From assembly GCA_964023285.1 (NCBI GenBank), contig CAXIEN010000093.1, positions 2,375,739 to 2,439,738 of the forward strand: 64,000 bases of DNA, read 5' to 3'. Positions within the stretch are counted from its first letter, which is position 1. The number at the start of each line of letters is the position of its first letter. This stretch comes from Larinioides sclopetarius. Lineage: Eukaryota. The notes below the pieces were generated by a model. That model saw only the letters and a list, made by a program, of their open reading frames with translations, searched no databases and was not told where the DNA came from. A program made the position numbers and the translations under genes. Positions 1 through 64,000 of the stretch are shown one piece after another.

Positions 1-3000
1 GAGTGTGGAGCCTGAGTGTTATTTGAAGAAAATTTGTTCACAGTTAATCCCTCTGTTGCTTTAACAAGGTTATAACTTACATTTTAAACAAATATGAGAT
101 TATGAGCTCATAATAGTATTATACTAAGTTAGATCTATAAAATAGCTGGCCTTAATTGATTCCAGTGGTAAGTTAAGGAGATATAATGTGCCATGGTTCT
201 ATCATCAGAGATGAAATGAATACTTTTCAGTTTGACAAGGTTCTATCTGCTTTTATTGTAACCAATAATCAGATGTGTCATTATTTAATTAGGTTGTTTG
301 TTGTGTATTTGGGAGCTAATTGGGATTTGTGTTCAATATTAATATTTTATGTTCCATTTTACAATGAAATTCTTTACCATAGCAGGTCTCATAGTCCTCC
401 TATTTTTCCTATGTTTTCTCAATTTAGCAGATAGCATCCTATATTTTTTGCATCTAAAATTAGATTCTATGCCAAAATTAATATTTCTATAATGTATTCT
501 CTGGAGATTTATTCTGATTTAATTGACAAAATAGCTGCATCCATAAATAATGATAAAAAGTAAAATACAATGTACTCTTGATACCTCAAAAACCTTGAAA
601 TATTTCCCCCTACAAAATTTCAGATTTCTGTAACATTAGTCTCGATTGCTATGTTGAAGAGTTTTCACTCAAAACCCCAAAAAGTCAAAAATATTTTTTT
701 TCCTTGAAAATCGCTGTTCAGCCACATTGTGACCTTCATGAAGGTATTGATACTTCCCAGAATTTGCTTCAAAAATATAATACCATTTCCTTCACACCCA
801 ATTATCGAGTGTGGAAAGTGAGTCAGGTGAAAAGCAGGAACCCTCCACAGAATCAGAGCAGTATGAAGAATGAAAGGTTTCAAAAATTCTCAACTTTTCT
901 TAAACAACAATATTTAGAAAAAAGTTAGTCTCCACACAGTTGAAGCAGAAATCGGAAGCAGAGAAGAAGTAGTAATATAACAAATATACCTATCTCTCCC
1001 AAGATGCTGAAATCTTTTGGAGAAGCCCGCAAGTTGTATAAATATTATATAGAAAAAATATTTAGAAGAAAATAAAAAGGAAAAATAAAGGGAATGGGTT
1101 TTAAATTTGAAGAGGAAATGTGATGATAATTAAAAAGTTAAGAAATCAAGAAAAAAATTTTAAAAAAGCAGTTGATTCTAGCCATTCTTTAATTAGCAAA
1201 GCTAATACAAGACTATCAAAAGCAGTTCATAATAATTTGGCGGAAGTTTGCTTTTTACAATCCCTTCAGGGTACAAAATGCTTACATAAAAGGGAGAAGA
1301 ACTCAAAAAAGTTAAATTGCAACTTAATTTGATAAAAAGAAGTTTTAAAAATAGGGCTTTTTGCTTTGTTTACATCTGTTACGTTTTCATATGTCCATTC
1401 AGCAGCTTTGAATGGAACTTGCTTGTTAAAAAATGCAGGTTTTGCCTAACGTCTCTGACAGTGTAATTTCTATAATTCCTATCTTTTCTTTATAAACTCC
1501 TATATTTTCTTCTTTTAAACTTCTAAAAAGTGCTATATTTTTTTCGCTTAGAATCCTATGATTTTTCTTTAAAACTCCTATATTTTTTATGTCCCTGCCA
1601 TAGCAACATGAAAAATAAATTTTGCTATCTAGAAACTTTCATTTATTCAACAATACTGGATCTGAAGTTGATTTCATTCTTTCTAATGAGAACAGCAATG
1701 ACTTTATAATTCAAAGTTTGAAATAAGCATTTTATGATGTAACATTAGTATGATATTTATAAAGAGTATACAATTTACTTATATAAATTTGTATATACTA
1801 CATCATAAAGCTACATCTACAAATCATAAGGGTTGTATTTTCTAACCAACTATTTTATTACCAGTCTAACTTTTTTTGGTAGGTGAAGTGGTCAATGAGT
1901 CATACCAATCTAATTATTACAATTTAAATACGAGTGCAGTGAAAACATTTCATACACAGTGGCTCAGACATTCATGATTCAGTTTAAAAATTAGGGATAG
2001 TTACAGTAAAAAGCATTTTCTTAATAAAAAGTATATCATTTGTTAACATTAAAACCAATGAAAATTAGAGTGGAATAACAAGTCAAAGTGGAAGAATGTG
2101 ATGGTATGAAAGTGAATGCCAAGCAAGTAATGAAAAAAATAGGAGAAAGATTAAATCATCAAGAAGCAAGTTTTTCTTTAAGTAACCTTTTTTGTGAAAG
2201 GAGAGGAAATAAATGCTGTGCAAATCCTTTTACTTAGGAACATTTTATGTAGTGCAAAGGCCAATATATGTTGCATATTTATCTTCAAAATCTGGAAACA
2301 AATACACCAACCCAGGATCGAAGAAAAAATGGACTTCTTAAGGAGAAAGAGTTTTAGTTTCCCAAAGGAGACGGTTTTAGAGTAACACAATACGTACATA
2401 AATTCCTTACCCGTAGTTCAGTTCCATTACTACAGAGAGAACCTGAGTATTGAGAAAATTCTATCTTCAGCAATGTTCTACTGAAAATTAAACTACTATT
2501 AGAAAATCAAAACGCTCCAAAATTTTTATTACGATATTTAACTTTGGATTTCAAACCTCAAAAAGTGACATGTTGTTTTTGCTAGAAGTTCAAAAAATAC
2601 TCACGGATGGTATAGATTATGAGTCTGATGTGCTTGTCAGGCAAAGCAAAATAAAGATTTGCTTGGAATATTATTTTACTTGCTAAATGATAATGTTGGC
2701 GTTTTTATACATGAGAAAATTAAGTATCTGCAGCATGAATCCAACTGAAGAAGTATATTGTACTTTGTGGAGTGAAAATTTATCTGAACAGGCTGTTAAT
2801 GACATTGCCAGAACTTTTCATAAATTGAATATACTAGATGAGTAAAAGGACATAACAGACTTGAACACACATGGTTGATTCATATATTCCTCTAAATCGT
2901 AATTTATGCTCCCATTTTCAAACTCAGTTCCCAATCTTTTCAAGGGTAAAACTCAAGTTAAATCAATAACAAGGAAATACTCCTTACCAGGACATTCATG

Positions 3001-3631
3001 CATCAAAAAAGTTGATAGCATTCTTAGAAACATTGATAATGACAGGAACAAGACTGGTTTCTATTCTTCAATCGGATTAATTTGAATTTAAAAAGTTGTC
3101 AATCGAAAAAGCTCATGTCATATAAATGCTACCTAATGATTTAAAAAAATTTCAGAAGTATCAAAACTTCTAAATTATATCATTCTCTAGAGTGGCAGTT
3201 TTCAAATTTACAAGAACCCTGCATTCGACGAATTTCAATACATCCCACAACAAATTAGAATTGGGAAATGTCGTAAACATTAAGATTACAAAGACTCCTA
3301 TAAGAGGCACTCAAAAGACATATTAAAAAAAGGCCGAAGAAATCTGCAGTTAGAGTGGCTTCCAAACCCACCCACCCCCAAATTAATTAAAAACTAAAGA
3401 TATATAAAACCATCATTTCGTTTATATGCAGTCTTATGGTAGAATAACAAATATTTGTAATGCTATATTACATTTCTAATACACCAAATAATGATGCATT
3501 TCTATTTATCATAATAAAGAATTCAATTTTTTTTCTATTAAATTTTTAATTGAGTTAGAACTTTGCACCACTCTATTGTAGTTTACATAAAAAACGTGTT
3601 ACTTTGACAAAGTTCTTTGTTCAGTTAGAAC

Positions 3632-6600
3632 CATGTCTCTTTCACGAAAGCTAATTGTGTTTTGTACAGTTGTCAACAAAATAAATGGGACACCTCTGTA
3701 ACTTTGGTATTTATTATCACAGCTTTACAAAACCAATGTCTATATTAATTGATCAAGAGGACAGGTTTACTTAGATAAAAAAAATTATTAACTGAGTTAA
3801 TTAATATAGTTAATTAATTGCTATCTCAAAATTTCTCCATTATGGAAGCCAAGATTTTTACATAATTGGATTCGGCACGTTTTTTTCTCTAAGTGTACCA
3901 AATTTCATTCAAAAATTCGGAATAGTTAACGAGATATTAATTAATTTGTATTGATACAAACTCCGCCTCAATTGAGACAACCCACTGAGGACCATATATT
4001 AAGTAAATTTCGTAATTAGCGTTCGTTTATTAGCGTAAAAGCAGTTGTTTCGTGTTTTTTCCAGCTGAAATTTCGTGAAATAAAACAAATTTGAATTAGA
4101 TTGATTTGCAGTATTAGCATTCTTTCAAATATTCTTTAAATTTAGAGAATTTTTGTGCATTCCATTGCTTAAAAAATATTGCATAATCTTGCCTTCCGCC
4201 CATGTCTTTTGACCCCGCCCTACTGTCATTTAGGTAACACCCAGAAGTGTGTCTTATGAATTAACAGTTTAGATTGCGATGCTTCTAAACGAAGGCTTGA
4301 TTTATTGGTTGAGGAAAGGTGATTCGAAATAGATTTTGAGCCAATGACTTTATCTAATAGGAGGAGATTACACTTTTAAGCGAAAATTATTGTTAATAGA
4401 ATAGGAAATTCATTAAATTCATTTTTTTTATTATTTGTAAAGATCTTCAGCGTTTGAATACAAAATGAGTACAGCAATAATTTTTTATCTGATTATTAGA
4501 GTAAATAATTGTTAAGATTCTAAATGGAACTATGGAAATAAATATAAACTATGGAAATAAATATAAACTATGGAAATAAATATGAATATGGAAATAGTTT
4601 ATATGAATATATAAACTATGGAAATGAATATGAATTTACTAGAAGAAATTTATTTAAATTTATTTTATCAAAAAAAAAATACATACGAATGATATTTATG
4701 GAGATAGTTATTTTTTCTATACACAAAATTTTTTCGGAAACAGAACCGTCTGTCTGTGAACTCAATTACACAAAAGTTGAACGAGTAAGAGATTTGAAAT
4801 TTGGTATGTGATGTTTATATGACGATTGTATGATTTGTTCAAATTTTGATAGAAATCTGTCTAAGAGAAATCTTTTCTAGAATTGCTCAAAAGCTCAACA
4901 AGCTAGATATATGAAATTTGGTATGAGTTTTCTTATCAAGCCTTTGTTCTGCTTCTATTTTTGGATTAATCCGTCGATGTAGAAATTATGTACTAGATAT
5001 TCTTCATTAACTAGCAATGTTTAAAGGAAATGTATTATGGAAATATATTTAAAGTCGTGAGTAGAGAACACACCCACTGGACAAACTTTTTTAATGCAGC
5101 AAATTTTAAGCCATTTACATGCAGATATTTAAAATCTGGCATATTATTAGCAAATTACAAATAACGTCATTCGAAATTGTATGATGCGCCCTGCAATATA
5201 TTTTTAGAAAAAGAAAGAAATTAGAAATGTTAATAATTTGTACATGACAAAATGATGCATGGCAGAGAGATAGACAGGAATTCTTCCCATAAATTGCGTC
5301 TCGTTAAATTTATTTTGCTTTTAGTAAAAGAAAAATAATATGCAATTAAGAGGAGCCAAACCAATTCAACCAAAATTACTATCATAATAAGATCTTTTTA
5401 TAAAAAATATTGGTTAAATATGAAATCCGTTATTCTATATAATCTAAGTACTCTATAAAACAACTAATAAAGCCAGTTAAAGTGTAAAACTTGCTTGTAT
5501 TCCGCACTTTAAGTTGTTATTTAATAGAATAAAAATCTGCGTATGTTTAAAATGTGTAAAAGCTGACATGATTAAGCTCGTTTCTTAATAAAATAATTAA
5601 TTTGTAATTTTGGCATCTGAAATGGACACAAGGGAATTTTCTTAATTTCGGTGCGGTTATATTAGCGTCCCGTTTTGAGTGCTTTTTAGGGATAATAATT
5701 AATTTTGATGATGATTTTTAATGATTAATTTTGAACCATGGTCAGATGGCGAGGACGACACTTGAGCCGCCACCATCCTCTCAAAACTTTCGTGCAACAT
5801 CAACGGGAGGACGTTTGGTCACTACGTATGATTTAGCGTGTAACACGTCCCACACACGGGGGATCTTCAGTGGAATCAGGTTTTAAACCTGCAACCCTTC
5901 GGGCACAAGGCTGAGACCTTACCATATCTTAAGTTTAAAAAAATCCTGCCAAATATGGAACTGGAATCTTTTTAGCTTAGCTAGCTTATTGAATGTAAGT
6001 TATCTACCTTTGTGCTGAACTTTGACAATATCTTAACTCCTAATACAGATATATAGAAAATTTCTATATTTTCTGAAACCAAAACGGTAGCTCCGTTGAC
6101 AATATCGAGTACCATCCGTTCCCAACAAAAAGGTATTCCTATAAATTTCTTTTCAAAACCATATAAGTCTTCACATTTCGTTTCTCAAAATTTTGCGATG
6201 AAGCGTTATTTAAATCCTTGGATTTTACAAAGGAAATTTTACTCCTTTAAAAATTGACACACCTAAGAAAAAACAAATGGAAATTGAAAGTTTCTATAAT
6301 AAAACTACTTATTTAAATAGTTTTAAGAAATTACTGTATTATTATCATTTTTGGAATAGTAAGAGAAGTATAGATTCTTTAATATATAGAGTATGACGAA
6401 TTAAGTGCAAAAATGTGGGCTTTCATTAAACAACAAATTTAAAATTTTGAAAAAATAAATTTCCTGTTCTGATAATCTGATATTTTTCTTGGTATTGCTA
6501 ATTACACTTAATCATCACAGAAAGAATGAAAAAAGGAATTTTTTTTATTCTGTAGGAATTCTGATGAATGCAAAGTTCGGTATTTGTATTTCAAGTTTTT

Positions 6601-7693
6601 AAAATCACACACAAAAACTTATATGCGGTCAAGTTTGAAACCGTGATTTTCACTGATGCGACAGGAAAATAGAAGATATAATTTATCTTTATTGATAATG
6701 TGGTTAATTGGCTGCTTATTAAATACGATTCCATAATTAAAAATTATTTCAAAAATATCATCTTAATTTGTGTAATTCAAAAGACATAGAATACATTTAA
6801 AAAAAGATAAAAGAATAATTTCTAATAATGCGAATACTTAAATAAATATAATTTAGCATCCTTTCTGTGATCAAATTTTTGTTTACAAAATGCAAAAATG
6901 AAAATTTATAAATTTTTTTTAAACTCCAATTTGCGAAAATTTAAGTCGTCTAGTCTGAAAATTAAAAAGAGTATTTGTCCAATCTCGATTTTGTAATAGT
7001 TGCAAAAACGCGTTTTACGAAGAAAGAAAATATACGGCCCCTCAAGAAATGGGCGTGACCAATCGCTTGGACGAATTTTGAGGTTTTTTGAAAATATCTC
7101 AAAAACTATGGTAGATTTTTGCACAATTTTTTGAACATCGGCGTTTTATAATCTCAGCTTTGCTCCCATGTAAAAATTTCTCTATGTTGCAATTCACTTT
7201 TTTCAAAGTCATTTTAAAAATATTTAAAAAAATATTTAATTTTTTTTATTAATGAACTTTTTTCATGAAAAAGTGTAAAAAATAATCTTCTTTAAGGGCG
7301 TGAAAATTTTTTTGAAAAATATTTAATGCTTTTTGAGATATTTCTGAAAATTCCTTAAATTCAGTTAACATGGGAAAGGCCATTTTTTTCAAAACGCTAT
7401 AACTCTAAATTATCATCACATTTGCATGAAAATTTGTAAGATGGCTAATTTTATGACGGAGATTCGATTCAGCGAAAAAAATTGATAGCCGTAATGGGAA
7501 AATTTCAAGATAGCTATTAATTAAATATATTAATTAATTCGGTTAATCAATTTTTTTATCTAAGTAAACCTCTCCTCTTGATCAATTAATATAGACACTG
7601 GTTTTGTGAAGCTGTGATAATAAATACCAAAGTTACAGAGGTGTCCCATTTAAATAGTTAACGACTGTACAAGGTTCTAACTGCATTTTGGTA
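3632..7693. mobile_element. Roughly 4.1-kb element bounded by long inverted repeats of about 220 bp and about 90% identity (arms 3632..3855 and 7480..7693).
   Basis: The arm 3640..3855 (..aaatgggacacctctgtaactttggtatttattatcacagctttacaaaacc..ttgatcaagaggacaggtttacttagataaaaaaaatt..) is the reverse complement of 7480..7690. The similarity ends at cagttagaacc on both sides. The interior holds an 18-bp tandem repeat, a GC-rich patch and no long ORF. Confidence 0.55.
4524..4625. repeat. Tandem repeat of an 18-bp unit, ctatggaaataaatataa, about 4-5 units.
   Basis: Direct reading of the sequence. It is the source of the spurious repetitive ORF 4551..4811. Confidence 0.85.
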
Positions 7694-8298
7694 TATTTAC
7701 AAGCAAAAAAAATATAATTAATTCTTTTCAAATAAACTATGTATCCTTTAATTAAAAGCAATTTACTGAAATTATTAAATTATTAATCAAATTAAATCGT
7801 GAACAACAAAGCTTTTACTTAAAACTTAAACTCGCTTTTCTGAAAAACTTGCATACATTTAGAACCTTGTCATGCCAAGGCACTGAAATATATATGTGCA
7901 GGAAAACTTTCTCTGCGCAAATTGGAAATGAAATCGAAGGAAATTTCGAATTTACTTTTGCAAACTTTTAATTTCCTGGATGATGATAAACTGATTTGGA
8001 AAACTCCAATAATGAAACTGTAGCAGCATTGAGGCCATTTTTACTTTCTTCTAAACTTGAAATGGAGAGTTATGGAATGTATAGTAACAAAGGCCGTTAT
8101 CCCCTAGTTCCTGGGTTAGACACAGAATAGTTCACACCGAATAAGCGATTTCACAGATAATGCATGCATATACAACAATGAGATAAATCATAGATTCACC
8201 AAACAAGAGGTCCGAAAATAAAAAACTTGCACGATGAGAAAACACTTGAATATCAACAAACAGGAGACGGAAGCACTAGTTGCCAATAGGATGCAGCT

Positions 8299-9660
8299 AC
8301 TTTCTTCTATAAGAAGAAAGGATTGGAATCGTGAAAACTTTCGACCTCCGTTTTTTGATGGATTTACATGTTTTGTGAGGTCCTGAACACGATTCCACAA
8401 TTTTTAAAAATTGTGTGTCTGTCTCTGTGCTGTGTCTAACACAAATTTTGTGGGCGCACTAGTACAAAAACTACTAGACAGAATTTAATGAAATTTCATA
8501 TTTAGTTGTATTTTAACATAACTTGGTGCTGATTAGATTTTGGCGTAGATCACTCAACAGGTGGCACTGCTATTCTGTTTCTTCACGATTTTTTGTATCC
8601 ACTCTACTTCAAAAACTAATAGGAGAAATTCGATGAAATTTTGTATTTAGTTTTGTCTTGACTTAAATTAACGTTCATAAAATTTTTGTGTAGATCGCTT
8701 GACAGGTGGCGCTGATATTTCAATTTTTACTTTCTCGTATAGAGAAAGTATAGTAATCGTCAAAAAATTCGAACTCGAGATTTTGGCGAACCTCCACGTT
8801 TTAGATCTCCTTGAGTCCGAAAAACACAATTTTGGAATTATGTCTGTCTGTGAACACGATAACTCAAAAACTATTATAGCTACGAAGCTGAAATTTGGTA
8901 TGTGGTCTTTTTACATGATTTGTAAGATTCTATCAAATTTTGGGCAACTTCCGCCTGTCTGTCTGTCCGCGTTCATGTGAACTCAATAACTCAAAAACTT
9001 ACATAGCTAGATAGATAAAATTTGATACACAGTTTTCTCATCATAAATGCCTGTCCGTATAAAATTTTGGGCCAAATCCGTCAAAGGGCTGACCGTCAGG
9101 CGGTCTGTATAACCCCATATTTGCAAAATTTATAGCTCTTAAACCCTTTGGTCTACATCTATAAAATTTAGTATGACTTATGCTAATAAAAAGTGTAAAC
9201 GTGTGTAAAGATTTCGCCCCATTCGATTAAGTAGAAGGGGTATAATTCATTAACCAAATTTATAATACGCATGCATGCGGAGAACGTCGTTTTGTGAGCA
9301 AATAAAAGGGTTGCTATTAGGAATTCCTAGGTGGTTTTTTCTTCCGCTTTGGTTCCGTTTTTCTCCCTTTTGGTGAATTCTGATAGCGATTGTGTTATTT
9401 TAATCACGTGAAAATGACGTTTCGCGCATAGAGCAGATTCAAAATTTTTGTCAGGTTTATAGTTCTCACAGTCGGTGGATTTTTTTTATCAACGATGGAG
9501 TATAGGAAACGGAGAATAATTCAGGGGAACTATACGAGAAAGTTTAGGGAAGGCCACTTCCACTGGTTTCATAAATTTTTCAATATTTGTTTTTAGTATA
9601 TATCGGTTTTAATCATATAATTATATAGAAGAAAGTTTTGTGATGGCCACATCATTGTAG
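8299..9660 (+). mobile_element. Family-1 hairpin-initiated repeat, copy a. An 836-bp sister element is nested inside it at 8731..9566.
   Basis: The 5' end is ctactttcttctataagaagaaagga..gaatcgtgaaaactttcgacctccgttttttgatgg. Two internal subrepeats of about 110 bp each end in gatcgct(c/t)aacaggtggcgctg. The element resumes with tttcataaatttttcaatatttgtttttagtatat...tatagaagaaagttttgtgatggccacatcattgtag at 9567..9660. Confidence 0.7.
8731..9566 (+). mobile_element. Family-2, a diverged sister of family-1, nested inside family-1 copy a.
   Basis: It starts with its own hairpin tttctcgtatagagaaagtatagtaatcgtc and a 5' region collinear with family-1 (gaactcgagattttggcgaacctccacgtttt). It ends ctatacgagaaagtttagggaaggccacttccactgg. 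Inside are gtctgtctgtgaac...ctcaaaaact...gaaatttggtatg modules, which also occur at 4735..4935. Confidence 0.5.
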
Positions 9661-9938
9661 TTTCGAATTGCTTTGGCATCCTTTAATTTTCATTCGTGGA
9701 ATTTTTTGTTTTAATTATGAACACTTATTTTTAAAGTAAATTTAATTTATTATTAATTCTTGATTTTTTTTAAATATTGATTGAATTAAGTTAGAAATTT
9801 CATGCATCACAAGTGTTTTTGACAGTTTTAATTAATGATTCTTGGTAAATACTATGTAAACTTTTATTTATATTTATCCTTTTTCTATATGTAATATCGA
9901 TAAAAATCCAATTGCATAATTCTTTAAAAAAATTTTAG

Positions 9939-10100
9939 GTTGCTCTTTATAGCCGTCAAGAACTTCATATTAGGTCTGCTTCTAATTTCCTTTTGTCTTA
10001 TGCTGCTTACCATGAGGAAACACGACCATATTTAGAAAAATATTTTGAATCGTGCACAAGATTGCCTTCAGATTGGATGGAAGTTGCTGATTTGTATCAG
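9939..10100 (+). CDS. TROVE-domain (Ro60/TEP1-family) gene, internal exon (54 codons).
   Basis: The acceptor is aaaaaattttag and the donor is CAG|GTGAAT. The open frame reads VALYSRQELHIRSASNFLLSYAAYHEETRPYLEKYFESCTRLPSDWMEVADLYQ. The order of the following exons matches the TROVE domain of Ro60. Confidence 0.55.
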
Positions 10101-10862
10101 GTGAATACAGTTTCATGTATAATTTTTTCTTAAGTAATAATTAAGATTTGTTTTCTGTGAAATTTCCATTAACATTTGTGTCTTCTTGAGAGACAAATGT
10201 ATGTTTCGAGTATGCCATGTTTAATTACTGCAATTACATGCCAGTAGTTTTTATCTTCAGTCTAGCTTGAATCTGAAAGCTAAATGGCGAATTCAATGAT
10301 TTCATTGATAAATTAATTATCAATTATTATTAATTTTAAAATATCAAAGTAGTGACACTAAATAATTGTATTGTGTTTGAGCTCATTTTGGAAAATGTTA
10401 TTTTCTTGTATGTTTGAATTGATGAATGACACATTTTAGTACAAAAGCAAATGCACTTACATCTGAGTGTACTGTACAAACATAAGTCATTAAGTCTGCT
10501 GCTCTTTTGTGTCGATTCCTTAGGTTTATTTCAAAATTGGAATTTTTTTTAGCCTTTTAATAGAGTTTTTGTGCATGAGTTGCTGAAGCAAATATTCATA
10601 TTCGAAATAATTATTCATAACAAATTATACAATGTGATATTCAAGGGTTTTTTAGAAATAAAAGTGTTTTTGTTGAATTTCTATTCGTAATTGGTGAATT
10701 TTTGTTTCACATTGAACTCTGAAACAAAGTTTTCTCATTTTGCTTCTGATTTCTTCAGTATCCAGTGTTTGTTTCTTATTGCATTTGTTTCGAAGTTTTA
10801 AGGCCTTTTATCAGTTTTTAGTTTGATATGTTTTCATGCTTAGATCAAATTCTTTTTTGTAG

Positions 10863-10959
10863 GTTTTTTCTGATTCAAGATTAAAAAACAGATCTCTGCC
10901 TTCTGCTCTAAAGAAAGTTATGGCCAAAACCTTTCCAAAATTTGATGAATATCAATTAG
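10863..10959 (+). CDS. TROVE gene exon (VFSDSRLKNRSLPSALKKVMAKTFPKFDEYQL), ending in phase 1.
   Basis: The acceptor is ttcttttttgtag and the donor is TTAG|GTATGT. The exon is in phase with its neighbours. Confidence 0.55.
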
Positions 10960-11099
10960 GTATGTTCTGAAACGCTACACTCCTGGGTTTCAAAATCAAT
11001 TGCAACTTTGACATATCTTAATTTTTATTTTATTTAAACAATAATAATTTTATATATTATGGCTGCTGTGTTTTTATTGATTCACATGACTTTCTATAG

Positions 11100-11217
11100 C
11101 TAAATACAATAGAGAGAAAAAAGCCTCCAGCACAAAAGGTTTCACTTTAAAACAGCTTATACGACTTTTACATTTGGATTCTCCTGCAAAGGAAATCATG
11201 TGCCTCCTTGGAAAAAA
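11100..11217 (+). CDS. TROVE gene exon (AKYNREKKASSTKGFTLKQLIRLLHLDSPAKEIMCLLGKK).
   Basis: The acceptor is tttctatag and the donor is AAAAA|GTATGT. The segment TKGFTLKQLIRLLHL aligns with the Ro60 segment NGWSHKDLLRLSHL as recalled from memory. Phase 1 in, phase 2 out, consistent with the flanking exons. Confidence 0.6.
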
Positions 11218-11418
11218 GTATGTGAGATTTTATAGTTTAAACTAAAATAATGTGAGATTTTCAGTTATCTTATTTAGTGATTTTCACTCATTAAAATAAA
11301 ATTTGAATATGTCTTCAGAGAAAATGAAAGTTTTCCATTTCTTTGTTGAGTTAACTGCATTGTATTTATTTTATATTCACTATTGCATATGAAATTTATT
11401 CTTAAAATGTGCATTTAG

Positions 11419-11576
11419 ATACCCAGAAACTGCAGAAGCCTTTCGAAAAAGTAAGTTGCCTGGAATATGGGATTCCAGAAGAGCTGGACAACGAATGAAA
11501 CTGCCTGTACCCGAAACATGGGAGACACAGATATCAGCTCATGGAAATAAACCTGAAATTTGGGAACAATTAATAG
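11419..11576 (+). CDS. TROVE gene exon (YPETAEAFRKSKLPGIWDSRRAGQRMKLPVPETWETQISAHGNKPEIWEQLI).
   Basis: The acceptor is gtgcatttag and the donor is ATAG|GTACAG. The frame is continuous only when spliced to the previous exon (aa+a gives K). Confidence 0.6.
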
Positions 11577-12233
11577 GTACAGCATTTGTTGTTAATTGAA
11601 CTAAATTTTCCCAATACAAAATGCAATTTTTTGATTTTTTTGTTTAATATTTAGTAGTTTTAGAAATTATAAATTTAATTAATTAAACAATTTCGTTATT
11701 ATTTAGTATAAGCTAATTATTATTAATATAAATAATGTCTTGTTATTTATTTTTTTTAGTGTCCAAAGATATTATTTCTTTCGATGTGTAATTTTTTTTA
11801 CATCAGATAAAAAGGATTCTGGAGATTAGATTGGATTGTATCATTTTTATTTTGGCATTAATATTATGTAATTGATAAATTAATCAAATTCTTCTTCAGT
11901 CCTGATAATAATTTAATAAAAATTGTATTTTTGGAGCTATTTGGCTGTCTTTAATTATATGAAAAGTATATGCTGCATTAATGAGTATTTTCAATTATAT
12001 ATGTCAAAAATATGCACACAGTAAGTTTCCTTCTTATTGTTTTTTTTCTTGTTTTAATACCTAATTCTTACTAGTAGTTGTTCCGTTTAGGCTCAGTAGA
12101 ACCATTAATAGTTTATAAAAACTATAATTCCTTTTCATTTAATAAGAATTAATTAATGTTAGAATTTTTCTGTGGTACTAGTTTTCACATTACAAAGCTT
12201 ATACAATTTTTTATCATGCTTTTCTCTATTTAG

Positions 12234-12343
12234 ACCATTCTAAACTTCCGTACATGGCTATGCTGCGCAATTTAAGAAACTTGATATTATCAGGCATTTC
12301 ACAAAAACATCATGACAAGGTGTTGAAGCATTTAAAAAGTAAA
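12234..12343 (+). CDS. TROVE gene exon (DHSKLPYMAMLRNLRNLILSGISQKHHDKVLKHLKSK).
   Basis: The acceptor is ttttctctatttag and the donor is a perfect GTAAGT. The motif LPYMAMLRNLRNL corresponds to the Ro60 motif PLTALLRNLGKM, recalled from memory. Confidence 0.65.
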
Positions 12344-15188
12344 GTAAGTGAACTATATTTAGTTTTTTTTCCATTTTGGATACTTTTGTGATTTCATATT
12401 TTTTAGGTAAAATCAAAAATTGATGACACAATATATTTCACTATGATTACTTAATTATTTAGCAAAATTCAATAGTAATTTTTGCACTTGTTTTGGCATT
12501 TATATCATTGTGACACTAGTTGCAGAATACCTGATTCGTTAGATTCCTTTGGTTGCTATTTAAACCAACTGCACGCACACTCATTGACCTCATCGTTAAT
12601 TTGTAACAATTGTCTCCATGGTGTTTTTTGAGTTCACCGAAGAAGTAGAAATCTCATGCAGACAGGGACTTCCAAACATGTCAATAAAAATGAACAATAT
12701 TTGAATTAAAAATTTAAATGAAGTATAAAGTGACAATTGAGTAGAGCCGTAATGAAGGTGGAACATCATTACGGCCCTTCTTTCTTTAAGAAATATAAAA
12801 AAAACATTGTGAATATATCCTTAAAAGTGTGATTTATTGTTAAACAGGATAGAGCGTTTTGATACTCCTTTTAGAGTGTACTGTTACTATTTATTTTACG
12901 ACCATACAACTGCAATTGATTATGCTAATTAGTTGATAAAATTTGCATAACTGGATTTAGAAAGTTAATTATAGGAAAAAGGAAATTATATGTGCAGTCA
13001 AACCTTGGTTGAAGAGATAAAATCTTCCTTAAAGGTCTATCTGCAAGTATTTTCAAAGGTCTATCTGCAAGTATTTTCTCTATAGGAGTTGCCTCAAAAT
13101 CAGTTAATCATTTCTTGATATCCATATAATTATGTATTTATTTTTTTACAACAGTGCTCTGTGCACTGATTGTTAAAAGGAAATTAGTGAAAACCATTAA
13201 TCTATAACTAAACAGGGTAGGCTACTGAGAAAATTAAATAGTACAATCTTTAAACTTGAAGGCATTAAACCGCCTACTAGAAAAATACAACTAGAATACT
13301 AGTTCAATATGAATGTTAGAAAAAAATCATTCGGTAGCAACTTGCTGATTCACCAACCATTTTCATCAGTTTATAATCACACAGCAGTCATTTCTCCATC
13401 TGTTTTCTGTGAGTGAAGGTCTGAAGATTATACAGTATCTATTTGTGAAACGTCACAATCCACAGGAATCATCATAGATTAATCGGCGAATCAAAGAGAG
13501 AGCTGTCAACGTCAGTGAGCTAAATCAGAATTTGTAAAAAGGTAAAGATAGCAGGGTTCAAATGTTGATCTGTTTGCAATTTGATCCAGAATCGCTGAAA
13601 TACTCAAAGTTAAGAAATATATTTAAACAACGAGAAAATAATTGGCGGGAAATTCAAAATATGGGTGCAATATGCAACATTTTGCCATGCCTATATAAAA
13701 AAGATTCGTGAGAAAACTTGAAAGCGATAAAGAAATGAGATATGTTTCTAAATTTTAATTGATTCTTATTCTGATTAAGTTGTTATTAAATGTTGGAGTG
13801 ACTGGAGGCAAAGCAGGCAATTACGTGTGATCCCAAAGGATGTACATTAAGGGGAAAAAATCGCTTAATAGACAGAACACACAGCCCCATGTCCTTGTGC
13901 CTTCTACTGTCTGGTGGTCAAAATGGGTGAATGGATATGGTTCAGCTTAATAGACATATAAACTCCACAAAAATAACAAATAAATTTTGTTTCGTGCCAA
14001 TAATTGTTTTTACTGGGTTAGATTTCCCATAGTGTCTGCCTTGGATGCAATAATCAGAAGGCATGTTTGCATTGAGGAAATAACAAGCTAATAAAATATA
14101 TAAAGCTTATAATGTTAATATATACAGTTTTCAAAATGATTTTTAACTGATCATATAAAATGCTGTTTTTAAATTGCTATGCATAGACATTGAATAAAAA
14201 GACCAGTGCATTTACATTTCCCTCTCTACAACTTGAGCTGTTTTGCTCAGTAATGAATAAAAGCATTTGCTATTTCTCTCTGACTCTCTCAGCATAAATT
14301 ATGGGAAAATGAAGACTCCAGATTTTTTCCAAAAACAGTAATTCTGAGTAAATGATTACATTCACATTGTTTGATTTTTACATAATTACAGATAGTAGAT
14401 ACATAAAATATATTGTTTCTACTTTTATATATATGGATAGTTTACTTAGATGGCCTGAAATTCGTTAACAGAGGAATAGACTTCAGTGTTTGGTAAAATA
14501 ATGGGAAATGAATGTTTGGACAGAATTTATACTGCAATCTTAAAACGAAGTTATATATATTTAAAATCGATTTGTTAAATATGTTATTTCAATTTCAGTG
14601 AGGCAAATATGTATATTTAAATATATCTGAAGTTTAAAAATTCTCACCACGATATTAAGTTATATTCACAGATAGAACTTGCATATATTTGTGGGTAAAA
14701 TTTGTTTGACATTTAGAATACAGACATTAATTATACAATTAAGAAAAAAGGTGGAGGTGCCATCATATTGATGTCTTGCCCCATTAGTAGATTTACATCT
14801 GGTCGCCCCTAATTATATATGAAATGTCATTTTTGCTTACTATGTGACTCTTGATACTTTTAAAATTTACTTATTTTCTGTAATCTGTAGCAATCTTTTA
14901 AATGAAATCTTTAAAAATAACCACTGCGACAAGTCTCAGATGATATGGTTTGTCTACTTTACTATAAATAAGACATTACTTCCCCAACTATAGATCTCCT
15001 CATTTGAAATTATTGGCATATCACTATATACTTTGTATATTGTAGTACTGATTATTAACATTTAGTTTCTATTACATAATTGTTTCATTAATGTATTTAA
15101 TTGCTGACAAATGCTTGCATTTTTAAGTAACAAATATTATACAATAATATCAGTAATTAGTATAATGCATAATTTACTTTAAATATAG

Positions 15189-15349
15189 GGTGCTGTTATC
15201 AACAGTAGACAAACTCCTCTTCAGTTTTTTGAAGCATTCAAAGTCCTTGAGGATATTAAGGATGCATATTATTTAAGGCATGTTTATAGAGATAGCAGAA
15301 TAGGTGAACCACATTGGAAAAAGGCACGAAGGGACAAAATAAAGGAAAG
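15189..15349 (+). CDS. TROVE gene exon (GAVINSRQTPLQFFEAFKVLEDIKDAYYLRHVYRDSRIGEPHWKKARRDKIKE).
   Basis: The acceptor is aaatatag and the donor is AG|GTGAGT. It ends in phase 2 and joins the next exon exactly (ag+a gives R). One or more exons between 12343 and 15189 were probably not found. Confidence 0.55.
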
Positions 15350-18300
15350 GTGAGTTGAGTTTATATATATTTGCTGAAATAAGCTTTTTTATACCCTTTA
15401 TAAGTGTCTGGTAAGTATACTTACCACTATATTCATTGTTTTCTAATTTATTTTTTAAGTTTGACATGAATTCTTGGCAGCTTTTTGGATGAAACAAAAA
15501 TTGATATGTTCCATTTCATTTTCTCAAACTATAGCCAAGTTACTTGATAATTAATTAATAATCAACAAAATTAATTTTATGGAATTTTCTAAATAAATCT
15601 CAATCCAAAGCCATTTTATTATAAAAATTGATTCTTTAGAAGGTTAACAATACACTTCCATGAAAAATTAATTAAATAACATTGTATTAAAAAAACAGAT
15701 TAAATTAATTTCGAAAAACTTTGAAATAAATCCACTCTAACAAAGTTTTGATGCAAGTGTGTGTATGAATTTCTGAAGTGTATTGAAGATTTTGCACATC
15801 ACTTTTGCATAAGTGAAAAGTGACTTAAACCTATAATGAAAATTCATTCACGAGGCATTTAGGATAACGACCAGAAATTGAGGAAGTAAAAGATATAAGC
15901 TTTTTTCCATTATGGCTATAAACACAGTAAGTTGATAAAGGATTTACAATCTTTATGAATGGTTTTCCTTAATTGTTTACATGCAGTTTTGTAAAAATAT
16001 TCTGGAAAATATGAAAATTTTCTTCAAAAATCCCAAATTTTCCCATGTTTTGCAGAACGTCTTTGAAATATTAAAATTTTACGGAAATATTCCATTAAAA
16101 TTTGAAGTTAATACTAGGAATATTATAGGAAAAATGAGAATTTATAGTAAAAAACTTTTTTTCTGTGCATGTGTTAGGCATAGTGTTGTTTTTGTTTCAC
16201 ATCTTCAAAGCCTGATTGAACAGCAACTTATGAAAATTCTAGTTGAGTACCATCACGGTTTGGAAAGATATCAGCATTGCAGTTAACAGATTTTCTGCTT
16301 CTCTCTAAGTGAAACAAAACAATGAGGTTTTTCACAAATTGCCATTTTTTAAACTTGAATTAACTAAAAAACTAAACTTGAACTTAAATTCAAATAATGT
16401 ATTTTATTTATAAATATGCCTAAGTATTAAGCATATTCGATTTTTATTAAATTCTGTAAAATTATTCGAAAATTCAAATTTAAAAAATATCAATTTATTT
16501 AAAAAACTTGTTATTTTGTTTCTGACTAGGAAGAATAGAAATTCTGCTCACGGAAATGCCAATATCTGTCTAAATCTTAATGGCATTCAACTTGAATTTT
16601 TATGTAAGTTGCCCTAAATATCTAGATTTGAAGTTATTGAGTAAAAGTTTTGCTCAATCTTGCAAATGTGCAGTATAAATTACTTACTAAAAATAATCAT
16701 GTTCCCTTAAATATTCAATCATTTTCTTCAAATTTGAATACAATGATTCTCTAACAAATTGTTAAATATTCTTCAAGTTTCGCATTGTTTGATTGAAAAC
16801 TCTACATGTTATAAACAAAAACATGCAGAAAAATTTAGGATTTTTTAAGAAAACATTTATATCTCCAGAATATACTTGCTCTTTTTATGAAACTGCATTC
16901 AAATAATGTGCTTATGACACAAAGCTATTGATGAATTTACAAGTTTTTATCAACTTTCTGTGGTAAGCCAAAATTTTTCTTTTTCATCAATTTCTTTAGT
17001 CCTCTAAATGTCATGACAGAATTCATCTCTGTAAAATATGAATTAGAATTTTTCTTTATATGGTTGAAATTCAAGGACAGTTGTTCGAGCTTTTCAAAAG
17101 GAATTCTACAAGTGTCCATATTCTTTTATTATCATATACAGGGTGCGTATGGTCATGGAAAGTGCTTAAAATGGCTTAGTTTTTATTTTTATTTTAGAAA
17201 AATCGTAAAAGTGCTTACTAATTATTCAAAGTTTGTATAAAGTGTTTATTCTTTTTCGTGGTACTTAAAGACTCATTAATTTTAACAATGAGTTTATGTG
17301 CAAGAATGTCACATAACTTTAACAGTTGATTTTCCACCATCCAAATAAATAGTTTCCAATGTAAGGTATGCTGTTTATGATTTCTGGATCTGTAAAAAAA
17401 AGAAAAAATAATGAATACTAAATTTTAATGAAAATAATTTTCTTTGATATTAAAGCATAGAGTTTTTTATGTTTATTCTCATGTAGAAAACAATAAATTT
17501 TTAAACTGTGCAATTAAATATACAATTTTAATTGTGAAATGTGCTTTAAGTTGTTTTTTAATAATTATTTTATGTATGAAAGTGATTTAGCATTCTAATT
17601 TTGTACCTCAATATGTTGTTACATTTGTATTTTCAGTTTTTCTGCATTTTGAAAATATTTTTCTGTGACAAGTTAATGAGAATATATTCAGTCATAATAG
17701 CTGTAAGATATATGCTAAATTTTTCTCCCATTATTTGTGTTTGATCAGCATTAAAGGTTTGTGAGTCCTTATTTTTTACTTTAAGATGCTTATAAAGTGC
17801 TTACTTTCCCCCTACAAATTTGAGTCCGCACCTTGATATAGTGTTTGACAAGTGAAACTAATTTAAGATTTTGTAAGGAAAGATAAATCCCTGTAATATC
17901 TGATAAGTTGGTTGTTGCTGTAACTAGTGAAATTCTTTATACCAGAGCAGAGCACTTCCATTATTGAACAAGTTTTGTTCTTATTATGATTTTTTCCCCT
18001 AGTCATTTAAATGGCCACTATCTGGACTTTATTTTAAAATATAATACTTGCTTTTTTTAATACTTTTTTAAGTTGTGAATTTGGAACTTAGCAACAACTT
18101 TCTAGTTCAAACAAAGCCATAAAAAAGAAATTATATTAAAAGGTTTTTTAATAACAAATTTTGAATTATGCTTTAATTACATACTTCAGACATGATACAT
18201 TCCCATAGAACGGCTGATTTCTGCTTTTTATATATCGAATTTTTTCATTCATAATTTTAGTTTATAAAATAGTTCTACAATATTTTTAATACCTCAAGCA

Positions 18301-18611
18301 CTTTTTGTATAAATTTATTCATTTTATTGATAAATTAATTATGCATTTTTATATCTATGCATTTACGTTTGGCAAGACTCATTATATTTAACGTTCCACT
18401 TTTATTTTATTGTTCCAAGGCTGTGTGTGTCATGTCTGATACTTTTGTTTATGAATGCATTTTGTGAGCATAGCTTGTGGAAGTTGGAAAAATATTTGTC
18501 TTAAAAAAGATTCAATATTTGAACTACACAATTCTTTTTTATTGCTTTTAAAGAAATTGCAATTTTAAAAATTGTGTGAGTTAGTTGGTAATGATTGTAA
18601 ATTTTTTCTAG

Positions 18612-18774
18612 AGCCAGTGATGTTTCAATGGATCTTGTTTCTGGTTATGAAGAGGCTGTTAGTGAAGCCCTTGAAATTTCTGCTCTTCATAATTTGCAGC
18701 CTATCCCTGGAAAAAGTTTGGTAATTTGTGATATACTTTTTCCATCGTCATTAGAGAAGGGGAAAAAGACCAAG
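18612..18774 (+). CDS. TROVE gene exon at the TROVE/vWA junction (ASDVSMDLVSGYEEAVSEALEISALHNLQPIPGKSLVICDILFPSSLEKGKKTK).
   Basis: The acceptor is attttttctag and the donor is AAG|GTAAAA. The segment PGKSLVICDI corresponds to the Ro60 segment TGKRFLLAVDVSASM at the start of the vWA domain. Confidence 0.6.
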
Positions 18775-18917
18775 GTAAAAATACTTGAAATATATTCTTT
18801 TGATTTTTTGATTTTGTTTTTCTTGAGTAAAAAAAAGCAAATCAGTATGCTTAATAAAACCTGCTATTAAACCAAAAAATTACATTGCTTGCATACACCA
18901 TCTAATGATATTACAAT

Positions 18918-20057
18918 TTAACATCACAAATCCGGAGTCATGGGACTTACGCATTTCTGGATTTGAGATAATTCTGAATCTTGGAACATTTCAATATTAA
19001 GAAGGAAAGTAAACATCATAAAATTGATAATTCATTTTAAATTAAAATAAATTTATTTATGACTTGTTTTTTTCCATTTATGAACATAATATTGTTTTTA
19101 TATTAATTGAAACACTTTTACAAAACATTTAATTTAAAGTGAGTTATTTCATTAGTTTTGGTTTTTATGATTAAGTAACTTCTCTTTTTTTTATGCATTG
19201 CCATTATATCTAACTCTGAAATAAATTCTCTTTGCTCAAATTCTTTTATTGTGGTATGCAAAACTTCCACTAATCTGTCGATTGGCATTTTATCTTCTAC
19301 TTGTGTTTCTCCTACACTATAACTTCTATTGGACACCAATATTCACCAACATGCTGCATATTTTGGCATTGATGAACTGGCGCCCTGTCAGGACTTTATC
19401 GTTGAACTTAAGTACTTCAAAGGTGCAATCTTTGGCAATTTTTTGTCCTCTCTATTCAACTAATTCAAAATTTCCGCTTTTTCTTTTGGGATCAGAATTC
19501 CTTTGAAATTGTTCTTTGTTCTCATGGAATATGGTTGCCGGACATAAATTGTGCCAAGCATTTTTAATCGTCAGGGTTTGGTATCCCATTTATCAAGTAG
19601 TATATCATCTCAGATAAGAGCAGTTCAACATTTGCAAGGGCTATTTTAGAAGCTGAAGCAAGACAGAAGCTGATAAATTTCTACAATATTCCATTCGTTC
19701 TAGGCAAATCCTCTTTGTGAGCCGGAAAGGAATTTGTGTGTGCATCTTTTTTGATAATATTTCTTACATTCTGGTTCTGGGCAATTTCATTTTGAGTGCT
19801 AGAGAGGGGAAAAAGAGGAAGATTTATTGTTACTCTACTAGTCATTACAATAGACCCCTGAATACTTTCATCGGACATCATTGTACCCATGATTGAATCT
19901 TCTCTTTCCTTGGATGGTTGTGATTGGTTTTTGCTGACTCTGAGCGCCAATTTGTTAGATAAAAGTTGGGATTCTCTGGGGTAAAGGGGTCGAGGAACAA
20001 AAAAGGTCAGGATTTTGGATCATTTCAAAGTCTGGATGTCTGAATTTGTGATATTCG
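18918..20057 (+). mobile_element. Family-4, a roughly 1.14-kb dispersed element, copy 1. It lies in the TROVE gene intron.
   Basis: Collinear with 25870..27003 at roughly 75-80% identity. The termini are (t)cacaaatc... and ...gaatttgtga, read as inverted ends. It carries decayed minus-strand ORFs (19118..19339 and 19681..19950). Confidence 0.55.
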
Positions 20058-20099
20058 GCCGTATTGATTGAATGCATAGACAAGAAATTGGTTTACCTG

Positions 20100-20460
20100 T
20101 TAAATATTATTTCACTTGTGCATTACAATTTTGAAGCTGTTGATCATTGTCCTAAAAAGAATAATATAAAAATACTTAAAATATATTCTTTTGATTCTTT
20201 TAGTTTTGAAAAAATTTATGCTTTATTTTGTATTTCTTCAGCACCCCTCCAATAAAAAATCAGCAAATTAAAATGTTTATTATATCCTGCTATTAAACCA
20301 AAAAAAACCACATTTTTTGCATATACTATCTATTGATATTGTTAATTGATTGATAATAGACAAGGAGTTGGTTAAACTGTGGTTGAACCTGTTAAATAAC
20401 TTGTGTATTGCAATTTTCAAGCTATTGATCATTGTCTTTAAAAGTCTATTAAAAGGGAAA
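20100..20460 (+). repeat. Local duplicates of the 3' exon/intron junction region of the TROVE exon ending at 18774 (two partial copies).
   Basis: 20140..20330 matches 18775..18900 (aaaaatacttgaaatatattcttttgatt..cctgctattaaaccaaaaaa). 20395..20450 matches 20105..20160 (ttgcaattttcaagctattgatcattgtc). Traces of translated similarity remain (..KILKIYSFD vs ..KILEIYSFD). Confidence 0.45.
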
Positions 20461-22154
20461 GAAGTTATAGATAGCTGTTTCTTTTACTTTCTTATAAATA
20501 ATACTGAATATTATGAAAAAGAAAGTAAAAATTATTTATTTAACAAAATAAGGATTTAAATCGAGAGTTTAATACTTAAAATTTAAAAAAAAATTACCCA
20601 GCTATCTGTTTTGAGTTTTGTAGATATGAAAATACGTAAAAATGCTGACTTGAACCACTTTTCGATACCTGGATACGAGTTCACAAGCAGTTAAGCAACC
20701 AGCTTTCTCTTAACTTTGTTTAAACATATCTCTGAGACTATGATAAAATGCTGAAATGTACATGACCTTATTAGTGTATGGGGCGCATTTTATTGATTGG
20801 GAAACTTTTTGCATGGGGACCATGTAAAAATTTAGTTATGTATTTCATATCTATTTAAAATTAATTCCTTGAACATTTTAATCGATTTCATAACATTCTG
20901 TAACTTTTTAGTCCAACTTTGTAATTTATAGCATATGTCTATGATCAATGTTTAAGGAATAAATGCGGAGGTCAGTTGGTTTTTGAAACACTCTATATAT
21001 AAGTTGCTTCGTACATCTGGTTTTGAATTTATGGAAGAAAAATTACATATGTAATAAAAATTAATTAACAAGTATTTACGTTCACTCACATAATCACTAT
21101 ATTTACTTCAAGCAAACATGACATAGGCTTGGAACAGAAAAAGCGGAAATCATGAAAAACATAAATGAAATTTGTATAATTAATTGAAAAATTAAATAAA
21201 TGAACTCTTTTACAAATCATACTTGAGATATTAAAAATACAGTGGAATTATTATAAAAAAACGATAATTAAGAATGGTAAAATCTGTTACCAAAAAGCGA
21301 AAATCTGCCTTTCTGTGTTTATGTGTCATGTTTGTTCAAATAATGCAATACTTCTTTAATTATGGATGTGTTTTCTGTAAGTTTTGCATAATTTGAATGA
21401 CAATTGTACATTATAATAAAAGAAAATTCATGGAAAACTTGAGGTTTTTTAAACAAACCTTCATATATTTTCCTCTGAAATATCTATGCAATTTTTTTGA
21501 AAATATCGCTAAGCCGTGCGCATAGCAAACAATGAACGTTTCAAATCATTATCAGCTTTTTGTGAAACCCGGTCAGTGGTTCCCCTTTTGGTCTTTATTA
21601 TTTTCTGATCAATTTCCTAAATACCCTCATGACCAAATCTGCTGTGTGAAATGTGTATTTTACTTAATTACTGATTGTGACTGATGATTTAAACCATACT
21701 TTTCGTATAAATTGCAAATTTTTTCAATTTTACAAAACATCCCTTAATTTTTGCATACCAGTGTATGTTGAAAGCAGTGTATAAATCGAAGAGAATGGTA
21801 CTTAAAAAGAGAGGAAGACAACAAACGAGCTTGTGGTAATGAAGTTCGGTTTCTTTTTAGATAGACTATAATCTGAACTTCTGAATCAATTCTGTGGTAG
21901 ATTGACAGAATTACAGTAATTAAAAAGATAATTTTTTCTGTTTAAAAACTTCAGGTGTATCAAATAAAAGGCTACCTTATAGATTACATGAAGGAGAGAA
22001 AATCTTAATTGCGATTAATTCATTCAGTTATCAGTGATTTTCTAAATTAAAAGTAAAAAAAAATTTGCATTGTTAATATTACAAGCTTAATCATTTTTGC
22101 ATAAAATTAGTGAGTTATGTATGGTTGATGATTGTGTATCCATTTTTTCTCCAG

Positions 22155-22310
22155 ATTTATAATCTTTGCATCATGATGGGACTCATGTGTCTGAAAGCTT
22201 GTGAAGATTGCAAAATGAATGTGATTTGCGGCAACTATTCAAACAAATTTGAGCTTGATGAGGATGTTTCCTTTTGTCAGTCAATAAAGGATGCTTGTGC
22301 TCAGTATGAA
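22155..22310 (+). CDS. TROVE gene exon, C-terminal part of the vWA domain (IYNLCIMMGLMCLKACEDCKMNVICGNYSNKFELDEDVSFCQSIKDACAQYE).
   Basis: The acceptor is ttttttctccag and the donor is GAA|GTAAGC. The motif LCIMMGL...MNVICGNY matches the Ro60 motif LIVCGMTSNGF...MLDMCGFD, recalled from memory. The roughly 100-aa vWA core that should lie between the previous exon and this one was not found. Confidence 0.55.
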
Positions 22311-22403
22311 GTAAGCTTTTAAATGTTTTATAAGACAATATCAATTCTGAGGTAGTTTTATTTTCTTCATTTACTTATTCTGTAATTTTAAATCAGCCTT
22401 GCT

Positions 22404-22942
22404 TTTACTTTCTTCTTTCCAATACTTTCTTCTATAAGAAGAAAGTATTAGAATCGAGAAAATTTTCGACCTCCGTTTTTTGATGGATTTACATGTTTTG
22501 GGAGGTCCTGAACACGATTCCACTATTTTTAGAAAATGTTTGTCTATGTGCTGTGTGTGAAACAAATTTTGTGGGCATGCTAGCGCAAAAACTATGTGAG
22601 AGAATTTCATGAAATTTTATATTTAGTTGTATTTTAACATAAATTGGTGCTGATTAGATTTTGCTGTAGATCGCTCAACAGGTGGCGCTACTATTCCGTT
22701 TTTTCACGATTTTTTGTATCCACTCTTCAACAAAAACTAATGGGGGAAATTTCATGAAATTTCATATTTAGTTTTGTCTTGACTAAATTAATGTTCTTAA
22801 AATTTTTGTGAAGTTCGCTTGACAGGTGGCGCTGCTATTTCAATTTTTTCATAAATTTTTCAATATTTGTTTTTAGTATATCTTGGTTTTAATCATATAA
22901 TTATATAGAAGAAAGTTTTGTGATGGCCACATCATACTAGTT
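22404..22942 (+). mobile_element. Family-1 repeat, copy b (intact, about 535 bp).
   Basis: Near-identical to the family-1 consensus, from the hairpin tactttcttctataagaagaaagta to the 3' end atatagaagaaagttttgtgatggccacatcatactag. Confidence 0.75.
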
Positions 22943-23253
22943 TTATTTGTTAGTTTAGCCTTGTCTCTAACTCTTTGTTCATATTCCAAGTCTAATATTA
23001 GTCTCATCATTATCTTCATGTATTTGCTATTTTCTTTAAAAAAAATTAAACTAATTTAGTGGCTGAATTTTAAATTTAAAAGGCTAAAATGCACATTTTA
23101 TCGATTTTTATAGAAGATCTTGATATTGTTTTGTAAACCAAGTATTTTTTTAGGTAGATAGTAGTTGATAATAAATTGATTATAAATTATACAGCTCTCT
23201 TACATAGTTTTACATGTTTTTATTTGCTGAATATTCATTCTTTTTTCCTTTAG

Positions 23254-23349
23254 AATAAAAATGAGAATACAACTAGTGATAACTCTGGAAAAGCTGCAAA
23301 GAGTGTTTTAGAATATTATCTAAAACAGCATGTTATTCTAAGAGAGAAA
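23254..23349 (+). CDS. Probable further exon of the TROVE gene (NKNENTTSDNSGKAAKSVLEYYLKQHVILREK). Whether it belongs to this gene is not certain.
   Basis: A strong acceptor (ttttttcctttag) and a perfect GTAAGT donor flank a 96-nt open frame. It is phase-0 compatible with the previous exon. It extends the protein beyond where Ro60 ends. Confidence 0.4.
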
Positions 23350-25869
23350 GTAAGTGAATTAATTATCAATGGCTAAAGAAGTTCATAAATGTGATTTATG
23401 TGATAGACTTCTGATTTATCTTCTGATTATTATTTTTCTGTAAAATTTTATAAAATAGTTTTTAAAATTTAAAAAAATGAATGTTACTGTTAAGTTTTGC
23501 AACTTTTAAAATGAATTTTTAATGTTCTTTATGTACATAATATGCTTCTTTGGGCTTAGAAACCTTACTTTCCATAAAAAGAGGCATTAATTAAAAAAAT
23601 CACGAATTTATTGAATGGTGTTTACAATATAAGAAAAGAATTTTCCTGTTTAATATATTTATTCTCAAGTTTACAATCACTTTTCAATCGTTTATAAAGA
23701 GAGGAAAATTTTCCAATTTTTTTTTAGGTTCTCAAAATTACTTTTGCTTTGTATTTGCTTTTTTTCAATAAAACATCCTTGATAGAGAAAAAGTTTCATT
23801 CTGGTAAATAAAATTGCAGAGCATTTTGTTGATTTCATGTGATTGGGTATTATTTGCTTTTTTATATGGATCATTTTCTTAGAAACAAACCATCATCTGC
23901 AACTTATGGTTCGCAATACAGTTTATACAATTTGAAGCTACGACACTTATACACACAGTTTCATGAAAACTTCATAGAAAAAGATTCAAGATCTGAGGTT
24001 AATGCTGAAATGCATTAGTGAATCCAGGGGGCTACAATGAAACTGAAACCCCCCTCCTGGAATTGAACCAAAACATTTTTATTTCATTTCAAATTGCTAC
24101 AGCTGTTTGCTCTTAATCTCCTTAATAAAAAGTGACCATATGGCTTTTTTGCTTGAGAGGTTAGACTATTTTTCTTCTTGCCTAGTTATTTCAGTTTAGT
24201 TTTAGAGAAAAAAAAATTGCTAGTTATTTCAACATATTTTTCCTAAACAAAAGTATTATTCTAATTATCATGTGCATAAATTCTATAAAGTTAAAGGATT
24301 TTGGTTTAAATAAACCACACGAGTTTTAACTTTCATTCGATGTTGCAAAATTTTATGACCTCAGTCTCCTTCCCAACCCAACTCCTGGATTTACAACTGA
24401 TACACGATGAACAGAATATTGAATCTTTTTTTCTCCTCTCTGTAGAGAAAGCAAATAAAAAATTTCAAATTCTGTTAAATTGCTCTAGAGAAAATAGATT
24501 TATTTTTATGACATTTCTAAATTTAACCGGATTTTCAAAGTATTTGTTTCAATTATTTAAATTTTATTTTATTGCAATTTTTTTCCTTGCTTATTTTTGT
24601 ATTTTCTACTTTTAGCCTTAATATATTTCATTATTCTATGTAACCGAGAAAGATTTTATCAGTTTATATTTAATAATACTTCGTTTAAATGCTTGATATG
24701 ACATGTAAGGACCGATTTTATCTAAGGAAAAAGTCTTTATCTCTTCATAATTAGATTTGCCTTAATAATTTTATCTAAACATTCATGATTGTTAAATACG
24801 ACAAAGTTAATAAAGACTGGAAATCAAAATTATAATTGATACACAGTAGTTTTTATATGCTTTCAAAATGGAGCTATCTTTACAAGCCTAAAGCTGGATA
24901 TTCCCTGCTGTTCCACTTCACATTTCTTTAGAATACAGGATGTCAGACATATTCATCAATATGTAAAATGGCAAAGACTAACTGTGAATTGGAGGCAAAC
25001 CAGATTGATTTGCTAATGGAATGGATGGTCGTATAAATGAAATATGATTCTTTGAGGTGGGCGATAAATCATAAGTGTGGGGGAGGTTAAGAAGGGGTGC
25101 TTATATTTGGAAACCATTTTAAAGCACCTTAAAAGTGCTTAATTTTGCAAAAAGATGCTTAAAAAGTGCTTAGTTTTTTTTTAAAGAAATGTAAAGAAAA
25201 CATTCTTCTTTCAAAAACTCAGTTATTGAATACAAAATAGCAAAAACATAGGCATAATACTTTGTTTACCATGGGTGTAAAGAAAAGAAAACCTAGTGTA
25301 TCAAGAATAAAAACCGAAATCGAAGAGTTTTGGGAAGGAATTCAAGGTAAGATAGATCCAAAGGAATCCAGTCAATGAAAGCCCAAAATGGGGTGGGGTG
25401 TGTGGAAAAAAAAACACTCAATCATAGGGTTTTGAAAATTGATACTTTTTCTTGAAGAGCTGCTGCTGAACATACAGAAAATCTCCAATCCTGAGGGGCG
25501 GAAGCTCGTGAGGACATCTTGTGTTTTATCCTGCCTCTTTAGTTTTTCATCAATATTCAAAAACTCTTCCATTTTCAAATTTCAATTGATTTAACAAATT
25601 AAAAAGCTCGAAATTTGCTACCAATGAATGCTTCCGTTTTTCTTTTAGCTTCAATAGTTTCTGAGTAATGCATCTTAAATTTTGCACTCATCTTGGATTT
25701 GTCATCTTTTTTTAGATGTGGATTTCTTATAGGAAAATCTACCTATTGCAATAAATTGCAATGAATTGATTTCATGAAAATTTTTGTAGATCTTCATCGA
25801 TCATGACCCCGAGAACCCCTCACTGCTCTTCATTAAAAAGTTTATACTATATATATACAGATACAAGTG

Positions 25870-27001
25870 AAAGTCACAAATCTGGAATCGTCAGGACTTC
25901 AGCAATTCCAGGATGTGGGATAATTTGGGATCTTGGATCATTTCGATAATAAGAAATGAATTTACCATCAAAAAACATATCTTCTATTTAATTTTTTTAA
26001 ACTTATTTTTTACTTGGCTTTTTATTTTTTAAATATAATTAATTTTATTTCTTACTCTTTTCAATGTTTTTGCAAAAGATTTAATTTAAAGTGAGTTATT
26101 TCATCAGTTTTGGCTTTTGATTAGGTTACTTTTGAGTGTATTCTCATTATGTCTGGTTCCAAAATAGTCTTTTCTCAAATCCTTTTATTGCTGTGTTCAA
26201 TACTTCCTCTAAGATGTTAATTGGCATTTTATCTTCCACTTGTGTTTCTTTTTTCGCTCTTTTCACTATCGGATACAGAGGTTTTCGAGTTTATCAACAT
26301 CATTCTGTGTTGGCAGCATTGTTGGGGCTTTATAATTGCAATGCAGTACATCAGCTTTGGCAATTTCTTGTCTTCTCGACTTAACTTTCTCTAGTAAGTC
26401 AAAAATTTCAGCCTTTTCTTTTGAGATCTGAAATCCTTTGGAATCAGTATCCATCCTTTCTTCGTCTTTATCGAATATGGTTGCCGGCCAAAAATTGTGT
26501 CAAACATTTTTCATCACCGTGTTTCTAATCCTGTTCCATGCTTTATCTGCCCTCCAGTCTTTGAATTGTCTCCCCTTTATTGAAAAAACTGAGCATTTCT
26601 TTAAGGAATTGTGGTTTTTAATGGTACTTTAATACCTGCCTTCTATATTCTATTCGTTTTGGGAAAATTTACGTTATCATTCAGTACAGAAGGGGAGCGT
26701 GAGTTGCGTGTGCATCTGATTTGTAAACATTTCTTACATTCTTGGACTAGTTTGTTTGGTGCTAGAAAGGAGAAAGTATTGTATCGTGATTTGTTACAAT
26801 AGACCCCCTCCTCATAATACCTTCGTTGTAGGCGTGGTTAATTCCTTTCCCTCTTCTGTTGGTTATAGCCGTTTCTTCTTACTCTGGGTGGTGATTAATT
26901 ATGTAAAAATAAGATTTTTTTCTCCGAAAGTTTACAAGAATGAAAAACTTCCGATTTTTGTAGCGTTCAGGATTTTGGACATCTGGATTTGCAATGTTGG
27001 A

Positions 27002-27003
<2 letters not shown>
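25870..27003 (+). mobile_element. Family-4, copy 2, inserted into composite element X. It is followed by a (TA)n microsatellite.
   Basis: Same structure as copy 1. It is flanked by the two halves of element X (25710..25860 and 27040..27690), which are contiguous in the other copy at 32450..33000. Confidence 0.55.

Positions 27004-27032
<29 letters not shown>
27004..27032. repeat. (TA)n microsatellite of about 14 units.
   Basis: tatatatatatatatatatatatatata, directly after family-4 copy 2. Confidence 0.9.
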
Positions 27033-27036
<4 letters not shown>

Positions 27037-30000
27037 CATATGTATATGGAATATCCAACTTAAAGGGGTGATGAAAATGACAGGGTGTGAAAAGAAAAAT
27101 TTTCACACCCAGTCATTCCACCCACTTGTTGGGAGGCTCTCATCATTTGATTTCCATTTGTTTTCACTCTTTTAGCTCTAATCCTTAAGAGAACAGAGGA
27201 GGTAATGTTCTTTTTCTTATATCAGCAGGCTGAATGCTTTACCCATGTTATCTTGAGAACATGATAACTTGAGTAACTTTGAATAGATTGCAGCAGGCAA
27301 GAGATATGTTGTAAGGACAATAAAAATCTCGGTCGATTACGTAGATTGGCTATCCAGCTCAAAAGGGTGAAAATAGTGGAGGGGATGAAAGTTTTCATTT
27401 TCTCACAATTTTTTAAAACTGAAAATAGAAAGAAAATTAAAATCCAGGCGAATTAGCACCTTATCATAATATGAACAACTTGTCCTTTTAAACTTTCTCA
27501 ATAGTTGCAATTGTTTAGAAGTTCTGACCTGAAATGTAATTCCTCTACCCTCTTCAAATTAAAATTGTTTTTCAACCTATGTATATAACACCTTGTTTTT
27601 AAGCTTTCGTTTTTTGCAGTCTCTTGCATTTTCTTTAATTCATGTAGTTCCAACCCTAATGAAAATAGAAATGAATTTTTTTAATCTTCTTTACTTAATA
27701 TAATAAAACTATTAAAAATAGAAAAAACATAAAGCATGGATTTGTAGGGAATTTTATGCTGTTTAATTTCCTGATTACAGTCAAACGTTACAAATACGGT
27801 CATCCAAAATCCAGAATGATCTCAAATTTTTATTCCGTAAATCCCCTAAAAAATTCTAACTTTTGTCTAACAAATCGGCATTAGAGACTGCAGAAAATGA
27901 TAGTAATCACCAGGGAAGGTAAAGGATTTTACTATGTTGTACAACAATATGCGACGAAAGTATTGAGGAGTATTGTAAAGCATCGTAAGATTACAATACC
28001 TTCTATTCCCTAGCATACAAAATGGCTTAGTCCAGTCTGTAAGGGATGTTAACAAATAAGATGTGCATACAATTTCTTCTTTCTTTCTAGCTCACAAAGA
28101 GGATATTCCCATAATGAATGGAATATTTTAGAATTTTATGGTTGTCCTAAATTCTGAACTATCCCTTGCAAATGTTGAATTGCTCTTATCTGAGTCGATA
28201 TATTTTTTCTTGATAAAAGATTCCCACATTTTATTTAACTTTTCAATTTATATTTTAAAATCTTTTCTGGTTTGTACCTTTCATTGTCCAGTATGCCAAA
28301 ACATGCTTTGACCTGCTGCAGGCAGTGGATCAAAAAGAAAACAGGTGATTCTGTGAATCAAGGACAAGTCAAATCTTATCCAAAATTTGGAAAATCTTTG
28401 AACCAACTCACTTTAAATTAAATGTTTTATAAAAATGTTAAATTTAATAAGAAATAATATTAATTATGTTTATAAATAAAAAACAAGTAATAAAATAAGT
28501 TTTTAAAAATTAAATTGAATTCTCTATATTTTATGATGTTGAATTCATTTCTTAATATCGAAATGATCTAAGATTCGGAATTATCCAGAATCACCGAAGT
28601 TTCACTGATGCAGGATTTGTGATGTTCGACTGTATATTAAATTTGCAGAGTAAATATTTTTCTATATATTAAATGAATTTAAAAGGGACATGAAGTTCAG
28701 AATGTTAGTAAGCAGTGAGACTCAGTTATGTTGGAAACTATTAAATCTGGAAGAAAAATAAAAGCATATGTTTGTAGGAAATTTCACCCTTTTTAATTTG
28801 TTAAATAAATTATAATTTGGAAACTTAGTGATATTTGATATATTCAAGAAAAAAAAAGGAGTACCAGAACCTTGTACTTAAAGTAAGTTCATCAAAAGCC
28901 CCCTCACAAACTGTTTTTATAATTTCAAAACTATATTATTATTTTTTTTTTACAAATTCTTAATTTACTGGACTTTTAATGACTTTTTTTCTGCTTCCTC
29001 TTTCTTCAACCATAAACATCACTGTATAATGAAGTACTAGAATAGTTATCCTGCAGGGGAAGATAACTGTAATGTGCCTACCTATCTGGAAACCTGGAAA
29101 AGTTGGGGAACTTTTTGGGTCTGGAAATGTCATTGAATTTTTTGGTAAATACCTAACAAAACTTATAAAATGAAGAAATTCAATTAAAATTTTTTTATTT
29201 TCCTTTTTTCTCTTAAAAATTTGTTTAAAAATTCCACTGAAATTATTATTATTATTATTTTTTACAACTTGAAAGACTGCTAGAAGAAAGTTTGGTTAAG
29301 CCATTTCTCCATACCACTTTTTGTGCACTACAACACATTCTATTCAGGCTTTCCATAGCTTGGGAAAACTCCCCTAAGTCATAATCTATATTGTTCTCCC
29401 TTTTTTCCTTGCAGCAACAACTTGACAGTATGGAAGAGTTGCTTCTTTAAATGACAGTGAGAAACTGTTTAGTTTATATTTACCTATTGTAGATAAACTG
29501 CTTCTTAGAAAAGGAAAAACTAGTGTGCATAGTATATTGGTTCAATTTTTGCATACAAAGTTATTCTTCGAGTATTGCTATAATGGTTGTTAATTTGTTT
29601 TTGTATGTCTGATATAAATGGAATCTGTTTTGGTAAAATATTTTGCTTTCTTTAATTATTTTTTAACAAATAAGTTATAGCTTAGGATATAATGTTTGTT
29701 TTATATAAGCCATATTATTTTCCCTATATTACTTGAACTAAATACTTTTTCGTTGTAATATCATATATTTCCATATCTTAAATGATTTGCTTGGGATCGA
29801 AATTTCATTTTCTTAGGTCTCTTATATTTTAAAACATATTTAATTTTACTCTGGTATAGCTTTATTTGAAAAAGATATTTTCTGATTGAAAATATCTTTC
29901 TTTCAGGGTGATGGCAAAACCGGGAAATTGGGAATTTCAGGGAAATCAGGGAATTTTATAGATCTGAAAAGTCAGGAAAATTCATAAAACCATATAAAAA

Positions 30001-31605
30001 TCGGAGGGGGAAGGGGAATGCAGATAAGAGCATTTGTGCCATGTGCTTGATCAATGATTTATTTTAGGTGTTATAGGCAAACATTACTTATTTGTTACTT
30101 GAATTATTATCTATTAAATTACTATCTTATATCTAGCATTATTTGTAATAATATAGGGAATGAAAAAAACTTATATTCACTTATAAAATCTCTAGGTTTT
30201 GATTAGAACATTAGGTTTTGATTGTATAAAGAATAAAATTTTCAAGTGATATTTTAGCAATTTCTCTAATAAAATGTGTTAAAAAATCTATTATTAGGTA
30301 CGTATAATTACTGTTTTTATATTTATGCTTGAACCTGTTTTTTAAGTACTCATGCAAAAAAAATCATAATAACCTTTACAGTGAACTTAACTCCTTAAAT
30401 GTGTTGCAAAAGGTAGTTTTTATGTTTCGTAGAATTTTCTTATGCAGTTTTAGAAACAAAGTATTTTTTACATAAAAGAAATATAATATACTGTTTTATT
30501 AATATCCTTTAGGCTGATAAATCTGTTTTATAAAAATTAAATTTGATAAAAAATAGATTTTTTTTTTCAAATTAAATAACTAGTTAGTGTTTTTAATGTA
30601 TTTGTGCATATTCAGTGATTAAAAATAGGGGGAAAGTTGGGAAACTAATTTAATCAGTAGCTGTAAATCAGGGAAATGTTCAGTTAGTCGGGGAAATTTT
30701 TAAAAAAAATTTCTGTAGTCACCTGTTTTTTTCTCTAAAAGAGTTTAGAATCCTAGCTAGTGCATGGATGTGTGTTATAGTTTGGGATTGAAGTTGTAAA
30801 TCCCAACCATTACTCCCTGTGTGCACAAAATTATTTTTTAAGGTATTCAACCGACCAATAATCTTTTGAGGCCAACTGCACACATAATGCTACAAGAAAT
30901 CAATATCCCTGCATGACAGCAAAGGATTAAAAAAATATGCGTGGAAATTCTATGTTTTTAGTCTGGAAAACCTAGCGAATTCAGGGAAGTTTGATTTTTT
31001 TTTAGTAGACACACTGTAACTGGTAGTCCAACTTATTGGTAATTTGCTAATTTTAAGAAATGTTGAAAAAGGTTTACAGTTATTTATATATTTTATCTCA
31101 TAAAAGTTATTTAATTTTTGGCAATGACAGTTTACATTATCATTTTTATGTTTGGCAAGCTAAAAAAAACATCCTTTATTTTACTATAGGGGACATTGTG
31201 TGAATGCAGAAAAATATATTAAAATTTAAAAAAAATTGCATATTTAAAATTTACAAATATACACATTTTGAACTTTTCAATAAAAACTATATGCAGTATT
31301 ATAAAACAGAAAACATATGCTTAAAAAATAAGTGGGGTTTAAGTCTACATATGTGTGCATATACAAAAGTGCTGAATTTTTACTACAATTTGTTGCTACG
31401 CACCCTGAGAGAAATCAGGGAGGGGAGAGCCCTCTCTCTAAGATGCAGAAACCCCTTGTCTGGTAAAGAACCACGTGCGGCAGCCAGTCTGGCAGGGAAA
31501 AAAAGTAGAGAGATATCAAAGTAGCGATAGTGCAATTTGGAGCATTTACAAAATACTTGTCTAAATCTGTTAACTTGAGTGAATTGAATAAAAAACAGTT
31601 GTGGG

Positions 31606-31672
31606 TCTGGCGGTAAGATTCTTGTCTTGTGCACGAGACGTTCTGGGTTCAAATGGAGTAAAACGGTGAAAT
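31606..31672 (+). other. tRNA-derived fragment. The D-arm and anticodon arm are intact (apparent anticodon TGT). The T-arm and acceptor stem do not pair, so this is a pseudo-tRNA or a SINE head.
   Basis: In gtggGTCTGGCGGTAAGATtCTTGTCTTGTGCACGAGacgttctgggTTCAAATgga, a D-stem GTCT/AGAT and an anticodon stem CTTGT/ACGAG fold around a 7-nt loop CTTGTGC. A TTCAAAT T-loop motif is present, but its flanks are not complementary. The fragment lies in a GC-rich block at 31390..31700. Confidence 0.25.
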
Positions 31673-32449
31673 CTTCAATGCCCATTTTAAGACTGGGTAA
31701 ATTCTTTTAATTTTTTTTGTAAATGTGAGATGTTTTTATTGAAATACTTTGCTTTTCTATCTAATTTGTGTAACAGGGCTACCACCTGATTCTTTCAAAA
31801 GCTTTTAGACTGATTTTTCTGTATCCTTCATTTCGTTATTTTATCAAATATTAATTTGTTTTTGAATGGCCTTTTCTATTTGATCTTCATTATGAAATAA
31901 AAGGAATTAAAATGCAACCTATCTTCCAATGTACTTGGTTCTAGTTAAGTTTTATTTATTTTATTCTCGAAAACTCATATTAGCCATGTTTGTAATATTC
32001 TCTTTTCCCCAATTAATTCCTTTCTTTCTTTGAAAAAAGCAAATTAATTTGAAATCAAAACATGCTTCAGTATTTCTTTATATTACATGGAGTTTAAGCT
32101 TTTCTTTTGTCCTATGTTAAGTGAATTATAATAATTTTGAAATTGATTCAGTTCGGAAATATTATCTCTTATTTTATTGAACACATTTGAGCTCATTTCT
32201 TTCAAGCTCTTTTTTTTAGCATTAAACCTCATTTCTCCAGAGGAAAGAATATTTTTTGAAATGACTGAATGATTAGTTCTTATGTAATTTTTTTGCTAAG
32301 TTTCTTTTATTTTAGTGTGTCAAATTTATTTCATGATATAAAAGTTTATTTTCACAATATTGTGTTATGTGGATACCTTGGAACAAAATATCATGAATAA
32401 TTATAGCATTCTTTTATTATAATTTGTAACTGAAATAAAATGAAAGTTG

Positions 32450-33000
32450 TGTTTTAGGTAGATTCCTTATAGGAAAACCTACCTTTTACAATGGTTCCCT
32501 TCAATCGGCTACCGGAAAATTTTTGCCGATCTTCAGTGATCAATGACTTCCAGAACCCCAAACTACCCTTTGTTAAAAATTTTTAAAAATAATAGGTAAC
32601 GCTTTTTCCCTAGCTTTCTTGTGAACATGATAATTCGAGTATTTTTCATTTAAATTTAGCCAGCCTTGGATATGAAGAAAGGACAGTGAAAATCTCGGTC
32701 AAGTTCATAGATGGGTCATCCAGCCTAAAGGGGTGGAAATGGGGGATTGGCATTTTTATTTTCCCATAATTCATTTACAATTGAAAATTGGAAGAAAATT
32801 AAAATTAGGTGTATTAGCTTTTTATCGTAACAAACAATTTTTGTATTTAAACTTTTTCTCTAGTTACAGTTGTTTGGAAGTTATGAGTTAAAATGTGATT
32901 TTCCCTCCCCCATAGCTTAAAATTCCTTTCAACCTACACATGTTACCTTCCTTGGAAAGCTATTGTCATTTGCAGTCTTTTCCATTTATTTTCATTCTTG
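32450..33000 (+). repeat. Composite repeat X, contiguous copy. A tandem partial second copy follows at 33040..33380.
   Basis: 32460..32570 matches 25715..25830 (gtagattccttataggaaaa(c/t)ctacct...). 32590..33000 matches 27170..27690 (..cttgtgaacatgataattcgagta.., ..gtgaaaatctcggtc.., ..ttgcaattgtttagaagtt..). A short fragment also occurs at 41690..41840. Confidence 0.5.
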
Positions 33001-33574
33001 CAGCCCTAAGAAAATAGAAGCAATGTTCCTTTCCTGATATTAACAGGTCAAAAGTTTTGCTCATGATATCTTAAAAACACAATAACTTGAGTAACTATGA
33101 TTAAATTGTAGCTGACAATCTAATCAAAGGATATGTTGTAAGGACAGTGAAAATCTCGATGGAGTTCATAGATGGGCTATCCAGCTCAAAAGGAGTGGAA
33201 ATGGCGGGTGGGTGAAAGTTTTAATATTCTCATTATTCCTTTATAACTGAAAATAGAGAAAATTCAAATCAAACGAATTAATGCTTTATCATAACGTACA
33301 ACTATTCCCTTTAAACTTTCTCAACAGTTGCAATTGTTTAGAAGTTATGATCAGGGTTTGCACCGTCCTTACAAGTCCTTACTTTTACATATATTAATTG
33401 AAAGTCCCTGAAAATCCTTATTTTTTTAATCTGCCATTATTAAAAAATGTAAACTTATCGTTATTCTAATTCCTCCTTGGATGACAAAGTTTGTGTGGAA
33501 TAGGGGAAGAGAGGTAAGACCTGGCTCACATTCTAGGAATCCATCATAGGCGAAATTGTATTGTTTTAGGCCCA

Positions 33575-35670
33575 TTGCACACACCACGATTTGTGTTGGA
33601 CGGTTTTGAACATTGACTTTTGTCATCTATACATTCCTTGCACATAGCATGATTCGTATTGTCCGACACGAATCAATTTGATTTGTGTTGGATGAATTCA
33701 CACTGCATGAACATGTCTGAAGCTGACAAAATTATATAACTTCCGATTACGAGTTCATTTTATGCTAAATACTGAACTATTATAAAGTGTAAATAAAATA
33801 TACATAATATAAATTTTTCAAACAAATATTATCTATGTTTCCATTTTAAAAAAAACTAGAATATTTTATCAGATAGTTTAGCAGCTTCCTTTTTATTTTC
33901 ATGTTAAGATTTTTTCCTGTTAAAGATGAGTTAAAAATATTTCATATACTAAAAATGTTGCCGAAATTTAGGAAATTAATTTGAATTAAACAAGAAGTTT
34001 TTAATTAGAACATGGGAATTAAGAAAACGATCTGACAAATTCGAGAGTATAGATTTAACTTTTATGCATTTATACAAATGTTATATGCATTTTACTAACT
34101 GATAAAAACAATACATAATTTATAAGTAGTAAATTAATTTTCATGTTATGAATTAGAAGTGCTGATACTGGTATATTAAAAATTACGATTCTTGGACTTA
34201 ATAACTTTATTCGTTGAATTTAATATTTGGAAATAGTTCAGTTGTTGAGAGTCACAACTTTACAAATTTTACAATCCATTGGAAAACTGAGGCATATCAT
34301 TTACTTACTATAAAATAGTATTTGACTTAACAATAATATTTTAAATAAATCCTACCTTAGAGTTAAAAAAATTTGCATAATTGTCTAGTATATGAGAAGT
34401 ATGAAAGATAAGATGAATACAAAGACACAAGGTCGACAGATGTTTTACATTTGGTTAGATGAAAATGAATTTCGGGAGTTTGTAAAATAATTTAGGTTAT
34501 TGTGATGTTAACAAAGTTTTCAATAACAACATGAAAAATAAAAATAAAAAATTTATAATAAAAATATTTGTAATTAAAATTAAACTAAATATAAATTGCA
34601 ACTAAACAAAAAAATATTACATGAATTTTTTAAGTGAAAATAATGAAAAATGTTTTCTAGCAGTATTTTTGTTCATTGCACAGCAAAAATATTGTTGTCA
34701 AAGCAAATAATCGTTTAGTTTTCCATTTTCTGCTATTAAATTTTATCAAAGTGTTTCCTATTTTATTTCTGATTGTTGTTAAGACAGAGAAAAAATATCT
34801 GATTTTCTGCGAAAAAAGATTCTCATGGTTGGCAGACAGCTTAAAAATTGATTCAGAAATACAACCAAATTATAATGTGATAATATTAAAAATTCTTGTG
34901 ATGATAATCCAACTTTGTGGAAAGCAATCGTTTCTACATTTGAAGTAAAAGGAATTTTTCTTTATTACAGTAATATAAATTAAAACTTAAGGAGAAACCA
35001 ATATAAACAGCAAATTTTTATTTATTTCTAAGGCTATTGGAGATGAAAGTTGTTTTGAGATTTATTCGGATTTAAAAACAAATTTTGTTACATGAAAAAA
35101 TTCATTAGAAATTTATATTAAATCAATAACTTTAAACTATTGCAATTATTGAACTAAGATTTCTTAAGCTTAAAAAAAATGAAATGCATGTGAAGTCCTT
35201 AACATTATTTTAAAATTAGAAAACCGGACTTGATCAAATGTGAAAGAAAAAACACATACACATGTATATTTATTCAGAGACCCCCCTAATTGTTCCATGA
35301 CTTGGTCTTTTAACAAGATTAATCCGCCACTAGGAAACATCATTTTTAAATAACCCTAAAGAACTTCTCTGTGCACAGGTAATTTTTTAAAATTTAATGT
35401 TACTAATTTTATTTTTTCGCTACATGAGCGTAGTTGGACGACTGAAAACGTGTGTGTGCAAGTGCCAAAAGAATAACATATGCCCCTGGAAAACCCCGCA
35501 GCTCACGATCATTGAAATCTGTCGAGGCTATTCACGACTTTGGGACGATTTTTTGTCGTAGTCGTTACGTGTGCAAACGCCAACTGTTCTCTATACACTA
35601 CTAATGGAATGTTGTCTGTAGTCGGTGGTCACTATCGTCCGACACGAATCGTGGTGTATGCAAAGGACCT
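33575..35670. mobile_element. Candidate TIR element of about 2.1 kb with roughly 31-bp imperfect inverted ends.
   Basis: The segment 33578 cattgcacacaccacgatttgtgttggacgg matches the reverse complement of 35636..35666 (ctttgcatacaccacgattcgtgtcggacga) at about 26 of 31 positions. A second subterminal copy lies at 33640 (gcacatagcatgattcgtattgtccgacacgaatc). No TSD was identified. Confidence 0.3.
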
Positions 35671-37745
35671 TGCTCTTCACCTCACACATTCCGCAAACAT
35701 CAATAAATTACACGCTCGACAGAGACCCTATTGAGAGTTGCTTCTTAGACAATACCGCGAAAGAGCAGAAGCCTGTGAAATACTTAATGACGTAAAGTAA
35801 TTACGTGAAAAAGTTTGCCAGTGGCTTATCACCAAGGAAAACAGGAGCCCCCCCCCACGCAATGCAGTCATAAAAATGCGTAATGCTAGAAGCCGCCGGG
35901 AGCACTTGGCACTGGTAGCGAATACGTAGAAAAAGAGTGGTCAGTGGCTTTTGTAAAATCAATACAGACGTATTGGGGGTCTTCCTTGATGATGCCACCC
36001 TAATCGAAATTAGAGGTAGTGTGAGTGATCTCTCATGATGGGAAATTGACCACTGACGGAACCCCAACATCGCTTTTTTCTGAATTCAAGATTGTTAACA
36101 AATTACCGATAGAAAGATTCTAAGCCCCCCCCTTGCCACGGAGCATCATTGTTGTTCAAGAATAAGGGACTTCGTTCTTCAGTGGCAAGATAAGATAAGA
36201 ACTGCCTCATTATAGTGTGAACAATCCAATATTCATTTAGCGCAGTGCAGTGATAAATCTACAGCGAATATATGATGTTGCAGTCATGTTTCTAGTATCT
36301 TTTCTGACTGAAAAAGTTTCTTTGCCTTAAAAAATAATAAAGGGGACGAAAACAGTCGAACAAAACATTGGAGGGCATTCACTTAATAAAAAAATTGAAA
36401 GCATTATTTAGATTGTAGTTCGTTGATAACTTTTTGGAATGAAAAATGTATCATTTGTAGACAAAACCCTGATCGTTTAGATTCCCTTAGAGTGCAAGTG
36501 GAATTCACGCTACTGCAATGTAGATATAGTTTTACATTTACTTGTATCCAGCTAGAATTTTCCTATAAGTTGCACTATGTATTTGGCCTTGCAATTTTGA
36601 AAGAAAATTTACGCTATGTCTTGCAAATGCACAATAAAAAATTATTTACTGCAAACAATCGTGTTTACTGTAATTTTAATAGTATTAACTTCAAATTTTA
36701 ATATAACACTCCTGTAGCACATTGCCAAGTATTCTGTAAGTCTTGCATTATTTTATAGAAAATTTTGCATGTTATAAAGCAAAAAAAAGCATGTTGGAAA
36801 ATTTCAGAGTTTTTAAGCAAATCTTTTTATCCTTCAGAATATTCCTACTATTTTTTACGAATGTATATGTAAGCAGCGTACTTTTTGATCGAAACCATTG
36901 ATGAAGTTTGTAAATCATAATCAGCTTTCTAGCAGCCCAGATTTTTTTTCTTCATCATTAATTTCTATTCGGTTCTGTAAATGTCATTGTAACAGAATCC
37001 TTTCTGATTGAGAGTTAAAGCCTCTTCTTTATATTGTTACAAAACTTCCGTTTGGTGTGTATATGGTGAAGACAGTCAAGCAAGAAGGTAACAGAGAATA
37101 ACACTTTATTCTCGAAAATTTCCGAAAAAACGAGGCGCAGATAATAAGAAAAAGAGCACTTGCACAGAGAAACAGTATAAGCAGATAGCAAATCACTAAA
37201 AATAACAGAAATAGCAGGGGAAAAAACTGTCAGCGTGAAACGGCTGAAAAACTTGCATTGAACTAGTCAACAAAACACTCATAATGGAGCAACGATTACT
37301 CACAATCGAGTAACATTCAACCTTCGCGATCCAAGCGCTGCTTATATGACTTCTCCAGATAGACTGCGATGTCACGAATTACGTCACATAGATTTTTCAT
37401 GAAATTTCTCTATCTCCCCTTCTAACTGAAAAATCGAGAAAATTCCAGCACATTTGAGATCCTAAAAAAGTACCGTCGCCAAGCTCATATGGTCAATAGG
37501 AACATTATTATAGTATTCCAATACCAACTCCTGTAAAACTTTCTTTCCAACGAAAAGAGTTCCACCGTTGGGAAATTACTTTCAATGTTCGTAACAATAT
37601 GATCGGAATTCTAGGAAAATCCTTTCAGGAGATATTTAAAAAAATGTGAAATTCAAAAGTGTTCATATGATTCTTGGCTCCCTCTTATACTTTTGATTAG
37701 TTATATGTATTATATTTGAAAGCCATTATTTTACGATTTGCATTT

Positions 37746-38287
37746 TTACTTTCTTCTTTCTATAAGAAGAAAGTATTGGAATCGCGAAAATTTTCGACCT
37801 CCGTTTTTTGATAGATCTACACGTTTTGGGGGCTCCTGAACACGATTTCACTATTTTTAGAAAATGTCTGTCTGTCCTTCTGTCTGTCTGTGTGGTGTAT
37901 GTAACCGAAATTTTGTGGGCGCGCTAGCGCAAAAACTACTTGACAGAATTTTATGAAATTTGATATTTAGTTGTATTTTAACATAAATTGGTGCTGATTA
38001 GATTTTGGAGTAGATCGCTCAACAGGTGGCGCTGCTATTCCGCTTTTTTCACGTTTTTACATACCCATTCTACATCAAAAACTATTGGAGAAATTTCATG
38101 AAATTTTATATTTAGTTTTGTCTTGACTTAAATTATTGTTGATAAAATTTTTGTGTAGATCGCTCGACAGGTGGCGCTGCTATTACAACTTTTTCATAAT
38201 TTTTTCAATACTTGTTTTTAGTATATCTCGGCTTCAATCATATAATTATATAGAAGAAAGTTTTGTGATGGGCACATCATACTAGTT
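37746..38287 (+). mobile_element. Family-1 repeat, copy c (intact).
   Basis: Same termini and the same two internal subrepeats as copy b. Confidence 0.75.
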
Positions 38288-40387
38288 TTTCCTAACAAAA
38301 CGTTTTTGAGGAAAGGAGCGATGGACTGATAAGAGTTGACATTGTTCATTCAAGATCGAAAATTTAGAAAAAGTTTTCATGGTAAAATTCGTTATGGTTT
38401 ATAAATATAAGTTGATTAGTTATGACCTTATTCATCCTTTTTAACTAAATAAGTTCTTTTTATTAAATGTAAGTAAAAAAAAGAGTTTATTAAAAACAAT
38501 TTAGACGTTTTTCCTATTTAATATAAAATCTAAATGTTCGGACACTGTTATGTCCAACTCATCGCGATGGGCACAAAAGCCGAAAGAAATAACTATTTTT
38601 TAAATTTTTTATGTTATCAAGTGAGAAATATTTCTGTTTGGACAAAAATGAAAAAGATATAGGGAAGCAAAGGAATTTTGATTTCTTAATCTATTTTATG
38701 TAGAACACATGTAATGTTATTTAATCTGACACTATTACTATCCATAAACTAATATTTTTCAAATCAAATTTTTTTATAATTTTATGGAATTTAACAAAGA
38801 TAAAATATGCTGAATATCCAGGCATACCCCGACAATCATAGTTAAGATTAAATATATTGAATATCCAGGGATACTTATAAATAAAATTTATAATTTAAAT
38901 TGCAGTTCGTCGATATCAGCTTTCTTTGAAACGAGATAGATCAAGACTATTTTCGCTTTTTCTTACCCCTTAATTACCATCATGACCGTATCTTCATTGT
39001 AAAAAGAGAAAAGAAAGTTCCAGGGCAGTCATTTTAGTCTTTCAGGAGAAATTTTAAAAAATGTGAAAATCCGAAGGTTTCCAGTAGGGTTGTTACGCTT
39101 AACATGTTTAAAACACAGCATATAAAACATTGTTTAAAACACCTTTATTATTTTGTAAATATTTCTTCCAACAACAGTAATGTAGCACTACAATACTACA
39201 TTACTGTTTGTTTTTAAAAAATGAAAAAAAAAATTATTCCCCTCCCCCTTTTTTATTAAAAGTATAATTTGACTTTATTTTAAAATATTCATATCCAAAA
39301 ATAACAATCAATTTTCATTGCTATTTTGCTTAATATTTTCTTTCAATAACTTATTTTAATTCTTTTAATAAATAATTTATTTTAATAATTATCTTGATGC
39401 AATTACATGCTGCTGGTTTACGAAAAATGTTTTCTAGTTTCAGCTTTGTACAAAACAAAACTAGAAATCGGTTAGGTGTTGATAAGGCTGAAAGACTTGT
39501 AACTGTTCTTAAATCACTTAATAATGAAATGTGTTTGTATTTTGTATGCAATAAATGGCTAATTATTAATTAAAATTAAGCATTTATTATTTAGATTTTT
39601 TCCTGTTTTTAAAAAAAAATAAAATAAAGAAAGTGTTTTTATTTATTTTCGCGTACTTTAATCGAAATTGTGTTGTTCATGGGAGAGAAAAAAAACCGTT
39701 TAAAAAAAGTTTTTTGTTTTTTACCAACCCTGGTACCAGATACTTTTGATCAGAGGATAAAGCATAGAATTAAAAGCCTTAGTTAAAATATGTTATACTT
39801 TGTATCATCTTCACAGTTTTTTAAAAGGGGGCCTCAAAATAATTGCGCCTTGTGTTTAATCTTTTCAAAACCCGCCACATGCTGATTGTGTAATAAAACT
39901 GAACTGTAATCTCAAAAAAGTAAAAACCGCGAAATGGGAAGAAGGGTGGGAGGAGTCATTCTGAGAAAATCAGGTCCGGAATATACGTTTTGGAATCGGG
40001 AGGGGAGGCGTCACAGCTTAGGGGTTAAGATACTAGCTTCAGATAGGGTTACCTGACGTATGGCTATCTACATTGGTGACTGCTGCTTGATAATATTTTC
40101 ACCCTTATGGCGAGATGTTGGAAAATAAAAGGATTTTTTTTCCTCTTTGACATATGTACGGGTTTTTAATTTTTATCATTTTTCCAAAGCTTAAGTTTGG
40201 GGAGGATCGCTAATATTTGGAAATATACGGTATTTAGAAAGGGAAAAGAGACTGAAACTAAGAGCTCTAGTGAAAGAAATAGATTTCTTAAAACAAAATA
40301 AAATGTTCCTCCAAAATAACACATAAGCCAAAGAAAATGAAGAAGCAAGGGATTGACCTAATGAGGTTGAAAATTCAAAGAACATTG

Positions 40388-41430
40388 ATTTTTACTTTCT
40401 TCTATAAGAAGAAAGTATTGGAATCGCGAAAATATTCGACCTTCGTTTTTTGATGGATTTACACGTTTTTTTTACGGGGGGGGGTTCTGAACACGATTAA
40501 CCCTTTATGAACAACAATTTTTTTACCCAGTGAAAAAATTTTTTCCTTCCAAATCTCAATCAAGGGAGACCATAGGAAGCACACCTACCAATTTTTTAAA
40601 CTTTTTTGAAAAATTGATAAAAATGTACCAAATTCGGTACATTGGGCACACTTGGTGGCAACACTTACAGAACTGCTGACAGATACGAATGGGCCGAAAA
40701 CGTCACAATGGGCTATTGTGGAAAAACTCACTTAGCTACTGAAGCAAAATGATTCTGGAGGTATGTGCCGAATTCGGCACACCTGACGTTAAAGGGTTAA
40801 ACTATTTTTAGAAAATGTCTGTGTGCTGTGTGTAACACAAATATTGTGGCGCGCCAGCGCAAAAACTACTGGACAGAATTTCATGAAATTTCATAGTCAG
40901 TATTTTAATATAAATTGGTGCTGCTTAGATTTTGGCTTGAATCGCTCAACAGGTGGCGCTGCTATTCCGTTTTTTCACGATTTTTTGTATCCACTCTATC
41001 AAAAACTAATGGGAGACATTTCATGAAATTTATATTTAGTTTTGTCTTGACTTTAATCAATGTTCATAACACTTTTGTGCAGATCGCTTAACAGGTGTTC
41101 TGTGATTTCAATTTCAAATTTCTCATTTTTTTTCATAATTTTTTTCAATATTTGTTTTTAGTATATCTCCTTTTCGATGTTTTGAAAGTGCATAAAATGT
41201 AATACAAGAGGTGTACACTATATAAAGTTACTTTGATTCAATATGCATACATGTTAAAAGCATTTCTTTGATAAAACATAGTTTTAACGTCGCTGAAAAT
41301 ATAATAAATTTTATGCAGTTTATTAATGATTTTTGTTTTGAATAAAAATAAGCATTATTAATACGGATTCTAATGCATCTCAATTATATAGAAGAAAGTT
41401 TTGTGATGGTCACATCATACTAGTTTTCAT
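40388..41430 (+). mobile_element. Family-1 repeat, copy d. It is interrupted by the TTAA-MITE (40501..40796) and by a 215-bp insertion of unknown type (about 41171..41385).
   Basis: The family-1 5' hairpin is at 40388. The family-1 sequence is broken at gaacacgatt|...|actatttttagaaaatg and resumes after the MITE. The 3' end aattatatagaagaaagttttgtgatggtcacatcatactag is at 41385..41430. Confidence 0.7.
40501..40796 (+). mobile_element. TTAA-flanked MITE (piggyBac-type), copy 1, nested inside family-1 copy d.
   Basis: TTAA lies on both sides (40497..40500 and 40797..40800). The ends are CCCTTTATGAACAACAATTTTTTTACCC...GTTAAAGGG. Internal palindromes are gtgccgaattcggcac and taccgaattcggta. Confidence 0.65.
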
Positions 41431-41867
41431 TGTTGTTTATTTATTCGCATGAACTAAGGAAGCTAATTACTAATAAATACCTTGGATGTAAAAGATTTTT
41501 TCATCAATTTATTTATTCATATTTTTAAAAATTTTTGTTGTGTTAAATTTTTGATAACTTCTATGTTTTATAGTATACTTTTCTAATAACTGAATTTAAA
41601 AGAATAATATGCTTTATTTAAAAATGCGTGCAACAATTTGTTATTTTATTCAATTTAGAGGTCCTTATTTTTGGATATTTTAGTCCTTGAAAGTATTTGA
41701 TTTTTTCTTACCCTCCCTCCTAGAATTAAAATTGTATTTTAACCTATGTATGTTACTCTTTTTTTTAAGCTCTTGTTATTTGCAGTCTCTTAGATCTTCT
41801 TTAATTCTAGTAATTCCGACCATAATGAAAATTTAATATTATAATAGGCGAAGAGAAAACTTTGTAC

Positions 41868-41915
41868 CCTTTTTGCAATTCCAATACTTTCTTCTTATAG
41901 AAGAAAGTAAAAATT
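41868..41915. repeat. Solo family-1 terminal hairpin (ccaatactttcttcttatagaagaaagta..ttgg).
   Basis: A palindromic copy of the family-1 5' terminus with no element body attached. Confidence 0.4.
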
Positions 41916-42744
41916 GGAATGTTATTGAGTCAGCCTGTTTTTTACACATGATCAATTGTATGTCGCAGCAAGTAGAATTTAATCATTCGATGATTCGAGA
42001 TTTTTATATTTTCGAATTACAACGGTGAAAGGCATTTAGCAAACTGAAAGAGCTTTTACAATAAACATCGTCTACACAGAAGTTTTGAATCATTAAATTC
42101 ATTTTCAAACTATTTTATGTTCCCCTTTTTTGTTTCAATAAAAAATATATATAAAAGAATACGAAGCTCACACACATATTCTTTATTTCATTTTTGGTAT
42201 TAATTTATTTAAATTTTATGTAAATTGAAGAATATAGGTAAATTAACCGTGCAGCCTTGATGAAACCTCCCAGTATAGCAACAAGAAGAATCCAAGAAAA
42301 TGGCATAAAACGTGTTATTGTTTTTTAAATATGGCTTATTCCAATCTATACTTTATTTTTCCTATCTTTTGTATTTTTCAAATAACTCGTACAAGCTTTC
42401 TGCTGACGTATTAGAGCAAAATAAAAAAATATATGTATGCTATGATTGTAGAGGTATACTTCTCTATAACCTCAATAACGTTCAAATATTTTAAATAGTA
42501 CCACTACAACGACACTACGTGCTTTAGTAGAGCATGTAAAGTTCTTTTCTGATTAACAATCAAAAGGAATATACCTTTGCCTTCTGGCTTGCCAACGGGA
42601 ATTTTTTGTTCTTTATTGTTATTAAAAATATTGTGTGTTGCTTGTTTTTCATTCTCAAAATAATGTTGTGTATATATAGTATTGTTTATTTACTTTTGAA
42701 AAGGGTAAAATGAATACTGTTAAATAATTTGGACAGTTTGAAGC

Positions 42745-44982
42745 CAGTGGCGTAGCCAGGGGGGGTGCTCGAGCACCCCCTAAGATCTTTAGCGGCGCCC
42801 CTTAAGCACCGCAACATCCCCGTAACTTATTCCTTCCAATTCTGTAAAATATTTAAAAAAAAAAACGTTTTTCGCTTCAACTGTTCATTTATTGTTATTT
42901 TTGCTCCCAAGAGTTTTTTAGCTTTGTATATTTTATAAATACTATATATAAATAAATATTTTTGAATTTGAATCGCATATATCTTTCAAATATATAACTT
43001 TCAGAATGTTCATAAAATAAAATTTTATTCGTATTGTAAGAGAAAAGAACAGGCACACAGTGTATATTTACTATCAGTAAAAAAAGTTGGAAAAAAAACT
43101 TTGATAAAAAATATCCTTCTTCAGAATATAAAAAATAAATGAAACACATGGAAACGCTCAAACCGGAAATGAATTTGTATCATTCAAAAAGAATGTAAAA
43201 ATAAAAATAAAAACCCAGATCATGAGGAATATTCAATGAACTGTTCTGTACTATGTTGCTTCTTCTCTTAAAAATCGTAGAAAAATTTGATCGAAGATAT
43301 AGCTAATATGTTTCTTCGGATCTTAAGTTATTCAAGGTACGTATTCTTTCCACTAGAATCATGTGATGTTATTTAACACACGTTCACTTTTATTCCATTT
43401 TTTAAAAAAATTTCAACACTTTTCCATTTTATTTTTAACTTGAGTCTTTGTTTTTTAAAAATAATGATCTATCTGCGTAGCCTTATTTTCAGTTTGATTT
43501 TACCCTCTATGCGAGTTATAAACTAAACTTCCTTTTTAAAAAAATTTACTGAGATCTGTTGTAACTATCTCTAGAACATTCTAAATGTGAAAAATCAACA
43601 AATAGTTATTCTTAATAATCCCCTTTTTAGAGAAGGTTTGTTCTTAAAGGTATACAAGTATGCAGCTATTTAATTCTTGGAATGGATAGCATGGAAGAAA
43701 AAGAGGATTCATTACGTTTCAATACTGATTTTTTTCAAAGCTTGTTCTTAGTTTTTTTACGTGAATATCAAATATATATGTTTTCAATTAATTTTTGAAG
43801 TATTAATATTGTAACATATAAATATAGTGTCGATATTTCTACTTGCATCAACAAATATTTAATTGAATTATAATGTAAATAGATTAGCGTAATGACATTT
43901 AGAATCTTTTGTAACGATAAGAAACATTACATGTTTTTTTATCAAAATAAATTTACATCAGAAAAATTTAAGTTAATTATTGTGTGTTAAAACAATTCTT
44001 ATCAATGGTTTTAATCAAACTTTTTTAACAATATTTATGTTTCTGACTTCATACAATTTTGATTTCATTTTTTTAAAAAAAGAAATGAATAAACTTTAGA
44101 GAAATTAATTAAAATTTGATAAGAAAAATTTAGTTTGGTTACAATTTATTGAAATCATTAATTAAAAAAAACAGAACTTTAAACAAATCTTTCTTAAAAA
44201 ATATATAATTTTCATTGTAATAGAGTTTTTAACCTCCCAGAGGGCGCTTACGCAAATTTTACGAAATATTGTTAACGTAGTACTTAATATATCATGTTAT
44301 TTTACGAAAGTAGATGCACCTTTTATTTGATAAATTGTCTGTATTTATTAGCTTAATAATAAACGACGATTTTATATATAAAAGTTTTTAATTAAATGTA
44401 TAAAATAACATTATAAATATGCAATCCTATGCGCAATTCAAGTATCTTTGTCTAACACTTGCCCGCGGGAGGTATAAAAACGATTAGCGTTAACGCTTTT
44501 CCTTCGCGGGGGCATAAAAGTTTTATTTGCAAGAAAGCAATTGCATATTTTCTTCATTTCATAGGGAAAAAATAGAACAAGAAGTAAATTCAAGAAAATC
44601 AAGCCAAATAAAGAAAAGAGAAAGCTCATATGCAATATATAGTAGATATCGAATAGTGATTTGTTTATCAGAGGTTAAAGAGAATATGAATAAATTTGTA
44701 AAGAAAAAAAATGACTACAGACTATTAAGTAATAATGTTTTACTAAATATTTCATTTTGTAATTATGTTATTATTAAAAGATAGCATTGAGTTAATATCG
44801 AAATGTTAAATAAAACCAATAAATAACAAAATGTTAAATGAAATTGTAGGTTTATTATAATATTTAAGCATAATTTTTTTAGGAAATGGACAAATTTTTA
44901 AATGATTCATTTCCTTTTACTTGATCCCGCCATCATCCTTTTCTTGTGCACCCCCCTTCAAAAATTTCTGGCTACGCCCCTG
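42745..44982. mobile_element. Non-autonomous hAT-superfamily element (2.24 kb) with an 8-bp TSD, TTTGAAGC.
   Basis: The TIR is CAGTGGCGTAGCCAG at the 5' end and CTGGCTACGCCCCTG at the 3' end. An identical 8-bp direct repeat tttgaagc abuts both ends (42737..42744 and 44983..44990). The interior is AT-rich and has no transposase ORF. Confidence 0.7.
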
Positions 44983-47900
44983 TTTGAAGCATTAGATTGA
45001 GGAAATCTAAATTTTAAAAAAAAATGCATTTAGATGCATTTTGTTGCATATATAAGTATGAATGACTTCATTGTTTTCTTGAATTCACTAAATTTTGTAC
45101 ATGGAGATTGCATCCTCGCAAATGTTTTCTCATTTGATTTAGTAATTCAATCTAACTTTATCCGTCCCTAATTCATAAAACATTTACAAATCAGACCTCA
45201 CTCATCATTGATTTTCTGATCGAATCATCAGTGTGATTGCCACTGAAGAAAGGTCCATATCTAAGTTGGGCTGAAACACTCAAAAACGTGTGTTCTTGAA
45301 GACAGTATTCTATGTACAATTTTTACTGCACAGCTGTGACGTTTTTCATTCGATTAATTGAAATTAATTGATGTAGGTAAAAAGAAAAACACACTTATCA
45401 TCTGTTAGACACTTGATTTGCACTAATCAGTCTCTAAAACAAAAAGTAACTTGTGAATATTTTATATATTTTTTGCATAATGTTACCTTTTTAATATCAT
45501 CAATCTGCATAGAAAATTGAGAATATTCAGATTTGTAGTCTAAATTAATAGCAAGTATATTACTGAATAAATAAATTTATATTGAATTGGGTTCTTTTTC
45601 AATTATAAATATGACTAATGCATTTCTATATAATCTTGATTATACAGAAATAGTTGTTTTCAAACTTGTCATTTCCAAATTGTCTTTTTTTCTTTTTTGA
45701 GTTAGCATTTATAACCTAATGTAAAGGAGAAACCAATAGCAATATAAATAATCAGAATGATTGAAATGAATTTTACTGACTTCAGAGAGAAATTGTGCTA
45801 ACACAAGAAATTTGTTTTAAAATTAATTTTAGCGTGGGAATTATATTTATATATGACAACAGAATGGTTTTAAGGACAGTTATCTTCCTTTTTATTGTGA
45901 ATTTTTTCACTTTTAAAATTCCATTCTGAGACATAAGTTTCTTTTATGAAATCACATTTTTATAATGCATTTTTTCCAATTTCTGCTATGAGCAAGTTTC
46001 AAACTTTTATTATGAACGAATCGTATCATAATTCTGTTATCTCTAGAATATTTGTTTATGTATTTTATCTTTGTATTATAATATTTATACTTTCTTCCTG
46101 ATTTATGGTAGTAAGGAGTATTAATTTTATTCATTCTGCTTTTATTCAATCTGTGGGTGCATGTGGGGAAAAGAAAGAGAGAGAAGCTTGACAAGTTACA
46201 GAAAAATTATAAGATTCTTGCCTAGAAAGTCTTCATTTACTTTGATTGGGAAGAGTGCAAAATATTAATGAAAAAGTCATTACTTTTGTATAAAATTTCT
46301 AACATTAGAAAAGATGTATAAATATGTCACAAAATACTCACATTAAGATAGATTATTGTACCCATAGCTACAATGTGATTTGGAAAATGAAAGTGTATTC
46401 TTTGGAAAACGTTTATAAAAGTTTCGTTAGATTTTTACTAATTAATAGTGAAGATGAATCTTGACATTTTTGCTTGTAGTTTCATCCATAGCTTCCCAAT
46501 GAAATGCCATTCAAATATTGTTTCTAGATTCAAGCATTTCTTTCAATGTTATATGAATGCCTTGTTTGATTTTTTGTCCTAATTTTTCTTATATTTTTTA
46601 AATATTCAAACAAAGGTTTGTTTTTGAGTAAAGATGACCCAGAAGTTAAGAGATACTTTAAAACTTATTAATATGCAAGTAGGGGAAAAAATCCAGACGT
46701 AGTTTTGCAAAAATGGCGGAAATGAAATTGGAATTTTTTCATTGCAAATCCGTAATACATTCATAATATATTTCGTAATTTAAATACTGATGGTTTGATA
46801 GAGCATAATCAATATAAATGTGTTTTGATGCTATGCTTAAGTGTTATCGTTTTTGATAGCTGAAGCTCCAAAATGGATGAGGGCACATTAATTGATTCTT
46901 AGTCCTTATTCCGATCAATATCTTATACTATTTAACCCATTGCCATCAATAACTTCAGATCTATCTTGTAAAGTATACTTACAGATGGATCTGCAGTTTT
47001 TGATCGGTGGCATAGCTAGTATAAATGGTGCTTGAGGCTTAATAAGATTTGTTCTCTCTGTCCCTTCATCATAATTTAAGAAGTGATACTAAATACATAT
47101 TTTGTCTCCACAGTGCCATTAAGACTGGCCCCAAGAGAGCACCTGTTCCATCTTCACTCTCACCCCCCAATCACTATGTTACCAATAAATTTTGGTTAGT
47201 AAAAAAAAGTCATATTTTTATAACTTCTGTGCAAAAAGCATTTCTTTCTCTCTCTCTCTTTTTTCATTTGTGGATTATTGATTTTGAAATTGTTCCTCTT
47301 TTTAGAATCATGGTGTATATTTCGTAGAAATGTTCTCCATTGTTATAATGAAAACTAGGGTAATTTTCATTGTTTTATAGGTTTCTTTTATATTTCTATC
47401 CCTCGTCTCCTGTTAAAGTTTAAGTATAAACTTTTGTTGATTTTTTTAAATTATGCTTTAAAGCAATGTATCTTTTTTCTTCCTTTATATATGTTATAGC
47501 TTCAGTAAAAGTATGAAACGACTCTTGTCACTTTTGGACGTCTAAGCTTGATATGAAAACTTGTAACATTGCAGATTTCAAAAAAATTATCGAGCCCATT
47601 TCCAAATTTTAGCTAGTTTTGTATTTTTTCAATAATTAAAAAAAATTTCTCTAAAAAATGTGATTACCTTTTCTTTTTAATATATTTTCTTTTAGTATTT
47701 TCAAAAAAAGAAAAAAATCATAAATACTAAAAGTGAAATTGGTCAGGTTTGTGTGGGAAATTTGGGTGGGGTTGAAAAATTCTGCAAAGTGTCAAGCTCT
47801 TGTCCAAGAAGTTCAAAATTCACACCTCAATGGGATTACAACTAATAAAATCATGGCTGGTTGATTAAATAATTTAGTAAGTTTAATTTTAGAGTAGATT

Positions 47901-49289
47901 GTGAGTTTTAGAAGCTGTTTCTCATCTCAAAAAAGACAACCGACTATATTAAGGTCAAGCATGCTTGTCACCAAATGGTAGTTTGTCATACAATAGTTCT
48001 TTAAATGTTTATATTTGATGTTTTAACATATAAAAATTCAAAATGGAAAATATTTTGGATTATAACAAAATAAATTATTAATTATTAGTTGTATTGGGAA
48101 TCACAATATACACATGAATAAATTTTAACTCTTTCTCAGCTTTTAGCATTGTTAATAATAATAAAAAATTTTAAATTTACAAATAAAGTTTTTGAAGTAT
48201 ACATATAAGATTTGAAAGAGATTAATTGTTCTTTTTATTGCTTGAACTATTTATTAAATATTCCATCATTCACTATAGTTTGTTTGTGATGCATTACATA
48301 TTTGTAATAAATCGCAACTTTGTTTGAATCTAACAAATATAAGTTCTGACCGATTCTCTAGATTTTATTATTGTTAACACATGTGCAAGAATCATGTTGC
48401 TGATGTTTATTATTATCTCAACAGGAGGTAGATTAATATATTGCAAACTATTCTGCGTGCATTATATTAGTGCTGAAGAGTTTTTGAAAATGATATTATC
48501 CATGGTAGATCAATGATTCAAGCTTGAATTTTGCCGCAAGATCATTTAAAAACTGTTTTATTCTGCTAGTTTCAAATGTAATTGACAAAATTTAAAATTA
48601 CTAGTAAGATTTCACTTATAATACATAGTTTATTTCCATTTAAAATTAATTATATAATGCAAAGTTTATGTCATCTACAATAATTTGATGTGCTCTGTGT
48701 ACCTCAAGTTATAAAAAAAGGTAAATATTAATTTAGTTTTAACATTTACTTTGTAGAATTTTAATCATACAAATTGTGAATCTAACTTCACCAAAAATGT
48801 TCGTGATAATTATACTTGCATATGATAATTGTGCAGATGGAAGTTAAAAAACAAATAATTCCTTCTTATTATCTTTTAGAACATCCTTATAATTATAGTT
48901 TTCTCTCCTTCTCAGTAACTTTTCAACTATACCAAAAGGCAAAAGTATAAACAGGATGTGTTATATATATATAAACTAATTTGGTGTGACCATCTAAAAT
49001 TTTTTATATAATTGAGATGCTTTCGAGTCTATAGATAACACTGATTTTTATCCAAAACATAAAACATTATTAAACTGCATCAGACTTTTTTCTTATATTT
49101 TAAGCAATGCTGTTGCTATGCTTTATGATAGCAACAGAGAAATGCTTATAGCAAAAATTGTGGAAATGTATAGCAGAGCCCCCTGTTAAGATACACGCAT
49201 GCAAACTGAATCAAAATAACTTCGTATACTTTACATCTTATGAATTAAATGTTATGCAATTTCAAAGCATAGAAACCGAGATATACTAA

Positions 49290-49757
49290 TCACAAAAGCT
49301 GCAACGGAATAGCAACGCCACCTGTTGAGTGATTTACGACAAACTCTCATTAATCAGCATTAGTTATTGCTAAGGTAAAACTAAATGTAAAATTTCATGA
49401 AGTTCTGCCCAGTAGTTTTTCGTCTAGAGTGGTCACAAAATTTCACAAAAATTGTGGGAGAAACAAAATATAAAAAGCGGAATAGCAACGCCACCTCTCC
49501 AGCTATCTCCATCAAAATCTAATCAGTATTAAGTTATGTTAAGGTGCAAGCAAATATAAAATTTCATGAAATTCCGTCAAGTCCTTTTTGCGCTACCGCG
49601 GCCACAAGTTTTGTGACACTCACAGACATTTTCCAAAAATAGTCAAATAATGTTCAGAACTTCACAAAACGTATAAATCCATAAAAAAAAACGGAAGTCA
49701 AAAATTATCAAGATTTCCCAATATTTTCTTCTCATATATATCTTATAAGAAAGTAAA
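49290..49757 (-). mobile_element. Family-1 repeat, copy f. Reverse orientation, more diverged, and it lacks the canonical 3' tail.
   Basis: The reverse complement shows the hairpin end actttcttataagatatatatgagaag and both subrepeats (caacaggtggcgttgctattccg twice). Confidence 0.55.
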
Positions 49758-49919
49758 AATTCTCGCTTTCATATATTTTCGTGAAAGAAGTTCTTTCACA
49801 TCATTGTCTATCTTTTATTTATGACTAATAGACAAAGCTGGTCATTTATTATTTTAGAAGATTTTCTACTCTGCAGAGAGTTCTGCATCAAGGCTTTTTA
49901 AATTGTAAATACGGAAGTA

Positions 49920-49942
49920 AAAAAAAAAAAAAAAAAAAAACG
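49920..49942 (+). repeat. A22 homopolymer tract.
   Basis: Twenty-two consecutive A bases. The tract lies about 440 bp downstream of the LRR gene stop codon on the other strand. Confidence 0.9.
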
Positions 49943-50384
49943 TTTTGATTTAATCAAATTAATTTTCAATGACTTTTTATGCTACAGCTAAAGTAATTAA
50001 CACCCGAAAGACCATTTTTATTATCCAAGATTTTTATTCCAGTGCTTAGCTAAAACTTTGTTATTTAGCTCAACTTGATCAAAATGTGGGAGTTTTCATG
50101 CAGTTACATATTTTTAAACATTACAAAACCACAGCAAGCTTATATTAAATAACATTGATTTTTATTATTTCCAGTATCTAACCATCCTTCTGAACTTAAA
50201 ATTTTCTGTCATTTTTTGACGAATTTTCGAAATTGATATGAATATCAAGCATTATAAATAAGTTTGTGACTTACATTGGTATAAAATCCCTATATTGTTA
50301 TTTAGGTGCTTGATATTTAAACTTTCAGTGAATTTTCTAATTTGGTTTGTGATAAGCAGTTACTGAGGAGAGAAGATACAATTT

Positions 50385-50708
50385 TTATGCAATAATCACA
50401 ATATTATAAAATAATATGAATGCGGTGCTCAAGAAGAAATGGAGTAATATCCCAAATGATGCTTTTGCAGATGTACCACTTGAGAAGCAATCGAGATCTG
50501 TTTTAAATACTGTTATAATTGATCTATTGTTCATATTAACACATATAGCTTCACGTAAGTCATGTAGATAAGTTTCTTCGCATATCATTTCTTCACACCG
50601 AGTTTCATATTCATATTCTTTTATCCATTCCCATATCCAAGAAAGTTCACAGTTACAATTTAGTTGATTTCCAGTTAGCTTCAAATGCTTGAGGTGCTTT
50701 TCTGGTAC
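50385..50708 (-). CDS. LRR protein gene, terminal exon. Encodes the LRRCT cysteine cap and a C-terminal GPI-signal-like hydrophobic tail, ending at a stop codon.
   Basis: A minus-strand acceptor tttttttttctttttacacag precedes GTACCAGAAAAG. The translation VPEKHLKHLKLTGNQLNCNCELSWIWEWIKEYEYETRCEE...C contains the NxLxCxC...W LRRCT pattern. It then reads FSSGTSAKAS plus SFGILLHFFLSTAFILFYNIVIIA and a stop, which is a small-residue omega region followed by a hydrophobic C-terminus with no cytoplasmic tail. The exon is phase 0, consistent with both candidate exon-2 donors. Confidence 0.65.
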   Translation of the reverse strand, partial: VPEKHLKHLKLTGNQLNCNCELSWIWEWIKEYEYETRCEEMICEETYLHDLREAICVNMNNRSIITVFKTDLDCFSSGTSAKASFGILLHFFLSTAFILFYNIVIIA

Positions 50709-52109
50709 CTGTGTAAAAAGAAAAAAAAATTATGAGTAGTTATAAATTTAGTAAAAACAGAGTATATCAAACTTATTGGAAGTCAACTGGCTTGTTTAAT
50801 GGCATAACATAATAAACGTGTTTAGTATAATAAACGAACAATCTGTCATATGCATGCTGTTTTCATATTTCAGAGATAAATATAACATGGCACATTTATA
50901 ATACTGTTTGGTTCTTGCATGCCTTAAGAATTGTGGAAGCCCTTTCACAACATGGCATCATGGAACTTGATTTTCACCATAATTAAGTTTATGATTAAGA
51001 GAAATCTCTGCTCAACATAAATCATGATAAAGGCTGTCTAGAACACAAAATATCCTATTAAAAGCTGTTAACTCACTAAGAGAAGATTTCCATGATATGA
51101 CTGCAGAAGGTATCGAAAGAACTACTCTTTAAAAAAAGATATTGACTTGTTGAATTTGGTAAAAATTATCTTTAGAATGCTAAGTGTGATTTAAGAGATG
51201 AGAGTTTGGCTGAAAATAAAGTTAAGCACCTAATTATAAAAATGTAAAGAAAGCTATGAATTTATCACAGCTGCTGTGTATTTCTGTATGATAATATACT
51301 ACTTAAAAAAAATTACAAACTATGCAAAAGAACTTCATAGTTTTTTAGTCCTGTTTTCAAAATTTATATACAAAAAAATAATCTGCACATTTGGGCAGGC
51401 AGTTTAAAATAAAATTTTTTAAAACAATAGGTACATAATAAAAGTGCATAATAAACGTAAAATAAGGAAATGCTGCTAAAGATACAAAAGAAAAGATATC
51501 TTGTCTAAAGAAAAATGTTTTTCTTTTAATGATTTTCAATAGTGATGACAAAGATGTCATTATTTTACCATTTTAATACACTTCTAGTTAAAATTTCTTT
51601 GATAAAGATATTTTTCTTCATTATGAAAATAACATGTGTTTAGTTATTGGATCCCCCCATTTTTTGAACTAGCTAATTGTTTGCACAATACAAATTCACA
51701 TAACATGCTATTTTTTACTATCCTCATTATCGTGATTCATGCTTAGTTATAGTTATGTAAATAATTATGTATTAATATTAAAATAAATGTCACCATCAGA
51801 TCATAGATCCTATATTAAGTTGTAAAGATAATTAAAAAATGAATATATCTTCTTGATATAGTTTTGTTTAGATTTCACGGTATAAGGAAGTATAAAATCC
51901 ATTATTACTAAGCTCATTTTTATCCCATACAAAAGAGCTCCTAGTAAGTTTTCTAACTTAATTAGCATGCTATATTTTAATGAATATATGCACGAAGCTT
52001 CAGCTGTTTTCTGAAATAATTTTTTTTCTAATATTAATTCATTGAATCGTTTATCTGTTTATTTATATTTAGAATTTTATTTACATATCGTTTGAAATAA
52101 AAAAATTAA

Positions 52110-53214
52110 GGATGTAACGAATATTCGGCAATTATTCGGTATTCGGCTTTTTGCCAAATATTTGGCTGCCGAATACTAAGCAAATATTTAGCTGAATATT
52201 TTCAAGATGGTAATTTTTTGAAAGTATTAAATAATAAAAACATTTCAGAATTATATATTTCATTTCATTCATTTTTTCTTAAAAAAATCTAGCATTTACT
52301 CAGTTTTAAGTTTACATATATATATAATTGACATATTTTAACATATATTTAAAATTATGAAATATAGTATATAGCACATAAATATATCTAATAATTTTAT
52401 ATGTTTCTTATGACTGTAAAGCCTACAATTATATTAACCAAGAGATATTTTGAGGAGTGCTAAATATATATTCAGTGAAATAAAATCAAGGTATTTTTAA
52501 ATATGTATATTTAACAATGATTATATTGGAGAATTACATTTCAATATATTGATTTACAAAAAAATTCCTAACATTCAGTTTTAAAGGGGAGAGTTAGCAT
52601 TATTAAGTTAAATAACTTTTAGTCCTGTAACTGTAGATGTGGTTTATAAACCATATATATAATAACGTACTCGAAGTTGAAAGGTCAAAGTAAAGGAAAG
52701 ATGTTTGACTGAGTGGTAAATAGAAGTGAAGAAGAATTCGAATATGTTAAAGGAAATGACTTAAAATTTTGACTTGGAGAAAAGCGATTTTTCTATATTT
52801 AAAGGAAAAGGCACGAAGGATGACAAACAAATTTTTATTTTGTTTAGATTAATAATTTTTCTAAAAAAATTTTAAAATCTTAAATATATAATCTAATTAA
52901 TGTATAGGTAAAATTATGCTATTATAATTTATTTAGATTCGGTGAAGTCACATTGTCTTATTCTTATAATTAAAGTGTTTAAAATATATTTAAAAAATAC
53001 ATCAAGGTGCTAATATTTAATAAAACCAATAAAAAAATGAAAAATAACTTTATTAATCATTGATTTTTTATTTAAAATTTCAGGAATATTTCATTTGCCA
53101 TAAAAAAAGGGAAGTGTTTTTAAAAAATAGATATTCGGCCTGGTTTTTGGCCGAATATTCGGTATTCGATTATTCGCGTGCACGCGCGGCCCCAAATCAC
53201 TATTCGTTACATCC
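52110..53214. mobile_element. A 1.1-kb non-autonomous TIR element (TIR GGATGTAACGAATATTCGG), copy 1. It sits in LRR gene intron 2, about 45 bp from the donor.
   Basis: Perfect 14-bp inverted ends ggatgtaacgaata / tattcgttacatcc. Subterminal ccgaatattcgg palindromic motifs are repeated at both ends. There is no transposase ORF. Confidence 0.6.
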
Positions 53215-53258
53215 CTATAAAAAATTATCAAAATATTTGTAGTAAAAATCTACATTAC

Positions 53259-54050
53259 CTCTCTTTCTGTTGTGTATAACTTTTCAAGTGTCTGCAACTT
53301 GTTGTTTATAAATGCTGTCGTAAAATTCTTTACTTCTTTCATATTTTCAAAAACTTTTTGGGGAAATCTAGTGATGTTTGAATTTCGAATATTCAAGTTT
53401 AGAGTATGACTTCGAATGGCAGAAAAAACTGACTCATCCAAATATCTCAAATTATCACCTTCTAAGATGATAGATTTTAATGATTTAGGAAGGTCTCCAT
53501 TGAAAATTCCATCCAGTCCATTTTCTTGAACGTGCAAATGTATTTCATGTATTCCTTGGTTTCCATGAAACATTTGAGATATGTTGGTGCTTCTTCCTGT
53601 GTAAGTATCAAGTTCAATCTTTTTTAATGCTGTTAATTGATGGAAAGTATCTTGATCAATTTCTTGTAATTTTAAATTTTTTATGAACAGTTCCTGCAAT
53701 CTTTCCATGTTCGTAAAACTGTTGTTTGATAGTTTTTGAATTGGATTCTTTTGCAAATATAAGCATTTTAATTGTTGCAAGTTTGACCATATGTTGTTAT
53801 GTGTATTCAACAGTAGATTATTAGATAGATCCAAAATCTGAATTTTCTTCAGTTGTTCCAGCGTTTCTTGTTCCACTGTTTGTATGCCGTTGGAACTCAA
53901 GTTCAACATTAAAATGTTGCACGACGACAGCATTGGGATTATTTTCAAGCTCGTGTTTGCTAAATTGAGTTCCTCAAGGCTATTTGGTAAGTTATTAGCC
54001 ACCCATGCTGGAAGTTCCTTTATTGAATTGTGAGATAGATCCAGAGTCAT
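53259..54050 (-). CDS. LRR protein gene, exon 2 (further LRRs). The donor is ambiguous: GTAATG at 53258, or alternatively GTAAAG at 53333.
   Basis: A minus-strand acceptor ttttttttctcgttttcag lies immediately before ATGACTCTGGAT at 54050, and the frame is phase-compatible with exon 1. The ORF 53250..54050 is entirely LRR (LDLSHNSIKELP..., LDLSNNLLL...). Two candidate phase-0 donors lie near the ORF end. Confidence 0.7.
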
Positions 54051-54878
54051 CTGAAAACGAGAAAAAAAATCAATCTATGGAAATAATTCATAATTTTAAA
54101 AATAAATCTATGAAATCTATGGGAGTGCCTATTTTTGTATTTAGTCAATATTTAATTTTTACTGAAATTGAAGAAAAAGGGAGGGAGTGGCGGAATTCTC
54201 CATTAAGGAAAGAAAACTGACTCTGTCAAGGCAATTTTTACGCAAAGCAAAACTCACGTTTTTCTATCGAAAAACAGCTTACTTTATTTATAAATCTGAA
54301 TTGCACTTAGAAAACAAAAAAACTATTTTTAAATTAACGAGTCTAAATATTTCAAACAATTATAATTTTTTTTATATTAATAGTTTCTGAGTTATTTATT
54401 GCAAGTAATTTAAAGATTAAAAATTGCAATAAAGTCTGAATAAAAAATCATCTTAAATAATTGCTTTAAACTAACTTGGAAATTAAAGAGAGGTTCAGAC
54501 CTGCCAAGATTGTAATACCTCAACTTAATCATTCCATTTTATTGATTGTTAATTTAACAAGCGGTTTTATATTTTAATTTGTTTAAAGAGAGCAAATTAG
54601 TATGTTTTTAATACCGATAGGGTAATTTAGTTTTATTTGAGACAGTATTTTACGATAATCAGAGTTCTTAAAAAATCCTACACTGTGTTATTTTTAAATC
54701 CCGTCCTAATAAACTATATCCAATTCTTAAAGTTTGAATTTGTTCTATAGTTTTCATCCTTTGTTAATTTGATAACTATTTTGCTATGATTCCCTTCTCC
54801 CAAAGGTTCAGTGTTTTTTTTTTCTTCAAGTTTAGATATATTTGTGAGGCTGCTAAAATTGAAATCAACTATACTTAC

Positions 54879-57473
54879 TAGATTTGGTAGTTGCAATTCT
54901 TCCGCTGAGCTAGGTAGAATCAGTCTGTTACGGGAAAGACTCAGGTATCGTAAACTTTGCAGTGATGTAATGCTGCTGAAATTAAGCGATTCTATTTCAT
55001 TTCCAGTTAAATCAAGGTACTGCAATGTATCTTTGATATGGAATATGGAATCTTCAGGGAATTCTTCTAAGTTATTGAATGATAAATCTAGTTGTTCGAT
55101 TGTTGTAGCTTTAAAAATATCTCCTAGTATCTGTTCCATCTCATTGTAAGCCAATGAAAGTATTCTTAATTGCTTTTGTCTCTCAAATAAATTTTCTGGT
55201 AGATTGTTTAAGTTATTTTTTGATAAATCTAATATTTGTATAGATCGTAGACCTTTAAATTCCTCTTCCTCTATTATTTCAATCTCGTTATTTGAAAGGA
55301 TTAGAGTCTGTAGATGAGCCAGATTTGTAAATGCTTGGGTAGTTAAATTTACCAATTTATTATGGCTTAAATCTAGGACTGTAAGTGACAGCCTTATTGG
55401 ATCTAAGTAGTTGGTATCCAAATATGATATATTGTTATAGCTAAAATTGAGATGCTTTATGTTGCTTGAAGTATGAATAACTGTGTAATTTCCTGTTAAA
55501 TTCTGAATGTTGTTATGATCTACATCTATTCTTAAAGTGGACAGTCTTCCTACTTGGTTAAAAGCTTCTAAGTTGAAAGAAGATAGCTCATTATATCCCA
55601 AATTTATTAGTTGAATGTTTGGCAAATTTTGGAATGCTTCATTATCTATAGTTTCAATGGAATTCCCTTCTAGACGAATAATCATTACGGAGTCTAAATC
55701 GAGAAAAGCGGATTTTTGTATGGTCTCAATTAAGTTATCATTCAGTTGCAAATAGATCAGATTTCTCAAATTTCGAAAGATGTGGGATTTTAATACGCTA
55801 ATTTTGTTAAATGCTATTTTCAGATAAGCAAGGTTTGGATTATGCATATCATTTACTATATTCATATCTAGATCCTTCAATTCATTATGATTTAAATTTA
55901 AATACCTTAAATTTTGCGACGACGAAAACGAATTTTGTGGCAAATATTGGATACGATTGCTACTCGCATCTAAATACTCCAACTTTGATAGAGAATTTAA
56001 TGCTTTGTATGGGAATATTGATATCTTTAAAGCATTATGCAAAACAAGTTTTTCTAATGAATGCTTTACATCTCTAAAAGTGGTATTTCCGATTTTTGTT
56101 ATGGCATTGTGGGATAAATCTAACGATTTTAATCCGCTCAATCTGTGAAATGCTCCATTTTCAATAACTTTAATCGAACTTTTTGTCAGGGATAGTTTTT
56201 CCATGGAAGGTCCGACGTTTTGCAAATATTCCGAGTTGATAACTGATGTTTGTTTATTGAATGATAACTCTCTTATGTTTGGTAAATATTTCATGCTTTC
56301 TTGTGACAAGCCGTTCATCTTCGACCCAGAAATATCGAGGTATTTTAAAGGATTTCCGCAGTACTTAATGTCTTCCGGTGTAACTTCCTTTATAGAATTT
56401 CCAGCCAGCGATAATTTAGTTAATTTCGTCAATGGTAAAATAGGGAATTCTTTTATGTTATTATAGCTTAAATCTAAAACTTGTAATGAATGCGTTGAAC
56501 TAAAAAATGCATTTTTTGTTATTTCTGATATTGAACAGTAAGGAATGTAAACTTCAGTTGTATTGGCTGTCAGGAAAGTGTCATTTACTGTTGTAAGTGG
56601 ATTGCCTTTCAGAAAGATACGATTTACTTGATTGAAAAGTCTGAAACTTTCTGCTGTTAATTCTTTTATAAGATTGTGTTCGAGATGCAGCTCATCTAAA
56701 TATATGCGACTTCTTATTTCCCTTCCTTCAGATATAGTAGAAATCAAATTTTCGTTTAAGTTTACGATTTTAATGTTTTTAAAACTAGCCAATGCATTCA
56801 ATGGTATTTGCTGAAGCTGATTACCCATTAGATTTATATGCTTTAAATTATTCAATCCTCCATGAAAAGTTATATCGTCAATTGAAATTATAGAATTGTA
56901 TGCCAGATTCAAAAATTCTAAGGATATCATATTCCGAAATGCGTCACTTTGAACCTGCATTAGAGCGTTTTGAGATAAATCTAGAACCTTTAGACTTGTA
57001 CCCAAATTGCGAAAATCATCTGTGTGTAAGAAAGCAATTTTGTTATCCGCCAAATTTAAATTGCTTAGTTTCTCTAAATTCTGCATTGCTTCTTTTGGTA
57101 TTCGTATTAAGTTATTGTGTCTTAAATCTAGAATAGATAATGTTTTCTCGAGTCCTGCCAAAGCATTGGGTGGTAAATCTGTGAGCAGATTATTGTTAAT
57201 CTGAAGTTTCCAGAGTCCGGTTCCATTTAAACTATTATCCTCTAGAAAACGCAATTTGTTATCTTTAAGACTCATAATGTAAATTGCAGAATTATTGATT
57301 TGAGATGGAACAGTCATTAATGGTATATTATGGCAGCATACAGAACCCAAATCTGGACCTCCATTGGAGCATGTGCATAAAGGGTTGAATGAGCATGGCC
57401 GATGTTGTTCTTTCAATCGGGAATCCACATTTGTGAGGAAAAGTAGGAGACAGAGTTTATCAAAGAATTTCAT
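54879..57473 (-). CDS. LRR protein gene, exon 1 (865 codons). Encodes an N-terminal signal peptide, an LRRNT cysteine cap and a long run of leucine-rich repeats. The architecture is chaoptin-like.
   Basis: The ORF 54714..57473 starts with M and a hydrophobic leader (MKFFDKLCLLLFLTNV). The motif CSFNPLCTCSNGGPDLGSVCC is LRRNT-like. It is followed by about 35 repeats of LxxLxLxxNxI/L. An in-frame GTAAGT donor (plus-strand acttac at about 54873-54878) ends the exon in phase 0 after the codon for L in ...ELQLPNL. The exon length of 2595 nt is a multiple of 3, consistent with the ORF frame. Confidence 0.8.
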
Positions 57474-57544
57474 CTGGAAAAAAAAAGATTATTCAACGTT
57501 CTGGTAAAAATATATGCAACGATATATATAATTTTAAATATAAG

Positions 57545-58013
57545 TATACTTTTTTATTTTCTTCTATAAGAAGAAAGTATTGGAATCGTGAAAATTTTCG
57601 AACTCCGTCTTTTGATGGATTTACGCATTTCGGGGGGCCCTGAATACGAATTCACTATCTTTTGGAAAATGTCTGTGTACTGTGTGTAACACGCATTTTG
57701 TAGGCGCGCTAGCGCAAAAATTTCTGGACAGAATTTTATGAAATTTCATATTTAGTTGTATTTTAGCATAAATTGATTCCGTTTTTTCACGATTTTTTGT
57801 ATTCACTCTACATCAAAAACTAATGGGAGAAATTTCATGTTTAGTTTTGTCTTGACTTAAATTAATGTTCATAAAAGTTTTGTGCAGATCGCTTGACAGG
57901 TGGCGCTGCTATTTAAATTTTTTGAAAATTTTTTCAATATTTGTTTTTAGTATATCTCGGTTTCAATCATATAATTATATAAAAGAAAGTTTTGTGATGG
58001 CCATATCATACTA
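57545..58013 (+). mobile_element. Family-1 repeat, copy e. It lies 70..540 bp upstream of the LRR gene ATG.
   Basis: The 5' hairpin is ttttcttctataagaagaaagtattggaatcgtg. The 3' end is atataattatataaaagaaagttttgtgatggccatatcatactag. Confidence 0.7.
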
Positions 58014-58988
58014 GTCTTTTTAATTAATATTTACGAAATTTACATGTAATATTTTCCTCTAGTTTTCATATATTTTCTTTGTTTGAAAAAAAATATTTTA
58101 AAATTTTGTTGAGCGAATTCGTGGGTAGATTCAAATTATTTTTTGTAAAAAAATTGGAAAAGTTTTATTTAATAATTTGGATAAATTAAGCGTCAAAATT
58201 ATAGTTATTTTTAATGGATAAATTGCAAAAGTGTTCGAGTTGAAAAATATCAATAACTAGCCTTTTCTTGTTGAGAAAAAATTCGATATTTTATGGTTGT
58301 TTATATAGCAGCTGTCATTTCTTGTCTGGAAAATTTGCATATGTATAGATTTTCTGTGATGAAACAATATTAAACTTCATGCAATAAAACGAGTTTTCTC
58401 AAACTTTATTTAATAATTCTCCCTTATATTATATAAATGTGCAAAAAATGTTTTGTTTCATTATTAATATAAATAAATGTAGTTAGTTATAAATTTTTAC
58501 ATGTTTTGATGAAAATTTTTAAATGAAAGCATTTCTCTTTTAAAAGATTATTTTAAGAATCTAGAAAGTAGTATTGGCTTTATATGATCGCGATTATATA
58601 TATATAAAGAAGCCTTCTAATATTGCCATTTTTATACAATTAACTGCCAATGAGAGGTTAGTAAGTTAAAAGCATAAAAAAAGATCGATTGTCTTAATCA
58701 TAATTCGTAATATTGATGAAAATGAAGAAATCTTTTTCAAACAACGTCAAACATTTTGTAAATAATTAAATTATAAAAAAATTATGTTCATATACAATAT
58801 GCGATGCAGAATTTAAGTACAAAGTAACAATATTTTATTTTAAAAATATTTTTTTTTCTGAAATTCATTTTTTTATTTATTTATAAAATAATCATAAGAT
58901 ATATTTTTTATGTTTAATTTTCCGAACTAAATGTATAGACTTAGGCACGATATGTGAGGAATAATAATAATAAACGAATAAGTTCTTG

Positions 58989-60312
58989 GAATGTAACGAA
59001 TCGTGTGATTTGGCCGAATATTTACCTTTTAAAGACATTACACTTTTGATGATAAATAAAATATTTCTCAAATTTTAAACAAAGAAATTAATGTTGAGTA
59101 AAATTAATAAAAAATAATAAAATCAATTTTCTTTCTTTAAAACTCTCTTTATTTACTAGCTCTTTTTTGTTAAAACAATTTAACTCTAAGAATAAGACAA
59201 TATGGCTTTCGATTTCTAAATAAATTATTACAGTATAATTTTATCTACAGATACATAAAATTATATTATTTTAAGATTTTTTTTAGAAAATTTATTGAAA
59301 CTTAAAGAGAATTAAAAACTTACTTGTCATTGTGTGTCTTTTCACGTAACTTAACATATTTCTTTTTTCAAAGTCAGAAAGTTATTTTCTTTAAATTATA
59401 TTAATTCTACTTCACTTCTTACCACTCAATAAAACATTTTTTTCCTTTTCTTTAACGTCAGGTGTGCCGAATTCGGCACATACCTCCAGAATCATTTTGC
59501 TTCAGTAGCTAAGTGAGTTTTTCCACAATAGCCCATTGTGACGTTTTCGGCACATTCGTATCTGCCGGCAGCAGTAAGTGTTGCCACCAAGTGTGCCCAA
59601 TGTACCGAATTCGGTACATTGGTACATTTTTATCAATTTTTCAAAAAAGTTTAAAAAATGGGTAGGTGTGCTTCCTATGGTCTCCCTTGATTGAGATTTG
59701 GAAGGAAAAATTTTTTTCCTTGGGTAAAAAAATTGTTGATCATAAAGGGTTAAGCCTTCAACTACGGGTACTTATCTTGTTACATATGATTTATAAGGCA
59801 CGGCCACCGTCAAGGGGTTAAAATTTAAATTAAATCTGACGATGCTTAATTATTCTCCCCCTTAAAATTGAATAAATATTAAGAAGTTTTTTTGATCATA
59901 AGTGTATTGAGATGTATTTCTGCAATATTCTTTGTTAATATGTGTTTTAAAAATGTTATCATGAATTTATTAGCCAATCATCTGTTTTGCATTCAGTAAG
60001 AGGGCAAGATTGCTTTTGCATTATGATTTCAGGCTTTGCAATCATAAATGACGTGTAAAGTTATTAAATGCATTTACGTACTATATAACTTAGAACTGAA
60101 TAAATAAGATTTTTGAGTAACTTAACAATGAAATATAATTCAGATTTTTTTGTTTTATTATTTAAAAGTATGTTTTTAGAAAGTTATCTCGAAAATATGC
60201 AGCTTAATATCTGCTTAGTATTCTGTCACACAAATATTTGGTAAAGGCCGATTATCGAATATTCGGCGAAAGGGACGAATACCGAATAGTTGCCGAATAT
60301 TCGTTACATTCC
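58989..60312. mobile_element. Copy 2 of the 1.1-kb TIR element (ends ggaatgtaacgaat / attcgttacattcc), carrying the nested TTAA-MITE. It lies in the 5' flank of the LRR gene.
   Basis: Inverted termini and subterminal gccgaatattcg motifs. The length minus the nested 298 bp is about 1026 bp, similar to copy 1. Confidence 0.55.
59456..59749 (-). mobile_element. TTAA-flanked MITE, copy 2, nested inside copy 2 of the 1.1-kb TIR element.
   Basis: It is the reverse complement of copy 1. TTAA is at 59452..59455 and 59750..59753. Relative to copy 1 it lacks 8 terminal bases at one end. Confidence 0.65.
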
Positions 60313-63300
60313 TTATAATTTCACGGTCTGGATGAATTTAAAGGCTAAATTAATCCGAATAATCAATGTTTAATGTAGGTTGACGAATAATAGATTGGAC
60401 GTATAAATCACGTTATTTAATGACAGGTGCTAAAACTTTCGTACTAATTTTGATTCTATATGATTATTATATTTCCTATAAACTCTTATAATTAGTGCTC
60501 ATAAACTATATTGATCATTTTTTAAAAAAAATTATTGAGAAAAATGAAGGAAATTGTTAGAAAAAAATGAGTGACTCTTTAATTTGATTAAAAAATTTGG
60601 AAAAATGTATACAAATATATTACTTTCAAGGAGTTGTTTTTAAAATTTCATTGATATCCCCCTGCTTTTAAAGGAATAATTATTAAAAACTTATAATTTT
60701 GCTATAATAACTTTCACTAGCTGTTTAAAAATTTGAGACTTTTTGTAAATTTTTCAGATATTTAAATGAAAAATTAAATTGAAATTTCGTGAACTCTTTG
60801 AAAGAGAAAATACTGTGCAATCTTGATTACTGAGAAATGTTATATTAACAGTTTTTAAAAACTCGAAAGATTGTGTGTAATTATATTTATTGTAAAAACG
60901 GCATTTATTGTACGTTTTCCAGTTAGATCTATGCTATGGAATTATTTTGTATATTTTAATTTTAGCACCAATTATATTTCTAATTATAAAATTACTCGGA
61001 AAAGTTGTTACATTCTAAATAAAAATGTTTAAATTTTAAAAGATTATTGAGCCAGGAAAATCATTTGAAAAATATTTCGCTTTTTGCGTGATGTAAGAAA
61101 ATCTAATCTTTCTTATCTAAAAGTTCCTGAAATACTTCGCTATTGGCGGAAATAAATTAAAAACAAATAGTTATTATTAAATATATTTTAATTAAATTAT
61201 TTATTTATTGTCATTAAATGTATATTATTGGAATGAATTATAAATTATTCATATATATATATATTAAAGGGAAAATGAATTGTTATTAAATATAACTTAT
61301 TAAGAAAGCACTAATATAATACACATCAAAATCATGATCAGTAAACTATTATAAAATTGAAATTATGCTGTTAAATATTTTTATTATTTAATTCTGGTCT
61401 GAGATTATATTATCTGCAATAAAAAAAGATATTTTAGTTATTTTTTACTTAATTACATATTAGATTTAATATTATAAGACAGGGGATTTAAAGAGTGTCT
61501 ATCAATTTAGTTTCGTACAAGAAAAAAAGTTTAATTTTTGAACTTTTCTTCAGTTACATGAAAACTAGAATTCTATTAAAAAAAAACCAGGTTGCAATGA
61601 TAGTTAAAATAAAATGATAAATTGTATTTCTTATTAGAATTTATGAATATCCAGTAACTATATCTATTAAAAACACCTTACCGTCTGTTTCTTAAGTAGC
61701 ATCAAAATCAAAATTAAGGAAAAAAGAAATTGAACTTACGTTGTAAAATTCCAAGTTACGTTTTCCTATTAATCCTATATTTCTGTTACTACTTGTTTTA
61801 ACTTTTGAAGTGTCGATTACGAAACGAATCTTCTTCACACCATTTTGTAGTTACCACTTGCACGAAATGAAGATTTCTTAATAGATTTACCAGTGATTTC
61901 ATGCAGGTGTTATTCATTCATGCTTACGTTAGCATTTCTTTAAGCTTTTAAAACTGTGGTGCTTCTCATTCGTTCTTGTATAGGCCTAGGGAATACTTAG
62001 AAGTTCCCTGTTTTTCATGTTCCATTCGCAGCACATAATTGGGGGGAGGGGGAGATCGCCTATCTGCGTCTTAGCTTTCGAAAAGTTTGCGGACTTCTAT
62101 GACGCGTTACAATGAGCTCGATATCTTATTTGTAAAAAGGCAATCACGGGCTTCTTCACCAAGAGGAAAGAAATGAATTCATTACCCTTTATTATTTTGC
62201 TGTGTGATTTTTTTAATGGAGTAAATATCCCTTGTATTGTAATTTTTTAATATGGAGCAGAGCCTAAAGGTTTATTTCGTGGTGAAAACCGTTCTTTGTT
62301 TAAGTTCGAATGCCTAACTGCATCATCCTTTCCAGGACTGATTTTTGGGGACACAGCAAAAAAAATACATGTCGCGAAATCATATCTGGCTGTCTGTTTG
62401 GAAATGACAACATATTGTATCAAATTAAATTGTCGATGTATGGTTTTAATCCTTTCAGGCTGAAATATTATTTGTTTGTCAAAAAATACTTTATATTTAA
62501 AATTTTTCATTAATTAAAGATTAATTATTTTCTGTTTTAAAATTATTCATTCATTACTTTGTATCCAACTCAGGTTTCTATATCAATCTCGAGTCCAAAA
62601 CGAGCTCAAATTAAAAACAGATTTGTGTAGAAAAGCACCTTACTCCGGTGAAATTAATGAAAGGAAATATAAATGCTTAAGGCAAAAGGAGGTTGGATGT
62701 GTGAAGCATTTATGTAATAAACATTTTCATTTCATCCTCTTTATGTAAGTAGGTTTATTAGGCAAAATTAATTCTTACTTTGTCCCAAATATATATGAAG
62801 TGTTTGTTTCGGGGATTGTGGCCCGTTGTGACCATGGGCTCCGTCTAACCCTTCCCATCATCAGTGGGCAACAAGTTTTATTACTTCTAAACTTTGAAAT
62901 ACTTCTGCAACTGCCGGAATTTTAATATTCGACGTCAAACACACTTTAGATAAGTTAGTATCAGCTTATTTTAAAGTTTAAAAGATATTTATTTCTCACT
63001 AAGACATATTTTGCTTATTTAGTTATACTCGCTTTATTAGAAGCTATAACTTTTTTTACACAGGTACGACTTTTTTAAATAATATATTTAAATCAGTCTA
63101 GTTTCACTGAAAATTTAACAGTTTACTACATGTATAGTATAAAGTATTATAGGTGATATGCTAATCTATCTGAGTTTTTTTGTTCAGCAAATCTTCGTCA
63201 TTCAGTCTTATTTATAATTAGTGTGTCCCTTTCTTTTAATTGCTTCATCGAAAGAGAGTCAGGATCTCGGCATGCTTCCGTTTAGAGTTTGAATTTTAAA

Positions 63301-64000
63301 TTTAGAAAATATCGGGTTACTTGGGGTAGCTGTTCCAGTTGATTTTTGTGTAATTACAAGAAATCAGCTGTAACGGAACATCTCAAGCGTCGAGTGTTTC
63401 TATTAGTTTCTTAAATGTTTGTAAGGGAAATCAATTAGAGATTATCATTATTTCCAACGTCTCGCAAATAATTTGAAGTTAGATAAATTCAACGTTAATT
63501 TTTTTCTGTTATTAATGATATTTCAGTTTCCTTTTTTTCCCTATTTACGGGGAGTACAGAAAATTTTCGTACCAGAAAATGGTTTTGCGGGAAAGAAAAG
63601 AAAAGGTGGGAAAATTTACAGCTATTTTGATATGCTAATTCTACCCAAATTTCTTCAAAAGACAATAATCATTGAAACGTTATTTCTTAAATACGAATGC
63701 ATGAAAAATATAAAAAAGATATGATCGTTTATAAATTTGTGTAAAACTGAAAAAAATATTATATAATTTTACATATATGATTAAAATATTCGTACTGAAA
63801 AAACACCCGCATAGTTTGATTAGCAGTATGCGATTGATTTAGTGAATTTTTTGTTGATAATTTGCATCCCTTATCTTGCATTGTATATCGTAGCGAATTA
63901 AATAAAACCTGGCTTACTGCAAAGAGCCTGCTTATCTCGATTCGTTTACGACATATACATAATGTTCTGGTGTTATTTTAAATGCTTTAAAAAACGCAAA

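Follow-up and report, generated by a model that had tools for sequence, protein, structure and literature searches.

Two related families of probable Helentron-type, DINE-1-like non-autonomous elements in an araneoid spider genome

Introduction

A 64-kb stretch of AT-rich spider DNA (hereafter, the window) contains several copies of a sequence that starts with a hairpin and carries internal tandem modules, which raises the question of what kind of mobile element it is. A sequence-only reading had described this family, here called F1, as a dispersed, non-coding and non-autonomous mobile element whose terminal architecture did not fit a TIR-MITE, SINE or LTR pattern. Here, we describe the copies of F1, its relationship to a second element, F2, and the known systems that both resemble.

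Results

F1 is present in six copies and one 5' fragment

The F1 inventory was built from self-BLAST and profile searches. The 25-nt palindrome TACTTTCTTCTATAAGAAGAAAGTA, with at most three mismatches, was found at 8298, 22423, 37751, 40393, 41885 and 57555; nine matches were obtained on both strands, versus 0.00 expected from 100 shuffles. Palindrome matches, self-BLAST and profile searches together showed that all previously listed copies exist and carry the conserved 5' body attributed to them. The window holds six F1 copies, which are non-coding, 0.46–0.78 kb in length and mutually divergent by 12–16%, and one 5' fragment (Table 1). The copy reported in reverse at 49290 was recovered with an extent of about 780 bp, and the "solo hairpin" at 41868 is a fragment of the F1 5' end. 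F2, an 838-bp element related to F1, is nested within F1 copy 1; both families combined account for approximately 7% of the window. The sample comprises eight insertions and one empty-site comparison within 64 kb.

Table 1. Coordinates of F1, F2 and related features in the window.
Feature	Start	End	Strand	Details
F2-like relic (probable), degenerate	4740	4925	+	Two A2-like modules; 74% over 103 bp to F2; weak nhmmer matches
F1 copy 1, 5' part	8298	8728	+	five.hmm E 3.9e-36; subTIR/IR hairpin, block A, GTCT microsatellite, two ~145-bp modules; broken in oligo-T tract
F2 (probable HINE related to F1)	8729	9566	+	Nested in F1 copy 1; 5' end ACTTTCTCGTATAG + IR GAGAAAGT; two GTCT-microsatellite/A2-like modules, 8842-8905 and 8950-9025; 3' subTIR CTATACGAGAAAGT 9530-9543; stem-loop 9548-9561; last letters CTGG
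F1 copy 1, 3' part	9567	9660	+	Block B, 3' subTIR and stem-loop; last letters GTAG, mutated from CTAG
F1 copy 2 (reference copy)	22403	22940	+	Partial duplicate of 5' arm 22403-22422; 5' subTIR 22424-22436; IR 22438-22446; modules about 22560-22705 and 22706-22851; 3' subTIR 22904-22916; stem-loop 22921-22934; CTAG 22937-22940
F1 copy 3	37743	38285	+	Longest (GTCT)n microsatellite, 37865-37891
F1 copy 4, long subfamily	40389	41423	+	~210 bp extra ahead of 3' subTIR; broken by TTAA-flanked piggyBac-type MITE, 40497-40800
Solo F1 5'-end fragment, 43 nt	41870	41913	-	E 9.3e-9; includes T-run and subTIR/IR hairpin plus ~15 nt from the start of block A
F1 copy 5, long subfamily	48976	49759	-	Old, degenerate; identity to other copies 69-76%
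Chaoptin start codon (ATG)	57473		-	Conserved start codon
F1 copy 6	57550	58014	+	Internal deletions of 46 bp and 10 bp

The TEP1-like and chaoptin genes of the window are syntenic with Nephila pilipes, and the chaoptin frames match LRR families in Pfam. One F1 copy had been placed 70 bp upstream of the ATG of this LRR gene; copy 6 does lie there, at a corrected distance of 76–82 bp from its 5' end to the chaoptin ATG.

No ORF of at least 110 aa was present in any copy. Stop-to-stop frames of at least 55 aa, searched in the window minus the chaoptin region (54–57 kb), matched no Pfam family other than TROVE, which belongs to the TEP1-like gene. Peptides derived from F1 match three "unnamed protein products" of Larinioides sclopetarius (81–88% for the two scored). 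No Rep, helicase or endonuclease remnant and no autonomous Helentron was detected in the window, so the tie between these elements and a transposase is drawn from their architecture.

Both families have co-varying subterminal repeats and a 3' stem-loop

The elements share one order of units: oligo-T, the 5' subterminal inverted repeat (subTIR) with an adjacent IR, a left block, a GTCT microsatellite, two ~145-bp repeats and a right block composed of the 3' subTIR, a stem-loop and CTAG or CTGG, followed by oligo-T. The 5' end reads T(n)ACTTTC. The F1 subTIRs, ACTTTCTTCTATA (5') and TATAGAAGAAAGT (3'), are complementary at 13/13 positions, and those of F2 at 14/14. The 3' subTIR sits internally, with 24 nt of conserved sequence (F1) or 23 nt (F2) between it and the end. 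The F1 IR, GAAGAAAGT, starts 1 nt past the 5' subTIR, and the hairpin formed by the two has the loop TATAA; the folding check gave −10.4 kcal/mol (z = −7.5), in agreement with the earlier description of the 5' terminus as a hairpin. The 3' end ...TATAGAAGAAAGTTTTGTGATGGCCACATCATACTAG was likewise present and complementary to the 5' arm. The F2 IR co-varies with the F2 subTIR, and comparison of F1 with F2 revealed compensatory changes both in the subterminal repeats and in the 3' stem.

Analysis with TRF showed central tandem repeats in F1 with a period of 145 and 1.8 copies. The two internal subrepeats noted previously are therefore real, their period being about 145 bp and not ~110 bp. The long form of F1 contains two repeats and the remnant of a third; no satellite array was seen in the window. 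The length of the (GTCT)n microsatellite varies among copies. The 5' subTIR and the adjacent IR make up the "terminal hairpin" of the earlier reading, and its "internal modules" are central tandem repeats typical of HINEs.

A stem-loop lies 3–4 nt past the 3' subTIR, with the sequence TGATG-GCCA-CATCA in F1 and GGAAG-GCCA-CTTCC in F2, the GCCA loop being kept. In the 3' stem, 93% of cells are paired and 2/5 pairs are compensatory; among the five better-preserved F1 copies, changes are confined to the loop or give G-T. The stem is 5–6 bp long and by itself no stabler than shuffles (z −0.6 to −1.7). The terminal letters are CTAG in four F1 copies and CTGG in F2, and two copies end in the mutated forms GTAG and TTAG.

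Stem-loops near both ends, a high copy density and internal repeats would also be compatible with a SINE-like retroposon that depends on a LINE, the reverse transcriptase of which recognises its terminal stem-loops; this idea was raised and then dismissed for DINE-1 (PMC2374699). This explanation is largely refuted here and retains almost no probability: no tRNA, 5S or 7SL head was found (in the window, ARAGORN gave 0 genes and no Rfam match reached the gathering score), there is neither an A-rich or simple-repeat tail nor a variable-length TSD, and the ends bear the perfectly complementary subterminal inverted repeats described above.

F2 nesting defines the boundaries and the T-rich insertion site

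F2 is inserted within the oligo-T tract of F1 copy 1. With F2 removed, copy 1 is colinear with four other F1 copies, so that F2-free F1 copies serve as paralogous empty sites for F2. The T-run at the site has 8 Ts with the insert and 5–8 without it, and no TSD was seen. The nesting is evidence for mobility and for the exact boundaries of the elements. As had been proposed, the elements are bounded by the 5' hairpin on one side and by the ...CTAG end on the other; the copies are complete, with both termini present, and are not internal fragments of a larger Helitron. A further stretch in the window (4740–4925) is probably a degenerate relic of an F2-like element whose termini are no longer recognisable.

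A T ahead of the first A and a T after the last G were observed in 7/7 elements, with at least four Ts upstream in 6/7 and at least three Ts downstream in 6/7. The flanks of these seven elements showed no other duplicated bases and no TSD. [quoted passage not shown] These data sustain the earlier exclusion of TIR-MITE, SINE and LTR patterns, given the 3' repeat lying ~24 nt inside the end, the lack of a TSD and the lack of a tRNA or Rfam match. A TIR-MITE in particular was rejected because the elements have no inverted repeats at both extreme termini and no fixed-length TSD.

Small size, non-coding sequence, inverted repeats and Ts on both sides are nonetheless compatible with a cut-and-paste MITE that has subterminal inverted repeats and a TT or T-rich TSD, a reading also discussed for DINE-1 by Yang and Barbash (PMC2374699). 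We regard this as highly improbable: the 3' repeat lies well inside a conserved 3' end whose tail is structured, the unequal and variable numbers of flanking Ts leave no fixed TSD, and later work has linked DINE-1 elements as a class to Helentrons.

Furthermore, the letters following the 3' hairpin, ACTAG in F1 and ACTGG in F2, fit CTRR, and the host sequence invariably continues with a T. This combination would suit a non-autonomous canonical Helitron (HLE1), which relies on a Rep/helicase without endonuclease, begins with 5' TC, ends in a 3' hairpin plus CTRR and inserts between A and T; proto-Helentron-Pi likewise ends in ...ATACTAG ahead of TTTT. However, the elements start with T(n)ACTTTC instead of TC, the preceding base is T and not A in 7/7 elements, and F2 entered the middle of a T-run and not an A/T junction. 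Moreover, the co-varying subterminal inverted repeats of 13–14 nt are a hallmark of HLE2 that HLE1 lacks (PMC11417382). An HLE1 origin is therefore quite unlikely.

F1 and F2 match DINE-1-like HINEs in architecture

The sequence-only reading implied an unexplained architecture. The comparison with known systems does not support this: the elements match published HINE/DINE-1-like HLE2 elements feature for feature: they have subTIRs, an adjacent IR, a 3' stem-loop, T-rich insertion without TSD, a microsatellite with tandem repeats and no coding capacity. These features have been described for DINE-1 (PMC2374699) and HINEs (PMC4067079, PMC7492417), and in the definition of HLE2 (PMC11417382). We conclude, with a probability of roughly 85%, that F1 and F2 are two related non-autonomous Helentron-type rolling-circle families (HINE, DINE-1-like, HLE2) in an araneoid spider genome.

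The closest parallels are with DINE-1/INE-1 of Drosophila (Yang and Barbash, 2008; Thomas et al., 2014). Like F1, DINE-1 has its 13-nt subTIR at the 5' end or close to it, and a partial IR adjoins this repeat. Other shared traits are the lack of an ORF, TT or T-rich insertion without TSD, a left block containing a GTCY-type microsatellite that varies in length, tandem repeats in the centre, and a 3' subTIR that is internal and precedes a short stem-loop. The block past the microsatellite is detectably similar in sequence between DINE-1 and F2: nhmmer with 11 Drosophila DINE-1 consensus sequences gave E values of 4.5e-7 and 8.6e-6 on the F2 modules, and the A2 core without the microsatellite scored 18.2 bits (E 1.2e-4), against a maximum of 10.1 bits among 100 simulated windows. 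Matches to the full DINE-1 profile were confined to the microsatellite/A2 region of F2, with none in block A1. The ~90-bp A1 core with (TA)4 was undetected and the F1 subTIR is unrelated to the TATACCC... type; hence the elements are DINE-1-like and not members of DINE-1 proper. In addition, the 3' stem is 7–11 bp in DINE-1 but 5–6 bp here, DINE-1 lacks the CTAG/CTGG end, which is a canonical-Helitron (CTRR) trait, the A2-like block here is part of the tandem repeat unit, and the host is a spider.

[quoted passage not shown] Unlike F1, the mite HINE-Mo has the same 12–15 bp palindrome at both ends, and the IR and core are reported absent; in F1 the full 25-nt palindrome is at the 5' end only, with a single arm at the 3' end, as in DINE-1. 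Cg_HINE of the Pacific oyster (Vojvoda Zeljko et al., 2020) and bivalve pearl/DTC84 elements share the layout of the left flank (subTIR of 11–12 nt and IR of 7–12 nt, 1–12 nt apart, with a GTCY/GTCK microsatellite). They also share satellite-like central repeats of 140–180 bp with two conserved boxes, oligo-T targets and a right flank of about 60 bp composed of a subTIR and a palindrome. The oyster elements have longer arrays, which also occur as true satellites, whereas F1 has two repeats. Canonical Helitron-N elements (HLE1) share the rolling-circle superfamily, the 3' hairpin plus CTRR, the absence of a TSD and the T past the 3' end, but F1 and F2 lack the 5' TC and the A/T target and do carry subterminal inverted repeats. 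The subTIRs showed no sequence similarity to those of any listed family.

Discussion

According to the established HLE model, an autonomous Helentron elsewhere in the genome would mobilise these copies in trans by means of a Rep/helicase that may also contain an AP endonuclease domain. The left end would be nicked by the HUH Rep domain, the helicase would strip one strand in the 5' to 3' direction, and the 3' subTIR with the stem-loop would act as the termination signal; a single-stranded (circular) intermediate would then be pasted between two Ts. The 5' subTIR may form a local hairpin with the neighbouring IR, or it may pair with the 3' subTIR and so draw the two ends of the element together, and such alternative pairing would account for the co-variation of the three sequences. 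The central repeats would be cargo of a type common in HINEs. High RC/Helitron content has been reported in Araneidae (PMC8693713), and elements of this kind are well known from flies, mites and oysters; their presence in a spider is a largely ordinary finding.

A possible consequence for the host concerns the end of each F1 tandem module, which is formed by the block GATCGCT(C/T)(A/G)ACAGGTGGCGCTGCTATT. This block, among the two best-conserved parts of the module, contains AGGTGGCGC, the strong core of the Drosophila CTCF site (PMC1904468). With at most one mismatch, AGGTGGCGC occurs ten times in the 64-kb window (seven exact matches and three with one mismatch), versus 1.1 expected by chance; all ten fall within F1 modules in a single orientation, each intact copy having two, and no F1 copy is devoid of a CTCF-like motif. 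The D. ananassae DINE-1 consensus independently bears CCGCTAGGTGGCGCC. One pair of the CTCF-like motifs lies ~80 bp from the chaoptin start codon, and others are in TEP1-like introns. From motif matches of this kind, we tentatively raise the idea, which we consider rather unlikely, that the abundant F1 HINE family may have spread pairs of CTCF-type insulator sites through the spider genome. If true, this would be an arthropod, DNA-transposon counterpart of the SINE-B2/CTCF expansion in rodents.

Inventory and anatomy of F1 and F2

Self-BLAST, MAFFT and profile searches of the window recovered six copies of F1, a non-coding repeat family of 0.46–0.78 kb, together with a 43-nt 5' fragment. All features listed in the sequence-only reading were present: the 25-nt palindrome lay at every site proposed for it, against a chance expectation of 0 matches, and the 5' terminus forms a strong hairpin (folding z -7.5). 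The internal subrepeats, described as about 110 bp long, have a period of 145 bp. The copy at 8299 exists but not as one piece, being split by a related 838-bp element, F2; likewise, the copy at 40388 is present but broken by a TTAA-flanked piggyBac-type MITE. Pairwise identity among the short-form copies is 84–88%, and two copies form a longer, older subfamily with ~210 bp extra ahead of the 3' end. The DNA flanking different F1 copies showed no relatedness; the family is dispersed, and F1 and F2 together occupy 4.5 kb (7%) of the window. Copies 2 and 3 have in common a variant 5' arm, ACTTTCTTCTTTC, and a 13-nt internal duplication in copy 2 leaves its 5' arm doubled, 20 nt apart.

From left to right, F1 consists of a T-run and the 5' subterminal inverted repeat (subTIR) ACTTTCTTCTATA; one base further, a second inverted repeat (IR), GAAGAAAGT, the partner in the 'terminal hairpin'; a conserved block of ~95 nt; a (GTCT)n-like microsatellite varying in length from 7 to 27 nt; two tandem modules of ~145 bp, each with the conserved boxes CAAAAACTAnTnGnnnGAATTTCATGAAATTTnATATTTAGTT and GTAGATCGCTnnACAGGTGGCGCTGCTATT; an oligo-T tract followed by a right block of ~60 nt; the 3' subTIR TATAGAAGAAAGT, 13/13 complementary to the 5' subTIR; and TTTG, the stem-loop TGATG-GCCA-CATCA, TACTAG and Ts. 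F2 follows the same plan in different letters. Its 5' end comprises the subTIR ACTTTCTCGTATAG and the IR GAGAAAGT, its centre two modules each led by a microsatellite, and its 3' end the subTIR CTATACGAGAAAGT (14/14 complementary), the stem-loop GGAAG-GCCA-CTTCC and a final ACTGG.

The 5' subTIR, the IR and the 3' subTIR differ in concert between F1 and F2. In the 3' stem, two of the five pairs are altered on both sides while the loop is unchanged, and among the five F1 copies that are better preserved, changes to the stem-loop sit in the loop or yield G-T. This co-variation of subTIR, IR and stem argues for termini selected for pairing or recognition, rather than accidental palindromes.

A second long imperfect hairpin, in block A1 (GGAATCGTG...CACGATTCC around GACCTCC...GGAGGTC), was dropped as a candidate. 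It was predicted in copy 2 only, its sequence being common to copy 1, and is probably non-functional because the other F1 copies and F2 do not keep it.

Features of the window and their coordinates
Feature	Position	Strand	Remarks
F1 copy 1	8298-8728, 9567-9660	+	split by F2
F2	8729-9566		nested in F1 copy 1
F1 copy 2	22403-22940	+	variant 5' arm 22403-22422, including its doubling
F1 copy 3	37743-38285	+	variant 5' arm 37748-37764
F1 copy 4	40389-41423	+	longer subfamily
F1 copy 5	48976-49759	-	longer subfamily
F1 copy 6	57550-58014	+
Dropped A1 hairpin	22451-22525, 8326-8400		copies 2 and 1
AGGTGGCGC matches	8559, 8704, 22680, 22824, 38024, 38169, 40951, 57898	+
AGGTGGCGC matches	49315, 49488	-
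DINE-1 profile match, F2 module	8842-8905		E 4.5e-7
DINE-1 profile match, F2 module	8950-9025		E 8.6e-6
Weaker A2-like matches	4747-4803, 4883-4921
Chaoptin gene	50381-57473	-	exons 54714-57473 (open frame), 53250-54050, about 50391-50730
TROVE-domain (TEP1-like) exons	9939-10130, 11393-11596, 12182-12388, 18601-18755, 22130-22319	+	syntenic with N. pilipes
Block conserved in N. pilipes	61797-62006		82% identical
piggyBac-type MITE	40497-40800	+	nested in F1 copy 4
piggyBac-type MITE	59450-59753	-	final GGG/TTAA lost
Dispersed repeat family	3662-3845, 7489-7672
Dispersed repeat family	18912-19981, 25862-26515, 27844-28634(-)
Dispersed repeat family	27151-27670, 32604-33350, 41715-41832
Dispersed repeat family	16094-17014, 36463-36987
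Dispersed repeat family	52124-53140, 59012-60270(-)
Tandem repeat	4528-4596		19-bp unit, 3.7 copies, 96% matches
(TA)21 microsatellite	27005-27047

The ~300-bp MITE occurs in two copies 94% identical, with the ends TTAA|CCCTTTA...TAAAGGG|TTAA, and the TTAA is duplicated at its insertion in F1 copy 4. At least five further dispersed repeat families (68–90% identity) showed no kinship with F1 or F2 in the profile search.

Insertion and classification

In all seven complete elements, a T stands before the first A and another after the last G, usually in runs of 3–6 Ts, and no target duplication beyond these flanking Ts was found at any of the seven. A paralogous empty site, sought as the sequence-only reading had proposed, was obtained for F2. 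This element sits within the oligo-T tract of F1 copy 1; after its excision in silico copy 1 was colinear with the other F1 copies, which serve as the empty site and place the F2 ends at T(n)|ACTTTCTCG...CCACTGG|T(n). Insertion is precise, into T-runs and free of a target-site duplication (TSD). The absence of a fixed TSD, together with the internal position of the 3' repeat, defeats a reading of the elements as TIR-MITEs. They fail as SINEs on the lack of a pol III head (no tRNA or Rfam match) as well as on tail and TSD. LTR and segmental-duplication readings were also rejected.

Judged by these features, F1 and F2 are real, well-delimited repeats of a known kind, namely DINE-1-like HINEs (Helentron-associated non-autonomous elements, of the Helentron group HLE2) in a spider, and the surprise is low. 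All sequence-level characters of HINEs and HLE2 were found in them. In Drosophila, DINE-1 has 13-bp subTIRs: that on the 5' side lies 0–2 nt from the terminus, with a partial IR beside it, and that on the 3' side is clearly internal. It carries a GTCY microsatellite and central repeats, lacks an ORF and inserts at TT; its stem-loop lies a few nt past the 3' subTIR and differs among species by compensatory change (Yang & Barbash, PMC2374699). This class has been tied to Helentrons, with variable T strings at the boundaries and an unmodified target site (Thomas et al., PMC4067079). Oyster HINEs share the same substructures, with central repeats of 140–180 bp (Vojvoda Zeljko et al., PMC7492417), and the HELIANO paper describes HLE2 by 12–16-nt inverted repeats, a stem-loop past the right repeat and T-T insertion (PMC11417382).

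The CTAG/CTGG ends of F1 and F2 are a Helitron-like (CTRR) trait, common to proto-Helentron-Pi but not to DINE-1. This end would suit a canonical Helitron (HLE1), a reading that fails because neither a 5' TC nor an A|T target was found. In mite HINEs the IR and core are reported absent, whereas the spider elements have a 5' subTIR with an adjacent IR.

On the established model for Helitron-like elements, we infer that HLE2 Rep/helicase would mobilise F1 and F2 in trans. A nick at the left end would be followed by 5'->3' unwinding of one strand, the 3' subTIR and stem-loop would end unwinding, and the single-stranded intermediate would insert between Ts. Stop-to-stop frames of >=55 aa were scanned against Pfam, the second run covering those outside the chaoptin region; no Rep, PIF1 or endonuclease remnants were found in the window, and TROVE was the only match.

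Sequence similarity to Drosophila DINE-1

The supplement of PMC2374699 supplied 11 DINE-1 consensus sequences from Drosophila, and a profile made from them was searched over a space of 128 kb. It matched both F2 modules, with weaker matches resembling the A2 block. Without the microsatellite columns, the ~50-nt A2 block still scored 18.2 bits (E 1.2e-4), compared with 10.1 bits for the best of 100 simulated windows. The A2-like block, TGAACnC..CTCAnAnACTATnAnAGCTAnnAnnTGAAATTT, lies downstream of the GTCT microsatellite, and its fly–spider likeness is significant, suggesting that it acts in cis or that the fly and spider blocks share an origin. Neither the A1 core nor the subTIRs of Drosophila were found in the window by this comparison; we therefore refer to F1 and F2 as DINE-1-like HINEs, not as DINE-1 members.

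A CTCF-like motif in the F1 modules

The second conserved box of every F1 module includes AGGTGGCGC, which Holohan et al. (PMC1904468) report as the strong core of the CTCF consensus in Drosophila. Ten matches with <=1 mismatch were found in the window, against 1.1 expected; all lie in the F1 tandem modules. Chelicerates possess CTCF, and CP190 is missing from them. CTCF is conserved throughout bilaterians (PMC7021899, PMC4208683). CCGCTAGGTGGCGCC is present in the D. ananassae DINE-1 consensus, and no link between DINE-1 and CTCF motifs was found in the literature searched. The box is a candidate CTCF site, and could equally be a transposition cis-element or simply inherited sequence.

Gene context

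The window is AT-rich (25–34% GC). The 919-aa open frame of chaoptin shares 82% identity with Nephila pilipes and 65% with Stegodyphus; at the syntenic locus of N. pilipes, chaoptin adjoins a TROVE-domain (TEP1-like) gene, and the host is accordingly an araneoid spider. Used as a query, the TROVE exons had no spider match. The introns of the TEP1-like gene hold F1 copies 1 and 2, both in the sense direction, and copies 3–5 are intergenic. A copy had been placed 70 bp upstream of the ATG of an LRR gene; this is copy 6, which begins ~80 bp upstream of chaoptin's conserved ATG (57473) and is directed away from chaoptin. Some 4.3 kb upstream of this ATG lies a block conserved in N. pilipes. It overlaps the gene start annotated in that species (L001 position 10001) and therefore may be an upstream first/5' exon, or else conserved upstream sequence. 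If it is an upstream exon, copy 6 may be intronic rather than promoter-located.

Distribution and significance of the family

With an F1-derived ORF as protein query, only three matches were obtained, all Larinioides sclopetarius 'unnamed protein products' (81–88% for the two scored); the family is therefore present at least in this species or in one closely related to it. No F1, F2 or DINE-like match was found in the orthologous locus of N. pilipes (28.9 kb), which supplied neither an orthologous empty site nor a sign of the F1 family there. F1 had 0 matches in viral contigs and 0 and 0 in two scans of prokaryotic genome contigs. The 24 metagenome matches to an F1 18-mer were discarded as chance, only ~25 nt matching in each. 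No mention of the exact sequences of the termini and module motif was found in the literature.

The value of these results lies mainly in annotation, ~7% of the window being assigned to the Helentron/HINE class. Spider repeat libraries often wrongly list members of this class under MITE or 'unknown'. Helitron-rich genomes have been reported for araneids (PMC8693713), and the complete DINE-1 plan (an IR beside the 5' subTIR, a GTCY microsatellite and central repeats) now extends to spiders. The fly–spider A2 similarity and the CTCF-like motif add modestly to this. If the motif is bound in vivo, the F1 family would lend itself directly to studying how transposons spread insulator sites in a chelicerate.

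Follow-up and report, generated by a model that had tools for sequence, protein, structure and literature searches.

Telomerase protein component 1 (TEP1), also known as vault protein p240, is an RNA-binding protein of vaults and telomerase and acts as the vault-RNA-binding subunit. In human TEP1 and in the Stegodyphus dumicola protein (XP_035227346.1), a TROVE domain is followed by a vWA-like domain whose MIDAS motif is degenerate. Ro60 and bacterial Rsr also combine TROVE with vWA and bind small RNAs; Ro60 (~540 aa), however, ends after its vWA domain and retains a functional MIDAS (DxSxS...T...D). Short protist TROVE-vWA proteins of ~600-690 aa, such as the Acanthamoeba castellanii "TROVE domain containing protein" (P0034) and relatives of Tetrahymena p80, likewise end after the vWA domain and carry a canonical MIDAS (DVSGSM ... 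GGGTD ... SDM).

The locus described here occupies positions 9939-23349 (+ strand) of the window, by which we mean the whole 64,000-nucleotide stretch of Larinioides sclopetarius DNA that was analysed. In all likelihood, it represents nine consecutive internal exons of a spider TEP1 orthologue that is neither truncated nor rearranged. TEP1 is already known; the window is simply smaller than the gene and cuts both of its ends. When joined, the nine exons give a single open frame of 407 aa that matches the Pfam TROVE profile (PF05731) at E=3.4e-80 and 270.8 bits (cut-off 23), far past chance. About three quarters of TROVE is encoded here, together with the front half of the adjoining vWA-like domain; coverage of the TROVE profile lacks its N-terminal quarter, whose exons lie outside the window. 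These results bear out the sequence-only reading in so far as it described a gene combining TROVE with a vWA portion, built from nine exons in consistent phases, and the four motifs it quoted were located on the + strand at 11141-11176, 12245-12283, 18706-18735, and 22215-22238.

The best database matches are named "telomerase protein component 1" by their source, with identities of 70% for Trichonephila clavipes, 69% for Nephila pilipes, and 68-70% across orb-weavers. Next come TEP1-like proteins that are full-length, at 2010-2612 aa: Stegodyphus dumicola XP_035227346.1, the 2612-aa protein of a Logan transcript contig (P0124), and Tachypleus; with Lytechinus included, the long TEP1 matches span 2000-2900 aa. 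Identity to the full-length Stegodyphus protein is 50% over 325 aa, with ungapped exon junctions. Nothing essential differs from TEP1: the middle 407 aa alone fall inside the window, and the orb-weaver models in databases are fragmented. The protist proteins are 34-44% identical across TROVE and the first vWA half and have the same domain order, whereas the spider gene groups with the long TEP1 proteins of animals and has no MIDAS; unlike in p80, no second vWA half was found after the last exon in the window or in the corresponding T. clavipes (L001) and Caerostris extrusa (L002) loci. Bacterial TROVE/vWA_Ro60 proteins are distant (~27-36% identity over 57-86% of the query).

All nine exons lie on the + strand. 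Exon A (9939-10100, VALYSRQELHIRS...), the first TEP1 exon in the window, starts in phase 0, encodes TROVE sequence 76-87% identical to the T. clavipes and Caerostris proteins, and has its counterpart at L001 18515-18676. TROVE continues through exons B (10863-10959; L001 20265-20361), C (11100-11217, FTLKQLIRLLHL), D (11419-11576, MKLPVPETWETQIS), and E (12234-12343, LPYMAMLRNLRNL), and its helical part ends in exon F (15189-15349), which also encodes a linker. The Pfam TROVE match terminates in exon G (18612-18774), which contributes strand 1 of the vWA fold (family HMM positions 389-436), while exon H (22155-22310, IYNLCIMMGLMCLKACEDCKMNVICG...) encodes vWA helix 1 and the strands after it (positions 444-474). 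Exon I (23254-23349, SVLEYYLKQHVILREK) encodes the central part of the vWA domain, aligning to FPFDYLEDLI..IDNFIILSDM, and closes in phase 0 on the donor AAA/GTAAGT.

Each exon is preceded by AG and followed by GT, leaving 18/18 splice sites intact. All nine borders are kept in T. clavipes, and those of exons C-I in Caerostris, where A and B lie upstream of the examined locus; exon I has counterparts at L001 32107-32178 and L002 12526-12624. A Caerostris gene model (P0121) joins exon I to exon H, and when exons G-I were used on their own as a protein query, the sole match was an 82-aa Caerostris fragment (an exact look-up of the Caerostris protein P0002 gave no location). Comparison with T. 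clavipes over 392 codons yielded a dN/dS of 0.15, showing purifying selection. A decaying TEP1 fragment, left as a pseudogene after a rearrangement that removed both ends, could account for the repeat-rich introns and for a window that contains neither end of the gene. Such decay is nevertheless very improbable, given nine open frames, undamaged splice sites, the low dN/dS, and an exon order, exon borders, and neighbour gene conserved across four spider genera.

The vWA domain is where the present analysis departs most from the sequence-only reading, which had placed a gap of ~100 aa, corresponding to the vWA core with its MIDAS, between 18774 and 22155, and had taken 23254-23349 to be an exon beyond the end of Ro60. 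Exons G and H abut in the family profile, with G ending at position 436 and H starting at 444, and their junction (aa 323/324) is gapless against the Stegodyphus (P0126) and Nephila (P0122) proteins. Every homologue has these two exons side by side, so there is no lost vWA core. The MIDAS site itself lies in exon G, at 18730-18744, and reads D-I-L-F-P rather than D-x-S-x-S; the exon aligns to GKTVVFCDVSGSM of family members. In the family alignment, DILFPSS falls on DVSGSM, and exon I falls on GGGTD-FPFDYLE..IDNFIILSDM, inside the vWA domain. Both errors arose because the alignment had been made by eye to Ro60, which is only distantly similar. A degenerate MIDAS was seen in 14/15 further long TEP1 sequences inspected; its absence from the TEP1 vWA domain is thus usual among animals and no sign of lost exons. 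Without this metal-binding motif, metal-dependent ligand binding at the site is not expected.

These alignments also decide against a Ro60 orthologue that lacks exons and carries a lineage-specific extension at its C-terminus. The two families share the order TROVE then vWA, and Pfam vWA_Ro60 weakly matches relatives of the spider protein. A PDB search, however, gave no Ro60 chain at E<=1, the close homologues are all TEP1, and the exons are complete; Ro60 ends after an intact vWA domain, whereas the spider MIDAS position is DILFP and the homologues go on for ~1650 aa. With exon I in mid-vWA, TEP1 homologues, and gapless exon junctions, the Ro60 reading is refuted, and we assign it next to no probability. 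Of the explanations offered earlier for exon I, a longer TEP1-like protein has stood, the closest full-length relatives being TEP1 proteins of 2000-2600 aa, while the lineage-specific extension has fallen.

For the TEP1 orthologue, the question then becomes where the gene continues. The BLASTP alignment with Stegodyphus is gapless over the G/H and H/I junctions and stops exactly at ...SEK, after which the Stegodyphus protein proceeds with LDHIIYLRC..., the remaining vWA, and then DUF4062, NACHT, and WD40; ~1650 residues follow the exon I equivalent. In the window, an intron begins at 23350 (+ strand) and runs through 64000 and beyond the window edge (at least 40.6 kb), and searches with the family HMM, long TEP1 proteins, and an Araneus ventricosus protein (P0258) detected no TEP1-like coding past 23349. 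Searches of L001 and L002 likewise found no vWA second half, NACHT, or WD40 downstream of exon I, and when the intervals after exon I were compared among the three spider loci, both pairwise and three-way, no coding block proved to be conserved. These empty searches first suggested a truncated spider protein, an idea that was dropped because of the full-length Stegodyphus protein and a continuation beyond a neighbouring gene in A. ventricosus.

That neighbour is a leucine-rich-repeat (LRR) gene of ~1240-1290 aa at 50385-57473 on the - strand, with coding blocks at roughly 57473-54717, 54074-53253, and 50729-50385 (splice borders approximate). It includes open frames of 924 aa and 274 aa, matches Pfam LRR_8 at E=2e-108, and encodes a protein 97.5% identical to that of the A. 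ventricosus LRR gene. A convergent LRR gene also follows the TROVE exons in L001 and L002, and one with like position and strand is present in Stegodyphus, where the partial TEP1 gene model spans 340 kb and encloses an oppositely oriented LRR gene of 1235 aa. The >40-kb intron after exon I would hold the entire opposite-strand LRR gene.

In A. ventricosus, the closest available genome, window positions 56049-63708 are colinear with positions 1-7425 of the corresponding locus (L003), with flanking DNA 80-94% identical. This comparison covers the LRR gene and the DUF4062 part of the A. ventricosus locus, whose TROVE exons would be placed upstream of the LRR gene. A next exon, J, is found at L003 11078, 9.6 kb beyond the point where the LRR gene starts, behind a phase 0 acceptor (ttattag/GTAGAT). 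Here, P0258 ("Telomerase protein component 1", DUF4062) starts with VDHVIVLR; its residues 3-100 correspond to the second half of the vWA domain, and the locus goes on to DUF4062 and a P-loop NACHT. DUF4062 (a NIR/TIR-like NADase), the NACHT ATPase, and WD40 form a single polypeptide in Stegodyphus and lie downstream of the orthologous LRR gene in A. ventricosus. By colinearity, the next L. sclopetarius exon is expected ~3.4 kb beyond 64000, past the LRR gene, and the orthologues suggest that exon I would be spliced to exon J in this species. The remaining exons, encoding the vWA second half, the DUF4062/NIR NADase, the NACHT ATPase, and the WD40 propellers, would begin a few kb past 64000.

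An alternative to this reading is that orb-weaver TEP1 has undergone fission or has a short isoform, giving, wholly or as a major isoform, a stand-alone small-RNA-binding TROVE/half-vWA protein that ends just past 23349, with the NADase-NACHT-WD40 part made separately. Public gene models of T. clavipes, N. pilipes, Caerostris, and A. ventricosus all break at or near exon I. Moreover, read-through past the exon I donor gives ...ILREKVSELIING followed by a stop, and in all three loci a stop is met within 4-10 codons, so a short product might still be made; V-S-E/D-L after the junction is common to the window and Caerostris. The split models are faulty, however: the last T. clavipes exon is a piece of a mariner-like transposase, and the 41-aa N. 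pilipes tail is unconserved. In each of the three species, a good donor (AAA/GTAAGT, AAG/GTCAGT) is kept at the same phase 0 site, the continuation exon of A. ventricosus begins behind a phase 0 acceptor rather than with a start codon, a vWA fold cut mid-sheet is unlikely to be stable, and Stegodyphus expresses a single long protein spanning the nested LRR gene. We therefore consider fission unlikely. If true, it would mean that a huge intron with a nested LRR gene might have functionally split orb-weaver TEP1.

With a continuous TEP1 gene as the preferred reading, functional expectations may be drawn from studied relatives. The protein may bind small Pol III RNAs through its TROVE/vWA part, as passages of PMC3762200 (citing Poderycki et al., 2005) and of PMC2193651 describe, and could signal through DUF4062-NACHT-WD40 (bioRxiv 10.64898/2026.05.01.722283). 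An Rfam scan of the window reached threshold for no family, vault RNA included, and a tRNA scan of the window gave zero matches. As for the vault itself, MVP was absent from arthropods in a 2013 survey (PMC3762200). The biological weight of the locus is small, as this is a conserved housekeeping-type gene; its practical use is as a warning and a minor correction to annotation. In spiders, TEP1 extends across tens to hundreds of kb with a gene nested in one intron, and it is this length and the nested gene that cause orb-weaver annotations to fragment it, one piece ending in a transposase fragment.

Upstream of exon A, as the sequence-only reading had anticipated, the N-terminal part of TROVE lies outside the described stretch. 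In other orb-weavers, the upstream exons encode about 155-365 aa. A very permissive search of the window with T. clavipes, Caerostris, and N. pilipes peptides recovered only chance matches, so that 1-9938 yielded no N-terminal exons; these probably sit upstream of window position 1. Among the introns and flanks, a Pfam scan of seven long non-LRR open frames gave zero matches. The interval 18775-22154 does hold the transposon-related insert and local duplication previously noted there: the insert, at 18912 to ~20060 in the intron between exons G and H, is related to an element at 25862-28592 and is flanked by a duplication in which 18763-18912 matches 20154-20340. This transposon-derived insert is intronic filler and not lost coding sequence.

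The window is AT-rich, intron-rich animal DNA (G+C content of about 29%) whose best protein matches come from orb-weaving spiders; its levels of identity to an Araneus ventricosus contig mark the source as an araneid spider near to that species yet distinct from it. With borders set to the nearest AG and GT, nine exons were defined at 9939-10100 (A), 10863-10959 (B), 11100-11217 (C), 11419-11576 (D), 12234-12343 (E), 15189-15349 (F), 18612-18774 (G), 22155-22310 (H) and 23254-23349 (I). The consistent phases and four motifs recorded for them in the sequence-only reading were recovered in place; joined, the exons form one open frame of 407 codons, and the peptide matches Pfam TROVE with E=3.4e-80. 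All nine recur with identical borders in Trichonephila clavipes, and the borders are the same in the Caerostris extrusa locus from the third exon on, the retrieved sequence starting downstream of the first two. Comparison with T. clavipes gave a dN/dS of 0.15 (dS=1.36) over 392 aligned codons, indicating purifying selection. Pseudogene status is contradicted by the open frame, the conserved borders and this ratio.

The gene is an already known one, TEP1, and the earlier suspicion of a TEP1-like gene was correct. The database proteins most similar to it carry the source name "telomerase protein component 1": those of T. clavipes and Nephila pilipes are 70% and 69% identical, and that of Caerostris 70% across the portion available. 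Next after these, an exhaustive HMMER search ranks full-length TEP1 proteins of 2000-2900 aa, from Stegodyphus dumicola (XP_035227346.1, partial at 2010 aa), Tachypleus tridentatus (2281 aa) and Lytechinus (2542 aa), along with an arachnid-like Logan transcript contig of 2612 aa. Among solved structures, only two chains of one "TROVE domain-containing protein" were matched (E=1e-5), and no Ro60 chain was matched at E<=1. Together, these comparisons place the gene, as judged by homology, on the TEP1 branch and not the Ro60 branch. A Ro60 identity is contradicted by the TEP1 homologues, by the absence of a Ro60 chain match at E<=1 and by the finding that no exons are missing.

The vWA core had been thought to lack exons between 18774 and 22155; in both profile and protein alignments, however, exons G and H are contiguous. 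On a family profile built from 25 complete short members, exon G occupies positions 389-436 and exon H positions 444-474. In the multiple alignment, GKSLVICDILFPSS from exon G pairs with GKTVVFCDVSGSM and IYNLCIMMGLMCLKACEDC from exon H with LDIAILLGLMCQDACEEC, and the intervening loop is shorter by only about 8-10 residues; the junction at residues 323/324 is gapless in BLASTP against the Stegodyphus and Nephila proteins. The MIDAS position is thus present in exon G (18730-18744), where it reads D-I-L-F-P instead of D-x-S-x-S. The corresponding residues are DLLNY in Stegodyphus, DLTDN in the Logan transcript and GIMSS in Tachypleus, and D-x-S-x-S is kept in one of 15 further long TEP1 sequences inspected. 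Judging from these residues, a degenerate MIDAS is normal for animal TEP1, unlike the protist short forms, which keep DVSGSM; such degeneracy speaks against the vWA domain binding ligands through a metal.

A normal intron, enlarged by a transposon, accounts for the 3.4 kb between exons G and H. The transposon and local duplication previously noted in 18775-22154 are both borne out: a piece of about 1.1 kb (18912-20060) is related to an inverted-end element at 25862-28592 (arms at 26019-26103 and 28399-28483), and beside it 18763-18912 matches 20154-20340, a duplication that takes in the final 12 nt of exon G. No Pfam domains were found in two scanned open frames of the element.

Exon I, formerly read as lying beyond the protein's usual end, aligns inside the vWA fold, to GGGTD-FPFDYLE…IDNFIILSDM, a segment spanning a loop, a helix and the fourth strand in mid-fold. 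It is conserved in T. clavipes (32107-32178 of that locus), where the public model omits it, and in Caerostris, where the gene model P0121 links it with exon H. Searches with the family HMM and three long TEP1 proteins, together with a three-way locus comparison, detected no further TEP1-like coding after exon I in the window or in the T. clavipes and Caerostris loci. In the Stegodyphus protein, the residues matching exon I (…VLSEK) lead directly into LDHIIYLRC…, the rest of the vWA domain, DUF4062, a GPPGGGKT NACHT domain and WD40 repeats. With this continuation as query, an Araneus ventricosus "Telomerase protein component 1" (P0258; 58% identical, DUF4062) was retrieved. Its first genuine exon, encoding VDHVIVLRASG…, starts at position 11078 of the A. 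ventricosus contig stretch behind ttattag|GTAGAT in phase 0, which fits the phase-0 end of exon I.

The right-hand end of the window is colinear with this contig (nucleotide identity of 94% in coding and 80-82% in non-coding sequence), and the colinear flanks reach window position 63708, equivalent to contig position 7425. On this register, TEP1 coding is expected to resume about 3.4 kb beyond the window, so the intron after exon I would exceed 40 kb and host a nested gene. The supposed missing core and C-terminal extension arose because the gene was compared with Ro60 and because the window is smaller than the gene.

The nested gene, which follows exon I in the window, T. clavipes and Caerostris, is a convergent leucine-rich-repeat (LRR) gene on the minus strand (50385-57473; Pfam LRR_8, E=2e-108). 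It is the orthologue of the A. ventricosus LRR gene (97.5% protein identity), whose start codon lies 9.6 kb before the continuation exon. The window copy is complete or nearly so (about 1240-1290 aa); a signal peptide is probable, the C-terminus is hydrophobic, and the protein may be chaoptin-like. Within the 340 kb spanned by the Stegodyphus TEP1 gene model, the other strand carries an LRR gene of 1235 aa. The long intron with its nested gene is common to Stegodyphus and the araneids examined, and opposite-strand nesting is kept in T. clavipes, Caerostris, A. ventricosus and Stegodyphus. An initial reading as a truncated spider protein was overturned by the Stegodyphus continuation, the A. 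ventricosus exon and the orthologous LRR gene.

TEP1 is fragmented in all four orb-weaver annotations: the T. clavipes model has 601 aa and a mariner-like transposase last exon (29835-30065 and 3599-3862 of its locus), that of N. pilipes has a tail of 41 aa that lacks support, the Caerostris gene is divided between models of 646 aa and 82 aa, and P0258 is an orphan C-terminal piece. That all four split the gene at the exon I region, and that translation past the exon I donor would reach a stop codon within 4-10 codons, would suit either a true split of the orb-weaver gene or a short isoform that stops after exon I. This is nevertheless improbable, as the T. clavipes and N. pilipes models are plainly defective (a transposase fragment and an unconserved tail, respectively), the exon I donor consensus is conserved, and the continuation exon carries an acceptor and no start codon. 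A continuous TEP1 gene is thus preferred, and a corrected orb-weaver exon model and the conserved nested LRR gene are useful by-products.

By homology, the window would encode the "p80 homology region", which in mammals is cited as sufficient for vault and telomerase RNA binding and for vault association (Poderycki et al. 2005, as cited in PMC3762200); Tep1 loss destabilises vault RNA (PMC2193651). The rest of spider TEP1 would form a STAND-type module of DUF4062/NIR, NACHT and WD40, and recent work showed that the DUF4062 of human TEP1 has NADase activity (bioRxiv 10.64898/2026.05.01.722283 and 10.64898/2026.09.04.749371). Orthology suggests that spider TEP1 may share RNA binding, vault association and an NADase role. 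Full-length TEP1 is kept under purifying selection in spiders and horseshoe crabs, despite a 2013 survey that found major vault protein in no arthropod (PMC3762200); in chelicerates TEP1 may act in vaults or in some other role.

N-terminal exons upstream of 9939 were a reasonable expectation, but they do not lie inside the window. In other orb-weavers, the sequence preceding VAL[FY]SRQEL ranges from 155 aa in the T. clavipes model to 364 aa in that of N. pilipes, and these species show good conservation of the two exons next upstream (…ISEMPVYSF… and MQFLN…PEFILK); none of this sequence was detected in 1-9938 at E up to 200. The intron before exon A thus exceeds 9.9 kb here, versus 2.4 kb in T. 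clavipes.

The stretch 1-9938 holds dispersed-repeat copies and one pair of 198-nt inverted repeats (3662-3859 and 7475-7672; 87% complementary, 3.6 kb apart). The pair could mark the terminal inverted repeats of a transposon, or a single repeat present twice in opposite orientations. The dispersed repeat measures about 0.5-0.65 kb and contains a 145-nt segment duplicated in tandem; it occurs at 8298-8945 and 9558-9663, 22423-22945, 37751-38290, 40393-41100 and 57555-58019, and inverted at 49351-49651. It gave no tRNA or Rfam match and is a candidate MITE or SINE-like element. One copy lies inside the intron between exons H and I, and another just upstream of the LRR gene start.

Follow-up and report, generated by a model that had tools for sequence, protein, structure and literature searches.

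The terminal sequences, target-site duplications and empty-site comparisons presented here indicated that a 296-bp, non-coding element in this stretch of spider DNA was very likely a non-autonomous DNA transposon (a MITE) of the piggyBac superfamily. Two copies were identified in the 64-kb window, which is the whole stretch of DNA that was analyzed, and paralogous empty sites indicated that both copies were insertions that duplicated four bases now reading TTAA. The original prediction of a piggyBac-type MITE was thus supported by TTAA duplications at two insertions with empty sites, by CCCT…AGGG termini, by the small size of the element and by its lack of coding capacity, all of which were features of the DNA. 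Beyond that prediction, the analysis added the empty-site proof of both insertions, the true end of the element and the 8-bp deletion in copy 2, the exclusion of Kolobok, and the piggyBac-like placement of the palindromes.

Copy 1 was the complete 296-bp element, CCCTTTA…TAAAGGG, and was located at 40501 to 40796 on the plus strand, as determined from the sequence, from BLAST and from the colinear HSPs that were obtained after deleting 40501-40800. Copy 2 was 294 bp long and was located on the minus strand (59749 to 59456); the alignment and the empty site indicated that its CCCTTTA tip was intact at 59749 and that its other end lacked the last 8 bp (TTAAAGGG). Two copies with about 95% identity had been predicted at these coordinates; both were present, and 283 of the 292 aligned bases were identical (96.9%, counting substitutions only; K2P 0.032). 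When gaps were included, the identity was 93.8% over 306 columns (BLAST E=1e-133), and there were two internal indels, one of 8 bp and one of 2 bp. Homology between the copies ended exactly at the TTAA/CCC junction on the CCC side.

The flanks were also as predicted, because TTAA was found at four of four. Specifically, the duplication to the left of copy 1 was at 40497 to 40500 (plus strand), where family-1 paralogs read GATT[CC/TC]ACT, which is equal in length to GA-TTAA-ACT, and the duplication to the right was read directly from the sequence at 40797 to 40800 (plus strand). In the case of copy 2, the duplication on the side of the CCC tip was at 59750 to 59753, based on the sequence and the empty site, and the duplication on the truncated side was at 59452 to 59455, based on gapless colinearity with a paralog (TTGA, 52685-52688) after the removal of 59456-59753. 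The predicted CCC/GGG ends, including …AAAGGG, were found as the tips CCCTTTA (40501-40507, plus strand) and TAAAGGG (40790-40796, plus strand) in an inverted-repeat search. The CCCTTTA arm lacked a GC-rich palindrome and was treated as right-end-like, and the palindrome-bearing TAAAGGG arm was treated as left-end-like.

The perfect inverted repeat was 7 bp long by itself and 11 bp long with TTAA, and the 7-bp TIR was under the 12 to 19 bp that is typical of piggyBac. A window-wide scan for further TTAA-CC…GG-TTAA structures, in which the TIR had to be 7 bp or longer, returned only copy 1. Mononucleotide shuffles yielded 0.1 such structures per window, and therefore the TIR by itself was weak evidence. 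The element showed the generic features of a MITE: a length of 296 bp, no coding sequence, TIRs with a target-site duplication, and two near-identical copies in the window.

Both insertions were examined by comparing their hosts with paralogs. Copy 1 was located in a copy of the family-1 TIR element, copy d (40378-41926, plus strand; TIRs 40378-40432 and 41926-41870), which was delimited via BLAST after in silico removal of the insert. When 40501-40800 (296 + 4 bp) was removed, single colinear BLAST HSPs crossed the junction to other family-1 copies. The five family-1 paralogs read GAACACGATT[CC/TC]ACTATTTT at this site ([YC] and then ACTATTT), and the length was that of GAACACGA-TTAA-ACTATTTT. 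One of these aligned empty sites was ACGATTCCACTAT at 22514 to 22526 (plus strand), and the others were at 8389-8401, 37842-37854, 57646-57658 and 49639-49653 (minus strand). Copy 2 was located in a different TIR element (58988-60312, plus strand), with ends GGAATGTAACGAAT… and a length of about 1027 bp minus the insertion, as determined by alignment with a paralog. This 70%-identical paralog supplied the empty site, CCTTTAC-TTTGA-CCTTTCAAC, at 52676 to 52696 (minus strand). Removal of 59456-59753 (294 bp and one TTAA) produced a gapless alignment with the paralog at 52621-52740 (TTCCTTTTCTTTAAGCCTTCAAC versus TTCCTTTACTTTGACCTTTCAAC). In a comparison of junction models for copy 2, a target-site duplication with a deleted end scored 47, and the models that lacked the duplication or left the end undeleted scored 41 each, and both of these were gapped. 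The target sites in the paralogs read TTCC, TTTC or TTGA, and none read TTAA; thus, the TTAA state of the actual targets was inferred from the duplicated flanks. The proposed nesting, with copy 1 interrupting family-1 copy d and copy 2 inside a TIR element at the 5' flank of the LRR gene, was therefore borne out by empty sites in both cases.

The two host families also had features of their own. Family-1 was a TIR element of about 450 to 550 bp that was present in six copies with 64 to 83% identity (8298-8736, 22423-22957, 37742-38289, 40378-41926, 48973-49760 on the minus strand, and 57551-58018). Copy d was 1.5 kb long because it had gained at least one further insert in addition to the piggyBac MITE; part of that insert (41708-41832) was repeated at 27548-27666 and 32900-32998. 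At 40466-40487, copy d carried a T8 homopolymer followed by a G9 homopolymer (TTTTTTTTACGGGGGGGGG) where the other copies had TTTTGGGAGG; this expansion was due to local slippage or possibly to an assembly artefact. The second host, a TIR element of about 1 kb with ends GGAATGTAACGAAT…/CGAATATTCGGC-rich, was present as two 70%-identical copies, one upstream of chaoptin (58988-60312) and one in the intron between the last two chaoptin coding exons (about 52109-53164).

The TTAA duplications at two independent insertions, together with ends that read CCCTTT… and …AAAGGG, pointed to piggyBac. The hallmark termini of this superfamily are CC[C/T]T…/…A[G/A]GG (PMC2872659), CCCTTT fits the pattern of the first six TIR nucleotides, C[C/A/T][C/A/T][T/G/A][T/A/G][T/G/A], and the structural group SG1 has TIRs of 5 to 19 bp, a range that includes 7 bp (PMC5381638). 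In addition, the literature showed CCCTTT… tips on bona fide piggyBac elements and MITEs, namely coral AmiPB1-3, the CMITE families and lemur npiggy1. The longest ORFs in the MITE copies were 49 to 51 amino acids, and none was common to both copies. No match to the T. ni piggyBac transposase was found in the window by tblastn at E<1, using a query that had 99% identity to database entries. Such a MITE would be mobilized in trans, by cut-and-paste, by a piggyBac-like transposase whose gene lies elsewhere in the genome. The transposase core would bind the MITE tips, excision would be precise, and integration would occur at TTAA with duplication of TTAA.

A Tc1/mariner-type (Stowaway-like) MITE was also considered. 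Such an element would duplicate TA and have the ends ACCCTTTA…TAAAGGGT, and the T and A on the outside of each TTAA would be target bases that occur there by chance. This model predicts the same empty sites (GATTAAACT; CTTTAAGCC) with an element that is one base longer at each end; because TTAA is palindromic, the empty sites are equally compatible with the duplication of TTAA and with the duplication of TA by an element that has A…T ends. TA-duplicating MITEs are, moreover, the most abundant class of arthropod MITEs (PMC5199201). However, both targets were full TTAA sites, which under the TA model has a chance of about 0.016 given the base composition of the window (28.9% G+C). The tips also carried the piggyBac CCCT motif, the bases below the tips matched those of the piggyBac element AmiPB2, and a palindrome was positioned at the piggyBac CRD site, as described below. 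A TA-duplicating element was thus judged improbable.

According to the original prediction, copy 2 was 8 bp shorter at one end and the exact boundary was uncertain. The 8 bp were indeed missing, and the boundary was settled by the empty sites in favor of the longer end: the comparisons indicated that the element ended in …CCTGACGTTAAAGGG rather than in …CCTGACG and that copy 2 was end-deleted. The 3' end of the full element read …GACGTTAAAGGG. The empty sites for copy 1 had no space for eight extra target bases, and therefore the element ended in …CCTGACGTTAAAGGG. Homology in copy 2 extended to 59450 (…TTAAAG), because the flank happened to start with AG.

For the same reason, a full insertion at the copy 2 site would be expected to read …GACG-TTAAAG-GG-TTAAAG-AAAAGG, which contains a 6-bp direct repeat with its units 8 bp apart. 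The observed sequence of copy 2 was the exact result of losing one TTAAAG unit. Slippage or a microhomology deletion between TTAAAG(gg)TTAAAG would be the simplest route to the loss of TTAAAGGG, and the use of an internal TTAA as a pseudo-end was a less likely alternative to deletion. In a study by Elick (1997), as cited in PMC5381638, removal of one terminal G abolished piggyBac excision. Because copy 2 lacked the terminal 8 bp and piggyBac excision needs the terminal G, copy 2 should be immobile.

The converse arrangement, in which the true element was shorter and ended in …CCTGACG as in copy 2, and copy 1 carried eight bases of other origin, was highly improbable. It would account for the clean TTAA flank of copy 2 at …CCTGACG/TTAA, and the empty site fits that boundary. 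However, it leaves the eight extra bases at copy 1 without room in the family-1 empty sites, it yields an element that lacks terminal inverted repeats (CCCTTTATG versus CGTCAGGTG), and it requires eight extra bases to have made a perfect 7-bp TIR by chance (about 4^-7). The 6-bp direct repeat TTAAAG, by comparison, accounted for the loss in copy 2.

The 5'-CC…GG-3' termini of the element were also compared with those of Kolobok. In PMC5381638, PMC2872659 and PMC9587614, two superfamilies are TTAA-specific, piggyBac and Kolobok. Kolobok elements duplicate TTAA, as was seen at the two insertions, and they are present in arthropods, but their termini are 5'-RR…YY-3' (PMC9587614). Kolobok (T2-type) MITEs thus have the TTAA duplication in common with the spider MITE and differ from it in their ends (RR..YY versus CC..GG). 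Membership in this superfamily was very improbable, and Kolobok was excluded on the basis of the CC…GG ends.

The least probable idea, with only a negligible chance of being correct, was that the repeat did not move by cut-and-paste and was instead a retroposon such as a SINE, a segmental duplication, or a piece of a Helitron with its 3' hairpin. SINEs have a head of Pol III origin (tRNA, 5S or 7SL) and a tail at the 3' end, and their duplications vary in length; Helitrons insert between A and T, make no target duplication and have TC…CTRR ends. The GC-rich palindrome at 9 to 15 bp from one end superficially resembled a Helitron 3' hairpin, but a 4-bp duplication was present and the ends were CC…GG, and a Helitron was rejected on these grounds. 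The sequence folded better than its shuffles (z of about -3.8), but the fold z-score was equal on both strands, which would be expected of DNA palindromes and not of an RNA. In addition, there was no similarity to tRNA, 5S or 7SL, no Rfam family passed the threshold, and no structure resembling a tRNA was detected; Rfam (E-value mode) and ARAGORN searches of 40300-41000 yielded sub-threshold chance matches only. A SINE was rejected because there was no Rfam or tRNA match, no A-rich or 3' tail, and an identical 4-bp TTAA duplication at both insertions. The flanks of the copies were unrelated and came from two different older repeats. All of these non-cut-and-paste origins were contradicted by the empty sites and the termini.

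The piggyBac-type MITE carried three 18-bp, EcoRI-centered palindromes on the GGG arm and none on the CCC arm. In copy 1, the perfect palindrome P1 (TGTGCCGAATTCGGCACA) was at 40764 to 40781, which is bp 16 to 33 from the GGG tip; this palindrome is a putative transposase CRD-dimer site by comparison with bp 17 to 33 of T. ni piggyBac (PMC7351741). The degenerate palindrome P2 (TGGGCCGAAAACGTCACA) was at 40690 to 40707 (bp 90-107 from the GGG tip), and P3 (TGTACCAAATTCGGTACA), which had one mismatch in copy 1, was at 40624 to 40641 (bp 156-173). Motif scans located the copy 2 equivalents at 59463-59480 (P1, perfect), 59537-59554 (P2, three mismatches) and 59601-59618 (P3, perfect, TGTACCGAATTCGGTACA). 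All five matches to the motif TGTRCCGAATTCGGYACA in the window were inside the two copies, compared to 0.01 matches expected. Two EcoRI-centered palindromes had been predicted; one of these, GTGCCGAATTCGGCAC, was found in both copies, and the other, TACCGAATTCGGTA, was intact in copy 2 only. Copy 1 read TACCAAATTCGGTA in its place, with one mismatch, beside the 8-bp indel. A separate observation was that the CCC arm contained an A/T-rich imperfect palindrome at bp 13 to 43 from the tip (40513-40543 in copy 1, with an equivalent in copy 2). Its 14-nt arms were 86% complementary, and it may represent another type of end motif or may have arisen by chance in A/T-rich DNA.

The two copies of the MITE differed from each other by about 3%, compared to 11 to 36% for the hosts against their paralogs. 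Hence, the MITE insertions were much younger than the transposons that they interrupted, and the divergence values indicated that the MITE family was active well after both host families.

The setting of the insertions was defined by conserved genes. The largest ORF in the window (54714-57473, minus strand) was an exon of chaoptin, with 82% identity to Nephila pilipes chaoptin and 65% identity to that of Stegodyphus; no database protein reached 90% identity. This LRR gene had three coding exons on the minus strand (50391-50711, 53256-54050 and 54870-57476), and its protein was 70 to 82% identical to that of N. pilipes. The three coding exons and the flanking TROVE/Ro60 gene showed synteny with the N. 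pilipes locus, with 73 to 83% DNA identity. These matches identified the source of the DNA as a spider. Blocks at 18655-18755 and 22130-22231 had 81 to 83% DNA identity to the TROVE/Ro60 gene that adjoins chaoptin in N. pilipes; because these blocks aligned beside chaoptin, synteny was conserved. The distance from the last chaoptin exon to the nearer Ro60 block was about 28 kb and was filled with repeats, compared to about 7 kb in N. pilipes. Copy 1 was located in this interval, which was expanded by repeats and was bounded by the chaoptin and Ro60 exons aligned with N. pilipes. A simple TA-rich repeat at about 26880-27110 translated as IYIYIY… in two overlapping spurious ORFs.

The chaoptin start codon was preceded, at a distance of about 4.3 kb, by a non-coding block (61797-62006) that matched the beginning of the N. 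pilipes gene model with 82% DNA identity and was probably a 5' exon or promoter. Copy 2 was located between this conserved block and the start codon, about 2 kb from the latter, and thus it was in either the 5' flank or a 5'-UTR intron of chaoptin. No copy of the MITE was found in the syntenic chaoptin locus of N. pilipes (L001, 28.9 kb). Exact interior, tip and tip-to-tip patterns had no match in JGI metagenomes, prokaryotic genomes or IMG/VR, and copies represented by miscalled ORFs were found neither in two exact look-ups nor when six-frame pseudo-proteins were searched against 5.8 billion proteins. When the T. ni piggyBac transposase was used to search for an autonomous spider element, the named matches listed were insects and included no spider.

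The literature search found no piggyBac MITE from a spider. Because MITEs of the piggyBac type have been described in corals, insects, amphibians and mammals, their occurrence in a spider was expected and not surprising, and the element appeared to be an ordinary small transposon. It provides a cleanly delimited repeat family for spider genome annotation and, with about 3% divergence between copies, a young insertion marker. Together with the older elements that it interrupted, it also provides a relative chronology of transposon activity in the region.

The arrangement of the palindromes resembled that of two known systems. In the left end of T. ni piggyBac, a dimer of the transposase cysteine-rich domain binds a palindromic repeat at bp 17 to 33 (PMC5381638, PMC7351741), and in piggyBat the left end carries three imperfect palindromes and the right end carries none (PMC11707139). 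The spider MITE shared with T. ni piggyBac a palindromic repeat that starts about 16 to 17 bp from one tip, and it shared with piggyBat the restriction of three palindromes to a single end. In contrast, the palindrome sequence of the spider MITE was unrelated to that of either element, its spacing was 74 and 66 bp compared to 44 bp in piggyBat, and its other arm carried just the weak A/T-rich palindrome. Based on this geometry, we proposed that the GGG arm was the equivalent of the left end and that the palindromes were putative binding sites for the C-terminal domain of the cognate transposase. The two further palindromes on the GGG arm would then serve as extra binding sites. The three-palindrome arm is a concrete prediction of cognate transposase binding; it could help to find an autonomous partner and to judge whether that partner is active and usable as a tool.

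The tips of the spider MITE also resembled those of AmiPB2, an element from Acropora millepora (GQ281008). A literature string search showed that the two AmiPB2 tips were non-identical, CCCTTTAACGCCC and, when reverse-complemented, CCCTTTATGGACC. The same asymmetry was observed in the spider MITE (in AmiPB2, left tip CCCTTTAACG…, right tip CCCTTTATG.AC… when reverse-complemented); each AmiPB2 tip agreed with the corresponding spider tip at 11 of 13 positions, and AmiPB2 also had a perfect TIR of 7 bp. Past the shared CCCTTTA, 8 of 12 positions matched (P of about 0.003 to 0.01 before multiple testing). This comparison covered the tips alone, and the match was suggestive, not decisive; it may reflect chance or shared constraint. 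AmiPB2 differed from the spider MITE in that it was autonomous, was 2352 bp long, encoded a 543-amino-acid transposase and had a cnidarian host. A tentative and rather unlikely extension was that the MITE was a miniaturized form of a spider piggyBac that was recently active and belonged to the AmiPB2 lineage, and that its tips and the CRD-type palindrome at bp 16 to 33 were conserved between Cnidaria and Arthropoda or moved horizontally. If so, the three palindromes on one arm would represent a natural multiplication of putative transposase-binding sites. Such palindromic binding sites tune activity in piggyBac and piggyBat.

Among known elements, the closest parallels were with piggyBac-derived MITEs, such as the coral CMITE families, primate MER85/npiggy and the insect MITEs in iMITEdb. 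Like the spider MITE, these elements have a TTAA duplication, CCCT(T)… tips, a length of 100 to 400 bp and no ORF, and their multiple copies are nested within other repeats (PMC2872659, PMC2997546, PMC5199201). The spider MITE differed from them in its 7-bp perfect TIR and in the three 18-bp, EcoRI-centered palindromes on one arm.

Follow-up and report, generated by a model that had tools for sequence, protein, structure and literature searches.

Elements of the hAT superfamily are excised by a cut-and-paste reaction that forms hairpins on the flanking DNA and leaves characteristic footprints, and a terminal inverted repeat (TIR) starting with CAG(T/G)G (YARNG) is a hallmark of the group. Tip100 is an experimentally active, autonomous hAT element of 3.8-3.9 kb with an 808-aa transposase, which also works in fish embryos with 100-bp ends only. 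In its native host, Ipomoea purpurea, Tip100 has a published TIR of CAGGGGCGGAG, 8-bp target-site duplications (TSDs) and a right end that reads CAGGGGCGGAGCCAGGATTAACCATGCGGGGGCC as its reverse complement, and 100 bp of each end are sufficient for transposition (PMC12511174). Tip100 is the founder of the 'Tip' family, and the corresponding RepeatMasker class is hAT-Tip100. Transposases of this family group with that of Tip100 in phylogeny, apart from Ac and Buster, and hAT TIRs as a whole range from 10 to 25 bp in length (PMC3942097). In Tetragnatha spiders, hAT elements, notably hAT-Tip100, are reported to be the commonest group of DNA transposons (bioRxiv 10.1101/2024.01.03.574070).

Here we describe a transposon insertion in another spider, Larinioides sclopetarius, within a window of 64 kb (the whole stretch of DNA analysed, to which all positions refer). 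As read from the sequence, the insertion spans 42745-44982 (2238 bp) and lies between a TROVE-domain gene and chaoptin, the latter having its closest protein match (82%) in Nephila pilipes. With a probability of roughly 0.9, we interpret it as one non-autonomous hAT insertion from a lineage that has its ends in common with Tip100. The kind of element is already known, being an ordinary non-autonomous DNA transposon with ends near-identical to those of Tip100 and of animal relatives.

Structure and boundaries of the element

Structurally, the element consists of two short GC-rich ends, each a 15-nt TIR and then a G-run/TGC motif, with roughly 2.1 kb of unrelated AT-rich filler between them (Table 1). 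The initial annotation had read the CAG(T/G)G start and a perfect 8-bp TSD correctly: the TIRs agree at 14/15 positions, starting CAGTG and CAGGG with a T/G difference at position 4 as their sole mismatch, and both copies of the duplication are TTTGAAGC. The 3' text that it quoted, CCCCTGGCTACGCCCCTG, is absent from the sequence, which in fact reads ATTTCTGGCTACGCCCCTG, with TTTCTGGCTACG in place of CCCCTGGCTACG; the inverted repeat is thus no longer than 15 nt, and it picks up again beyond a spacer of 11 nt that only the right side has. Both ends contain GGGGGGTGC(T/A)C, and the 5' subterminal region holds a second GCACC motif (CTTAAGCACCGCA at 42801-42813, repeat family D4). By analogy with Tip100, for which 100 bp per end are enough, 42745-42835 is presumed to be the cis-acting end. 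At the opposite end, an nhmmer profile of the metagenome relatives' ends aligns over positions 1-32 (E 4e-4). The first 100 bp have 58% GC and the last 70 bp 50%, against 23.7% in the interior, which was rightly called AT-rich; eight CpGs are retained in the ends. A GC palindrome previously noted in the interior is present, but only as an imperfect hairpin of modest stability (-12.5 kcal/mol, z = -2.3 by DNA folding), with no counterpart in the related loci to which it was compared.

Table 1. Features of the insertion and its boundaries in the 64-kb window
Feature	Position	Strand	Evidence
Left TSD copy, TTTGAAGC	42737-42744	.	8/8 identical to 44983-44990
5' TIR, CAGTGGCGTAGCCAG	42745-42759	+	nhmmer profile of metagenome relatives' ends, E 8e-4
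5'-end type: G-run, then perfect 20-nt palindrome GGGGGTGCTCGAGCACCCCC (42761-42780), abutting the TIR	42759-42780	+	
GC-rich 5' subterminal region, 58% GC, 6 CpG	42745-42835	+	composition
AT-rich non-coding interior, ~24% GC	42836-44919	.	ORF, Pfam, tblastn, composition
Imperfect GC-rich hairpin, GCCCGCGGGAGG ... CCTTCGCGGGGGC	44461-44513	+	DNA fold
3'-end type motif: 11-nt AT spacer AAATTTTTGAA (44957-44967), then GGGGGGTGCAC (44946-44956)	44946-44967	-	
3' TIR, CAGGGGCGTAGCCAG on the reverse strand	44968-44982	-	read from sequence
Right TSD copy, TTTGAAGC	44983-44990	.	read from sequence

Comparison with the ends of known hAT elements

Against Tip100, whose end sequences were read by OCR from a supplementary PDF and whose layout was compared for the right end, the 3' end of the window element (CAGGGGCGTAGCCAGA, versus CAGGGGCGGAGCCAGG in Tip100) agrees at 14 of 15 positions over the TIR and at 10 of 11 positions of the published TIR, and its 5' TIR agrees with the Tip100 terminus CAGGGGCGGAGCCAG at 13/15. 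Tip100 and the element's 3' end also share the succession of TIR, AT-rich spacer of about 11 nt and G-run, and both elements have 8-bp TSDs, whereas the window element resides in a spider, is 2.2 kb long and non-coding, and has T instead of G at TIR position 9. BuT2 also belongs to the Tip family, yet its TIR, CAGTGCTGCCAA, is unlike that of the window element, and the BuT2-derived MITEs of Drosophila measure 532-927 bp, in contrast to 2.2 kb with unrelated filler here (PMC3942097). The plant-like DUF4371 elements that we examined have ends reading CAGGGCCGGCCC; since these and the BuT2 TIR both differ, Tip100-like ends mark a sub-lineage and not the whole Tip family. More generally, the window element resembles Ds- and MITE-type hAT elements in being non-coding, in its conserved ends, 8-bp TSDs and AT-rich interior, and in a transposase that would be supplied in trans.

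Coding capacity and copies in the window

The element contains no ORF longer than 88 aa, a six-frame Pfam search of it returned nothing credible (the sole match, DUF7038 at E 0.09, falls below its cut-off), and Rfam gave no match. The best tblastn match of related transposases, at E = 0.08, lies outside the element, and the earlier statement that it carries no transposase holds. With intact ends and TSD and no transposase coding, the element is non-autonomous (Ds-like). We also considered classing it as a MITE, for which a length typically below 800 bp and a high copy number are expected; its 2238 bp rule this out, and we class it simply as non-autonomous hAT. The 64-kb window contains neither a second copy nor an autonomous one, and the interior shows no similarity to the remaining window or, past the termini, to the related loci.

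Relatives sharing the terminus, and the age of the insertion

At least 120 metagenome contigs contain the terminal 16-mer CAGNGGCGTAGCCAGG, the relatives having been gathered by the 16-mer itself, so that its conservation among them is by construction; TSD length, downstream motif, T/G polymorphism and transposase are independent of that selection. Most of these contigs are eukaryote-like, with 38-48% GC and animal genes (innexin, plectin, fibrinogen_C, kinases), and the sequence upstream of the 16-mer is unrelated among them, as one would expect where elements end. At position 4 they have T (76) or G (24), the two variants found in the window, and a common 'AATTT...GGGGG' motif follows downstream. 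By contrast, viral contigs searched with the same pattern as a control gave GC-rich coding matches only, mostly with C at position 4 and with no common continuation.

Pairing the ends within contigs yielded another 22 complete elements, 144-3845 bp in length, each with an abutting repeat of exactly 8 bp, to which locus L181 adds a twenty-third; no other repeat length recurs among these 23, and most relatives found are 144-790 bp long. The two ends of the window element differ in layout, an asymmetry that it has in common with loci L178, L181 and L051. These three loci, most metagenome termini and Tip100 have the 3' order of TIR, AT spacer and G-run. At the 5' end, L178 and L051 have a GC-rich palindrome no more than about 10 nt beyond the TIR, and in L181 the palindrome abuts the TIR directly. 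The element has its 5'-type end at the left and its 3'-type end at the right, so that the window's + strand runs in the transposase sense of the autonomous relatives.

From an evolutionary perspective, the strongest competing explanation is that the element is an old, fixed and immobile relic, its interior being unrelated DNA caught between a 5' and a 3' end and not a deletion derivative, a reading to which we give somewhat less than an even chance. It fits an interior with no trace of a transposase or of the relatives' internal sequence and with the base composition of the surrounding genome, the lack of a second or autonomous copy within 64 kb, and an 11-nt spacer difference between the ends that is a family feature and not decay. 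However, the TSD is preserved at 8/8 positions, the one TIR mismatch falls at a position that is T/G-variable family-wide and need not be decay, and the ends have kept eight CpGs. A nearby end-like sequence at 47005 (CGGTGGCATAGCTAG, with CTTGAG where the window element has CTCGAG) differs from the family ends by CG-to-CA and CG-to-TG changes, the kind expected from CpG decay; these features, the TSD and TIR included, do not date the insertion. With both TSD and TIR intact, a recent insertion of the non-autonomous element is plausible.

Transposases linked to the terminus

In five contigs, a hAT transposase ends 440-700 bp inside the terminus, a physical link between these ends and hAT transposases that we observe directly. 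By Pfam, all five carry the hAT dimerisation domain, combined with DUF4371 in three (two of which also have an RNase-H-like domain) and on its own in two. The coding region of L057 has a PF05699 C-terminus (31.2 bits; cut-off 21.4) and ends about 500 bp inside the terminus, and in the loci reached through its homologues the terminus lies 440-700 bp past the stop codon in 4/4, plus L179. Dimer_Tnp_hAT is found in L180 and L182, and the combination of DUF4371, FAM200/ZBED5 RNase-like and Dimer_Tnp_hAT in L178, its near-copy L179, and L181.

The loci L178 (Ga0049105_1024614:232-4076) and L181 (ERZ24986310 ctg16210l:2774-6999) are complete, each flanked by a perfect 8-bp TSD (CTTCTAAG and ATTACACT, respectively), and both have a DETTD motif. 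They show the same TIR core as the window element (CAGTGGCGTAGCTAG and CAGTGGCGTCGCTAGG) together with its TSD length and end asymmetry, but their transposase ORFs, broken by frameshifts or introns, contrast with its non-coding interior, their hosts are non-spider with 33-46% GC, and they have no internal sequence in common with it. These two are autonomous-type counterparts, relatives and not the actual mobilising partner.

A profile of the relatives' C-terminal region aligns with the C-terminus of Tip100 over 169 columns (hhalign 98.1%, E 1e-13), and identity over the last 67 aa is 36-39%. Its best PDB match, a marginal one (E = 0.05), is Hermes of Musca domestica, an Ac-family hAT transposase of solved structure, and falls at the equivalent dimerisation motif (...SAASERTFS...); a single sequence in place of the profile gave no match. 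Hermes elements have 8-bp TSDs and TIRs starting CAG..., and past the CAG their termini are unrelated to those of the window element. DUF4371 is also present in Buster-type proteins. The identity of the ends with those of Tip100 and the C-terminal similarity suggest that the element belongs to Tip rather than to Ac or Buster.

Because P, Mutator and Zisupton elements also have TSDs of about 8 bp, a CAG(T/G)G start combined with an 8-bp TSD is by itself insufficient to place the element in hAT. An origin in another superfamily with such duplications (P, Mutator/MULE, Zisupton, Merlin), the CAG start being coincidental, would be compatible with a TSD length and a short TIR that alone are not diagnostic and with a window copy that has no transposase to decide the matter. 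Yet we regard it as very improbable, given the hAT dimerisation domain in 5/5 contigs with a transposase beside the terminus (3/5 also with DUF4371 and 2/5 with RNase-H-like), the two complete elements, the agreement of the ends with an experimentally active hAT element, and the finding that none of the 113 + 18 ORFs of related loci contains a THAP/P, MULE or other transposase domain. The original call of a non-autonomous hAT is thus backed by the relatives' TSDs, their linked hAT transposases and the Tip100-like ends.

Chance controls

The GC-rich TIR 15-mer, allowing up to three mismatches, was found three times against 0.13 expected in the window, and 0/100 shuffles reached three. A joint scan of the window for 15-nt inverted pairs with at most one mismatch, no more than 6 kb apart and bordered by identical 8-bp direct repeats, gave two results, namely the 42745-44982 element and an artefactual palindromic 8-mer within a longer inverted repeat, against a mean of 0.03 over 100 first-order Markov shuffles. 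The 8-mer TTTGAAGC is not rare in itself (7 copies against 4.6 expected in the window), and the weight therefore rests on its place at both boundaries. Although that frequency and the 369 inverted pairs in 3 kb of AT-rich DNA would suit chance inverted and direct repeats, or an assembly artefact, with no mobile element at all, this is the least credible explanation, since joint TIR and TSD hits are so rarely expected, the same end bounds at least 23 TSD-flanked elements elsewhere, and the independent end profile singles out exactly the two element ends in 64 kb.

Proposed mobilisation and target sites

Following established hAT biology, the non-autonomous window copy would be mobilised in trans by a transposase of the DUF4371 / RNase-H-like DDE / hAT-dimerisation type encoded at another genomic locus. 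This enzyme would bind the TIRs and subterminal motifs and cut the element out by double-strand breaks. The element would then insert at a staggered 8-bp cut whose repair would produce the TTTGAAGC duplication, and the site before insertion would have read ...GGACAGTTTGAAGCATTAGATTG... with a single TTTGAAGC; chemistry and timing alike are inferred here from that biology. It is also conceivable, if rather unlikely, that the 16-nt terminus CAG(T/G)GGCG(T/G)AGCCAGG and the asymmetric subterminal layout represent a recognition site nearly unchanged from plant Tip100 to invertebrates, and that the spider copy could be still mobile and cross-mobilisable. If so, a heterologous Tip100-clade transposase could cross-mobilise it, and ends this alike in two kingdoms would be explained by extreme constraint on their recognition or by horizontal transfer.

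As regards target sites, Arensburger et al. reportedly described in 2011 a consensus of nTnnnnAn for Ac-type and nnnTAnnn for Buster-type elements. Among 23 TSDs including that of the window element, T occupies position 2 in 13 and A occupies position 7 in 10 (50% when symmetrised); the TSD of L181 brings the tally of T at position 2 to 14, and just one of all 24 has TA at positions 4-5. The TSD of the window element itself agrees with nTnnnnAn at position 2 only. Within this small sample of 24 TSDs, the target pattern looks Ac-like and clearly not Buster-like.

Structure and coding content of the insertion

The evidence supports placing the insertion in the Tip100 lineage of hAT as a non-autonomous element, a known kind of transposon that is ordinary in a spider genome; this narrows the initial annotation, which had called a non-autonomous hAT, and draws on same-ended relatives that encode a hAT transposase. 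Structurally, the element spans 2238 bp as read from the sequence, and its boundaries are, in order, ...GGACAG TTTGAAGC / CAGTGGCGTAGCCAG GGGGGGTGCTCGAGCACCCCC ... GTGCACCCCCC TTCAAAAATTT CTGGCTACGCCCCTG / TTTGAAGC ATTAGATTG..., with slashes at the element borders. Direct reading bore out both the proposed terminal inverted repeat (TIR; 15 nt, with a single T/G mismatch at position 4) and the intact target-site duplication (TSD; a perfect 8 bp, TTTGAAGC), and corrected one quoted string, given as CCCCTGGCTACG where the true text is TTTCTGGCTACG, an error that leaves the 15-nt TIR unaffected. Allowing up to three mismatches, the 15-mer occurs three times in the window against an expectation of 0.13, a count that none of 100 shuffles reached. 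A joint scan of the window sought inverted pairs of 15 nt that have no more than one mismatch, lie within 6 kb and abut a perfect 8-bp direct repeat; it returned the element and one artefact (mean of 0.03 over 100 Markov shuffles). The two ends differ from one another: the left TIR directly abuts a G-run, after which comes GGGGGTGCTCGAGCACCCCC, a palindrome perfect over 20 nt, and at the right end (reverse complement) an AT spacer of 11 nt separates the TIR from GGGGGGTGCAC.

Compositionally, GC content is 58% in the first 100 bp, 50% in the last 70 bp and 23.7% in the interior, which had rightly been described as AT-rich. The element is non-coding and non-autonomous, and the absence of a transposase noted in the initial annotation held: the longest open reading frame (ORF) is 88 aa, a six-frame Pfam search of the element gave no credible match, an Rfam search gave none within it, and tblastn with hAT C-termini and the relatives' complete transposases found nothing in it better than E = 2. 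The interior matched neither the rest of the window nor any related locus; it may be a deletion derivative whose sequence was largely replaced, or else foreign DNA caught between the two ends. A GC palindrome reported within it is present, but as an imperfect hairpin (z = −2.3), and no counterpart was found among the relatives.

Coordinates of the element, its neighbours in the window, and related or compared elements on metagenome contigs
Feature	Location	Position	Strand	Details
hAT element	window	42745-44982		
TSD copies of the element	window	42737-42744, 44983-44990		
Imperfect GC hairpin	window	44461-44513		
TROVE-domain gene (Ro60/TEP1-like), three exons	window	9939-10130, 11393-11596, 12182-12388	+	Pfam TROVE positions 67-345, E down to 4e-21
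Chaoptin-like LRR gene	window	50385-57473	-	919-aa exon 54714-57473; 266-aa ORF 53250-54050; last ORF 50385-50684
Arms of 198-nt inverted repeat	window	3662-3859, 7475-7672		87% complementary; start TA/CAGTTGTCAAC... and TA/CAGTCGTTAAC...
Candidate solo 5' end	window	47005-47038	+	CGGTGGCATAGCTAGTATAAATGGTGCTTGAGGC
ORF resembling hAT motif by eye	window	39376-39570	+	...HAAGLRKMFSSFSFVQNKTRNRLGVDKAERLV...
Repeated 16-mer	window	49308-49323, 49481-49496	-	AGGTGGCGTTGCTATT
Complete hAT element	L178	232-4076		TIR CAGTGGCGTAGCTAG; TSD CTTCTAAG
Complete hAT element	L181	2774-6999		TSD ATTACACT
Different DUF4371/hAT element, AT-rich	L167-L176 (JGI Ga0501xxx contigs)	e.g. L171, 851-2815		TIR CAGGGCCGGCCCGAT
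Palindromic contig, rejected	L007 (Ga0126335_1001163)	2385-11942		

Relatives with the same terminus and their transposase

Scanning metagenome contigs for CAGNGGCGTAGCCAGG yielded at least 120 matching stretches. In most of the contigs among the matches listed, GC content is 38-48% and animal genes are present (innexin, plectin repeats, fibrinogen_C and protein kinases); the few GC-rich, bacterial-looking contigs were set aside as chance matches. In these listed matches the 12 nt that precede the motif bear no resemblance between contigs; at position 4, 76 have T and 24 have G, the same two letters as in the window; and the motif usually continues with AATTT..., followed by a short spacer and then a G-run, as at the right end of the window element. 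As a control, the same pattern was sought in viral contigs, where all 46 matches lay in GC-rich DNA that looks coding; most of them have C at position 4, they share no continuation, and they were rejected as chance matches. An nhmmer profile built from the first 34 nt of 105 metagenome ends found exactly two matches in the 64-kb window, namely both termini of the element (E 4e-4 and 8e-4). In the loci among the matches listed, every ORF of 100 aa or more was a host gene and none a transposase, and published full text, searched for the TIR strings in both orientations, gave nothing beyond unrelated primer matches. One contig, L007, had two end motifs and was considered as a 9.5-kb two-ended element; it was rejected as a near-perfect 9.5-kb palindrome without a transposase, with ORFs mirrored on both strands and an identical flank outside both end motifs, and it probably reflects an artefact of assembly or a large inverted duplication.

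The link to a transposase came from the protein side. A synthetic profile, modelled on the hAT C-terminal motif, picked up authentic PF05699 fragments; the contigs fetched first through it were plant-like elements with another terminus, CAGGGCCGGCCC, and were set aside. With those fragments, tblastn matched L057, a contig in which a reading frame, interrupted by a single stop codon, encodes a hAT dimerisation domain (Pfam, 31.2 bits versus a cut-off of 21.4) and ends ~500 bp inside the terminus CAGTGGCGTAGCCAGG. Homologues of the L057 fragment led to five further loci (L179 being a near-copy of L178), in all of which the terminus lies 440-700 bp past the stop codon. Two complete elements with these ends, on contigs L178 (Ga0049105_1024614) and L181 (ERZ24986310 ctg16210l), both encode DUF4371, FAM200/ZBED5 RNase-like and Dimer_Tnp_hAT domains, and the two proteins share 49% identity across 315 aa; a PDB search with the single L178 transposase sequence gave no match. 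The L178 element sits within the reverse-transcriptase ORF of a LINE, a non-LTR retrotransposon (...LLFADDIALL..., flanks 101-301 and 4077-4180), and is therefore a nested transposon insertion.

Both complete elements have the same 5'/3' end asymmetry as the window element. At the 5' end, L181 has the TIR, a G-run and then a GC-rich palindrome (GGGGGCAATTGCCCC), and L178 has the TIR, a short spacer and then a GC-rich palindrome (GGAGCA...TGCTCC); at the 3' end, both have the TIR, an AT-rich spacer of ~11 nt and a G-run. A 368-bp element on another contig, L051, shares with the window element both GGTGCTCGAGCACCCCC at the 5' end and, at the 3' end, the order GAGCACCCCC, spacer, TIR. Since this asymmetry matches that of the relatives, the window's plus strand is the sense orientation of the family.

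Mechanistically, and going by hAT biology, we posit that a transposase encoded elsewhere would bind the TIR and the subterminal motifs, excise the element and integrate it at an 8-bp staggered cut, after which gap repair would produce the duplicated TTTGAAGC; the pre-insertion site would then be expected to read GGACAGTTTGAAGCATTAGATTG, with a single TTTGAAGC. The intact TSD and TIR, together with the CpGs kept in the ends, are compatible with a fairly young insertion, without dating it. In practice, the end sequences provide probes for the whole family, for a putative autonomous partner and for any polymorphic insertions.

Probable placement within the Tip100 lineage

Tip100, the active autonomous hAT element of the plant Ipomoea purpurea, has the TIR CAGGGGCGGAG and 8-bp duplications, and 100 bp of each of its ends are enough, according to a study of Tip100 in medaka (PMC12511174). 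Its right end, in reverse complement, reads CAGGGGCGGAGCCAGGATTAACCATGCGGGGGCC (PMC12511174 supplementary figure) and is identical to the 3' TIR of the window element at 14 of 15 positions, with an identical order of spacer and G-run. That supplementary figure also gives the C-terminal 250 aa of the Tip100 transposase, to which the C-termini of L057 and L178 were 36-39% identical over 67 aa; a 12-sequence family profile aligned end-to-end with the Tip100 C-terminus over 169 columns (hhalign 98.1%, E 1e-13), whereas Hermes, an Ac-family hAT and the best PDB match, reached only E = 0.05 with that profile.

Rossato et al. 2014 (PMC3942097) define the Tip family as a hAT group, the third of the major ones, that includes elements of plants, cnidarians and insects. 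One of them, BuT2, has a different TIR (CAGTGCTGCCAA), so the common terminus marks a Tip100-like sub-lineage and not the whole family. Nor is this terminus universal among DUF4371-type hAT elements, since the different element of contigs L167-L176, found at no fewer than two insertion sites and probably of plant origin or from plant-associated material, has another TIR, its 3' terminus reading ...ATCGGGCCGGCCCTG. Among the transposable-element superfamilies of Tetragnatha spiders, hAT ranks first in abundance, and hAT-Tip100 is named first among its commonest families (bioRxiv 10.1101/2024.01.03.574070); such an element in a spider is therefore to be expected. The wider interest is modest and lies with transposon specialists: a plant element and many elements of animals have a Tip100-type terminus in common almost to the letter, and the difference between the 5' and 3' ends is conserved in the family.

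Target-site duplications of the family

Pairing plus and minus ends within contigs, with up to three mismatches allowed, gave 110 candidate pairings, from which 23 elements of 144-3845 bp emerged, the window copy and L178 included. The abutting direct repeat was exactly 8 bp in all 23, and the only other repeat lengths among the 110 candidates were 2, 4 and 5 bp, in five cases altogether; L181 is a 24th element with an 8-bp TSD. Position 2 is T in 13 of the 23 tabulated duplications and position 7 is A in 10, and TA at positions 4-5 was seen in one of the 24 strings, read by eye. Ac-type elements reportedly prefer nTnnnnAn and Buster-type elements nnnTAnnn (Arensburger et al. 2011); judged from their letters, the 24 duplications look Ac-like (T at position 2), unlike the Buster type. 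This first look at the target-site pattern of the lineage is likewise of modest interest, the preference of the Tip family having been a point left open, and not studied, at the time of Rossato et al. 2014 (PMC3942097).

Genomic surroundings and other repeats

The window is AT-rich throughout (~29% GC), and the element most likely lies in intergenic DNA between two convergent genes, a TROVE-domain gene, which may reach beyond its three exons seen here, and a chaoptin-like gene. The latter has its best match in Nephila pilipes chaoptin (82% identity), with other spiders next, which marks the source as a spider, and its last ORF, which encodes a hydrophobic C-terminal tail, ends ~5.4 kb from the element, which is thus downstream of the gene. 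For annotation, this means that 2.2 kb of the intergenic DNA between the two genes is transposon-derived.

Several other repeats were seen in the window. The 198-nt inverted repeat, whose arms bound ~4 kb containing no ORF longer than 87 aa, is the artefact of the joint scan, picked up only through a palindromic 8-mer, TTGATCAA, within the arms; its long TIRs and TA target suggest a putative Tc1/mariner-type element at 3662-7672. Downstream of the hAT element, the site at 47005 is identical to the L178 5' end (CAGTGGCGTAGCTAGTAT) at 16 of 18 positions and also echoes GGTGCTCGAG of the window element, and two of its differences from the family end sequences are of the CpG-decay type. By its letters, it may be a relic, the solo 5' end, now decayed, of another and older member of the family; a search for a matching 3' end found none, and the end profile does not detect the site. 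The ORF at 39376-39570 resembles by eye a hAT dimerisation motif in a decayed Ac/Charlie-style form (RNRL), but Pfam returned nothing for it at E ≤ 10. Finally, the fuzzy TIR search picked up a 16-mer that occurs twice, 173 bp apart, as a local repeat.

Follow-up and report, generated by a model that had tools for sequence, protein, structure and literature searches.

A probable orthologue of the photoreceptor protein chaoptin in the spider Larinioides sclopetarius

Chaoptin is the textbook photoreceptor adhesion protein. The Drosophila protein (Chp) is GPI-anchored, photoreceptor-specific and responsible for homophilic adhesion of microvilli (PMC2672165, PMC4021355). It contains ∼38 leucine-rich repeats (LRRs; 38–41 have been reported) over ∼90% of the chain, and 13 of its 16 N-glycosylation sequons are occupied (PMC2672165). 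GPI linkage and homophilic adhesion are credited in PMC4021355 to Krantz and Zipursky (1990), and the linkage is also given in PMC2672165. Homologues of chp retain visual-system expression in insects with fused rhabdoms (PMC4021355). In a 2026 paper, chp is one of the genes listed as positively selected in non-diurnal spiders, and it is grouped with visual-system genes by annotation only; beyond this listing, the literature search yielded no expression or function data on spider chaoptin. The gene is already known in kind, as annotated chaoptin orthologues exist for several spiders, scorpions and mites. The initial annotation of the present locus described chaoptin as known from insects, which is true of its presence there, but the protein is not confined to them.

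The locus described here lies in a window of 64,000 nucleotides from L. sclopetarius and is very probably the spider orthologue of Drosophila chp. Judged from the sequence, the proposed minus-strand gene model with three coding exons is correct and well supported, and a putative non-coding 5′ exon is added to it here. Its features are as follows.

61740–62006, minus strand: conserved non-coding block, a putative core promoter and 5′ exon (“exon 0”) whose transcribed part covers ∼61892–61740; exon 0 ends at the donor AAC/GTAAGT (putative; GT at 61739–61738) and holds a 2-codon upstream ORF, ATGGTGTGA, at 61843.
57474–61739, minus strand: intron 0, ∼4.27 kb, predicted from the conserved donor and acceptor, the latter (TTTTTTTTTCCAG) directly before the start codon; it contains interspersed repeats and a second copy of a terminal-inverted-repeat element (∼59012–60315).
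54879–57473, minus strand: coding exon 1, 2595 nt, 865 codons, inside a 919-aa ORF, donor CTA/GTAAGT; it encodes a predicted signal peptide (aa 1–18), a putative cysteine cap CX5CXCX10CC (aa 27–47) and 33 LRRs.
54051–54878, minus strand: intron 1, 828 nt, GTAAGT...TTTTCAG, phase 0.
53259–54050, minus strand: coding exon 2, 792 nt, 264 codons of LRRs, acceptor TTTTTTTTCTCGTTTTCAG/ATG and donor GAG/GTAATG (GT at 53258–53257).
50709–53258, minus strand: intron 2, 2550 nt, phase 0.
52107–53217, no strand assigned: non-autonomous DNA-transposon-like element within intron 2, with terminal inverted repeats TA(A/G)GGATGTAACGAATA, the ends read directly.
50385–50708, minus strand: coding exon 3, acceptor TTTTTTTTTCTTTTTACACAG/GTA, 107 codons and the stop codon TAA; its codons specify the final LRR, a putative C-terminal cysteine cap (NQLNCNCELSWIWEW...C, aa 1143–1203, 50669–50487) and a putative GPI-attachment signal (aa 1205–1236, 50483–50388).
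50161–50384, minus strand: probable 3′UTR, up to the first AATAAA (50166–50161), a consensus match only.

The three coding exons (57473–54879, 54050–53259 and 50708–50385) splice cleanly as first proposed, all in phase 0 and free of internal stops, and the spliced ORF gives the expected 1236 aa with a single terminal stop. Support for the junctions is drawn entirely from homologues of other species. Nephila agrees exactly in intron positions, exon lengths and CDS length (3711 nt), and the RefSeq model of Stegodyphus, also with three coding exons, places its introns at the same points. A Logan RNA contig from another spider (L003; 4021 nt, run SRR7472191) contains a continuous ORF of 1233 aa, which runs colinear with residues 1–1223 across both junctions. 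The length of the probable 3′UTR is comparable to that of the ∼180-nt 3′UTR of this contig.

Two uncertainties of the initial annotation could be settled. The donor of exon 2 had been left ambiguous between GTAATG at 53258 and GTAAAG at 53333. The 25 codons between 53334 and 53259 (VKNFTTAFINNKLQTLEKLYTTERE) align without gaps in all homologues and are carried by the spliced mRNA contig of another spider; thus, the true donor is GTAATG at 53258. These last 25 codons of exon 2 are conserved, with pN 0.15 and pS 0.52 relative to Nephila. Further micro-exons had been suspected in intron 2, but the homologue alignment is free of gaps at both junctions, so that none is missing.

The coding exons are 73–78% identical to Nephila DNA (exon 1, 78%). 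Comparison with Nephila yields pN 0.108 against a saturated pS of 0.71, corresponding to dN/dS ∼0.05, which indicates, on these substitution patterns, a protein under strong purifying selection. The idea that the locus is a pseudogene or decaying copy, or an assembly chimera whose parts splice in frame by chance, could draw on the fact that the protein collection has no entry for the exact product of the exon 1 ORF. It is refuted for practical purposes by this dN/dS together with identical exon lengths in Nephila, and by the intact state of the three phase-0 exons, whose splice sites are canonical and which contain neither frameshift nor stop. Moreover, at the stop frequency of 0.081 per codon given by the base composition of the window, 865 open codons would arise by chance with a probability of ∼10−32.

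The product is composed almost entirely of LRRs. A Pfam search returns LRR families only (LRR_8, E = 3.9e-127). The AlphaFold2 model of exon 1 is an LRR solenoid (pLDDT 88) with 33 evenly spaced repeat strands over residues 64–845, and the 24-residue periodicity adds ∼12 more up to residue 1158, in agreement with the proposed ∼45 repeats; a profile made from the repeats detects 35 to 39. An ectodomain that is nearly all LRR matches what defines chaoptin (38–41 repeats reported, ∼90% of the chain). A Foldseek search with the exon 1 model places the ectodomains of TLR13, TLR3 and TLR8 on top, with TLR9 also among the best structural matches. Eighteen N-x-S/T sequons, candidate sites of N-glycosylation, are present.

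The N-terminus has the form of a signal peptide as judged by heuristic rules, with MKFFDK followed by a short hydrophobic core (LCLLLFL) and TNVDS/R, which places V at −3 and S at −1. AlphaFold2 models a helix for residues 2–21, with pLDDT below 50 for residues 11–22, and a comparable hydrophobic N-terminus is found in all aligned orthologues. At the other end of the protein, the residues C, C, W, W, C and C of exon 3 are invariant or nearly so across 30 chaoptins.

By sequence rules, the C-terminus is of the GPI-signal type without a cytoplasmic tail, as had been proposed: after SSG comes a spacer, TSAKAS, and then a hydrophobic tail of 23 residues. Kyte-Doolittle values above 1.6 in 19-residue windows are confined to residues 1210–1236. 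That this stretch is instead a type I transmembrane anchor with essentially no tail, or that a further exon adds a cytoplasmic domain, is very unlikely. Gene models do sometimes miss 3′-terminal exons, but no downstream exon was seen, and an mRNA from a related spider has a stop codon and a 3′UTR with a poly(A) signal after the same hydrophobic tail. A Pfam search of the 1236-aa protein detects no TIR or other intracellular domain. The protein ends 2 residues after its best 19-residue hydrophobic window, and 0–3 residues follow in nearly all proteins of the chaoptin clade, including the experimentally GPI-linked Drosophila Chp; the small residues SSG ahead of a 6-residue spacer and a 23-residue tail also argue against a transmembrane anchor. 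A GPI-type terminus is thus favored, and actual GPI anchoring of the spider protein would be expected by analogy with Drosophila.

The proposed identity as chaoptin is borne out by the protein searches, in which the best matches are all chaoptins rather than members of another LRR family. Nephila pilipes chaoptin comes first, at 80% identity along the full length. Identity to the query is 63–80% in spiders, 40% in a scorpion and ∼34% in insects over 97–99% of the length (E ∼1e-190). The Drosophila chaoptin cluster (P0121), whose 15 listed members include yakuba, suzukii and elegans but not D. melanogaster itself, matches residues 20–1214 with 31% identity and 571 bits, and is 48–51% identical to insect members of the chaoptin clade. 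In a neighbor-joining tree, a distance tree of a repeat protein with 100 bootstraps, the query falls among the chelicerate members of the chaoptin clade proper (bootstrap 95%), where spiders and scorpion group together with 100% bootstrap. The chaoptin clade has one pancrustacean and one chelicerate branch, the division that orthologues should show.

The name “chaoptin” is loosely used in databases, on proteins of three different clades, and LRR proteins cross-match strongly; the closest solved structures are IGFALS, TLR13, LGR5 and TLR3. The query could on these grounds belong to another long-LRR family, such as artichoke, Toll/TLR or a second “chaoptin-like” clade with members in Larinioides, Parasteatoda, Ixodes, Limulus, Lepidoptera and Hemiptera. 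This reading is largely refuted and keeps only a slight probability. In reciprocal BLAST, every insect chaoptin tried scores 611–654 bits against the spider/scorpion group and ∼400 against the second chelicerate clade, while the query scores 611–654 against insect chaoptins, 387–398 against the second clade and less against artichoke. The clades are also apart in the tree, and the query has neither the membrane-spanning segment and tail of artichoke nor a TIR domain.

With the locus taken as a true chaoptin, its product would be a 1236-aa secreted precursor consisting of a signal peptide, an N-terminal cysteine cap, a solenoid of ∼45 LRRs with 18 sequons and a C-terminal cysteine cap. The C-terminal signal would be removed by cleavage and a GPI lipid anchor attached in its place, with the attachment site likely within S1205–G1207, ahead of the TSAKAS spacer and the 23-residue tail. 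By orthology with Drosophila, the mature glycoprotein would reside in photoreceptors, on the outer leaflet of the microvillar (rhabdomere) membranes, and hold neighboring microvilli and membranes together through homophilic LRR–LRR adhesion. Expression in the eye and an adhesive function in the spider are thus suggested by the Drosophila work. Spider eyes are single-lens, with a rhabdom arrangement unlike that of fly ommatidia, and a true orthologue might work mainly in other microvillar or sensory cells, or do a job other than rhabdomere adhesion. We regard this as unlikely, given the strong purifying selection, the full-length architecture kept from flies to spiders, the visual-system expression of chp homologues in fused-rhabdom insects (PMC4021355), and the placement of spider chp among visual-system genes, by annotation only, in the 2026 study.

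Upstream of the coding exons, we noted two features that the initial annotation had overlooked: the start codon is immediately preceded by an acceptor, and ∼4.3 kb away lies a putative 5′ exon, non-coding and conserved. The block containing this exon is 82% identical over 215 nt to N. pilipes DNA (L002, 2897–3109), compared with 73–78% for the coding exons and no alignment at all for the introns. Contig L003, a spider mRNA, has a 5′UTR that aligns to the 3′ half of the block (62006–61740). Exon 0 contains no ATG in a frame continuous with the main ATG. The upstream ORF reads ATG-GTG-TGA here and in Nephila, and ATG-TGA in a third spider. It is possible, as a tentative proposal, that this ∼270-bp block is a compact promoter and 5′ leader for photoreceptor-specific chaoptin expression, with the upstream ORF perhaps tuning translation. 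If so, it could be used as an eye-specific driver in spider transgenesis and would offer an entry to the chelicerate photoreceptor regulatory code.

The earlier suggestion of a transposon in intron 2 is supported by a ∼1.1-kb element with terminal inverted repeats at 52107–53217. An inverted repeat (I13) of 17 nt is 94% complementary, and the flanks AAAAAAAT and TAAAAAAT may represent an 8-bp target-site duplication. The element contains no long ORF, and a diverged copy is found at 59012–59456 and 60087–60315.

The significance of the locus beyond annotation is very small. New here are the conserved block at 62006–61740 (putative promoter and non-coding 5′ exon), a candidate regulatory element, and the terminal-inverted-repeat element in intron 2. 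The analysis adds a verified model of the locus, in which the exon 2 donor is decided, the start codon is established and no micro-exon lies hidden, as well as evidence that chaoptin proper and the second “chaoptin-like” clade separated before the split of chelicerates and pancrustaceans. Since database names mix both chaoptin clades and artichoke, care is needed in comparative studies of eyes.

Among known systems, artichoke and the Toll/TLR ectodomains likewise form long extracellular LRR solenoids. Artichoke has a transmembrane helix (KD 3.3–3.5) and 62–137 cytoplasmic residues ending in ...DDKAYR, both absent from the query. Identity with artichoke was rejected, as the query ends 2 residues past its last hydrophobic window and lies in a separate clade; identity with Toll/TLR was also rejected, as there is no TIR in Pfam and no transmembrane segment with a tail, the likeness being limited to the LRR fold. 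The second “chaoptin-like” clade (Parasteatoda P0082, Larinioides P0066, Ixodes P0067, Danaus P0074) is similar in length, all-LRR and hydrophobic at the C-terminus, but only 26–28% identical to the query, and forms a separate, sister clade in the tree. Its chelicerate and pancrustacean members indicate that the duplication predates the arthropod radiation.

Drosophila chaoptin (SwissProt P12024 according to PMC2672165; cluster P0121) aligns end to end, with a colinear signal peptide, putative cysteine cap, LRR solenoid (∼90% of the chain) and second putative cysteine cap, the latter CxC...W..W...C...C, followed by a hydrophobic C-terminus without a tail; the query has 18 sequons and the fly protein 16. 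It differs in being only 31% identical and in exceeding the query by ∼80 residues, with extra sequence inserted both within and ahead of the C-terminal cap, and GPI anchoring, photoreceptor specificity and homophilic adhesion have been demonstrated for the fly protein only. The chaoptin-like protein of the scorpion Centruroides (P0007) is 40% identical over its full length. That of Stegodyphus dumicola (RefSeq, P0002) is 63% identical over the full length, with three coding exons and the same intron positions. The Stegodyphus gene sits antisense within a 2010-aa TROVE/WD40 gene, of which just one exon-like ORF was found in our window.

The nephilid chaoptins are closest. The N. pilipes model has a 19-aa N-terminal extension from an upstream exon, which is unsupported in this window because the upstream exon has no in-frame ATG; the Trichonephila clavata model (GFQ89702.1) has 1236 aa, the same length as the query. 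The nephilid gene comes from another species, with synonymous sites saturated, and N. pilipes chaoptin (GFS98073.1) shares with the Larinioides gene 80% full-length identity, three coding exons, intron positions, a 3711-nt CDS and the upstream non-coding block.

The gene lies on the minus strand, where three open reading frames of 919 aa (57473–54714), 266 aa (54050–53250) and 99 aa (50684–50385) all encode LRR-like sequence. The junctions between them can be read directly from the DNA, with two options for the donor of exon 2:

Exon 1, 3′ end, minus strand: last base 54879 (CTA/GTAAGT)
Exon 2, acceptor, minus strand: exon begins at 54050, preceded by TTTTTTTTCTCGTTTTCAG
Exon 2, donor options, minus strand: last base 53259 (GAG/GTAATG) or 53334 (GAA/GTAAAG)
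Exon 3, minus strand: begins at 50708 after TTTTTTTTTCTTTTTACACAG; TAA at 50387–50385

The exon lengths of 2595, 792 (or 717) and 324 nt place every junction in phase 0. Translation yields 1236 aa for the long model and 1211 aa for the short model, with one terminal stop in each, in agreement with the three-exon gene of about 1236 aa and compatible phases proposed in the initial annotation. With the base composition of the window (AT-rich eukaryotic DNA, ~29% G+C throughout), a stop is expected about every 12 codons, so that the probability of 865 open codons is ~10^-32. The gene is real, far beyond chance.

The choice between the donors at 53258 and 53333, which had been left ambiguous, can be settled by comparison with relatives. 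The long model was aligned with its four closest chelicerate homologues and one ant chaoptin, and both junctions are free of gaps in this alignment. The disputed 25 residues (VKNFTTAFINNKLQTLEKLYTTERE) match VRNFTVEFINNKLQTLEKLYAVGKE in Nephila, and equivalent segments are found in all other aligned homologues. When the proteins were mapped onto genomic loci, the Stegodyphus dumicola RefSeq model and the Nephila pilipes gene proved to be divided like the gene in the window, into three coding exons interrupted at identical codons; the Nephila exons are also identical in length (CDS 3711 nt), with the same splice motifs (AG/GTAAGT, GAG/GTAATA). A Logan contig of spider RNA (L003, 4021 nt, run SRR7472191, for which we found no literature giving the tissue) contains an unbroken 1233-aa ORF matching model residues 1–1223 in a single HSP (63% identity), and is thus the spliced mRNA of a spider orthologue. 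The contig runs across both junctions and on through the hydrophobic C-terminus and the stop codon into a 3′UTR. At the DNA level, the window resembles the Nephila locus only in the three coding exons and in one block upstream of them; no intron aligns. From the gap-free junctions, the shared structure of the two loci, the L003 mRNA and the unaligned introns, we infer that the donor is GTAATG at 53258, with transcript-level support coming from relatives, and that intron 2 is missing nothing. A short exon 2 (donor GTAAAG at 53333, 1211 aa) would remove 25 residues kept by every homologue and by the spider mRNA. The additional micro-exons that had been considered possible in intron 2 find no place, as the model shows no gap against its homologues and the introns do not align with those of Nephila or Stegodyphus.

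A codon-by-codon comparison with Nephila required no gaps and gave pN = 0.108, pS = 0.71 (saturated) and dN/dS ~0.05. All three exons, as well as the disputed 25 codons, behave as coding sequence in this comparison, and a pseudogene is therefore excluded.

The N-terminus of the predicted protein reads MKFFDK-LCLLLFL-TNVDS/RLKE and is plausibly a short signal peptide; in the AlphaFold2 model it forms a detached helix, with pLDDT <50 at residues 11–22. Cysteines C27, C33, C35 and C46/C47 make up an N-terminal cap pattern, and these residues are nearly invariant among 30 chaoptins. The Pfam LRRNT and LRRCT models gave no match on the isolated termini. The AlphaFold2 model of exon 1, obtained with a 30-sequence alignment (pLDDT 88, pTM 0.76), shows a regular solenoid in which 33 repeat strands follow one another from residue 64 to residue 845 at a spacing of ~24 residues. 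Its top structural matches are the ectodomains of TLR13, TLR3, TLR8, TLR9 and TOL-1. The strict LxxLxLxxN pattern detects 31 repeats, a profile made from those detects 35–39, and the 24-residue periodicity across residues 64–1158 corresponds to ~45, which makes the proposed number of about 45 leucine-rich repeats a fair estimate. Published repeat counts for fly chaoptin range from 28 to 38 by method (PMC4021355, PMC2672165). The protein has 18 N-x-S/T sequons, and fly chaoptin 16 (PMC2672165). Apart from recognition of the caps by Pfam and by fold, the features of chaoptin that can be assessed from sequence are all present.

Pfam assigns only LRR families to the protein (LRR_8, E = 3.9e-127). 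A large protein search matched Nephila pilipes chaoptin (80% over 100% of the length), chaoptin-like proteins of Stegodyphus (63%) and Centruroides (40%), and dozens of insect chaoptins (~34% over 97–99% of the length, E ~1e-190). The name chaoptin is also given to a second group of proteins, from spiders, ticks and Limulus, with 26–28% identity. In public annotation the name covers three clades: true chaoptin, a sister ‘chaoptin-like’ clade (clade B, with named examples from Parasteatoda, Larinioides, Danaus and Halyomorpha), and orthologues of artichoke (for example those of Eurosta, Pieris, Anopheles nili and Hermetia X1). Since the names are unreliable, 43 proteins were compared all against all and a neighbour-joining tree with 100 bootstraps was built using a numpy implementation.

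With each insect chaoptin that served as the query, the scorpion and spider group that includes this protein ranks next after the insects (~545–655 bits), and the second chelicerate group scores clearly lower (~325–410 bits). The tree recovers a chaoptin clade (95%) that divides into a pancrustacean branch (insects and a copepod) and a chelicerate branch (mites, scorpion and spiders); the sister clade B has chelicerate and pancrustacean members of its own, and the artichoke clade is distant. A Drosophila melanogaster chaoptin sequence, used purely as a search lead, was 97% identical to a cluster of Drosophila chaoptins in the database; the same search also brought up clade-A insect proteins at 48–51%. 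The cluster representative is from D. elegans, and the 15 members listed include D. yakuba, D. suzukii and D. virilis, but not D. melanogaster. This representative aligns with residues 20–1214 of the spider protein (31% identity, 571 bits). A sequence search of the PDB returned generic LRR proteins only, and no solved chaoptin. Orthology to chaoptin, as the initial annotation had proposed, is thus well supported by the best matches and by the placement within the 95% clade, in what is a distance tree of a repeat protein. Membership in clade B fails on phylogeny.

Kyte-Doolittle values above 1.6 in 19-residue windows are reached only at residues 1210–1236. In the C-terminus (...DLDC-FSSG-TSAKAS-FGILLHFFLSTAFILFYNIVIIA), small residues are followed by a spacer of six residues and then by a hydrophobic tail of 23 residues with which the protein ends, and this is how a GPI-attachment signal is laid out. 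Terminal hydrophobicity was tabulated for all 44 proteins. Nearly all members of the chaoptin clade, Drosophila included, have 0–3 residues after the terminal hydrophobic stretch; the exceptions are Stegodyphus, where the terminal stretch is not the most hydrophobic window, and a Dinothrombium model that is probably truncated. In every artichoke protein the helix is far more hydrophobic (KD 3.3–3.5), and 62–137 residues follow it. The ending is therefore of the GPI type rather than a transmembrane segment with a tail, as first read, and membership in the artichoke or Toll/TLR groups fails on the transmembrane-plus-tail and TIR features. Drosophila chaoptin is GPI-anchored by experiment (Krantz and Zipursky 1990 and later work, cited in PMC4021355 and PMC2672165), and the same anchoring is predicted for the spider protein from sequence rules and orthology.

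The sequence immediately before the start codon, TTTTTTTTTCCAG, is a splice acceptor. A block ~4.3 kb upstream (62006–61797) is 82% identical to positions 2897–3109 of the Nephila locus; the coding exons, at 73–78%, fall below this value, although synonymous sites are saturated. The block extends to a common GTAAGT donor at 61739–61738, and the 5′UTR of L003 (139 nt) aligns to its 3′ half, from near 61892. There is no ATG in the frame of the upstream exon that is continuous with the main ATG, and this frame holds stops. Together, the acceptor, the common donor, the L003 5′UTR and the lack of an in-frame ATG point to a non-coding first exon:

~61892–61740, minus strand: putative non-coding exon 0 (conserved block, L003 5′UTR alignment)
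61843–61835, minus strand: two-codon uORF, ATGGTGTGA (ATG-GTG-TGA), the only upstream ATG in the putative exon 0
Putative intron 0, minus strand: 4.27 kb, from the conserved donor to the acceptor before the ATG

The conserved sequence upstream of exon 0 is probably the core promoter, and the block at 62006–61740 would then comprise promoter and non-coding first exon. The Nephila pilipes model draws additional coding sequence from the upstream exon; such an extension was rejected for the gene in the window, given the same lack of an in-frame ATG and the same stops. That model (GFS98073.1) carries a 19-residue N-terminal extension, from positions 3001–3057 of its locus, ahead of the signal peptide; the extension is probably an annotation artefact, because the Trichonephila clavata model, at 1236 aa, does not have it. 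Nephila has the identical uORF, and the mRNA of a third spider reads ATGTGA at the aligned place; this may be a conserved translational control element of the start-stop type. No verifiable site for a photoreceptor transcription factor was found in the upstream block, including no exact RCSI (TAATNNNATTA), and a GGATTA within it is not conserved in Nephila. The octamer GAAGCACC at 61965–61958 (minus strand) is conserved at position 2938 of the Nephila locus; it occurs rarely in the window (2 per 128 kb, both strands) and may resemble the GAAGCC core of Glass/CHE-1.

The transposon noted earlier in intron 2 is borne out as a ~1.1-kb element (52107–53217) with inverted repeats TA(A/G)GGATGTAACGAATA at 52107–52123 and 53201–53217 and near-identical 8-bp flanks (a possible target-site duplication). 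It contains no long ORF and no transposase ORF, and is best classed as a non-autonomous DNA-transposon-like element. A diverged copy, 70–73% identical and in the opposite orientation, lies in intron 0 (~59012–60315). Other repeats are interspersed in the window:

57551–58021: ~470-bp repeat in intron 0, ~80 nt ahead of the acceptor for the ATG exon
8298–8728, 22423–22947, 37743–38290, 40801–41178 and 49528–49736: other copies of this repeat, at least five more in the window (72–79% identity among copies)
59450–59753 and 40497–40794: a separate repeat pair, 94% identical

Beyond the gene itself, the window contains no protein-like ORF of at least 130 aa, and an Rfam scan of its whole length gave no family at gathering thresholds. 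An exon-like ORF on the plus strand (22155–22310) follows TTTTTTCTCCAG. Over 53 aa it shares 40% identity (E = 1e-9) with an ORF next to the chaoptin-like gene of Stegodyphus (positions 15339–15527 of that locus); the peptide encoded in the window has no Pfam match. In Stegodyphus, a gene for a 2010-aa TROVE/WD40 (TEP1-like) protein is annotated antisense, spanning the whole chaoptin-like locus, and this ORF is the sole exon-like ORF found in the window with homology to that neighbour. These similarities suggest a conserved antisense neighbour, with chaoptin possibly nested in its intron.

By orthology, the precursor would enter the ER, lose its signal peptide and become heavily N-glycosylated, and a GPI anchor would replace its C-terminal signal. 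Once mature, the LRR solenoid would be displayed on the outside of the microvillar membranes of photoreceptors, presumably in spider eyes, where homophilic binding would zip together neighbouring microvilli and adjoining rhabdomeres. Such adhesion functions of microvilli and rhabdomeres are described for the fly (PMC4021355). Our literature search yielded no functional work on a chelicerate chaoptin; chp appears in a 2026 paper only in a list of genes under positive selection in non-diurnal spiders.

The gene is of an already known kind, already recognised in spiders, and its first reading was right. What the analysis adds is a clean gene model, a clarification of two clades that share one name, and a conserved upstream block. 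The closest known entities are the nephilid spider chaoptins, at 80% identity, while the defining member of the family, Drosophila chaoptin, is colinear with the spider protein at 31% identity.
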